Origin: Glycera tridactyla | Taxonomy: Eukaryota | Length of the DNA: 64,000 bases | Assembly: GCA_965644265.1 (NCBI GenBank) | Contig: OZ286463.1 | Span: forward strand, 38,688,001-38,752,000 | Direction of reading: 5' to 3' | Part shown: in pieces, positions 1 to 64,000 of the stretch | How the letters are laid out: the number at the start of each line of letters is the position of its first letter | Numbering within the stretch: position 1 is the stretch's first letter | Program-made: the position numbers and the translations under genes | The notes under the pieces: generated by a model | What the model saw: only the letters and a program-made list of their open reading frames with translations | Databases searched by the model: none | Told to the model about the DNA's origin: nothing

Positions 1-977
1 CTTTTGTGTGTGACAGCCGAGAATATTTGGTACTCGAAATTGGCAATTCGTGATATTGATCAGCTATGTACCAGTTGCATTAGTAACATGTGAATAAGGG
101 GAAACTTAACTATTGCAGCAAACATGGCAAATGGTATACTGGCATTTTCTCGACGGGGTAATGTATGATACACTATGTCAGAAAGTATGGATGCTCCACC
201 AGATGTCTGTCATATCGAAACATGGCCGCCACACATTTTCCCAATCAATCGCTGATCGCGGGTACTCTGACGTGGAACTCACTGGTCAAAGTTAATCGCT
301 GTGAGTACAGTGAAAGTGCGCAATGGTGAGCCACCTTTGTACAGTAGTGTGGAAATTGTCAATATTAGACATGCTTCACAATAGGTCTGACGGGAATATC
401 GTTTTCAGATGAAATCCGACAGATGGGGCTACCATCAGCACGGCAAGTGTGTCCGCTAGAATCTGAGTTGACAGACTTCTTGATAGAGATTCTTGAGTAC
501 TATGTCATCCACAACCCATGCATACAAGCATACAATCTCAAGCATGGAGTGAATGAAATGATAGCGTCTATGCACACACAAACTGTAAAACGTGTTGTTC
601 TTAACAACAACTATTCGAGAATGGTCCATAAGCATGTGGTTGAATTCGATTGACTCAAGTTGGTTGGATCTTGGTTTGGCGTCGAATGACTACGCTGCTG
701 ACGTTGATACAGACTCCATGATTTGCCTCGGAAATTGGGTAGAGTGTAAAAAGACAATAGTGACGACATCTCATGTCCTACGGAGGCTAACACGACACTT
801 TTGTATCCATATCAAATTGAATAGAATGTAGAGCAAGTTGGGGGTTGAATGGGTGACATGAAAGTAAAATCATGGCTACATAGCGTACTGAGCATGGTCT
901 GTGTCTACATAATGTATCTAACACATTCGGACAGTTTTTTATCCAAGTAAATAACTGGGCATTCACGACCACGTTTT

Positions 978-1048
978 GACATACAGTAAGCATATATAGA
1001 ACATACAGGAAGCATATATCGAACATACAGAAAGCATATATCGAACAT
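978..1048. repeat. ~22-bp tandem repeat, ~3 copies
   Basis: GAACATACAG(G/A/T)AAGCATATATC units. Confidence 0.7.
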
Positions 1049-1564
1049 CACTGGCATGCCACACTCGACGGATACGCACGACGAAATTATCCTGCTACAT
1101 ATCGTTCTTGACTATAATTCGTGGGTTTATCAGTTCCGACATATTTTGTGAATATATTGATATTTACAATCTTTTTCCGATACGATTTGGTTAACTGGTT
1201 CGACAGCATGGATTAAACTGAGGGATAGAGCATGCCATGTTTTCCTGATCTATGGGAGCTGCATGCTCTGTCGCCTACAGGCATCACTCAAAACTCCAAA
1301 CACATTATAATGGAAAACCAGAGGAGTAGAACTTATGAGCGGAATTGTGTAGCAATTTTCTTCTAACTTCGTTGGCTATGACTGCCAAACTCATCTAAGA
1401 TGGTGGAACATGCATGATGAATTATCTCATCCCATGACATCAATTCCAGGATATTACGATGTAAACATTGTTTCAATCCTTCAACACTGGGATAATTCAT
1501 ACAAACTGGGACCTTAATGCTGATTGAGTTGGTCCGGGTTTCTCCGACGGTGAATAATCTTATT

Positions 1565-2040
1565 TTACTTGATTATTGCTTCCTCCACATTGATACGAAG
1601 GTCGTCGTCTTCGTTGTCACCAACAGGCATGACAGTGATTTCGCCGAAGGCGCTGATGGATCGTCGGAGTGTGCTGGGACTCAAGGTAGGACGCCCTCCA
1701 GCCTGGTTCGAGCCCAGCACGGAGATTCGGCGCTCTCCGCGATGATCGACGTTCGGGTTTTGGAAAGAGGACAACTTGCGGGCGGTGTTGACAGCGGACA
1801 AGCGCTTCTCGTTACTAAGGCGACGGTTATGAAAGTCGTCCAGTAGATGGGGCGTGCTCTTCCTCGGCTGCCCATAGCGCCCTCCAGTGGAATAACTGTG
1901 AACGCCTGATGATGATTCGACACCCCTATCCTCGTTGTCGAGCAGGGAGCTTTCGATGCTGTGTACCTCCTCATCATTTAGGCTACTCACCCGGGGCAGG
2001 TCATCCAAGCTGTACATCTCGGCACCGGAGTCTGTGTCAC
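1565..2040 (-). CDS. Terminal coding exon, cytoplasmic tail
   Basis: Acceptor ttggttacag|GT GAC (phase 1, matches upstream exon); open frame GDTDSGAEMYSLDDLPRV...RINVEEAIIK to TAA at 1565-1567. Confidence 0.8.
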
Positions 2041-5000
2041 CTGTAACCAAAGTCATCTATGTCTAACACGTTATACCCATGTATGTGCCGGCAATCTTAT
2101 GAGGCTGATAAGGGGGTGTCATATGAGATTCAGCATCCGATAACAGCGTGCATCATTACCCAGATCTGATGGATATGTGCTTCCCCTACACGAGGCACCT
2201 TTTGCAACCTCTGAGCTTCGCCGCTCAACTCCGCCCTTGACGGTGCTAGTAAAGCTTAGTCCATGCAGATGTTCCTGCGATTTTGGCTGTACATTATGCA
2301 GGGAAATGAGGAAGGCTGGAGCTTGTAGAGACCTGCCAACTGTTTTTCTTAACTAAATCACGTAATATATGCGAAAATAGTTGATTACCTGTTGACTACC
2401 TGGAATTTCACCTACAGTTGAACCTGCTATAAAGGGCACCTGTATTAAGCAACCACCTACCTTACGCAACCACTTCTGAAAATCCCTCCAGAGTATTTCT
2501 CACTATAATTAAGCTGTAGTAGACAACCACCTGTCTTAAGCAACCACTTTTCATTGTCCCAAGGGTGGTCGCTGGATACAGGTTTGACTGTAATTGAAGT
2601 GTTATCAAATGGTTCTGTTTCTCAGAAATTTAGGGGAAAACTATTGATTCGACTTATAAGCTTGCATGTTGTTCAGAAAAATCTGTATATTTACTGTTTT
2701 GTTTCTGGTATAATGTTCTTTGTATTGCTTTTTTCTGCTCGTCTAGGGACGATGTGATCCTCGGACTTCCCTGAGATGTGCAAAATAAAACTTTCAAACT
2801 TGAAACTTTAAGAAACCATACTAGGAATGTTCCTGTCCTATTCATATTTTTGATTGTAGTATATCACATCGGCAAAATGTCCATACCCTATATTTAGGCT
2901 GACAAGCGCCCTATGTGGTTTTTCAAATATAAGAGACATAGTTACCTTCCATGATGTGATGGTGTAGCTCGGTGTGTTTCTTTTCGATGTTGGTGCTGTA
3001 GATAGCATTGACGTGGTTGTTGTGCAGGTGATGTGTGCTGCTTGTCAGCTGGCTGTTCAGGTTCGTGCTCGATTTGTTCAACTCGGACGACGTCGATTCG
3101 TTGTCGACCAGGCGTTTGTTGTAATTGTCCTCCTCAGCTCGCAAACGATGATGTCTGAAAGAAAGGGATAGTCATTTGGAGGGAGATATCATCTATTTCA
3201 GATCTATGGGAGCTGATTCATCTGTACCCTACTTCTGTCCCAAACCCTGGAGACAATTTGATGGAGAGCCAAAAGTTGGTCCAATGGCAGTGACGTTCAA
3301 TTTGAACATGTTTTCACCAAAAATATGCAAGGCATGTCCATATAATTGACTACAACCTGCCAGTCAAGTGGGGAATCAACTCATTCAAACTCAGCATTGA
3401 ATTCGATCAGACTCAAAGAGTGTCATTGGCTTACAAAACATTTCTCATATGTTAGCCAGAGCTCATAATCAAGGCTGTGTGGCTTTCATCGTCCATGTCC
3501 AGCTTTTTATCAAGATCAAATCCAATTCACTGGACCTATGAAGGGAAAAAATTCAGAAGAGATAATAGTATTCGGGAATTACTATTACAAGATATTGACA
3601 CGTATGGCTGCAAACTGGTTGTACGCAATAGAAGAGACATATCCCAGGATGAGGATCACAGTTGGTGGGAACGAATCACTCATCGATTGACTTTGTTTAC
3701 TGTGATTTGTAGTGTTTGCATGAAGTCCGAGCTCAGTTGCTAGTTTCTAAATGGTGACTTTCAATGTTCACGATCAGTCTCGTTCTTACCTTCTCAGCCA
3801 GTAGCAGCAGCAGCAGAGTAGCAGACAGAGTAGAAGTAAGAGAGCCAATACAGCTACGATAATCAGTATGATCACTGAAACAGACAACAACAGCATCCGT
3901 AGAATGCAGATAGAACTACACATTACAAGGGGACATGCATGATTTCATGACACATAGATATGTACCTATATCTCACAGGTCACCATCTAATGATGAATGC
4001 CGGCTAGTAAGCTGGGATTTTGCACACTGAGGAGTTGCTTTCGGGAACTTCAGAATTGATGACAATACAATCGGAATGTAGAACAAAATATATCAGGGGA
4101 GCATTTGTGATTGACACAAATGTTATTAGGGTGTTGGACTAGGTGCCACTATCATCTATAAAGCTACGATGCCTGGAGCGTTTGGTGGTAACTGGGCACA
4201 GATGCAGGTAATGTAGGGCATGTAGGTAAATTAGTGGAGTTTGTTGGGGTGACCGAGACTAATATGGTGCATTAGTTCAGCTCCGGGGTTTTAAAGTAAC
4301 CCAAGACAGCGCACATTGCAGGCAATTGTATTTGAGCCCATGCGTGATGCTGTTGGATTCATTGATGATGACAGACGACAACGATGAAGACGACAGCAAC
4401 GTCGGCAACTACAATGACGATGACGACGAAGGCGAGGACGAAGGCGATGAAGCTCCCTGGTCCAGAGAAGCTTCGAAACGTCCGCTCAACCTATATTTCT
4501 TTATTTATGCTTACATAGAACTGGATCTCTTTCGAAGATATGTTTCTCGGTGTAGTGTGTATTGCCACCAGCAATGAGGACGTCCGCTGAAACAGATACA
4601 TGGATTGATGAGTATATTTTTCATTCCCGAAGACCACCAACACATCTGTACCACTAGCAATCGGCTTGCTTCAGGACATTGAGGGCCATCTCTCTATCAT
4701 GCACATTCGGCTATCCATCTGATGGTGACGTTAACCACCTATCCTGCTTCTGTTCTTCCAATATTATCAATGTTACTGACATCATCACCACCACTATGGT
4801 CACCATCATTACCATCGCAATCACCACCACCACCACCACCACCGCCACCACCACCACCACCACCAGCATGAATGACCCCAGTGACTACTTGCATGTCTAG
4901 TGAACACACCTCAGCAAGCACATTCTAAATTATCATTCATACAGTCACCACTTCAATCATCACCCGATTCAGTCTGCAACCACCGACAGATATTGCCAAA

Positions 5001-8000
5001 CCAAGCTATCACCACCAAATCTACAACTAGAAAATACTCTCACCACACCAACCTGCAACCGTCGAACCCACAAATACAGAATGATCAATCCAAATATTCT
5101 CAGCACACCAACCGAATATAATCAGACCCACCACAACCAAATTATCTAACCGAATGATCTAAGCACACCAACCCACTTTAATCAGATCCAGTACTATAGG
5201 AAAAGCTTGCCGAATGATTTCAACAAACCAAGCCACTTCATCAAACCCAGCACGATAGAATGAGTTTGCATAATAATCTCAGCATATCAACCCACCATCA
5301 TCAAATCCACCAGTACTAGAAATTCCAGCCAATTCTCATACCACATCAACTGGCGACCATCATACCCACCACTGCCAATTACCCTAGCCAAATGACCTCA
5401 GCACACTGAACCATCTTCTACAAACCTACCTCTGACAAATGACCTTGTCGATTCCCACCCCACTAACTAACCACCATCATACCCACCACTGCCAAATAAT
5501 CACACCAACCCATCACCACCACACCCACCACTTTAACTCAACCTCGACAAATACTCCGCATACCACACCAACCCACCATCGCCATACCAACCATTACCGT
5601 CTAGCTTATTACATCGACCTATCACCACCAAACCTGCCACCATTAGATAGTCTTGCCAAATACCTTCACCACACAGACTCGTCGCCATCAAACCCATCAA
5701 CATATCTGTGAAATAGCTCATCAGATTTTGCCGATGTTCTTACCACATGCTTTGATGTCATCATTGAATCCATTTCGACACATACAGCGGCCCTGAATGC
5801 AGGCGGCATTCGGGTCCAGGCACACATCTCCTGAGCGACACACCTTGTTCAGAGCTATCATCGGATCTATACATAGAGATAGAGACAGGAGTGAAACAAG
5901 GTGTATCTTTATCAACAATAAGGGGAGAGGGGCGGGTGATGACAGCTAAGGAGGGGCAATCATCCGGTGTGACTTTCAATAGCTATTGTTATAATTCTGT
6001 ACCGCATCTCTGGAATCTTCATGATGTTTTAAAGTACTCACTTCGAGAAATTTGAGCATTTTCGTCACCTGGACGTAGGATTTGACTTGACAGCTGACAC
6101 TCGAATCCATACCTGATAAGTTTGTCTGCGAGTGTGTGTGAATGAGTGATTGTGGGAAGGGGTGATTGCGCGAGCAAATAAGTGGTAGAGCAAACAGGTT
6201 AGTAAGTGATGAGTGAGCGGGAGAGAAGTCGAGAGAGGGTGATTGCGTGACAGAGTGAGCGATCACTTACAGCAGGATCCGTCGCGACTGAAGAAGTCAT
6301 CAATGCAGATACAGATGTTGTTGACACATGATGTATGTTGTGCGATACAGGTGAAATCTGGTTTACATGCAGCATCCAGGCTACCCTCCGTCACCACGGC
6401 TACTACAACATACATTTGAAACACTCTTTCTGAATTGATGTCATTTCACTTTAGATATATTTCGATCCTTTCCGGATATTCCCCATCAACAATTCATGAA
6501 GTAAGAATTTCATGCTGCTTCGGGATTCCCAGAAGCATATGGCTGTGTTTTCATAAAAAGACAGAAACTTGAGACAATTTTGAAAGAATTTAGAAAGAGC
6601 TTACACAGTCTTTCAAACATCATTTCACACATATTTTGGAGTACCCACATTTGAAGTCTGCAGGAAGCATGATTTCGGTATGATTGAGTGAAGGCAACTG
6701 ATGTGAAGGGCCGCTGCATTTGTGAAGTGATGGTGAATATAGAGTGTTCAAAACCTACAATCAACTCTGTGTTCTTGGTTGTATACACGTCGGGCGTCTG
6801 AAAGCCACAAGCCTTACTAGGCATACGGATAAATCTTATAAAACTGGGTAGATGATTGGGTTATGAACAGATAGGTGTGGGGTTACTTACAGCAGGAGTC
6901 GCCTATGAAGGTGAATCCCGTGAAGCAGCCGCAGTAGCCCGCGATACAAGCCCCATGACTGTAACTACACTCCAGCGAGCTGCCACACGGCACCCCGAAC
7001 AACGTCGTTATCGACGTCGACACTGAAACATGAAACGTCAGCTTTAAAGACTATGCAATGTCATTTATGTAAGTGCATGTTGCACCCTGATCTGCCATCC
7101 CCAATGCGAACTTATCTCCATCCTGAAATATTCATGCCCCTAGTACAGGTTCCAACTGTCAGATGTATGACAAGGAGAAGTATGATACTCCATTCCAGGC
7201 CGTTCTACAGAGCTGACAAGATCATGCCAGACATTCAGATTTGGCTTTCAGTCCAATGCCCGTATGCAATCAGGCTGCCAACGTGAAAAATACAGGATAG
7301 AGAAGTGAGCTTCTTATCTCCACATAATGACAGTACTGCACCCAAATAGTATTCCCACTTGAACATCCACAAGTTCGAGCATGGAACTAGTGTTGGTGAA
7401 CGTATGCAGCATGAACAAACACAAATTGAAATGCAGAATGACATTTACACACACGGAATGGAATAGGTCTCTCTTTATATATATATATCTATCCATCTAA
7501 TCATCTATCAATCAATTTCTTTCACTTTTGTGGGTTTTTCTAACGAGCAAGTCGAGACAGGGTGATGTTGACTGGGTACTGTCCTGTCACCTGATGCCAA
7601 TAAAGGCTACTTACGACAGAGTCCGTTCTTTTCGCGATAGCCCTTCCTACACGTGCACGTATTGTTAACACACCAGGTGGACAGCGGGGATTCACATATC
7701 CCATCACCGTAACACGCCATACCCACCAGGCCAGCCTGCGCTGTAATACAAACCAACCAACAACTCAAATAAGACTGCTGCGACTCTTGATTAAGTCCGA
7801 AATGACCATTCTGGCAGTTCTGCTTTCCACGTACAAAAACCGACACGTACATGTTGGTCAAAGAAGTGGCGTCAGGAGACTAGATAAATGTGTAGGAGTG
7901 CAGGACATCTAGTCTGCTAGTCATTTAGTCAAGCTACCAGACATCAGTCGAGTCAATCGAGTTTTCGTCGATTGCGATTGAGTAGACAACACTCTCTCCC

Positions 8001-11000
8001 CATACATGTGTATGATATAGAAGTGTACAAGTATGAGTGAGAATATATGAGGGCCATTGCATCAGTAGTAAGGCTCATCGAGATAATTATGTGGGTGCTA
8101 TTGGTTCAGTAGAAATTCTGACAGTGGTTTAGTTCTAATGGGGGATGATTGTGCTTTGTTGGTCCTTAAAAGAGAGAATCAGTTTCCACCTAAAAGAGTG
8201 AGGTGCGGTCTAGAAGCTGCGATCACGCTCGATAGTTCGAGAACTTGAGAGCTGTCGCAAACTTGCAAATATCTTGAAATGTTCAGCAGTAGCAACAACA
8301 CTGCTGCTGCTGCCATCATCGCCGCCGTCGTCGGCGCGATTTCGTTGCTCTCATCATCGTCGGCGTCACCGCCGGCTGTCGTTCTTTTTGACATAGCCAT
8401 TGTCGCCGCCGTTGCCGTCGTCGTTATCATCATCGCCGTCGCCGTCATCATCGTCGTCTCCGTTACTATCAACATCCAAGTCAATGTGCTCTCCTTGGTT
8501 TGTATATACAGTCGAACCTCCTCTAAGGCCCCCTCTTCATGAAGAACACCTCTCTATAAAGGCTACCCTGAGCTGCGACCACGGTAGTATTTTCAACAGT
8601 AAAATGCTTCTCTATGAAGACCACATCCCTATGAGACCACTTTTTGACATGCGACCAAAGGCAGTCATTATAGAGAGGTTCGACTGTATGTGCGTATATA
8701 CTTACAACATTTGCCATTGACGATGCGGAAATCTCCATTACACTGACAATAACCAGCACGACAAGTCCCGTACCTATCCGCACAAACGTCCGATACACCA
8801 CAAGCCATGCCTATCGGAATCTTCTGGACTAAATGCAACAGAGGAAACGCATGAAACATCACATGATCACCGAGAAAACAGGGGAGCAGTGATTCATTGA
8901 TACTTAATCAAGTTATCTTTATGACATCAAGACGTTCGAATATCATAGCTGAAGGCGTGATACCTTTAAGGTATCTGTCCATCCGCACACACTCCACACA
9001 CTCATGTATGCGCATGCATACACATACACACATACTCACAGCATTGTCCATGTTTCTCAAAGAATCCCAGGGCGCATTGACAGACGTTGTTCTGGCAGAG
9101 GGCATTGTCATCGGCACACTGATCTCCGACCGAGCAAGAATCCCCAAGAGACAGCATCTCCACTGAAATCACAAGAAACCAGCGCCCATGTAAGTTGTGT
9201 CTCTGTTAATGTTCTTGTGGACTCGGGTAGTTGAGTAATGACCCGTAATCTCTGAGGATAAGATAAGATAAGATAAGACATCTTTATTTTAAAACGATAT
9301 AAACAGTTAGCCGCCAGACAGAGACAGAGTAAAACACAGTATACCCACCACATCTATTATCCCTCTCGAAATATCCCGTCATGCAGCGGCAGGTTCCGGT
9401 AGTACAGATGGCACCATTGTCGAGACAGACGTCATCATCCACGCAGGCAGCATGCAGAGCGATCTTAGCCTCTGAAATGAGTTCGTCAAAGAACGCATGA
9501 AAGACTCGGCCGAACCGTGACAACTGCACAGTGTTTAACTAGTATCATGTATACCATGTATACATGGGTTAGTGTGTCAACAACTACATATCGCAGTAAA
9601 AAGATGCTATGTACATGTATTACTGGCATATGTCAACTTCACCTGGGATTATAGGAAGCTCATTGGCTTATCTCAGTCGTATTCGGCTTTGAGTGAGTGA
9701 GTGAGTGAGTGAGTGAGTGAGTGAGTGAGTGCGTGACTGACTGACTGACTGACTGACTGACTGACTGACTGAGAGACTGAGAGAGTGAATGAGCTGGTGG
9801 TGATAGAACATCAACTTTCATGTGCATTCAAACTTGACAATGATCGCATATATAACCAAGAGCAACACGAGTATGCATTCAACCACACTTGGATAATACT
9901 GATACTCAGATAGGAGGGGAATGTAAAACATAACTCACTGCATGTTCCTCCCATGTCGAAATAGTCATTAGCACACACACAAACACGGGTACGTGCGCAC
10001 ATCAAGAAGTCACGTGAACAAAGACCGTTATGAGAACAGGGTCCGTACAGTTGTCCAACTAAATTATCAGGCTGGTTGGCATCTGAAAACAAGACAAGCC
10101 AACTTACCACCATACACTTGATGGGTTAAACCCCAAAACAACTTATGGGCTAGATACCCAACGAGTGTGTGCTTCAAATCACTGAATACCTTCTGTGGGC
10201 CAGAGCATCGACCATATCATCTATATCATCACCCAGACAGCGTTTCAGAATGCAGCCTCATATTCACGGAAATATTCTCCAAATGTATTTAGTCGCACAA
10301 GAGGCTCGAAATATCATTTATACAGTGTCATCAGAACGTGGGATTACAAAACAGGTGGTCTGAGGGAGGGGAGAGGGGGAGTCTTTGGATACGCCAAAAA
10401 ACGCTTGCAAATGATGGTCTCTTAGAAGAGGGGACTCGTCAGGGCGTCCCTCATCGCAGGTTCCACCATACCTATTTCTGAAGAATATCAGAGAGAGCAC
10501 CAGAAATATCAATATCGACTATATACATGGTATATGTATAAGTTGGTAGCGCACCATTGCCCTTGATATTGGTTGCTTGGTTGAATAGTTGGTCGCTGGA
10601 GGTGACCAGCCTGTATCAAGCCAGCGGATCATACGTGTCATGTGCTCCATTAGCGCTAAATTCCCTGTCATCTACCAAGATGTCCCCAACCGAGCATGAC
10701 ACATGATGATTGATGAGGAGCTAAAATGGCTTTCCCAAAGCTACGTTCTTTCGAGCGATCGCAGGACCGGCAGTTGAAGGGAAATGGTGTTGGACTATCC
10801 AGCAAGCTGGGTCACTGGGTATGAATACCTAATACTCACAGCAGATGGCGTTCTGCTCTCTATATCCTGGCGTGCAGCGACATCTTCCGGTGAGACAAGC
10901 AGAATTCTGTTCTATACATTCATCGTGCGGGCCACATGACTCTCCCAGTGACAAAGCCATGACTACATAAAAACATACACACAAATACATGAATGAATGT

Positions 11001-14000
11001 TAGTCGAAATGGGACTACCATTGAGAATATCCACTAGTGATAATCATGCGGAACTGCGTATTACAACAGAATGAAACTGCAGACTTGCCCTTCTATTACT
11101 TTGTAATGCCCAGTCATGCATGGGACCTTAGCTCACCCCGTAGCGTCGCTCAGTTGCAAAAAGTGAGCACAGTTCTAGATCAAATTCCCAAGTTCATAGA
11201 TCGATACAGATTGCAAACTTTACTGACGAATACATTCAGGGAAGGTCATGACATCTACAACTCTATATGTAGGACAGCTCTGTCTGCATTGAAATATGAT
11301 CGGAACTAGAGACGAAGATTCTGTCATTTTGATACAAAAATCACATGATAGCAAGACCAAAACATGCGAAGTCGCTGAAGAATAATGACCCGTAGAGTCA
11401 ACACATTCAATCTCTTTCATGTTCGGGTCGACAATTACATCAATGAAGGATATGACTACGTAACATGGTATGTCGAGGAGTTCACTAGCACGCATTTCAT
11501 ATAATATATTTGTTTGATAGGAACACTTACAATGCAGTGCGTCTGTCACCTTGTACGGCTTGCGTCAAGTCATATATCAAGCCTTAGTTCATGCAAGTAA
11601 AAAATCATACCAGCAAAAGATCTGATGAAATATGTGGTGCAGAGTCGCAATATTTGATCCTGACCTCGCGAATTTCTCTTCAATCCCATGACCGGTCACC
11701 TATACGTGTAAGGTTCCTTACTGTAGGAAGAATAGTCAGTATATGAGTGTGACGGTAGAGAGAATGTTATGATACTGTTTGTGTTGAGGCAGATACTGAC
11801 CACAGCTTCCATACATGTTGACGTAGCCCGCCACACAGTGACACTGTCCATCAATACAAGCCGCATGCTCCCCCTGGCAGATGTCATCGAAACTACAAGC
11901 TGTACCCAACGTCAAAAATGGAACTGCAAAACATTAAATCAACATTCGTCATTTCCCTGACCATTCTATATATCGTACGTGAATTGTCGGTAATAGGGAC
12001 AGATAGATGAACCCGTCTCAATATAATACACATGTGCACGAACACCAACACTGCACTACACAAACACACACACATACACACATCATCGCCACCACCACAA
12101 TATGAAAATGAGTGAGTCAATCAGAAGTTGTTCGTTTGGTTGTCTGTTTGTTCGTTTATCGGTTCGTTTATTGTCGGCATGAGCGTTTCTACAGGTTCTC
12201 GGTGATAGCAAGCAGTCAAATATTGACGAAGGGAACCAGCCAGTGACAATCCCCTACTCCACACAAAATTCCAGAAAGGTTTCTTTTGTGTGTATATGGT
12301 AACAAACACAAGAACAGCTGGTCTGCCTTTGACGCATAATTGTAAGTGTTCAGGAGTCGACTAGTAGACAGTGGTTGAAGGTTGCATATTCAGTAACATC
12401 ACAGAAGAATGCGGATATGGGGAGAATCTCCGGCACTTGGAGACTTCACCAATATCAAGGACCTCACAACTTACCACAGAGATTGAGTTTATGGAAGTGT
12501 CCAGAGGCACAGAGACAGAAGCCATTATAACAGCGTGAGTTGAAAGGCAAACACTGGGTACCGTGTAAACACGGTGTATCAATCATCCCCATAGCAACTG
12601 AAAACAAAATGAGAACATGGCGTCTAGATTGTATGAATGTCTCGAATGGGCACAGATACCACTGTTTGCTACCAGATTTTTTACAATACATCTCCATCGA
12701 TAAGGATTTCATCCATGTCGGGCATGGTAGTCAACATAAAATCAAGAATCTCAAGAATCTGAAGATACCAATGAAATCGCAATCAAATGGGCTATTGATG
12801 TGGGTATAATTCTACGTTGTTATGATCAAACTCCTCACATTAAGTGCATATATCAAAACACGAAGCTATGGCGACTGATTGACGTCACCATGACTGGATT
12901 TTCAAGATGGCGGCTTCCAGGAATACGGAATGCGTGAGGGGAATATCACCGTTTACTCACCACATTTGCGTCGATTTTCGTAGAATCCGTCCTGACAGAC
13001 ACAGACTCCATTTCTGCAGACCCCATTAATATCCAGACACTGGTCCCCGGCACTGCACGCCTGATTCAGTGGGACACGAGCCGCTAAAACAGGCAAAATG
13101 TCATGGCGGACAGTCTGCTACAATTTGGGTCGAGCAGTCAGGCGTCCTTTAATGAAGGATGTTTCTACAACGACGCACGACTGCTAGAAAACTCTATAAA
13201 GGTTTTAGTACGAGAATTCTTGAAGACTGATATCAAAACATGAAGAATAGAAGAAAAAAAATGTCAAGCTCAAACTATGGAGGACCTCGAAGGTTCTCCT
13301 CAAACATTACCGAAACTGGTAGAATCACCTGGTATAATTGCCAAAGAACCGGGTTAGCACACACACTCTACATATACTGGAAATATTAGTTGCCTAAAGT
13401 TGGCCTATCTTACCACATCGGTCAGCGCGTGAGAAGTAATCATGAGGACAGACACATTTGCCTCCGAGACAGACAGAGTTAGGTGCCGTGCAGCGATTAC
13501 CGGGAATACAGGGTGCAGCCAGTGTTCCAGGCGACGCAATCGAAACTGAAACAAAAAGCAATGTGAGTTGGGGGCAGCGAAACTTATATTTGATAATGGG
13601 TGACGTGTACAGCAAAAGACAGACAGACAGTCGGGAAAAAAGGGCTGAAAGACAGGCAGACAGTCTTATCATTCATTATTTTATGACAACGAGATCTTTC
13701 TATAGCTCTCATCTACGATATCGACACTGTCTCTATACTGACTATAGTGACTACGATGGGAAAGTGTATCGCGATTTGACTTACTATTTACCTCGATAAA
13801 TACAGTTCATTTTGGGTGTTTGAGTTGGCAGACTTGTTGTAGTAGTTGTGGGATTTAGGTTGACTTACAGCACATGGTATCATGGACGATGAATCCGGAG
13901 TGACATCTACACTGGCCGCCATCACACTCAGCATTAGGATCCAGGCAGACACCAGCCTCTGTACACGTGTCATCTAACGCCACTTTACCAACTGACAGAC

Positions 14001-17000
14001 ATACACACAATATATATATATATATATCTATGTAAATATAACCAAGTCACCCATCACCAACGGCATCAGTTCAATTACATTCACTGGGTCAGGCCAGCAT
14101 CAAATGTCACCCCTAACTTCCACCTGATTCAGAATACAAATATCTCTGAATGAGAATTTTATGAACCCTTTCTCATAAATTGTGAACATTGCACTTGAAA
14201 GTACGAAGTTGGTTAGCAACGTGGAGTACGGTTCGGGTGCAACATGGAAGGCCTGGCTTAGTGGCCTGTTCTCACGAAATGGCTGATGTGAGAAAGTGAG
14301 AGATTCCAGCCAATTCTTGGCCAGCTTGGCAGCCAAAGTGGTAGCTGCTGGGGCATTGTGATGTTACATGCAGTAATAAAAAAAAGCGAGCTCTCATTGG
14401 CAGATCACCTTGGGCTTCTCATACCCCCCCCCCCCCTAGCCTGTAAATGTCTCAAGCTATGGTGGGATAAAACGTGGATATTTAGTTAATCGCGACTACA
14501 AGAACCCCCTCGCTTATGATGCTGACCCCGTGATTCTCCATATCTTCCACATCAAGCTGGATAGATGGCAGTGGAATAACATATGCCAGCTTTGTATTGT
14601 CATCAGTACATTATCCATACGACTTGCAGGGCCAAAATATTGCCTAGGCCGATCAGTTGACAATTATAAGACATTTGTAAAAGATAGGAAGTTGAATGTT
14701 GCATTAATGCTAACTTACCGCAGTGTCCTTGACGTTCGAAGTGCGTTGGGCGACATCTACATTGTCCTTCCCAACAGGTGGCAGCAGGGTCGTCACAGAT
14801 GTCACTATGCATGCATGGTGTGCCAAGGTTCAGACTCGGCACTGAAACATCGGACAAACATTTAAAGCTTAAAGGATTTCTTAGTATTAGTGATGGCACC
14901 AGTCGGCACGACCACTGCCTTCGTCGTAGGCATCTCGATCATTTAACATCTTTGCTAGTTCTGGTACTAATAATCTTCCGTTATTTGGGTGTAGTAGTGC
15001 CTGTAGGGTGGCCGTGGTGGCCTCGGCGACACCTGTTGGAAATCATTGCAACTGAATCATCTCATCATCATAAGTGTTCTCAGTGCGATGTCAGGTCATC
15101 CCTGCCCACGCTGGGTGCTGGATGTGATCATTCATGGCCTAGAGTCCTTAACAAATTGGATTAACAAATATTTTCCTTGGTATACTTCACCAAATAGAGA
15201 CTGTCTCAACTGTCTGCGTGTTTACAATATGGGATACAGGTATGACTGTGACAGTTCACTCCTCTGCAGTGACCATCAATAATCATGACCGGAGATCTGT
15301 GTCATGATGTAGTTTCGGTTGTCAGCTTGGACCGGCCATTTGAACTCCGCTCCCTATTAAATACTGGTATCACGAAGTGGCCGTTACTGACTGGCTGCTC
15401 ACTACTCACCACAGGTGTCAGCCTTGGAGAAGAATGTAGGTTTACAGACACACTGATCACGGACACAAGCGGAGTTGGGGCTGATACACAGCTGTCCAGC
15501 AAGACAGGGAGCTGCCAACATCCCTTTAGGAGCTACAACAAACCACGTCATGAAATCACTCAGACAACAAACACAAATGACCACATAATTTACTCAAGTA
15601 TCTGCACTCAAAGTATTGAAGTACTTCTAATTTCTGCAGTTCGTGAAAACTAAACTCCAACCGCTGAAAATCATATCTGAGTGGAATGAAATATTGATTT
15701 TTTTTTAATTGGCAGCTGGATCATCCTTTTCGTCCATAAAGAGCATTGAAAATAGCATGCACGTACGGGCTCACCCATTTCAGGCTAGGAGTATGATTCA
15801 CAAAGCTTGTACATGCTGACTCCCGGTCCCTCTGACAGAACACCCTCACTAGCAAATCATAATCTCTGTTCCGTAACCATGGCAGGACAGACAGCTGTGA
15901 GCAGTTTTTCGATGAGATCATGCTAAATGCACTTCCAGTGAGAACTGAGTTGACGTCTATCTAATGACAACAGGGGTTGAAATTGCCTCGCTGATCGGAA
16001 TCACATTGCATGTTTGGTGTCGGCGTGATTTGGCGTGACAGGCCCTCTAGACTACAATCAACAGCTATTCTCTAGAATATTTCCCACCTGCTTTAAAATA
16101 CAGGTCATGATGTGTATGAAATGACAGCTACTTCATTGACAACCTCGTTCAATCTAGCCATATGTGTTCAGAGTTTTTTAGAGTGATGCTTACTTCACTC
16201 TGAAAATGGGTTTCGAATTCGAACATGTTTAATTTGGAACATGCTTAGTATTGCGTCTTTCGTCTAATCCCCTAATATCCGAATATATTTAAAATGATAC
16301 ATGTTTGGAATACTGTCCTGTATCTAAACTTCTGAAATATTTAAGAGGAATAGTTGCGAACATCCACTCTGTTGGTACACTTCTGAAAGCAATTTGGGTG
16401 ATGTGAGCAGATGGTGAAAAACTGGATACAAATAACCGCACATAGGTGAAAGCAACTGGTTCGACTGAAGGCTTGCTACCGAAACATATCCAGATAGAGG
16501 TGTTTAAAATTAGCTTGTTTAGACTGTTAGGTGGCAAGATGCTCACAATTTAAACTTGTTTAGAAATCTGGCAACTCCAAAGTACAGACAGGAATCATGT
16601 TTAGAAGTCCGCTTTCTCCTTAACTTTTTGTTCACACTGTAGAGGACAATGCATGCAGTTCTTGTATATAACACGATTTGCATAATCGATAATCGAATGC
16701 AGTCAGATGTGCTGTCAAGCTCCAATCGAGTAATCAAACAAACTATGACAAGATTCGAGGATGTATATGCTTGAAAACTCACCACAGAAGCCATCCCGGT
16801 GGAAGTGTGTATTCTTACATATACAGCGTCCTCGATAACAGAATGCGTTGCGGTCCTCACACTCGTCTGTCAGGTCACACCCAGAATCCAGACTCAACTT
16901 GGGTGCTGGAAACATACAAGCGAGAATCTTGACACAAATTTACTTAGACATACATCACACAGATATGCTGTAAGTATATGCTGGGTATCCCTAGTCTGTT

Positions 17001-20000
17001 CTTTGCACAATCTCTGGGTCTTCTCGGAATTTCAAGTGACCGAGATGATGATGATGCGGATGATGATCATTATCCTTATCATCATCACCATCAACGTCAT
17101 TATCGCCGTCCTCGTTAAAACTAATTACAACAACATGGCAAGCCTATCCAAGGCTGCTCCTTTCGATTTTCGGATCGGGTTTTCTTGTTCGTCGCAATAA
17201 TCAATTTACAACGATACTTACTGCATCTTCCGGATTTCTCGTAGAAGTCGCCCTGACACAGACATGCACCGCGCTCACAGCGAGCATGTGCGTCAAAACA
17301 CACAGTTCCATTCTGACAACTCGACCAAATCGATCCTGGCTGTCCATCGCGAGCTGCAACAGAAGAAATTTATTCTTAAAATCAACTTAACATGTCAACA
17401 TGCCACCCTTTTCTACTTATAAGCCCATCGTTTAACAGTCCACGCTCTATGATATCCCCAACCCCTCCTCTCCCCATTTCTAGAATCTAGCTACGGGTAT
17501 CAATCCTTGTAAATTAGGTGGTTTGTATTTTGGCATCATATAAATGGAACAGTTAAGAAACAACATAGCCTGCACTATATTCATTAACACTTGAATTGGT
17601 GTTTCAGAGTATTGGGGTTTCGCCCCATTATGAGCTGCAGGTTGTGAAGAGCAGGTCATATGAATCTGGGTAACGGTGTGGTCAGCCATCTGAGAAAAGC
17701 AATACATGCCAATATTTATCAGAGTAGGGGCAAGGTACTTTACTTACCACATGCTCCTCCGATATCTTGGAAGCCTTTCTCACATGTACAAATTGATTCA
17801 TGACATACTGCATGGGTATCAGCACACTGGTCCATCATCTCACACGGGTACTGAAGTGCTATCTTCGGTGCTGCAAGTCAAAATCAAACATTAGCTCCTT
17901 CTATGTAACAATTTCGATGGTGTTAATGCTGCTGGTGCTTTTATTATTGGTGACCTTGGTCGGTGCAGGTAATGGTGGAGGTGATGATGATGGTGGTGTT
18001 GATGATTTCTGTGATGGTTGTGGTTATAGTGGTAGTGGTACTGGCGGAAACGGTGGCAACAATGACAACCAATATGATGGTGGTTATGGCGATTTTGATG
18101 ATTATATATACTCACTACAGGCGTCGTTTTTCTCGAAGTAGCCTTGTCGGCACATACAGATGCCCGAGTTACATTCTGTGTTGCTGTCTGTACACCTGTG
18201 ACGTGAATCTCCTGCCACCAAGCACGGTGCTTCCAGCTTACCACGGCGCTCTGTACAGACAATAATAAACACTGTTAGTGATTGTGCCTAACTTCAATAT
18301 ACGCACTTCAAGCCCTGTGCGACATGAAGGAGTATAGTGAGAAATGTGTTGTTTTGCACTCACTCTTCAAGTGCGCAAGATCGACTATTGCTAGGCAGGC
18401 ACCTTTTACCGGACTAAAATCTAAGTTGCTAAAGTTCAACTGGATGGTGCATCGAATGTTGGTATGTGAATGGAATCCTAGTAACTTGTATCAAGATGTA
18501 GGCCATTATTTGATGATGGACCATCAGAAAAAGTTATTTGTATGAGGACATACCACATGTGCCGTGTTTGTTATAGTGTGTGATGGCACAGACGCAGTAA
18601 CCATGGCGACACACAGCGTTATCATCCATACACACATCCTCCTCAGTGCAAGCTTGCTCCAGTGGTATCTTGGAATCTGAAATGGACACAACGTCGAGAT
18701 AAGATCAATTATAGCGGTACAACATTCACCTCAATGTATGAGCAGACAGTGACGACGTCGTGCACAAGGGTGAAGGTGTCGTTGATGACGATCATGGTGG
18801 CGATAAGGACAAGGAGCGAGCTATTTGTAGATGCTTTGGTTCTCAATATAGAAAATCTCACGCTCTTCCTCTCATATGTAACCAAATGGACAATGTTCAC
18901 CATGCAATACCGAATCACTATCTGTACATCGTTCCATACACTCTATATGATTTGGACTTCTCCCAAAGAGGCCCCTCTGTGAAGTGGTCGCTGAGTGGAC
19001 CCACTTTACACCACAACTTTACTTCACCTAGATACTAAAAGGTACTTTGGCTATAGGGAGAGATAATAATTCTAGAGTGCTTAGCCGATGCAATTGATTG
19101 GATGCTTGTGGTTGTAAAACCCCAAGGGAGATGAGAAAGGTTCAAGCTTGAACAAGCCAGCCGAAGAAAGTAATTGGAAAATCAAGAGAATTTCTCAAGG
19201 ATACCAGAACCACTACATTTACATTTTTACCACCACGAAGACTATGATGATATGAACGGCGGCGGCGTCAACGATCTCCAAAAATTCAATACTTACAACA
19301 GGTGGCGTGTAGCTGCCAGTAGTTTTCTTTACAGCGACATCTACCGTCTTGACAAGCAGTTTCTTGATTGGAGCACCCACTCCCTCCGGCACAGGATGAA
19401 CCGAGACTACCTGGGCGAGCTGAAGATAGAGAAAAGTCAGAGTCATCTCCGAACTCGAACCATTTGTGTTACCAAAAGAAGCAAGAACATCCAGTGAAGA
19501 CTGTGAATGTCTGTCTGAATCGTTTGTCATTCACATCCTGCTAGGGAATACAGAAATTACGAAAAGTACTTTTCGTAGATGTGGCCTTAGTATAAATGTT
19601 GTTCACTGTAGAAAATATTATTGCGATCTCAGCATAGAGACGGCTTGACTCCTGATGGAGCCCAAATCATAAAAGTACATAACTAAGAAATAGTGAGATG
19701 ATATCACCGGTGTCAGCAAGGAAATAGGGCGAATTTGCAATCGATATCAGACTCTGAACGAGGGAGCTCTTACCGGTCATATTGTACCTACCACAAATAT
19801 CTCCCTGTCTGTGATATCCGGTAACGCATGCGCAGTAGCCCCCATCACAGGTAGCGCTGGGATCTGCACACTCGTCCCGCTCTCCACACGATTCTCCGAG
19901 TCGTCGACGACGGGCTACAGGACATACATGCATCAAGCATTGATAGACAAGGATGTAGTTAGTGGTCCTACTATCTATAGTTTATTACAACCCAATAAAC

Positions 20001-20666
20001 TAATTTTAGTGGGGTCAAAAAACCTCACAAAAAGAATATTTCATCCACAATCACATTAGAGTCACAAGATGCCATATCAAACAGGAACTCCTTTTCATTT
20101 AGCATGACGAACAGAAATATAAAAGCATTCACTGGCAATAGCCAGAATATTTCCGGTTGATGGGAGGATGAAATTAAAACAAAGATCAATCCACGGCTGT
20201 ATTTGATCCGTGATATTGAATTGATTAGCTCATCAAAGAATCATATTCATCGATCATGGATCAACTTATATTCTCGACCCATCGAGGAACACTTGTTTCG
20301 CCTCGTAGTACATCACACTTCAAGATTCGATAGAATCATTAATGACATAAGAGTGTGACATATCATGAAATGTGGGAGGTGATATATCAGGTGACTCATC
20401 AGAAACATAAACTCACCACATGCGCCGTTACTCTCGTAGAATGGTCGGCGACAATGACACACATCGCCATCACAGAAAGAGTTGCCATCCGAACAAGACC
20501 AACCAAACAAACATGGGGCATTCAACTCGCCCTTTGGTCCTGCACAGAATGAAGATAGAATCGGTGTAACAGGTCATGTCTTATTAACCACCATCGAGGC
20601 ACAACAACTTAGCCTAGTCATATCCACTTCATGCAGTCGTCGTTCTTTTCATTGTCGTCGCCCCCC

Positions 20667-20710
<44 letters not shown>

Positions 20711-22844
20711 ATTTAGGTCAACTTGGCTATTGCATAGGTCATACCATAAGAAAGTAGCTGAACAATAGATATATCTCCATTCAGACGGGCGGGAGACAGC
20801 GATAGTGAGAACATATTTAAACAAAAATACCGCCACATGGCTAGTATGCTGCTGCTGCTACGTGTAGAGAGTGATGAAGGTAACTTACGACAGGTGGCGT
20901 CACGTTGGTAGAAGGAGATGTGACAGAGGCAGGTACCGTTGATACACTGGGCGTTAGGGTCCGAGCAGATGTCACCCGCCCTACAAGCACCCATGACGGG
21001 CACGTAACGAGGCTGGTCCTCCAGTTGACCGTCTGGTGGCGCTGTGGGTTGCACTACTGGATTCGGCTCTGGAGAAAGAAGCAGATAATACATGAGTCGA
21101 GTCAGACCGTCAATAGCAAATTCAGATAGGAAAATTCCAAGTGGCACCCCTACCAGTGGTATGGTGAACTAATGGTTCATGTCATGTGCATCATTCGCAG
21201 CAGATAGAAGACAGACTGGAGAACCAAGTACCATAGGAAGATCCCTTCAGCACCCAGTGCCCTGCTTACTAGACGAGTCAGACAGACAGGTAGACCCATG
21301 TAGTCAAGATGGACGATTACAACACTACAGTCAAACCTACCCAAGAAAGAGACCCCCATCGCTCCTGTTTTAGAGCTGCCTGTTCAATATGATTCATCAT
21401 TCCCTGTCCGAATTCCTTTTTAACCGAGAATTCCACTGATTTATATCAAATATACAGAAAATGAAACAGCTCTCATTACTGGATAGTGAGTGTGTCTTGC
21501 ATACCACACTGCACAATTGACTGGTCATGGGCTATGGAGTCATGATCCGCGGAGAAAAGTAGAGACGACGAAGACAGCGAAGACAAGAATCTTAATGGAG
21601 ATGACGAAGACGAAGATGACAACATATGTGATGCTAATGCTGAACTCACCACAATGATCGCCGACCTCCACAAACTGCGGGCGACATTCACAAGTGGCAC
21701 CGTCACACAACAACACATTGTCTGAACATCCTTGATTAGGCAAACAGGTCTTGTGAAACGTGCCTTTAGGTGCTGAAAACATATGTAAACTTGATGTAGT
21801 GGAGTGGTCGCGACGGATTTTTCATCACCAAAATGTAGGTAGTCAGGTGAGTGGGATAGGAAATTTTAAGGGAGGGACAGGTACGGTCTTCTAACGCCGT
21901 CAAACATCTGAAATATGGGAAGGGAGCTCAATCTCATTCATAGTGAGCCACACTTATCATTGAATAGAAAACGAAAAGTATCTACGTTCTCGATGGATGG
22001 AACGTCGATCACCACAGAAAACCTTATCAAATGTATCAGTTTGTGGGTTTGTTCATTCGTATTTTCAATTCAATTTGCAAGTTTCCTTACAGGAGTGTAT
22101 GCTTTTCTGTTCGCTCATCCTGCGGGATCGAACGTAAAGATTGATATCTAATGGCATGAGCAATGTAGCATAGGTGAATCCGAAAGAACGGGGTATTTTG
22201 AGCATTGTTTCCGGGGCTGATCACTTACTACATGCGTTAGTGTTGGACCTGTAGTAGCTGTTCATACACTGGCAGGACCCCTGGATACAGTCGGCCCCGG
22301 CATCCCGGCATTCATCAGACGGGGCACAGCGCTGGCTCAGAGCCATCTTGGACACTTAACAAGAAACATTAACAACAAACACTGTGAGTCGTTATCACAA
22401 TCCTACATCTCCTGTTATGTTTCAAGATGGGCTCATGTGTGAGTCCAATATCGCGCCTACCCCACGCAACCCTCACTTCATTGGTTGGGTGATTAGAAGT
22501 TACCGATCTTGACCAAAGTCAGACNNNNNNNNNNNNNNNNNNNNNNNNNNNNNNNNNNNNNNNNNNNNNNNNNNNNNNNNNNNNNNNNNNNNNNNNNNNN
22601 NNNNNNNNNNNNNNNNNNNNNNNNNNNNNNNNNNNNNNNNNNNNNNNNNNNNNNNNNNNNNNNGAAATTGGACAGGAAGGGTGGTGGGTGAGAGAAAAAA
22701 GGGAAATGAGAGGGAAAGAAATAGAGGAGGGGTGGAAGGAAGGCAGACTAAAGAACACTCATAGAGAGAGAATGGGTGATAAGAGTGGGGAGGGGGAATG
22801 GGCAAATAGGCTATGGAGGACTGAAATAATCAGAGGCGTAATAA

Positions 22845-22875
<31 letters not shown>

Positions 22876-25800
22876 AATTGATTGGTTAATTGTTTGGTTA
22901 GGCTATTGATTTATCTAACGTCAAAGCCAGTCTAATCTAATCATGTACAAGTTGAGCTGCATCTCAGGTGATTCCAACCTTGAAGTGCAACTTACCACAG
23001 AAGCCACTCTTGTGGAAGTGCGAAGCATCACATTTACACACTCCACGTACACACTCCGTGTCGCGGTCTGAGCACGTCTGACGTGAACTGCAGGGCCCAT
23101 TCAGCCGCCCTTCATCCGATCTCATCGCTACCAGGCAAACATAGTCACAATCACAGTCAAACACTGGTAGCAAACTGCTTATCGATATAAATGAGATATT
23201 GTTCAAGAAAAGTGTGATTGCATTTGACTCAGACGAGACCGTGAGGTCCGTGATGAATACTGACTATTCGAAGCGATTGTTCTTCTTGGACAATAGAACT
23301 GAAGTTGAAAGCAGCGAATCAGCAAGGAAACTTCTTGCTGAATATTTCTATATAGGGGGCTTAGGCATCAGGAAGGTTTCAGAATGTGTAGGAAGTGGGG
23401 AGAGTGTGTCTTGGACACACTCGTGCCATATTTCTATACATATTACAAGAATACAAGAAACATGACAATTGATCGGTATAAAATACATGTGTGGTACATG
23501 TTTGATTTCAACCATATTTTGGAATGCTTTGCAGTATAGTCCTTGGCATGGTGGTGGCTCGATGAAATATGAGAAAGTGTGTCTTTTATTGCAAGCTATT
23601 ACGAATAATACACTGATGACTGAATATGAACGGAGAGCGATAATTGCTTGAACTTAGCTCGACATGTGACCAGCCGTGACTTGTTATCACTGTCCCATTG
23701 CCCGGGATTATCATCTCTCTCATAGTGATGTGTGATGGTAGACGCATCCCCCGGAGTGGACCGTGCTGGAGACTTACCGCAGACTCCATGTACGTCCTCT
23801 TGTGGATGCTGACATCGGCATACTCCAGCCGTGCAGGTCGCTGCATCGTCCAGACAGTCGACGGACCGGCTACATGACTCGTTCAAAGCCGCCTTCGGCA
23901 CTGGATCAGAAAAGTCAACATTAGATCAGGTTGATGGCGATAGCGAGTGAATGACTTTTATTGTCATTTTCATCACAATGTGAAAGATATGTCTTATTTG
24001 ATTAGGATTATTGAAATACAGTGGTGGCGGTTATGGCGACGATGAAAACCACACCGACGATTATGATAACGCAAAGTACGGCATGTGCCCAACGATGACG
24101 ATGGCGACGATGNNNNNNNNNNNNNNNNNNNNNNNNNNNNNNNNNNNNNNNNNNNNNNNNNNNNNNNNNNNNNNNNNNNNNNNNNNNNNNNNNNNNNNNN
24201 NNNNNNNNNNNNNNNNNNNNNNNNNNNNNNNNNNNNNNNNNNNNNNGTGGTGACGACGACGGCAACGACGGCGGCGATGACGATGATATTGACTATAACT
24301 TACCACATCGGTTGTCGCTGTAAACAGCTCTCATTTCATCACAGACACAGATGCCTTCATGACAATGGGCTACCTCATCTGCGCATGCTCGACTCGGGTA
24401 GGGTAAACAAGGCGTGGATATCTGACCCCGGGGCACTGGAAAGCGGCAAGCAAAGAAAAATTGTAGCTTATTTCACGCGCTGCCTCGGTTGCCATAAAAA
24501 TCATAGACTCTGATTTCTCCCTGTCTTACCCTGTCCCCATTCGATACTGTGACCAAGATCATAAAGCATTTCTTCTGAAACAACTATTGTGCTACTATCA
24601 TTCGACAGATGTGGGAAATGGTTGCATTGCATCAAATGTTTTGCAGTAAGACATTGTGGTTGCGAGATTCTCAATCTATCGATTGTCAGGTGAGCCCTGA
24701 AATACTCACGGCAGACGTGGTTCTCTTCGAAGTAGTTTGGACGACAGATGCAGGTCCCTCGATAACAGATGGCGTTGTAATCAGCACACGTATTACCCGG
24801 CATGCAAGGGTCGTCAAGGCCACCGCCGCCCACTGCAAGTTCCAGAATGCTTCAGGAAATATCCGTGACTTCATTGCAACTCCACATTTCACCTCTTTCT
24901 CTATTCCCCTTTTTCTCTCTCGTTCTCTGTCTCTCTCTCCCTATCCATATATCTTTCTCTCTCCCTATTCATCTATTTATCTTTCATATTATTTCGTTTC
25001 CTTTTCAGTCACTTTTGTGCAAACAAGTACATCATTGAAAATATGCATGTCCAGGCTTGCCTTCATAACATGTGTATACAATAGTATGCTCTTGCCCTTT
25101 TCACTGACAGACAAGACAAATTAATTCGGCAAGTGGGCAAGCAATTATTGAATGTGCTGACATACAAACAAGCAGACCACATCGATCGACTAAAGTGCAT
25201 GAAATATTTGAACAAAACAAATGACTGACAGCTCGGACTGGAAAGGGTACACAGAATTTGTTGGTAGGATTCAATCCTTCTCAATAACCACTATAATAGA
25301 AATTAAGCTGATGAAGTTCTAGTGCGGTTCTTCATCAGGATTCCTTTAGATCATGTATATCATTGATTTTGTGGAATGATAACATGTGATCGTGATCAGA
25401 GAGGGAGGATCTATAACATCATTTATGTAATAAATGGATTTTTGTGGACTGAAAAGGTTCGTAAAATATTTAGGGGTAGTCGACGGAGTTGACACGAGAT
25501 GGAGCTAATTTTTCTTTTTCAATTTTAATCAATTGCAGAAAACAAGCAGAGGATAGTCCGGTATTTTGATATGTTTTCATGTATTTGTTCGTCATTATTC
25601 ACATGATATAAATGAAAAAAGAGTCTTATTGTAGGATTGTGAAGGAATGTAGAGGGCGTGGTATCGCCGAGTATATAAGGCAGACAAGCGCGGGAACTCG
25701 TTCCACTTGCGGATGACATTTGAGGTATACGGACATTGATTACTGGTTGTTATTGTTGTTGTAAGCGCGGGAAACATGTCGGACTTTAACCCTTCACGTT

Positions 25801-28800
25801 CCTATGTACCAATTTACCAATGGTTGGGTAGGAAAGTCAATGTAGCAGTGTTAGGTCACTCATTTACGAGAAGACAGGATGAGATTTTGTATCAAGAGAT
25901 GAAGGATTCGGATATATATCAGGATATCATAAATGGAGTTACAACCAGAGGTAGGGTTAATGCAGAACTGATGCGAGTGCAGGACACGGTAGATGTAGTA
26001 AATTTTCACACATGCACGTTCATCGGAAAATACGATAAAAACAGGCAAATTGAACAAGCTTTTGAAGCAGTTTCGGAGTCTAATCCTGATTTACTCATCA
26101 TTGACCTAGGCAGTAATGATCTGACTCGGAAAGAAGTAGATCCAGCTACGTTAGCTGTTGATTTATTTGAAAGAGCAGTGGATTTCAGGTATAGAGGAAT
26201 AGAAATGGTAGTCTTTATGGCTTGCTTAGATAGGACGGTAGGACCTGAAGATTTCAGACGCAGAGCTAGCATTTTCAATCACAAACTACAACTTTGTTGT
26301 CAAGTGGCTGAGAGAAGTGGAGGAATAGGTTTCTACAATACTAGAGGTTTCGGAAGTGTAGAAGAAGGAGATCCATGTACTGTTAACATTTGGAGTGATG
26401 ATGGGATACACCCACGCAAGAACAGTAAATTCGTTTATCGCTATCGGTTTGAATTACGAAAAGCACTTTGGAAGGGGGTGGTCGGACTAGGCAAGGTGCT
26501 AGTTGACTTAGAGAAACACAAGTAATGTCATCCGCATTTGGCTTAGCGTTGTTGTTGTGATGTCATGTATGTATGTATAATGCAGCCAGGAGCTGCGGTT
26601 GAATTCATCCTGATTACAGATGACTAACAAGAGGAAAACAACGGATACAGGAGATGGTAGTAGTAAAAAGAGAGAGGTGGGGAAATGGAAAGACATTGAA
26701 CAGACGGATGAAGAAGTTGATTTGGTCACACAAGAATTGTCGGAACCTGCAGGTACGCTGGTTTGCAATCCACAGGTAGGCAATGTGCCAGGACAACCGA
26801 ACACTTCTAAGTCAGCAGAGAGGAATGCAAAGGAACAGAATGGTGCTAGTAACAATGAACACTTGGCAAATTCAATGGGACAAAAGTTGGACAGGCTAAG
26901 ACGACATGCAGCCAACGCTTGTTCAGTAAGAAGCAGAACAGTAACAGGTGGTGTTGGGGGTTACACAATCACAAGCACACAACAAACAGGGGTCAATGAC
27001 ACTGGTTTCGGAAATGGGAATGGATTGAGAGAAAGAGGAGAGAGAGGTCATTCTGTTTCAGAAATACAATCAGATCTTCAAGCAACGATGAATTCGGCTA
27101 TGGCTCAAATGAGTTCGTTAACGCAAATCATGGCAAACATACAGGACCGATTGGACAACCTTGCGGATTTGCCAGGTAACCAATCGGATACTACGAGGCC
27201 GCCAGTAACACCACACAATGTGTCAACACCACAACAAGGTATGCATTTGGGTGAAAACGATATTGATTTGAGAAAGGACATGAGCCAAAATATCATGGGG
27301 CAATCCCGTATGTTTGATAGACAAAGACAGTGGGTTGATGACCAAGTGAGTAGTGACACAGTACAAGCTACTATGACGAACATAACAGGTGTGACAAACC
27401 GAAATCAACATCGACCTGACTTGACATACATTTTGAATGACCCGAGTTGTGTGCAAGGAGCAGTGTTGAAAGATACGGATCAGAGAGTGGGGGGTCCACC
27501 ACCAAGTATTTCCAATACAATTGGATCTATGTTCAATAACAATAACAATCATGCTAACGCATCTGGCAATATTGGCCAATGGCAACAACAATCTGTTCAT
27601 AACAATACTCCTTTTGATATTTTGGAATCGTTCAGGATGAATTCAGCCGCACGTAACCAGGCTAATGTTTCAATGTACATGGACGCTGCTAACAAAGCAG
27701 GGATGAGGACATGTAGGCAAGATGATGGGAGGAGGAGAGGTGTCAACAAATCACCTTTTCAACCTGTATGTCCGAATCCAGCTGCACAGTTTTATCCAAT
27801 ATTTCAAAACAATAGCGGGATTCAAGGTTCAACCAATGTAGGAGGGTTGTCATTAATAGGAAGTGTTCCCCCTAACCAAGTCATACAAAGCGACCCATCC
27901 ATGAGACAGATTATTTCGGGGGGTATGCCAATAGGATATAATGTAGAGATGGAAATAAAAATAGATATCTGGCAAGATCGTTATATTGACCTATCAGAAC
28001 TCCTTCAACCTCAAAAAATAGCGGAACATCATTATGTTGTAGACGGCAAAACGGGGGAATTTGTACTATCAAAAAGAAAACGTATCATCAAAAACATAAA
28101 GGACTGGGACGAAGCTTTCTTAACATATGTGGCCATATACAATCAAAACCCAGTTAAATCTCCGGCACAAAAAGCAAGGGATGGGGAAGACCTCTTAACT
28201 TATATTAATGATGTGCGAGGTATAGCGGCATCTGGCGGAGACTTCAAGCTCTATGATGAAGAGTTCAGATCTCAGAGGGCGTACCTAAATGTACCATATC
28301 CTTGGAACTCCTACCATGCCAAATTATTCCAAACAACTAGCAGGCCTATCAATAGAGCAATGGGATCCAATCAAAATTTCAAATATAATCAAAATCAAGG
28401 GAATTCATATAAGGGATTTGACACGGAAACGTCAAAAGGTTATTGTTTCACTTTCAATAACCCAGGAAAACGGTGTATGATTCCTAAGTGTTGTTTCAAG
28501 CATTTGTGTACGAACTGTAATGCACGGCATCCTGTATTCAGATGTGGTAGTGTGTCATCTCAATCTGGAAACAACCCCACAACCGGAGCAAAGAAAAAGC
28601 CTGCAGCAACCGGAGACGCCAGTAAGACCAATGATTCTGTATAGTTGGTTAGAAGGTTTTGACCAAAAGGAAAAAGACTATCTAGTAAATGGATTTCAAA
28701 ATGGCTTTGACATAGGTTTTCAAGGACTTTCACCAGCCTTTAGAGCACGCAACCCAGAAACAATTAACCAATATTGGTTACAGGCGAGAGAATTAATATA

Positions 28801-31800
28801 TGCTGATGTTGAATTAGGAAGAATTGTTGGGCCATTTCTGAAATCTCCATACTTAAACTTCCAGATATCACCTATCTCGGTTGTACCAAAAAGACAGGCA
28901 GGTAAATTCAGGCTTATCCATAACCTTTCAGCACCGTATAATGAGATGTCTATCAATTACCACATACCTGATTTAGAAGCGTCAGTGAAGTATATGACAG
29001 TAGAAAGTGTTATCAAACATGTTGTATCAATAGGAAAAAAGGCTTTCATCTGTAAAGCCGATATAAAATCGGCTTTCAGAAGAGTCCCTGTAGCACCTGA
29101 ACAGTTTCATCTTTTAGGCCTGAAACTTGGAAATGAATATTTCGTCAACAAATGTTTGGCCATGGGGGGGAGATCGTCCTGCAGAATCTTTGAAAGATTT
29201 TCAAGTGCAATCCAATGGATATGCAATAACAAATTGGACATCCCCCTCATGGCTCATATGCTTGACGATTTTTGTATAGTGGCAGAGGGAGAAGAGGAGT
29301 GTCAATCACAATTAGAAAGATTTAAGGGGTTTTGTAATGAGATAGGGGTGCCTTTATGGCCTAACAAAACTGTACCACCAAGTCAACAAATGGAATTCCT
29401 AGGGATAGAAATCAATGTGAAACAAGGCTTTGCGAAAGTACCCAAAGATAAATTAATCAAATATAGCCAACAAATTGATGACATCATTCAAGCAGAAAAA
29501 TGTACTTTTGCAAATATGAGATCGCTAGTTGGGAAACTTAACTGGTGCGCTTCACTTATATCAGTTGGAAAATCCTTTCTAAGGGGGCTCATCTCAAGCT
29601 CTAAAGGTTTGAGAAACCCGGCACACCTTGTTTCATTCAATGAAAACCTCAAACAAGACCTTATCATGTGGAGAACATTTTTGTCAAATTATAATGGTTA
29701 CTCATACCTTCGAGATATTTCATTGAAAAAATTACCTACGTTACATGTGTATTCGGATGCATGCAAATTAGGTGCAGCAGCTTTGTATCACAACCTATGG
29801 TTTTATGTCAAATTCACAGACAAGTGGCAAGACATGAACATTGCATACCTGGAGTTATATCCAATTCTCACAGCATTGGTCATTTTCAGGACTGCTTTCC
29901 GACATGGAAAAGTGCTTTTCCACTGTGATAACAGAGCTGTGGTTGATATTATATGCAGTAGAAGGGGAAAAGACACTCATCTCATGAGGCTATTAAGGCA
30001 CATCATGCTTTTAGCGTTACACAATGACATTGAAATTGATGCACAACACATAGCGGGTTCGGACAATATTATTGCTGATAAATTATCACGTAAACAGTGT
30101 TCACAGGTCGAGTTGAGAGAGATGGGATTGGCGGTCCATCCGGTGGTGGTTCCAGCAGAATACGACCCACAGGTTTGTGGAGTTTGGTGAACGAATTGGT
30201 TGAGTTATCCTTCGCATCCACAACAAGCAAGCAGTACAATATTGCGTGGGAAGAATTGGAGTCCTTTTTAGAAGATAGAGCTTTAGGTATTTCTTATGAA
30301 ACCATTTGTCTTTATGTGGCAAGTCTAGTTTGGAAAGGCTACAAGGTAACTACCATAAGGTCAAAATTATCAGGCATTTCTCATGGTTTGAAGGTACGAG
30401 ATTGTGAAGACGTGTGTAAACATTATGTTGTGGGTAGGATGTTAACTGGAGCTAGTAAGCAAGGAGTGGCTGGAGACAGAAGAGTAGGGATAAATGAGAA
30501 CATTTTGAGGAAATTTATAGAGGTTTATCCTATAGTAGCGAAGGATAACTTTGAACTGATCCTTTTCAAAACAATCTTTGTTTGGGCATATACGGCATGT
30601 ATGCGTGTGTCTGAATATGCCGAAACAGGAAGTAGTGAGCATAAGTTAATGCTCAGTGATTTGAATGTAGCATGGGATGGAGGAGAAGTCGATGCCTTTC
30701 AGATAAATTTCAGATCATACAAGTGTTCGAGGGGTGAACGGAGATTTGTGTTATTGAAGCGGAAGGGTGACATCTTGTGCCCAGTAGCAAGGATGGTGGA
30801 ATGGCTCAACATAAGAGGGCGCTCCCAAGGCCCAATTTTCTTGTTAAAAGGTAAGCCAGTCTCAGCAAACGTGGTCAATGATAGATTAAGGAAGGTGGCA
30901 AAGTTTGCGTTGGGAACAGAAGTGGGTAATAGAATCTCGAGTCACTCATTTCGTATAGGAAGGTGTACAGATTGGATAGAGCAAGGTTTCACGGAGGAGC
31001 AGGTCAAGTTGAAAGGAAGATGGGCGTCAGCAGCATTTAAGTCATATATACGTTCTCCTATCGTCCTCTTATAATGGGCCAGCTGATTGCTCTGCAATTG
31101 TGGGCCAGCTCGGCTCCATTTTCAATAGAAACAACAATACTTCATGCAATACTACAATACATTCATGTTTCAAAAGTACAAGAACTTTCGTGGTGATACC
31201 ACTTGTGTGATTCAATATCACGTCATTAGTCAGGTTTGTGGTTTGTTAGCTTTTTCTTCATTTGCAACATTCAATGAAGAAGGATCTAATTAATTTCATC
31301 AGTGGGAATTAGTTTACTAAGTTCTGCTGATGTTCACCTGCACTAATTGGTCGAGATTCCGTGTGGTCTCTCTTGTTTAGGCTACTAGGCATTTTCTTTT
31401 AGATCCAGGGTTCCAAAAGGCAGATTGGCTATATATGAAGTGCCTAGTGGCACACGTCTTGTAGATTTTCCAAATAAATTGCCAAATATTGAATGTAAGG
31501 AATGTGTTAATCTTTTGTTGAATGAATGAGGGAATGAGTGAAGAAGAATGAAACAAAAGTGAGAAATCTAGAAGCACACCAAAAATGAGTGTCTTACCAC
31601 AGAGTCCATCTTGAAGGAAGTATCCCGAGCGACACTGACACACCCCAGCTTGACACAGTGTGTTCTCACCCGCACACTCCTCTGGTCGCTGACATTTCTC
31701 ACCATATCCCATGCGTGGCTCTGTGCAAAAAGACCCAGTCAAAGCGGTGCTTCACCATACCAAGGGATACATTTAGTTGAGAGAGGTAAATTGATAGGAT

Positions 31801-34800
31801 AGAGTTTCATTGTTATGACCACTCAGCTGACACACTGAAACCCCTCAAGTGTCATGTGTGATGTGGCCGCACTATATAGTTTTGGGATTCAGGTAATTCC
31901 GTGTACATGTATATTGAGTGATACATCGAAGCCAGAGAGCATGGTACAATCATTTTCTTCATTTTTACTGGACAATGACTTCATACAAGTAGAGTGGGTG
32001 ATGAGTAATATCCAGACCACAGATCACCTACTACCTCGTTTTGGTGGATTTGAAAGCTGCTGATCTGTAAGGTGCAGACAATGAAAGCTTTCCATGACTC
32101 TACCAGATACGAAGCACGTATATGATCACTGTTTGCACGCTGAGTGAATCGAACCTGCCTTTTTTGTGATGAACGTAGTGTAACGTTTCCCAGCTACATT
32201 CGAAACACCTTGACTGAATGAGTAAATGGACTGAGGACATCATGAACTTAAGGTGTCCTGGTAATCTAGATTAATTTTTTTTATATTCTATACTCACTGC
32301 ACTGGCCTTTATCAGCGTAGAAGTCCCGATGGCACTGACAAGTCTGCTGATTGCAGTGCGTGTTGTGTACGAGACAGGAACCTCCAGGCCTACACGCTGC
32401 GTCCACTGTACCCTCACCACCCTGGCTAACTGCAAATAAAAATTACATATTTATACACTTCGGGGGTCGGGTGTGCCTCAATATTATTCCCATTCATCAA
32501 AAGTTAACTGGATATCAAGTCATCGAGCCGTCATACGTCTACGCATGAGTACAAGTCTGCCTATTGGTGATCATTAGCACCTTCTGACATTGTTCTCTCT
32601 AACCGATAATTGCAGCCCAAAGGTCGTTATGATACCACACCCAAATCACCCGGATAACCAGGGGCGAACATGCTGTTTGATGAGATGATCTGTTCATTTC
32701 GTTGGCTGCTTAACGTCTCATCATAACCAAAGACATATTACATTGAGACGAGTATTTGGAGTCGGTCGGGGAATGATATTCTTTTAAATGTGATCACCTC
32801 TTCACAGAACACAGATGACGGGGAACGTCTGATAGCAACAGCTGTCCACATCTGAACCCAAGCACCATTTGGATTCACAGAACAGATAAGCTGACACAGC
32901 AAACTGAAATGGTATCTTCTAGTAAGTGTTCGTTTGAAATTTACACCGTTACAATACCCCACCGAAAGGAGATACAATGATAGTACACATGGACAACATA
33001 TGGAACGATCGTCCAACGCTAATTGATGGTTGCCATCTTCTACACTCCTCACATGATGGAAGGACGTCCATTCTTCCTCATGTTGTTTTTCCAAGTGAAA
33101 GGCAGTGAGACGTGAGTTAGAAGAGTGGTTACTTACCACAGGTGCCGTGTCTGCTGGTGTAGGATGGGATACAGTTACAGCGGCCCTGACGGCACTCAGC
33201 ATTGGCGTCTAGACATTGATCAGGGGCCGAACAACTGGCTCCTAGTCGGTTCTTAGGTACTGCAATCATAATATATCACCTCTACATAACGACAGGGGGC
33301 GAAACTGGACGGGGAACTACAGAAATTATCTGTCAATTATCTATCAAGTATCCATCAATTATCTCTATTGTCTATCAGTTATCGCTGTCATCTATCCTCT
33401 GCATAACTTACCGTATCTAGCGAAGTATGTTTGTGATGAAATATCCCAGAAAAAGTACCCCATGTAAATTTGACCCCCCCCCCCATTTTGTTTTCAACAT
33501 ATCTAGTTTGAGTTCAATTCACCCGTAATTATTCTTCCAGGAATACCCTCTGACTATGAGGAATATTGGAATGAATGAATGATCCTCATTCACTCGTTTG
33601 CTGATTCTCTGACTGTTTGACTGATAGATTTGAAATGATTTGATGGTACACGACTCTAACTGCATAAACTGTTCGAAGTAAATCTGTCAAATGCATTTAT
33701 GATATATCTAAATTTGAATGTATCAGAAAGTGGAAAATGGATTAGTCTCGGCTCACTCCGGACTTGTATGATGAATTCAAATCATGGTATGACTGGTGAA
33801 CATTGAGAGCTCAATCATTGAAAACACAGCATATTCTGTCTGTATTGACATACACGATTGTCGTGCGAGGGAAATTTATCACTGGAGATCAATCACAATT
33901 GTTAGTTTGTGTCACCTACCACACTGGCCGACCCTCTCGTAGGATTCATCAGTGCATACACAGATATCCTTGGAGCAGACAGTGTCAGGATCCGTACAAA
34001 GATTACCACCAATACATGGCGTGTCCAGCTTGCCCTTCATACCTGAAATACACAAGAGACAAACATCCACTTATCAATGCGTAGCCTCATCTACAATTTG
34101 GTTGAAGGTGTGTCCCAACTGACAGCGTATTCCAATTCACGGCCCCTCTTGCTCCCTATCTCCTTTGCTTAGGGGTTGGTGATAGTGGTGCCTGTTGGTT
34201 ATAGAACGTCATACCCTCATAATTTGGAACATGCCATGGAATCACAAGCAATCAACCAAAGAATGTATGAAAAACGTATGACCAAACACGCACCCACTCA
34301 CTCTCACACAAACACACCCACTCGCGCAGACACAAGCGAACACAAACATGCTCCTGTCAATAAGCAAACATCCAAAAAATCACAAACACACACATGCGGA
34401 CATGCACACATACGTGCACGAACACGCATAGCTCCATCGAGTAGTTGTTGAGTGAATCAGTTATGTATGAGTGAGTACTCACTGCAGACGCCGTATTTCT
34501 CGAAGAAGTTATCATTACAGAGGCAGGCGAAATTACGGCAGGCGGAGTTCTCATCAGCACACACATCCCCGGGATCACACTGAGTGTTGAGTGGCAACTC
34601 GGGAACTGGCAACATACATCATGTATCATAATCACGCATCAGACAATGCCCTTACCATTTATACTATTCATACACTGCATCTAGTCCTACAGCGTGGGCC
34701 GAATCTATTTGTAGTGCTCAATTCCATGATGGCACCGATCTGAATTGATAAAATAACGATTGCAACATAGATTTTATTGGTAGTTTTGCAGAAGAGCAGG

Positions 34801-37800
34801 TACCTCATGACCTAACCCACTCACATATATAGATATGTAGTCGTCAGATTCATCAAGTTCATGTGAGGTGAATAAAAGTGTTCCAACTCTCAACCTTACA
34901 ACCTTTCTAGTTTCCTATCATCTGGTGATGCAGGTAGGGGAAAGCGTATCCAGTTTTCATAGATCAGGAACATATGACATGAACAATCCTTGAGCTTGAT
35001 ACGTGGCCCTTCACTTGTTTCTCATTTATGCGGTTCAGATACAGCCCTAGTAGACCACCTCTAGACCAGCCCTCCCCGGTATGTTTGAGATGTGGTGCTG
35101 GCGGACTTATACAGCTGTGATGTGATGAGGTGTGTTACTTACTACAGATGCCGGCCTTCATAAAGAAGCCTGGTCTGCACACACACAGGTCATTCACACA
35201 CATGGTGTTCTGATCGGTGCATGGATCACCAGGGCCACAGGACTGCATGCCGTCATCGTCCACCTCGGCTACAACACAAGAGTAACGCCAGAATCATCTG
35301 TGAGGATAGTCCCGATTGTGAATTTCATTCTGGGGTGGATAATGGGGATAGTGGTCATGGGTCATTCATACCATTGTCATTCTTATGGTGGTGGTGGTGG
35401 TGGTTGTGGTGGTTGTGGTGGTTGTAGTGGTGGTGGTTTTGATGGTAGTTATTGTGGGGATAATGTTGGGGGTGGTATCATTTGTGGCTTGCTGCTGAGA
35501 AATCAAAACTTACAGCAGAATCCGCCCATATCTTGACTTCCATGTTTACAGCTACATATGCCTTGTTGACAAGCAGCGTGAGTATCGTTGCATACGTCCT
35601 CACGATTACAGCGTTCACCCAGATTCAACTTGGGAGCTGCAAGAAGAGAATATCATAGTGTTCATGATGGGATGACCATAGTCACGGGACTGGAAGGAGT
35701 AGAGTGGCAACGCTTGGCAGGCTATTGAATGCAGCACTCCTCCTTCCACAATTGACAACATGCCCATCTCCGGCGACATGGAATAAGATCTCGATTTCAC
35801 ACGGCAACATTCGTATCTCCATCATTTTGTTTACAGACATCAGCCAACAATGCCAGCAAGATCGTCCCAAACAATCCAGTCATGCCTTTGAGATGTTGAC
35901 CAGATGGGGGCTTTGATATTTCAGAGGTACATCCGTATTCAAAAGACATATCGATTTCTTTGCCATAGCAGAAGTGGGCCTAGCAGCAGGAACAAAATGG
36001 CTGTGTATATAATGCATGAATTCACAACGTCGGGTTCGCAATGACATACATATGCTATAACAACCGATACTGAAAGCAGATTCTCCGTATAAGCGCAATA
36101 AAATAATTGCAAAATGCATATTTTCAAAAGGATTCGATACAGAAAATCCGAAATTGCATTCAATGATTGCCAGAAGTCCTATACAATCAAGTCAAAAAAA
36201 TGGAAACTATGATCAGATGAGAATTGGCGACTTGAAGCCTGCCCCTTTCACTTGGGTTTGGCAGAGTGTACTCACTGCAGAGTCCGCCCTTCCGGTAGTA
36301 GTGTGTGGCACAGAGACAGACTCCTCTTCGACATTCTGTGTTGGTATCTGAACACGAATTATCTGGTAATAGACACGGGTTGTTGTAACGGCCACGGGGG
36401 ACTGAAATAAACAGAGATGGCCAGATACAAGTGACAATAGACCTCCATGCTCAATTGGTCTCCATAGGTACATGTTATGAACGAGATGAGAATTGATGTG
36501 AACCGTAAATATCATGACGTGAAAGTAATCATTGTCTCCCTTCTAATCATGAACAACCTCATCAATACTATCGTTTCAAATACCGCCCACTACAAAATGG
36601 CTATTCACTATAGAATATGAAGCACGGATAGACAGACAGTCGTCATCAAGTGTCGGGCATGTGTTGCAGTGTGCTTTTTGTGTCAATGAATGCCCCTATT
36701 CCTCCTCCATACGTCAGGGCTAGTTTGCAAGTGCCTGACATGTATTGGAGTTTTAGATATACCTGTGCAAATGGCAAATCAGGACAACCAAGCAGTTCCG
36801 TAGATCTTCCTGAAGTAGTCCTATCGGAGATAGAAACAGCTTGTGGATATTCGAAACATGTTGCTGAGATTTCTATTGTCAAGGCCTGCCTGAATCCACG
36901 CACAATTGGTCACTAAGACGACGCCTTAGTTTCACCCTCGACTGGACATCATCAGAGATATACCACGACCAAATGACTGCAGATGATGTGGAATAATGAA
37001 CGCATCCTAGTGATGCTTCTAATCAGAAAGAGACTGCTATGATATCGTCATGCTTGTCGGTGGTGTATGAAATATACTATCAGCAGGCAATTCAGTCTGG
37101 TTAACAGAGAAAGCATTCGCCAAATCCCTACTAAATATCCCTCATGTTTAGTGTGATGAAATAATAAGGAGATCCATCGCCATCACGATAGGTTAGCGTG
37201 CGGTCATAGCAATTGGAGTTAGAGGCTACGTGATGGGCTCTACTTACTGCACGAGGCGTCGCGGACGTAAAAAGCTGGGGAACATTGGCAGGTGTCCTGG
37301 GTACAGAGGGCATTCTCGTCACTACACTCCACGTCCTGCTCACACCGTGATCCCAGACTCCGCCGCGGAACTAACACCAAATACAAACACGCACTTTTTG
37401 ACACAACATTGATACAATCATTAGCAATAGCGTAGTAGTTGTGTTGGAGGTATTGATGGTGGTGGTGATGTTGATGTCGTTCGTCATTGTGACGGTTTTG
37501 GTGGTGGTAGTGGTGGCGGTGATAGTGATGATGGTGGTGGTGGTGGTGGTGGTAGTGGTAGTGATGGTGGTGATTTTGCTTGTGCTTGTGGTTGAGGTCG
37601 TCATAGTCACGTCGTCGCCCTGGTTCCCTGGTGGTAGTTGCGGTTGTGATGGCCTCACCTTGTTTACGATCATCCTAATCTATGTATGTATGTGATCAGT
37701 GTATGGTTGACATAACATGTCTTCTACTCACAGCACTGTCCATCCCTGGCGTAGTATCCGGGGCTACACCTACAGATGCCCTGCGCACACATCGAGTTCT

Positions 37801-40800
37801 TGTCCAGACACTCGTTGCCAGGCAGACATGGGGCATCAGCTGAACCGTCCGCCGATGTCGATACTACGACATACAAATACCATCAACCATGATGAGTATG
37901 AGGAAATCTCGAACATCTGCAGTTTTCATCACCTTCTTGGAGCCACATATATCATTATGCTAATTTATCAGTTTAAATTAGGTCGAGCTCCGAAACACCA
38001 GGCTTCACGATGAACAACATCTGGCATTTATATGGGAAAAAAACCTTGAGATATCGTTTGATGGTCGAGTGAGATGACTGGTATCGACACATTGACAGGT
38101 TCGATGTGTCGCTCGTATTTGGTAAATTCTGAATCAGAAATACTAACATACCAGCTGGTTGGATCTCAAAGCGCGGATTTGGGCACATGAGGAAAAACCA
38201 ATTTGCAAGAAATCGATTTTGAAAAAAATCTTTCTCCATTATCAATCCGGCACAATGGATCTAAACACCATTTCAGATGGGAATAACTCCAATCGAATTC
38301 ATTTATACTTGAGAGAAATGAGTTCATTATTTGTTATGGTCGATTATGGTCCATGTATTTCTGATAAAGAATATACCCCGAACAAATCAAGCACCCAACT
38401 GATACTCCTCAATGCCAGGTAGTCAATCGCTCAGATCAGCTGCTATAATATTGAAAGAATTCAAACAGGATTCAAGTTAGATGTACTAACCGCAAGTTTG
38501 TTCATCCTGTAGATATCCTTTCTTACATTCACACCTGCCATTCAAACACTGAGCGTTGGTATCTTCGCACACATCGTGTTCCTTCTCACATGCGTCACTC
38601 AGCTCGATCTTTGGTCCTGAAATGTGAAGATGAATAATTTGTTTCGGCGTAACCCCGAAATGAGGATATCAGTCAATGAGAGTGATTTTCATCTATATAG
38701 TGGCCATTTGATCACGGTTTGTCCACAATTTGTCTGCGTTTTTCTTCAAATTGACTTGTTTGATCACAAAATATTGTACGAAGCATAACCATTTCGCAGG
38801 GGCGATATCAGAATCTTCGGGCCATAGACAGAATTATGGCTTGCCCGGACAAGATGGCTATAACAAAAATCTTTCCGGCTCTCAGGTCCAGACAAAGTAT
38901 TTTGAAGCCTTGAAACGGTGGAAGTGGGCTTGCGTGCTGATTTGCGTGTATGATTTTGTTGGTTGTTGTATGAGGATGTACTTACGGCAGACTCCATCCC
39001 TCTGATAGTAGGTGGATCCACACAGACAGATGCCACTGCGACACACACTGTTAGTATCTGTACACACCTCTTCTGACTGACATGGCGCATTCAGACTACC
39101 CTTGGCACCTGGAAAATACAATCAACACACAACTGCCGCTTTGTCTGATACCCAAAGGATCAATGCATAGTATGTGGACTTACTGAGTTCCTCTAACCAG
39201 TTTGGTTGAAGACGAGTGAACGTATTCAGACGCACGAAAGGTTTTGGCCTTCGGCCGTTTTGTTGATTACTGGTGCTAACCCAGAGTGGTTTTGTATCGT
39301 CATATATAATTTCTGACAGAGATTTGACCTTGGGACATCGGCTTGCAATAATGACAGGGGTGAGAAGGAGAAAAGAGGAGGAGGGGGAGGGAGAGGATAG
39401 GGGTGAGTTTGTATACGTACGGCAGACTCCGTTTCTATCAAAGAAGTCCTTGCGACATCTACATGCGTTCTGCCTACACTCGGCACTCTGGTCGGCGCAT
39501 TCGTCTGTCACCCCGTCACACGCTGCATGTAAGGCTATCTTGGCCACTGTAACATTAATACCAGCAGTTTGATTGCCCGGGGTTTAATGGCATGGATTAA
39601 CCCAAAAGATTATATATGCTACGGGTGCTTGATTTGTGAAAGCTGGGAGCTCTATCCCATGCAGACACCACTCTCATAAACTCTAAAACGTGATGGGGAA
39701 CCAGAATGGTTGTCATGGTCCAGACACAGCTCAATGTCCCTCACGTGAATCCGAATAGTGCTTTTGATGGCATATCAGCAATGGTTCCATTCAAAGCAAA
39801 GCGCAGGATTTAACCAATGTGACCATTCACAAACTGTCGCATTCATCCCTGCTAAACGATAATGTGCGCCCTATACTTGCCAAAGTAATCGTGACAAAGT
39901 AACACCGACAGCTCATACTTTCTCTCCTACATATGCACCGAGGCTGCATCATTCTCCCTACATCGTTAGTCTGCAGATGTAAACTGATGGAAAAGGTAGA
40001 GCATAACGCTGGTACTTGTCCCCACTTGTGCAGGAGCAGCTTCATTTCCATTCGACAAATACGTTTATGAGACTCATTACATAGATCAAATCAATCTCTG
40101 AGAATGTTTCTCAATGTTGAACATTATGTAGAATGTATATGGAGATTTGAAAAAAATAAGATGTTCACTTTGGCTGCATTATGTGAATGTTTTCAATTTT
40201 GACAAGCACAATTTACATTTGTTTATCATGTTGATAATGGAATATTCGTTTATGTCTGCCTGGTGTAAAGATAGTTGCACGAGCACACCTTGCCGACCGG
40301 ACTCAACCTAAGGAAGTGTTTCATGATGACTTGGGACTAAGGATGACTCACCACAGACGCCATTCTTCTCAAAGTGTGTCGGCTGGCAGGTACACACCAC
40401 TCCATTGCACTCAGTATGCCGGTCTATACATGTGTTATCTGGCAGACATGGGTTACCCAAACTTCCCAGACTCACTGAAACAGGGAATCTTATCATCAGT
40501 ATCATTATTATCATTGACATTGTTATTATCGTCAGAAGCATAATTATTACAGTCGTCACCAAGAATACTCGTAAACGCTCGAGTAGGAATGGATGTATCT
40601 TGGTGAAAAAAAAACCTGAATTTGCTCACCACAATGGCCGTCGTGCTCAGCACCGTAACCATCTCTACATTCACACTTGCCATTCGCACACTCAGCGCTG
40701 TCATCTGCGCACACATCATCAGCTTGACACGCGTGACCCAGGCGAATCTTTGGACCTGCAATGTCGATAGATAAACAGATCATTCACTGATATGGACATA

Positions 40801-43800
40801 GACATTGAATGGTGTTGCATTTTTGTCCTGCATTTAATCAACTGAGGATGAGATTACTGTCTGCGAGTCTATGTAGTCCTCACCCGGCGCTCTCTAGGTT
40901 AAATCTATGAAGGCGTACATACCTGCATAATCCTCATTTCAAGACTAGAAAAAAACCACTTAATTAATGACGCTTACTCAATATCTAATGTTGATATACC
41001 CATCTCTGTCCCGAATGAGAGATTCTGGCGATATTTGAATTGACGTCATTTGGGTGCATTTCAGAATCTTCTACGGTAACATTCTAATTGGTTGCAACAT
41101 TCTTTGCATTTATCATTGCAAACCTGTTCAAATATCCATTCCACTGATTAAATATGAAAATAAAATGCTATTTTCAGGGCGTATGATCATGATAATCAGT
41201 ATTAGTGGTGCCTTGGTAATGAAAGTAGTAATGGGGGCAGGATAATTAACCAAGCTGCTCTCCCACTTAGATACACTCTCGTTTATATAGTCTAAGTTCT
41301 TACATCATCCCTGCCTTCGATTGATGATTACCAACCCTCTAATTCGGTCATGTTAGTCTGGCATTTGTCTTTGCACCCAGAAAGGTGACATAGTGACTTT
41401 GGTCAAATTGGTATGTGGTCTTTCTTGGCTTTTGAATTATATTCTCTTGCATTCTCTTGTATTGTATTGTATTGTATTGTATTGTATTGTATTGCATTGT
41501 ATGTTGCACTCACGGCAGATGTCGTCCTTCTCGTATGAGTGTGATGCACACACGCACACCCCTCGATCACAGTCGGCATTCTGGTCGTGACATTCATCCT
41601 CAGGTAAACATGGCGTCCCTATATGACCACGTGGCTCTAGAGAACAGAGCAAATAAAGACATCATTGAGAGGATTCAGGCATCGGGATAGGTGTGTATTT
41701 CAATTGAAGGATGATGTTGCGTGAGAGTGACATTCAAACGCTCTGAGATAACCTCTTAGGGCCCCCCCCCCCATCAATCCACTATCAGTCTCATTCCACG
41801 AAGGACACAAGTAATATTCTCATCTGGGGGTGCGGCCACCACCCTCACAGAACTTTGTGAGATTTACAACTTCAGCATGCCGTCGAAATGTATGGAAACG
41901 GACTACTTGCTTGTAACATTTCTATTTGCCAGTATATCAACGAAGCCTGTCAGCGAGTTATAACTCAATCATATCGTGAAATCATATCGCAGAAATAACA
42001 TAGACCTTATCAATCTCAGATAACAGCGCATGTTGGAAGCAGGAGTTCGTCTAGATTTCAGAGAAGACAACCACAAACAAACCAACAATCAATCGCATTA
42101 GTATCGTATTTAAAAGTTGCGTAGGTGTGTGAAGATAAGATAGAAGATGAGAGACTTACTACAGGTGCCGGATCTGTCGGCGTAGAAGGTACTGCGACAT
42201 ACACACACGTCCTCCTCACAGATGGCGTTATCATCTAAACACACATCCTCCTCCCCACAAGCGCCACCTAGCGCCTTCTTCTTGACTGCAATTGCCGTCA
42301 CGCAAAACAAACATCAATGCAAAAACAGCGAGAAAAGACTGGTTACCGTCATAACTAGATGCTTGGAGCGGAACATACTAACATGTAGGTACATGGGTCA
42401 GTGATAATTGGCATGAGATTCCCCTAGATGGAGTTGCTCACATGTATTTTAGAATTTGAGGCTTGTTTTCGCGAACCGATATCATCACTATCATACGCTA
42501 AATCATGCGCATCAATATAATACACTAACGGGCCTTCGGAGGAGATACTTCAAATGCTATCCAACAGAGTCGCACAAGGTGGATTTCGGTGTATCCACAA
42601 ACCATCTCCAAGCAAATCCTATGAAAATGAATGAAAATGGAGATCAAATCGGTAAAGATTGGCCTCTGAATATGTCACCATATAGGAATTATGAAGGTTC
42701 GTGATGGAGGCAAAGAACCAATCATCGACCCTTTACTTTCCTCATTAAAATGGTAAATCTGTCTAAAATAGTCAAGTCCTCAGCATGATCACATCAATGT
42801 CAACAATGATTGCATCAATTTAGAGGCAAGCAAACAATCAAAGAATATAAAAGAGAAAGGGGGAGGGTGTATATGTAGTGACTTACCACAGATCTGGTTG
42901 TTGTAGAAGTATTGTGGATCACAGCGGCACCATCCTCGTACACACTCCGCATTGCCATCCAGACAGATACCATCCTCCCGACACGGGGTATCCACCTCAC
43001 CCTTCTCCTCTGGATTAATAGAACCACCCCTTATTGTTAGCCACTCATAACGGGTAACAACTAATATGCATTTCACCATATGTTCATGGTATTGAAGATA
43101 CAGCAGATGGCAAATTTTGTACTTAATTCTCTTGATAACTGTCATTTGATGAGGTTGTGGTAGACGGTCCATCATCATCAAAGCAAAGTGGCGAATAGTG
43201 ATACTCTGTGTCAGATTTTCTGGTAATGTCTGATATACAGCCCAGTAGAACCCAATATACCAATGAGAGACTATCCTACACCGATTATTCCCTATCCCAG
43301 CCCCATTTTTTCATCACACTTTTATGTATTGAACAATCATTTACATCCCACCAAATTTGTGTATCCACATAGGTCATCGTCGGAGATATTTGATACTTGT
43401 GACATAAACTGGCACTTACTGCAGACTCCATCGTTTTCGTAGTAGTCATCGCGACACTGGCAGAGTCCACTGCGACACTGGGCGAACTGATCCGCGCACT
43501 GGTCAGCCGCCCCACACGGCTTGCTCAGAGGTATTCGAGATTCTACCAAAGACAAATATCAGAGTGTGAATTCATCATTCATCTTATTAGTATTTTCCGT
43601 CATGGGCTTGATTTTTCGCAGGACAATTCCGGACCCTTGTCTGCAATTACAATCTCGTATTATCCAATGATGCCTTCAATTGATAGAGGAGGACGGAGAG
43701 GGGACAGACTGACAGACAGACAGAAAGACAGACAGAACAGGTTCTCGAGACAGACTGATTGTTTACTTACTGCATTCTCCATCACTGAGGAAGTAGTTCT

Positions 43801-46472
43801 CGTCACAGCCACACTGTCCATCTTGTTTACAGGTCGAGTGATCATCCAGACAGCGGCCACCCGATAAACAGGGTGAATTCAAACGACCCGACGAGGCTGC
43901 AAAATAGAGAGTGAGATCGCCCTGAAGTGCCAGCAGTGACTAGTAGTCAATATGCAGGAGACGACAGATTTCACACGACTAGTTGTGGTTTGTTGTTTGC
44001 TGTCATGAGTGCACTCTAATGCTCGTGGTGTCGATATCCCAATTTCGAATGTCTGATCGTAGGATGATCTTTGGCTCAACGTTTTCGCACTATATTCTCT
44101 CTGAATGAGCTACTTGAGGTTGACACGTATGAGATGGTGCGGCCTATTCTTCAGTTTATGTAGCAATGTTTCTACTCACTGCAGATATCGCCATCTTTGT
44201 TGTACCCCTCCCGACATTGGCAGGTTCCCCTGATACAGAGAGCGTTCTCATCAGAACATGCATCTCCGCCCTCACAGTAGTGGTCCAGCGGTACCTTGGG
44301 CTCTACAAGATAGATAGTACAAGCTGGACAACGCCTCGACAACGCATCAGAAGTAAATATATTCATCCATATACTGGTAGAAATAGCTCAATTCCAAGGG
44401 CATTTCTATGAGGTTAACTACTGATAGGATGAAATAGAAAAAATGGCAGATATCACCCGGACAACTATGACTTATTTTCGAGTAATCGAATTAAATGGGA
44501 CTGACGAGCTATGTAGTGCTATGCTATCGTCAATCGCAAAGATGAATTTCGAGAAATAATATGAGGCTTATTATTCTATTTAAATCAATGACAAAATCCT
44601 GATCGAAGGTCGAGAAAAGCGGTCGGTGGCTGAGGCCTGATTCAACTTACCACACTTTCCATTCTTCAGGAAGTGAGTATCAACACATGTACAGATCTTA
44701 GTGCCGTCACACTCCGAGTTGTGATCTGTACAGACGTCATTTGGCAGGCACGGTGTATTCAAACGTCCTTTGTGCTCTGAAAAAACAAGTTCATGTATTG
44801 GAGGAAGTTGATCGATTCCCAATCACAATTCTTACCCAAAAGAATTGGATGAACATGTAGATATGTGTGATGACGCGTGTAGTGAAGTCAAACAAAGAGA
44901 GCAATCAGAATATGGGAAGTCAAACCAAACACGACGAGTGTCTTTCGTGTGCTCAATTGATTGAAAAAAGGAAATGATTCATTTGTATGGTGGAAGGGGG
45001 GAATGGCGCAATTAGACTACTAACCACAAACATTGTTTTCATCATAATATCTGGCTGTGCACAAACACTGGCCTCCTATACATGCTGCATTTTTGTCTTC
45101 ACAGATGTCTTCCTCTCCGCATGGATAATACAAGGGGATGTACGGCTCTGAAACAGTAAATATCATACACATCATATCAGCTGCTGCAGCATCCAGTAAT
45201 CAAAACTGATACACATATGTCCTTGTTTGAAGAAAACAGATAATACATCCCCTATGGTCGCCCAGAAGTGCACATCAATATTGGCATATCTTTCCGACTC
45301 CTGCATTCTGAACAGATTACCTAACATCCTCCGCCTGAGGAAGCATTCGAGATTACTTCTATGCATCTTTTTCAATCCAGTTTGATCTGAGGTACTTCAA
45401 TTTTCATCACAATCTATGACAAATATACATATGGTCATTCGATACTCATACACTCTCCCTCCCGTCTCCTCTCTCTTTTCTCTCTCCCTCTCTCCCTTAC
45501 TCCCTTACTCCCTCTCCCTCTCTCTCTCCCTATCTCTCTCTCCCTCCCTCTAATACACACAAACACATACATATTCTAATACTTACTACATAATGAGTTA
45601 TCTTGCATAATGAAATCTTTCTCGCATCGGCAGTAGCCCTGGTTACACTCGGAATTTGCATCCAGGCACCGGTTGCCAGGGAGACAAGGTGCAGTCAACG
45701 TACCGCGAGGTTCTGGCAAATAATGTACATAGAACTCCTTCATTCACTCGTATGGAATCATGCCAAAGGGGCAGAGGCAGTGAGTAAAAGCACGCTCACT
45801 GTAGATCACAAATCAAAATTATAGATTCACATGCTTTTCAATTTCTTCAAACTTTCCACAAAACCAACGTTGTCATGCATTGAGAACCGATATATGTTTG
45901 AAGAAGTGAAGCAGAATTGATTTCGACTCGGATTGGACATATCTTGAACAGAGAGTCACAGTTTGTGACTTGAATCGACTACTACGAATGGATCATTCTA
46001 TCATTTGAGAGGGAAGAGCGACATTCTATATCCTCAAAACAATATCCCCATACCAATCAGCATGGATGTCAATGACACGGAAGCAAGTAATATACCAAGA
46101 GTATATCTCGATATTTGTCTCGATGCTGGATTTGACGCTGACTGAAGGTGATTGATTGAAGAATCTGGAGTCATCACTGCATGTAGTGGATCTCATATAC
46201 ATTTATACTCACTACACTGTCGTCCAGCCTCGAAGAACTCGCCCCGACACTGGCAGTAACCATCAGTACACTCAGCGTTCGAGTCCTCACATATATCGTC
46301 CGGTCCACACGAATTCCGCAGAGGAATCTTTGAGCCTTCAATAGTAGCAGTTGTATGAATTAGGAAAGAGGGGAAAGTCATCATATATAGAACTATGACA
46401 ACTACAACCACTAGTATCACCATCACCACTACCACCACCATGATCATCATCAGCATCATCATCAACAACAAG

Positions 46473-46506
<34 letters not shown>

Positions 46507-49500
46507 GCATGATAACAGACAGACATACACATGGCTCTACTCACGGCACGTCCTTGCTCGCTCATAGTATTCCTCTTCACACTTGCAGATATCACGTGCG
46601 ACGTTACACTCAGTGCGAGCTTGTGAGCACGTCTGATCTGGTAGACACGGCACGCCCAGCAAACCACGCGGCTCTGAAACCAAAACCTCATCTTGCAGGA
46701 CAGCATATTCGAGGCCATTAGGCAGGGGTTAATAATATGTGGCAATAGACATAATACTCCATTGTGATGCTAGGTGTATGTTCATGGTAATATCCAAGTA
46801 GCACTGTCGGTAAATGTAGATATGTTTCAACAGTGAAACCGAACAGTGAGTCACGTTCAGATTCTCAGAACAATCCATCAGGTGATGGAAAGTTGCCTAC
46901 CTCAAGATGGTGTTCAGCACCAGACTTGCGTCGTTCCGGATTTGGATCATGTTCACTACTTGTGCCAGAGATATAGATACCATGACAGATGTGGGGGTAA
47001 TACACTTCACACCATTCCACGCCAATCATGATATAGGTATATAGTGGCGCATGATTTCCTATAGCAAAATTGTACGAATGGAACCCAACCTACCCAGCTC
47101 AGTTATGGTTAGGAACTGTATATTCTCGAGATGTCCTGGGGCATGACTAATCTGGCCAATTGATTGGAGACACAAGGCCATGAACGGATACATAGGCTGA
47201 AGTGCGAGAACACAAACGCAGACTAGGATGCGCGCACTCATACACATACACTGGTTGACCTACCACATTTGCCGTCCTTCCTGTAGAAGTCAGGTTTACA
47301 CAGACATCTCCCTGATTGACACTCGGCATTAGCGCCCTCACACTTTCCACCATTAGCACAGTTCTCATCTAGCGACACCAGAGGAACTGAAATACCAACC
47401 AATCATTGAGTGTAATCTGAAAGGGATCAGCAATGATTAACATATTACAGATACAGCTTCGTGGGGGGTCGTCCTTTTGTTCGGCCGGATTCAGATTTGT
47501 GAAAAACCCTGATAGCTCACCTCAATCAGAGTGATCGCATGAGGGCCTGTTTTAGCAGGACTTTGACTGCCTGGTAGCATCCACTAGCCACGCGCTAAGA
47601 TTAGACAAGCACCAAGTGATGCCATGCTCTTAATACGTCAAATACTTGGCAGAATTGCGGTCTACAATACATATAGTATGGATAAAATATGGATTTCTGT
47701 CACCCTTCTAGAACCTAGTGAAACAACCATCTAGGAGTGTTCTGCTCTGCTCTGCTAGCATACACATGAATCCATCATGCTGATCGATGGCATTCAATAT
47801 GTTACGAAATGATGCACATATTGAGATAGAAGTATATAAATCAAGAGGAACCATACCACATTTGCCTTGATGGGCAACATATCCTGCGACACATTGACAT
47901 TTGCCAGACTGACATCTTGCGTTAAGGTCCTCACACTCGTCGCGAAATGTGCAAGAGTCATCTAGCGGAATTAACGTAACTACAACAGATGAAATGGCAG
48001 TACTCACGATCCAGGCTGGCACGATTCAGGTTCAGCTGTTTCGCGTCGGAGCTTCACTGTATTGATTACCGATTATCAGGATTGTTCAGCTCATTTTATT
48101 CCGAAATCGATGTGGGCTGTCAGATGTGAATTGGTTTATCGCCCGATTCACTGGAATACATTTCGTCGTAATGAACACTCATCATCGGCCCCGGCCTATT
48201 TATATCATGAATCATAGAGGAGCTGTCAGAGATTGAGTTATATGAGAATGAACTTATTTTTTTTTTCTTTACAGGGGATGGATAACCGGTAAGACCGTTT
48301 GAATCATTATTTGCCGACAGCCAAATGCAGGTATGTAACCATTGTTAATTCAGATCAAGGTATATTTTGAATACATGTGGGTGAAGAATAGCATCTGTCG
48401 CGAGTTACTACTGACTGACCTTTTACGTCGAATGTGTTTAATATAATATATTGCTTCAATATGATTCTGAAAAACGGCACTATTTGTACCAAAGCGAAGG
48501 AATGGGGGTATAGGGGCTCCTTATGCTTAATGGTGGTGGTGGGAGTGGTGAGTGGATGGTGGTGGTCTAGTGGTGGCGGCGACGGTTATTGCTGCTGGTG
48601 GTGATGGTGGTGATGGTGGTGGTGGTGGTGGTGGTGGTATTGGTGAGTGGTGGTATAGGGTACAGTTCAGGGTGGTGTGGACCTGTTACGTCGGTATGTG
48701 GGTGGTGGGTGGAGGTTTTCGATGGTAATGATGGAGATAGTTGTAGCCATAGTAACTTACTGCAGTCATTGTTACGTTCGACATATTCTGGTTGACACAC
48801 GCACGTTCCTGCTCGACACTCGTGCTTGGCATCGATACAGTCGGAGGACGTACGACATTTGTCGTGGAGTCCAGACGGACGAACTGTCAACACACCAGTA
48901 AAACACTCGCTTGAAAGCTGGAAGAACACCCTAGCTTAAGTCCGTTAGAGTGAGCATATAATTATTTCTCTTGGAGAGTAACAATATCCTTTTCTGGGCC
49001 CTTTCAACTACAATCCGAATAAGGAGCAGATACATGGACTGTGGTGGTGTTACATGAGTACAGACGAAGCTGCTCGAGAGACCATCTCTCTATAGAGGCC
49101 ACCTGCCTATAAAGGCCACTCTGCGTTGTGACCGTTGTAGTATTTTCAACAGTAAATGAAGGCCAACTGCCTATAAAAGCTACTTTCTGATGCTATTGAA
49201 GGTGGCCTTCATAGACAGGTCAGACTGTTTTCAAAGTGCGTGCCATATCGTGAAACTGAGGACAATTCTGGTACATCAGGTCCTACATTTAAGATACATT
49301 TGTATCTAAAATAGTGAGTTAATCTCAGGATTGATATTTGGTCACTGGAAGTACATTTTTATCTTAGATACATTAATCCACTCACCACATTTTCCTGATT
49401 GTTCCACCCAGCCCGGCTTACAGAGACACACTCTTCGATCACATTGTGCATTGGAATCTTCACAGATATCGGAAGGCCCACATACTTCATTCAATGGAAT

Positions 49501-52500
49501 CAAGGCAACTGAAAGACATTCAGAAATTACAACCGATTTCAATCTTGCATGATAAATACACAGTTCAGGAATATTCAGTGGAATATTGGACTCGTCTGTA
49601 AGTGAAAACGTGCTTGTATAGCAACCGATATCTATCAGAAGCTTGTCGGCTCCGGTGATTATATTTCTCGGCAGAGCTATCCTCTGACATATGAGGCACA
49701 AATTGAGGAGCTATTTCAGCAGAGGGGGCTCGGTGATCTTTACTCCAGGCGGAAGATGTGGTAAATGAACTTGAAATATCAAAAATGCACATCACGGCGC
49801 ATAGCCAGGTATTGATTTACATATGAGCCCGAGTACGACTAAGGTAGAAGGTTACTCAGGATCTGCTCGGATGCGCCTTTTCCCGATCTTCTACTCACCG
49901 CACTTGCCCAGGTCTTCGACGAATCCTTGCCGACAGAGACATACACCTCGATCACACTGTGAGTTGGGATCCTCACAGAGATCGTCCACACCACATCTCT
50001 CATTCAACGGAACCAGCGAGACTACAAGATGAAAGATGTACAAATGTACACACAATATTACTACTGTACGACACAAGTTGGGATTTATACAGCGATTTCG
50101 CATAGGATAAAGTCTGATTGAAATGCTGGTGTAAATCGGAATGCCCAATATATAGCAAGTTTATCCTTTCAAAGGCACTCAATTCCCTCAAATATCACAC
50201 AAGTTGAATACATCATATTCGATAGTATGACGAGTATGTCATGCATTATGTACTTATATTGAAAGCACGATTATTTGTTTATAGAAATGCCGAATAACTG
50301 CTCTTCTGGGTCACAATGAATACATCTTGTCAAGTACATTGGTCGCAGGCAGTCATAACTCGTTCTCAGACAAAAGGTGACCTCTGTAAATGATACACAG
50401 GATGGAATACTGAAAGTCATAGATGGGCGAAATGTAGTAAAGCTGCTGCCGTCGATTTTTGTTTTCTGTGGAGACCGGGGGCATTTCACTAGCAGGGGAG
50501 GATATACAAACAATGTCATAAGTGTTTGGAAAAAACACGGTAATTAAGTATTTAAACACAGGTAGTGTACATGCAATATTCGTGTGGTTGATTGATGGCA
50601 GGAATTTGATATCATTCACTCGACAAATCTTATTGATAACATGGATTTCTTTCTGATTGTATCTTATCGGGCGTGCTACTGTAACAGACAGAACATCGCG
50701 TATGTACCACATTTCACTCACCACATCTGCCCTCATTCTCTAGGAAGCCGGGTTGACAGAGACAGGTGCGACGATCACAGTGTGCGTTCGGGTCCTCACA
50801 TATGTCATCATGGGCACAGCGCTCGTTGAGAGGCACCAGACGCACTTCAAACAAAGAGGAGAAAACAATACGTACACATACAGTCGAGGTTGATATTGAC
50901 GGAATGTGGAGTGGGGAGAAGTGCGCAGCCTTACAGTGGCCATGTGGTGTCAGATAGATGACCTGCTGATATATATTGAGTGGATGACTTTGATTTTCGA
51001 GTGGCAAGATGACGTTGACCTCTGAGTCCGTGATAGTTTACACTGATTTTCTAGAACTGTCTCACTATGTATCAATCCAACATTTTGTGTGTCACTGGTA
51101 TATGAAAGCTGGGTGATCTGTTTCCTGCAGACTTCACTCTCACGAACCATGAAAGCGTAATGTTGTCAAATAAATGTAACTGATGAACCTATAGATGATA
51201 TATTTGCATTGAGAACGGAATGCGCTGGAAGACATTATAATGGTGTTATCATCATAACATGGGCTTGATCACCTGGCCACGAGAGATTGTATGAGCTAAG
51301 TCACCCAGCGAGTGAAGTACAACACTGAGGCAAGAAAATAAGCGTGTGTGTGAGCGTGCATGCTGCACGTACCACATTTGTCACGGTCCATATTTTCCAC
51401 GTAGCCCGGTTGACACAGACACAGTCGTCTATCACAGTGGGCGTTAGTATCTTCGCAAACATCGGCTGAACCACACACCTCATTCAGCGGAATTAATGGG
51501 ACTATGAATACAATCAAGTTATCGATGAGACAATTAGGATTGTAAGAGGCCCGATTCTGTACAAGACCAATGAGCAGTNNNNNNNNNNNNNNNNNNNNNN
51601 NNNNNNNNNNNNNNNNNNNNNNNNNNNNNNNNNNNNNNNNNNNNNNNNNNNNNNNNNNNNNNNNNNNNNNNNNNNNNNNNNNNNNNNNNNNNNNNNNNNN
51701 NNNNNNNNNNNNNNNNNNNNNNNNNNNNNNNNNNNNNNNNNNNNNNNNNNNNNNNNNNNNNNNNNNNNNNNNNNNNNNNNNNNNNNNNNNNNNNNNNNNN
51801 NNNNNNNNNNNNNNNNNNNNNNNNNNNNNNNNNNNNNNNNNNNNNNNNNNNNNNNNNNNNNNNNNNNNNNNNNNNNNNNNNNNNNNNNNNNNNNNNNNNN
51901 NNTCCATCCATATGTTCTCCCATCCATCCATTCATTCATCCAACCATCACCCATCCATCCATCCATCCCTCCATCTAATAATCCATCTATTTATCTTTAT
52001 CACCCACGTATGTCCATTGTGAGGATCCTTTTCATTCTTTCCCGCGTTATTAACCGGATTTGTCTTCATATTTAAGAACAGGAAAGCCTAATAAGCACGA
52101 TGTTTCTAATTGTTTATGAACAGAATATTAGATAGAAGTAGGAGAGTTGTGATTCTGAGGAAATGTGGTAGGTGCTATGATTGATGGCGAGCTATAAAGC
52201 ATGTGTACGCACCACATTTGTGGAGGTCCATATTTTCCACGTAGCCTGGTTGACACAGACACAATCTCCTATCACACTGAGCGTTTGTATCTTCACACAC
52301 ATCGGTTGGACCACAGACCTCATTCAGCGGAATTAATGGCACTGAAAATATTATGGAGTTGAGACAAATCAATTGCCACAGAGCTGACGAAATCACAGTG
52401 GTATGATAAAGAGTGTATTCCCTCGAAAATTCACTTCTACGATGTTTATGACGAAATTTTCCCCAGTCATGAGGAAAAACAAAAGGATGAGATTATCTAT

Positions 52501-55500
52501 TGAAATTTGTATGCCTTCAATATTCCGAATCCTATGGTGTGAACGCATAATATTATGTTGGTGTTCACAATTATTTCTGTCCAATAATTTACATGATCCA
52601 ACCAAGTTCCACCTGGCATCACAATGAAAAACACCTGAATGAGTGTGAGAATGAATTTCAGTCAATTCATTTTATAATACACTAATCCACAGCTTACAGC
52701 CAACTTCAAGCAACTATGTTGGGGTGCACTGGGTAATCATATGTGGCAATGATGAGGCTGAATACACTCATCAAAGGCAAAAGCAATAAAATACATGCAT
52801 GCAGCATAGATACAATCTGAAGAGCGAGAGCAGCAGAGAGTATCGGTGTGAACTGACCAAAGCTGGTTGCATTAGGCGTACGCTCTCAGCTGCCATGCAG
52901 TGTCTCCATGGGAAAACTAAAGTGATTCGATTCATGACTGATGGAGAAGTTGATATCATATACAAAAAATATAGATGTGTATGTATATGTAAACATGGGA
53001 ATGGAGGTGTTGGGTATACTAAGTAAGATAAGTATTGAAGCAAGAGGTAATGGGGATATGTAGGTCAGAGCATTAAATACAACACAGGCACAATAGGATG
53101 CACCCCGATATATGGGTAGATTAATGCTGTGAGCATAACTCTGCACAATAATAAGCGAGTGCAGCACCAGAGATGCGATCAATTTGCAGTTTGCTTGATA
53201 ATAAACTATTCCAGGATGAACATGCTCTGGTGTTCTAATCCACACGAGAAGAGTGTGTTGGTAACAACGTGTATGTTTGGATGCTTGTCTATAAGCAGGT
53301 GAAAGGCAATAGATTTTGTTGCAGGCAGATGGATGCACATTCCTATTAAGACGCTGCATACCACATTTGTTGAGATCTTCGTTTTCAACGAAACCCGGCT
53401 TACAGAGACAAAAGCGCCTATCACAGAGGGCGTTGGTGTCCTCACAGATATCACTGGGGCCACACACCTCGTTTAGTGGGATTAACGGCACTAGAAAAGG
53501 AATCCAACTCACATGAAATGGCTTTGATTCACTCACCACCCGAATTTTACCACCAATCATATCCCTGTTTCTGTCGGCAGGCTCATTAGATTATTACTCC
53601 ATAGTCAATATTATTCTCCTCATATGAGGCCTTTCATGCACTCTCTACCCAGGTGAGAAGAGGCACAACTAGTCATGGCATGGTATAACCGTAAGAAAGG
53701 TGGCAGGATAGCTAGCCTGTATGAAGTGAACATATAGCTACACCAATTAAGGACTACAAGACAGCCCCCCAGTACTCAGTTCAAAACAATGGTTTAGGTC
53801 AACAGTGTATTATTGCAAATGACCCCAAATTAGCCAAAGGAGTACCCCACTTCTACATACACGCAGCAAACAAACATAAGAGCACGGGCTTAATAATTCA
53901 ATCCCAGTTAGAGAGTCACGCCTTATCAATACCGAACCTTTCACCATAATCTCCACTTACCACAGACGCCATTGTTGTCAGTGAATCCTGGTTTACAGAG
54001 ACACGTCCTACGGTCACAGTGTGCATTGCCATCCTCACACACATCGTTAGGACCGCAGTACTCATTCAGTGGCACAAGCGGCACTGAAACATAATACGGG
54101 ATGCTGAGGTGCTATGTGGTTGAATGCAGTGATATCACGTTTAAAGAACCCACAGCATTACCATCAATACTAGAATACGATAGGCAAACAAAATTGCACG
54201 AACCAGTACATGACATCATCTGTGAAGAGAGAGTTTCAAGGTACAGAACAGTCCAGGGTAGAATAAACAGTACATGGGAGACAACAAATTGTGGGTAGGA
54301 GTAGCCAAGGGACAATAGTGTGTCGAGTCCGATGATGTGAGAGTGGTCCACGGTCTCAACTATCAACCAGGTTGTGTCCAAGGTCGACCTGAGGCATTGT
54401 CTCGTCTCGCCCACTGCGGCCCAGGTCCGATTGCCGAGACAGAGCACAACAGCAACACGCCTAGGCTTCCATAATTTGCTGAGACGCACGGTCCTCACCC
54501 TCACCCTTTCCCGAACCCCCATGCAGGACAGTGGGACTTCTAATGGCTGGTACATTCTCACCACATCTGCCGTTGTTCTCGGTGAATCCCTGTCTACACA
54601 GACACAGTCGGCGATCACACTCGGCGTTAGCGTCCTCACACACGTCACTCGGTCCACACACCTCATTAAGTGGTATCAATGGCACTACAAACATCCGTAT
54701 TGAGACAATCTTTACTCACAGTTTCTTCTGAGGTATATGCAATTCTACCAAAAAATCCAATCGCATGTTTTGAGACGTCATCTATTATTTCCGTTTTGCT
54801 CACACCATCTGCCCCAGTAAGCTTTGAGTATGGGACGTGCATATGACAGGATGATACAGAGGGTGTTCACCAAACATGAGAGACCGAATTCATGAAACCT
54901 ATCGACATCAATACACAACAATATTTCGCGATGACTGCCCCTCTCGCTCAGCTGAAAGACTTCTGAAAGCTTTATAGCATATGCACAGGTCCTTGTTGGC
55001 TCTTATCCCCCTCCATACAATAATATCTCGTGGAGCTGTTTCATTACAAACGATTTTTTAAGGATGAATGAATGAATAAGTCCATACCACAATGATAACT
55101 CATCACTAAGTTTGTAGTGGGCTTCGTCAAAATATAAACGTAGTGATGGATGTGATGGTACTGCTAGATCTGTTGCCTGGAAATATTGCCTGGAGATATT
55201 GAGAGTAGATACGAAATCCACGAGTACGACCCTCCAAGTGTAAACCAGCAAGACGCTATCACAATAATTTCAACTGTAGTAGAATCCAGTCATTTCTAGG
55301 GTGCATACCCGCCCATCATACCCCAGGTCATCTTCCCCACTCGTATGTATAAGAAGCAGACCTTTCGGACAGGGAATTTTGGAAACTCCCTGGGACGCAA
55401 GTTCTCAGTCAGTAGATGCAAAACAGTCGAAACAGTCATGTGTCATAGAGAAGATTATTTTACCACAGACTCCCGTTTGTTCGACGAAGCCCGGTTTACA

Positions 55501-58500
55501 GAGACAGACTCGCCGGTCACACTCCGCGTTGTCATCCTCACACACGTCATTTGTACCACACACCTCGTTCAGCGGCACCTTCGGAACTAGAAAAAGTAGA
55601 AAAGAATGTATTACTACTAGCGATACCTCTTCACGATTTTACTGCGTTCGGGGGGGGGGGGCGTACGATGGGAAGGCAACATTTTAGTTAAAAGATGTTA
55701 GATTTCGTACCCACATAGATGGGCAAGATAAAATGTATGCAGTTCCTGGATTTCTCACTGTGATATGTTAACCAACTAGAACAAATCATTCGATAAATGC
55801 ATTAGTTATGAGCATACTCAACCACTGCTGTTATATCTTCTGACTAATTCTTTATCTCTACCTTTTCATCACTCACGCAGCTCGATGATTGACTGCTGCA
55901 TTTGCTGTAGACATTCATTCTGCATCCGTATTCAGCGGTGGGTCAGAGATTAACTCGCACTGTCTGCAGAATGTGTTGTCAGTAACTGCTTTCATTTACC
56001 TTAATTCATCATGCAATCGTTCGATCATATTTACCTTTGTTTATCATTTCGCATCTTACACTGTATCTCCTCTATTTAAACGGTCTGGTCCAGATAGGGA
56101 TTCAATTAAATTCAGCCCAATTCATAATATTTAATGGCCTCGAGTGTCAGTAAGTGTGGGTATTGTTGAGAGTGTGTTCTTCAGTTGAGGGGAGTGTCAT
56201 TGTGGGTGATGACGGTGGTGTCGGTGGTGGCATTGGTGGTGACGGTTACGTTGGAGGTGTATGTTGCCGAGGAGGGTATCACTCACCACAGATGCGGTTC
56301 TTCTCGAAGTGTGAATCAATACAGAGACACGTGCCGGCCTGACAGCTGGCGTATGGATCCTCACATTTATCCACAGATCCGCACCGATCATTGAGTGGGA
56401 TAGAGCCAACTGGAAACAGAGAAATCAGACATGGCTACAGGTACACCAGGATGAAATTGTATGATATAAAATAGAGAAGTCTCATTTGCGACATCAAAAT
56501 GGGAGTCTAAGTTCAATGATGGAAACTATGATATTGAATTGAGAGAAACAACCATGGAGAATAGAGGCAGTGAACAGGCATCAGTCGTGACTGGCAATGA
56601 TAATTCTAAAGAATGTTCCCCTTCATGAGATACGTGAACGGAATATTCCCAATGATCCCCTTTTTACGCTCTTTGAATCTGCACACAATAAACACATGAA
56701 TCGATAACTAGAATCAATCCAACCACCGAACATCCAAAGTAAATGAAACATATGCAAGCCATCACGTTCACACATATGAAACAACCCTCATAATTTACAA
56801 TGTAGGCGCTAGGTGCGTAATTCTGTGCTGACCTTCATTTGTGTCAGCCAGCAACCTATCTTGTGTGGGGCCATTTTATAGGGTGAAATGAATTAGCTTG
56901 AAGAGTGTTGTAGTCTGCTCCAGCATACTTACCACACTGGTCCTGTCTCTGGTAGAACTGGGGCAGACACTGGCAGGTGCCCGACTGACACTCGGCATTC
57001 ATTGTCTCACACTCGTCCCCACGATCACACGAGTACGTCAACGGAACCTTCGGCTCTACGACAGCACAACATACAAACACCACTCACAGATCCCTCGCAA
57101 CACATGTGACACCACGCTCCCAGCCATATACAAACTCGTGATACCCTTCGCGTAATTTCATTACAATTAAATTACCAGTTAACTTTTTACAGCCTTGATT
57201 CTCATTTCCATACGACGAATATATGTAAAGGTATAATACCCGCATGGTGATTCAACGGGGATGCAATTGAATTTCGAGAGGCGTTCATCATCTAAAAGTA
57301 TCACTTTTGTTTCCTCCCATTAGTATCATGTTTCAAGTTAGTTATTAGGAATATATGATAGCGCAGTGCTATTACGACTATACATAACAATCACCACACC
57401 CTTTCAAACCACACTGGGTATCGATCAGAGGATATCGATCAGGAAACGTCTATGGCTGTGATGATGATGGGTTCATCGAGAGGTCACAAGTTTTTCTGCA
57501 GATCATCATTTTGATTTCCTTGATCAACTTGATGGAGCAAATCAGGTCAACGTTTGAATTATTGGTTGTTCGAAATCAATCACAAATACAGTGATAGAAG
57601 TGCATACCTAATCGATGTTCAACTGTTTAATGTCTCGTGGGCACCAGCTGAGCCCCATTGAGGTGCCCGCGAAGGTGAAGTAATGTGTTATGAATGTGCC
57701 ATGACTATGAATTCAAACATGTTGGACAGGCAAATCTTGCTTCTATAGAATGAGTTTGCTTTCAGCCCGGATCTGTATGCCTGTTGGTATTGTGATGTAA
57801 GATATACTCACCACATCTATTGTTTTTCTCGAAGTGGGTGTCTGGACAGAGGCAAGTGCCACCACGGCATTCCCCGAGTGGATCCTGACACACGTCATCT
57901 GAGCCGCATGCACGATTCAATGGAATCTTGGATTCTGAAAGTAAATCCAAACTGATTTAAATCATAGTAGGACTCTGGCCAAAATGTGTCAATCCTCAAG
58001 ACAATAGTCAGTCGAGAGTGCCTGAGGGTATATGATACATGAAAGACCAGAAATAAAACCACAGGCTGATGATAGAAGGGTATCAGGACGACCGACCGAC
58101 TCGCCAACCGACCGCCGCTTTTCGCTGGTCAACCGACCGACCCTATTAACCAGCTGTTAACAGGCGCTCGGAGAAGATCGGCGGCGGACCTGTCAACTTT
58201 GATGCAGGATATTTCAGCAACCGCATGACATACAACGAAGGCGAACATGGGCCTGTAAAGAACACAACTGGATGATTCTCCGAGCTGAGTTTCATTATCT
58301 TTCAATGGGTTTATCACCTCCAAATACGAGTGCAAAGTTGAGATTTTACGGCAAACTTTCGCCATTGGCATTGCGAATCATGGCCTGCGATCTCCCGGTG
58401 ATGGGTTCCCACACAGAACGCCGCCGTTTGCCATATTTATTACACAAAATGTGTGCAAACGATCGTTTTCTGACATGTCATGATGGTTACTAGTGAAAGT

Positions 58501-64000: not shown

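What the first reader, a model, noticed from the sequence alone, without database searches (positions are those of the whole stretch)
5744..62536. One module per exon, all phase 1-1: a frame-safe cassette system with scattered weak splice sites
Seen: every module exon is a multiple of 3 (49 of 77 are 123 bp) with phase-1 introns on both sides, so skipping any subset keeps the frame and whole disulfide units. Several splice sites are non-consensus: donors gtcagt (M68, M5), gttagt (M36, M24, M2), gtgcgt (M13), gtgggt (M71); aag acceptors (M51, M22, M15). Knowledge: symmetric phase-1 exons are typical of shuffled extracellular modules. Inference: the locus could produce combinatorial length and sequence isoforms, or allelic copy-number variants, as a diversified recognition molecule.
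Basis: partly seen in the sequence, partly recalled or inferred. Interest (0 to 1): 0.7.

Follow-up and report, generated by a model that had tools for sequence, protein, structure and literature searches.

The report
Giant 77-module EB-repeat membrane protein gene
This is one very long invertebrate gene in which each of 77 exons encodes one small six-cysteine "EB" bead. The frame-safe exon design is real but is the ordinary signature of a protein built by exon duplication, and I found nothing to show that it is a shuffling or diversity-generating system.

Summary
On the minus strand, 62536 to 5744, there are 77 exons. Each holds exactly six cysteines, ends one base after the sixth Cys codon, and has an AG acceptor and a GT donor in phase 1-1. 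All lengths are multiples of 3, and 49 are 123 bp.

The modules are Pfam EB modules (PF01683; 10 of 10 tested pass the cut-off). The array codes 3,248 residues and is probably followed by a transmembrane exon.

- **Splice sites:** the "weak" sites occur at about background frequency. Donors are strong overall (+5 G in 76 of 77). The two sites that can be compared are consensus in an orthologue.
- **Selection:** the most similar modules have saturated synonymous sites, unalignable introns and dN/dS of 0.1-0.3.
- **Orthology:** genomic contigs from another species carry the same phase 1-1 design. There, 21 of 25 modules match their positional counterpart best among all 77.
- **Extra modules:** no hidden or decayed modules exist in the introns.

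So this is an old, position-conserved array, not a fast-diversifying one. No RNA run was listed, so exon skipping could not be tested. All four assembly gaps lie inside introns.

The parts
5744..62536 (-). Array of 77 EB-module exons of one gene (exon 1 = 62536-62363, exon 77 = 5866-5744). The full exon coordinates are in the report text.
   Evidence: 77 of 77 exons have AG/GT in phase 1-1 and six Cys; 10 of 10 tested modules hit PF01683 above the cut-off; no further modules in the introns.
47264..62536 (-). Exons 1-20: N-terminal block of type-A modules only (linker motif P-x-[IV]-P-L). Exon 1 also carries a Thr/Pro-rich mucin-like stretch. Exons 9-17 (55586-49386) are the most similar set.
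   Evidence: non-Cys identity is about 45% at lag 1 within exons 1-20, and the highest pair is 13/14 at 88%; even here pS is 0.38-0.9 and dN/dS is 0.09-0.33.
12475..46673 (-). Exons 21-67: alternating two-module super-repeat. Type B has linker x-x-G-x-L-x-x-P and then C-L-P-G-N. Type A is as above. The register shifts at exons 47/48 (B-B) and 63/64 (A-A).
   Evidence: identity at even lags exceeds identity at odd lags, and 0 of 5,000 order permutations reach the observed value.
5744..11923 (-). Exons 68-77: more divergent membrane-proximal modules.
3790..3874 (-). Candidate transmembrane exon. It has a phase-1 acceptor, about 22 hydrophobic residues, then C-C-C-C-Y-W-L-R-R and a gtaaga donor.
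   Evidence: sequence read directly. Its join to exon 77 is inferred, not shown.
25776..31074 (+). Ngaro-like tyrosine-recombinase retrotransposon, antisense, inside intron 46/47. It makes that intron 6,765 nt long, against a median of 512 nt.
   Evidence: ORFs match GDSL/SGNH hydrolase, RVT_1, an RNase H-like domain (RVT_3) and Phage_integrase. ORF table.
62050..62220 (.). Assembly gap in intron 1/2.
   Evidence: 142 nt from the exon 1 donor and 78 nt from the exon 2 acceptor.
51579..51902 (.). Assembly gap in intron 13/14.
   Evidence: 310 nt and 77 nt from the flanking splice sites. A CCAT-type simple repeat lies beside it.
24113..24246 (.). Assembly gap in intron 48/49.
   Evidence: 57 nt and 212 nt from the splice sites. 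GAT/GAC simple repeats lie on both sides.
22525..22663 (.). Assembly gap in intron 50/51.
   Evidence: 332 nt and 170 nt from the splice sites.

Best explanation
The stretch is the body of a single minus-strand gene of a marine invertebrate. Earlier notes call the animal a probable annelid. The gene encodes a very long extracellular chain of 77 small six-cysteine EB modules (3,248 residues). It starts with a Thr/Pro-rich stretch and probably ends in a single transmembrane helix.

Each module sits on its own symmetric phase 1-1 exon because the array grew by tandem duplication of an exon together with its flanking introns. An N-terminal block of type-A modules came from one unit. The long middle part came from a two-module (A/B) unit. 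The duplications are ancient, and each position has since kept its own sequence under purifying selection.

The most likely mode of use is constitutive splicing of all exons into one rod-like, disulfide-stiffened surface or matrix protein. Its length and position-specific modules appear to matter. Frame safety is a by-product of how the gene was built, not evidence of a cassette mechanism.

Shown: the exon anatomy, the domain family, the age of the duplications and the selection on them, and module-by-module orthology with the same intron phases in another species.

Inferred: constitutive inclusion, membrane anchoring, and a structural or adhesive role.
For: - Exon anatomy and counts.
- EB family: (25-39 bits against a cut-off of 24.3, matching profile positions 15-52 of 52).
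- Invariant six Cys.
- Strong donors overall: +5 G in 76 of 77, +4 A in 66 of 77, +6 T in 69 of 77.
- Old duplications under purifying selection.
- No extra or decayed modules in the introns or in 20 kb on either side.
- 75 of 75 profile matches in the whole genome fall in this locus, as do 26 of 31 Pfam EB matches.
- Orthologous contigs L006 and L007 from another species carry the same phase 1-1 exon design, with introns mostly of 61-243 nt.
- 21 of 25 of their modules have the positional counterpart as their best match among the 77 (binomial p about 3e-36). Non-Cys identity is 43% to the counterpart and 23% to the other modules.
- With the extra module found, exons 21-35 and 56-66 are collinear one-to-one. 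Length variants such as the 36-residue exon 58 are also conserved.
- Further fragments keep exon 1/2 and exon 53/54 features.
- A/B alternation.
- Candidate transmembrane exon.
Against: - No transcript evidence of any kind: no RNA run was listed, so constitutive inclusion is an inference.
- The 5' end (signal peptide) and the 3' end are not defined. Nothing in the flanks matched relatives.
- The N-terminal type-A block shows no clear one-to-one orthology with the other species, so that part of the array has turned over between lineages.
- A domain-level homologue, a Mya arenaria EB-FN3 receptor phosphatase, has NCBI model isoforms that each lack exactly one 42-residue EB module. Single-module skipping of EB exons is therefore at least annotated elsewhere.
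- Four gaps could hide sequence.
Confidence: 0.72

Rival explanations
1. One reading: the array is a regulated cassette system. Subsets of the symmetric exons are skipped, helped by weak splice sites, to give combinatorial length and sequence isoforms of a recognition molecule.
For: - All exons are phase 1-1 and self-contained six-Cys units, so skipping is frame-neutral for 2,912 of 2,926 possible joins.
- Symmetric modules are known to favour frame-preserving exon skipping in animals (Patthy 2019, PMC6335736).
- NCBI models for a Mya arenaria EB-repeat receptor include isoforms lacking one module each.
Against: - Unusual sites are few, and the donors are otherwise near-consensus.
- The two comparable 'weak' sites are consensus in the orthologue, which carries gttagt at other positions instead.
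- Each module is individually conserved across species.
- dN/dS is 0.1-0.3.
- No alternative or duplicate exons lie in the introns.
- The Mya isoforms lie in near-identical repeats, where read mapping is ambiguous, and that protein is not an orthologue: its architecture is EB-FN3-phosphatase.
Confidence: 0.12
2. The array is a fast-evolving, copy-number-variable locus: modules are born and lost through unequal crossing-over, with allelic length variants.
For: - The tandem architecture itself.
- Lack of one-to-one orthology in the N-terminal type-A block.
- The similar block of exons 9-17.
Against: - Synonymous sites are saturated even in the most similar block. The closest pair, 13/14, has dS of 0.52.
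- Flanking introns are unalignable.
- The longest and best DNA repeat is 84% over 157 nt, and all others are 60-72% and confined to exons.
- At least 26 consecutive-position modules are collinear with another species.
Confidence: 0.06
3. The stretch is not one functional gene. It is either two or more adjacent EB genes, for example split at the 6.8-kb intron holding the retroelement, or a decaying pseudogene array.
For: - No transcript evidence.
- The ends of the gene are undefined.
- A retrotransposon sits between exons 46 and 47.
Against: - All 77 exons are open, and all six Cys and both splice sites are intact in every exon.
- Selection is purifying.
- The phase 1-1 chain is uninterrupted across the large intron.
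- No signal-peptide or terminal exon was seen inside the array.
- The retroelement is antisense and lies wholly within the intron.
Confidence: 0.06

Closest known systems
EB module proteins (Pfam PF01683; first described in C. elegans, often auto-named 'prion-like-(Q/N-rich) domain-bearing protein 25' in invertebrate annotations)
   Same: Every tested module passes the Pfam cut-off. It is a tandem extracellular cysteine-rich repeat of unknown function.
   Different: - Only profile positions 15-52 are matched, so the modules have six Cys. By my recollection Pfam describes eight.
- With 77 copies in one gene, it far exceeds the best database hits. Those had at most about 44 matched stretches, and the top score was 412 bits.
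- No Kunitz, FN3 or phosphatase partner domains were seen here, unlike the Ylistrum and Mya proteins.
Class 1-1 symmetric module exons of extracellular mosaic proteins (EGF repeats of fibrillin or Notch; Patthy's exon-shuffling rule)
   Same: One disulfide-bonded module per exon, with phase-1 introns on both sides. Growth by tandem exon duplication, and frame-neutral gain or loss (PMC6335736).
   Different: - The module is EB, not classical EGF.
- The intron positions are kept in one relative, but introns are absent between some modules in others.
Combinatorial cassette-exon systems (CD44 variable exons, tenascin FN3 repeats; from memory, not tested)
   Same: A run of consecutive symmetric exons whose skipping keeps the frame.
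   Different: There is no transcript evidence here. There are no conserved weak sites. The modules are individually conserved under purifying selection.
Mya arenaria LOC128237427 (EB x24, FN3 x7, tyrosine phosphatase; XP_052808916 and isoforms)
   Same: It has tandem EB modules. Model isoforms X4 and X5 each lack exactly one 42-residue module.
   Different: It has a different architecture and is not an orthologue. Its tail finds nothing downstream of this gene. The isoforms are computational models in near-identical repeats.

Membership tests
EB module repeat protein (PF01683) | The module scores above Pfam's gathering threshold | tested here: met
   10 of 10 modules score 25.5-38.8 bits against a cut-off of 24.3; 26 exons of this locus exceed the cut-off in the genome scan.
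EB module repeat protein (PF01683) | The full-length module with eight conserved cysteines (Pfam description, from memory) | tested here: not met
   only profile positions about 15-52 of 52 are matched, and there are exactly six Cys per module in 77 of 77. This is a six-Cys short form of the family.
Class 1-1 symmetric module exons (exon-duplication or exon-shuffling architecture) | Each module is bounded by phase-1 introns on both sides, and the module boundary equals the exon boundary | tested here: met
   77 of 77 exons. The same design appears in the orthologous contigs L006 and L007.
Class 1-1 symmetric module exons (exon-duplication or exon-shuffling architecture) | The splice junctions are actually used in mRNA | not testable with these tools
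   no RNA run was listed, so read laying could not be used.
Combinatorial cassette-exon or diversified receptor system | Transcripts with variable inclusion of module exons | not testable with these tools
   none was listed.
Combinatorial cassette-exon or diversified receptor system | Weak or regulated splice sites conserved at the variable exons | tested here: not met
   the exon 22 AAG acceptor and the exon 24 gttagt donor are cag and gtgagt in the orthologue. Only 2 of the 10 odd sites could be compared.
Combinatorial cassette-exon or diversified receptor system | Diversifying selection or rapid turnover of modules | tested here: not met
   dN/dS is 0.09-0.33; one-to-one positional orthology for exons 21-35 and 56-66. 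Turnover is seen only in the N-terminal block, and it is old.

The most novel reading that the evidence does not exclude
Despite its conservation, the array may be used as a true cassette system. Tissue- or individual-specific skipping of subsets of the 77 symmetric EB exons would give many length and sequence isoforms of a surface recognition protein. The fixed module identities would then serve as an addressable 'alphabet'.
Probability: 0.1. Interest if true: 0.65.

Novelty: new member of a known kind. Interest (0 to 1): 0.3.

Why it matters
As it stands, this is a clean and extreme example of a textbook rule, one extracellular module per symmetric phase-1 exon, in a domain family (EB) whose function is unknown.

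Two things add modest value. This is by far the largest EB array found in the searches made here. Its modules are also conserved position by position between species, which suggests that the length and order of the chain are functional.

If long-read cDNA showed combinatorial exon use, the gene would become a rare invertebrate case of large-scale cassette diversity. Nothing found here predicts that.

Tried and rejected
- **Species identification through the retroelement RT:** the best hit is 50% identical and unnamed. This gave no help.
- **Signal-peptide exon:** the search of 62537-74000 gave only one weak candidate.
- **Tails of the Ylistrum and Mya proteins, and all 159 retrieved proteins, against the gene's flanks:** no hits.
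- **Same-parity test over exons 21-67:** not significant (301 of 2,000), because the A/B register shifts twice. The lag-based test is significant.
- **Fold search of the AF2 module (pLDDT 92.5):** no significant match. Foldseek E-values were above 1. The best VIA-align Z was 3.9 (AgRP and knottins), with Pfs25 EGF at 3.2. EGF-like and knottin-like folds cannot be told apart.
- **Mya arenaria gene DNA:** The exon basis of its isoforms was not checked.
- **Literature:** almost nothing exists on EB modules, and nothing on giant EB arrays.
- **Spliced model:** it was never joined or searched as one protein.
- **Gaps:** they were not filled.

Full report
**1. What is there**

A six-frame scan shows that all cysteine-rich open stretches lie on the minus strand. 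A regular expression for six spaced cysteines finds exactly 77 modules.

- Each module has an in-phase AG upstream and an in-phase GT immediately downstream.
- In six exons two in-phase sites exist, and I chose the better consensus. The exon table is then 123 bp x49, 126 x12, 132 x8, 129 x4, and one each of 135, 144, 174 and 180. All are multiples of three and total 9,744 nt, or 3,248 codons.
- Every exon contains exactly six Cys.
- Every exon ends one base after the sixth Cys codon.
- In 66 of 77 exons the exon starts 26 nt before the first Cys. A GT at one fixed dinucleotide in 77 of 77 copies cannot be chance.
- Introns are 155-1,250 nt (median 512). The exception is intron 46/47 at 6,765 nt.

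Exon coordinates (exon:first-last base on the minus strand):

1:62536-62363 2:61971-61849 3:61069-60944 4:59889-59767 5:59099-58977 6:57934-57812 7:57055-56933 8:56409-56287 9:55586-55464 10:54684-54562 11:54083-53961 12:53490-53362 13:52341-52213 14:51501-51373 15:50844-50722 16:50021-49899 17:49508-49386 18:48883-48761 19:47979-47857 20:47386-47264 21:46673-46545 22:46335-46213 23:45712-45587 24:45147-45025 25:44776-44651 26:44302-44180 27:43896-43771 28:43542-43420 29:43009-42887 30:42285-42160 31:41636-41514 32:40755-40630 33:40474-40352 34:39546-39421 35:39108-38986 36:38616-38491 37:37863-37732 38:37370-37248 39:36401-36276 40:35636-35514 41:35268-35143 42:34605-34483 43:34042-33920 44:33259-33137 45:32429-32298 46:31720-31598 47:24832-24710 48:24435-24304 49:23900-23778 50:23127-22996 51:22354-22229 52:21772-21650 53:21068-20889 54:20539-20417 55:19914-19792 56:19419-19297 57:18676-18554 58:18250-18116 59:17870-17748 60:17353-17222 61:16905-16783 62:15532-15410 63:14841-14719 64:13991-13869 65:13545-13414 66:13083-12961 67:12597-12475 68:11923-11801 69:10962-10840 70:10082-9939 71:9471-9349 72:9162-9040 73:8828-8706 74:7740-7615 75:7022-6891 76:6402-6271 77:5866-5744.

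**2. The gaps (tested first, as asked)**

- All four N runs are intronic, in introns 1/2, 13/14, 48/49 and 50/51. They lie 57-332 nt from the nearest splice site, so no reading frame runs across a gap.
- Because every exon is phase 1-1, the frame is the same on both sides whatever the gaps hold.
- Three of the four gaps abut simple-repeat DNA, which is a likely cause of the assembly breaks.
- The A/B alternation is unbroken across the two gaps that lie in the alternating part.
- The estimated gap sizes (134-324 nt) are smaller than one exon plus two of the shortest introns (about 430 nt). Those sizes are only estimates, however, and continuity could not be tested, since no run was listed.

**3.

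- In context, acceptors are cag 52, tag 22 and aag 3.
- Donors have G at +5 in 76 of 77, A at +4 in 66 of 77 and T at +6 in 69 of 77. A pyrimidine sits at +3 in 5 of 77, and those five keep AGT at +4 to +6.
- From general knowledge of metazoan splice sites, a few percent AAG acceptors and a few percent +3 pyrimidines are normal. This is therefore a strong-site gene with ordinary scatter.
- "Skipping any subset keeps the frame" is true. However, 14 of the 2,926 forward joins would put a stop codon at the junction, including the single skips of exon 57 and exon 70.

**4. What the module is**

- Ten modules spread along the array all hit the Pfam EB module PF01683 above the cut-off (25.5-38.8 bits), always over profile positions 15-52.
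- The alignment of all 77 has only the six Cys invariant. The consensus adds L before Cys1, D-x-C-x-D-x-N-A in the first loops, and G-x-C-x-C.
- An AlphaFold2 model of one module, built with the 77-row alignment, is confident (pLDDT 92.5) and shows a small beta-hairpin domain.
- PDB searches gave only weak matches: knottins and AgRP at Z of 3.9 or less, and Pfs25 EGF at Z 3.2. The fold class is left open.

**5. Architecture of the array**

- Exons 1-20 are all of one type, A (linker P-x-[IV]-P-L). Exon 1 adds a Thr/Pro-rich stretch.
- Exons 21-67 alternate between type B (linker x-x-G-x-L-x-x-P, then C-L-P-G-N) and type A. The register shifts at 47/48 and 63/64.
- Identity at even lags exceeds identity at odd lags, and 0 of 5,000 permutations of module order reach the observed difference.
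- The middle of the gene therefore grew from a two-exon unit.
- A candidate transmembrane exon (3874-3790) has a phase-1 acceptor that would join exon 77 in frame. This join is inferred.
- No further modules lie in 20 kb on either side or in the introns.
- In the whole 2.04-Gb genome, all 75 profile matches at E <= 1e-5 fall in this locus, as do 26 of 31 Pfam EB matches. These counts are lower bounds.

**6. Age and selection**

- Even within the most similar block (exons 9-17), pS is 0.6-0.9.
- The closest pair, 13/14, has dN 0.05 and dS 0.52, a ratio of 0.10. Where dN/dS can be computed it is 0.09-0.33.
- One hundred nt of flanking intron on either side aligns no better than unrelated DNA.
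- The best direct DNA repeat in 57 kb is 84% over 157 nt (exons 13/14). All other copies are 60-72% and confined to exons.
- The duplications are old, the protein sequence is held by purifying selection, and little homology is left to drive unequal crossing-over.

**7. Relatives**

A profile of the 77 modules was searched against 1.84 billion representative proteins.

- It found 1,665 proteins at E <= 0.001. The best scored 412 bits, so no protein of comparable size from this subfamily is in that library.
- The named top hits are bivalve proteins with other architectures. Ylistrum has alternating EB and FN3. Mya arenaria has EB x24, FN3 x7 and a tyrosine phosphatase.
- Annelid fragments (Ridgeia, Capitella) also appear.

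More informative are two Logan contigs from another, unnamed species: L006 (25 modules by pattern, 26 with the profile) and L007 (11 modules).

- They show the same exon design: an acceptor 26 nt before Cys1, a donor one base after Cys6, and phase 1-1.
- Their introns are mostly 61-243 nt, with three longer ones (310, 435 and 577 nt).
- Two junctions have no intron, at the counterparts of exons 28/29 and 61/62.
- 21 of 25 of their modules score best, among all 77 of ours, against the module at the corresponding position. The other four rank 2-7 (p about 3e-36).
- Non-Cys identity is 43% to the counterpart and 23% to the rest.
- With the profile-detected counterpart of exon 22, exons 21-35 and 56-66 are collinear one-to-one.
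- Idiosyncrasies are shared: the 36-residue span of exon 58, the long linker of exon 53, and the Thr/Pro-rich exon 1.
- A Tara metagenome scaffold carries the counterparts of exons 55-57 with no introns at all.
- In contrast, the eleven type-A modules upstream in L006 have no clear one-to-one partners among exons 1-20. That block has turned over between lineages.

**8. Bearing on the cassette idea**

- Only two of the ten odd sites have a comparable orthologous position. The exon 22 AAG acceptor is cag in L006, and the exon 24 gttagt donor is gtgagt.
- L006 and L007 have gttagt at the counterparts of exons 27 and 57 instead. These look like drifting neutral variants.
- The general idea that symmetric modules make exon skipping frame-preserving is published (Patthy 2019, PMC6335736).
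- There is one precedent for single-module skipping of EB exons. Mya arenaria LOC128237427 isoforms X4 and X5 each lack one 42-residue module.
- Those are computational models in near-identical repeats, and that gene's DNA could not be fetched.
- Direct evidence for or against skipping in this gene is missing.

**9. Procedure notes**

- The spliced model was never joined for a search. Exons were searched one by one by reference.
- Earlier notes of this scan supplied the label "probable annelid" and the Ngaro reading of the intronic element. Pfam supports the Ngaro reading.

**10. Verdict**

- The gene is a new, very large member of a known kind: an EB-module repeat protein with class 1-1 exons.
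- The diversification reading is not supported by sequence evidence and remains untested at the RNA level.

Noticed in passing
window 25776-31074 (+), inside intron 46/47: An apparently intact Ngaro-like retrotransposon. Its ORFs match GDSL/SGNH hydrolase, reverse transcriptase, an RNase H-like domain and a tyrosine recombinase. It is antisense to the host gene. The closest RT in the protein collection is only 50% identical.
   Followed up: partly
G000:C51:39302224-39302361 (-): A Pfam EB match elsewhere in the genome lies in an uninterrupted open frame of 4,006 residues. This may be a giant single-exon gene with EB modules. Two more EB matches lie on the same contig.
   Followed up: no
L002 4719-4774 (-), about 6.2 kb upstream of exon 1 (window-equivalent 68719-68774): A candidate signal-peptide exon: an 18-codon ORF starting with ATG, a hydrophobic core, T-Q-A, and then a phase-1 gtatgt donor that would join exon 1 in frame. 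It is unsupported by any homology.
   Followed up: partly
L008 (Tara metagenome scaffold), 150-509; also P0015: Counterparts of exons 55-57 (and of about 49-54 in P0015) are contiguous, with no introns, in contigs of unknown organisms. One module per exon is therefore not universal in this gene family.
   Followed up: partly
L006 5144-5172 and L007 2163-2191: In the orthologue, the introns corresponding to ours between exons 28/29 and 61/62 are absent, so two modules share one exon. In the window these introns are 410 and 1,250 nt.
   Followed up: partly
window exons 47/48 (24832-24304) and 63/64 (14841-13869): The A/B alternation slips register twice, with B-B and A-A neighbours. The A-A pair is shared with the orthologue, so it is ancestral. 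The B-B pair has no comparison.
   Followed up: partly
window 6399-6402 (-), exon 76 acceptor: Tandem TAG-TAG (NAGNAG) acceptors lie 3 nt apart. Either keeps the frame and changes one residue.
   Followed up: no
window 35388-35437, 37499-57572 region (37499-37572), 48531-48654, 4822-4865 and gap flanks: Many introns carry (TGG/GAT)n-type trinucleotide tracts on the + strand. The same kind of tract flanks three of the four assembly gaps.
   Followed up: no
model mae1255df2ae3 (exon 17 module): The confident AF2 model of the six-Cys EB module lines up slightly better with inhibitor-cystine-knot peptides and AgRP than with EGF domains. All scores are too weak to decide.
   Followed up: partly
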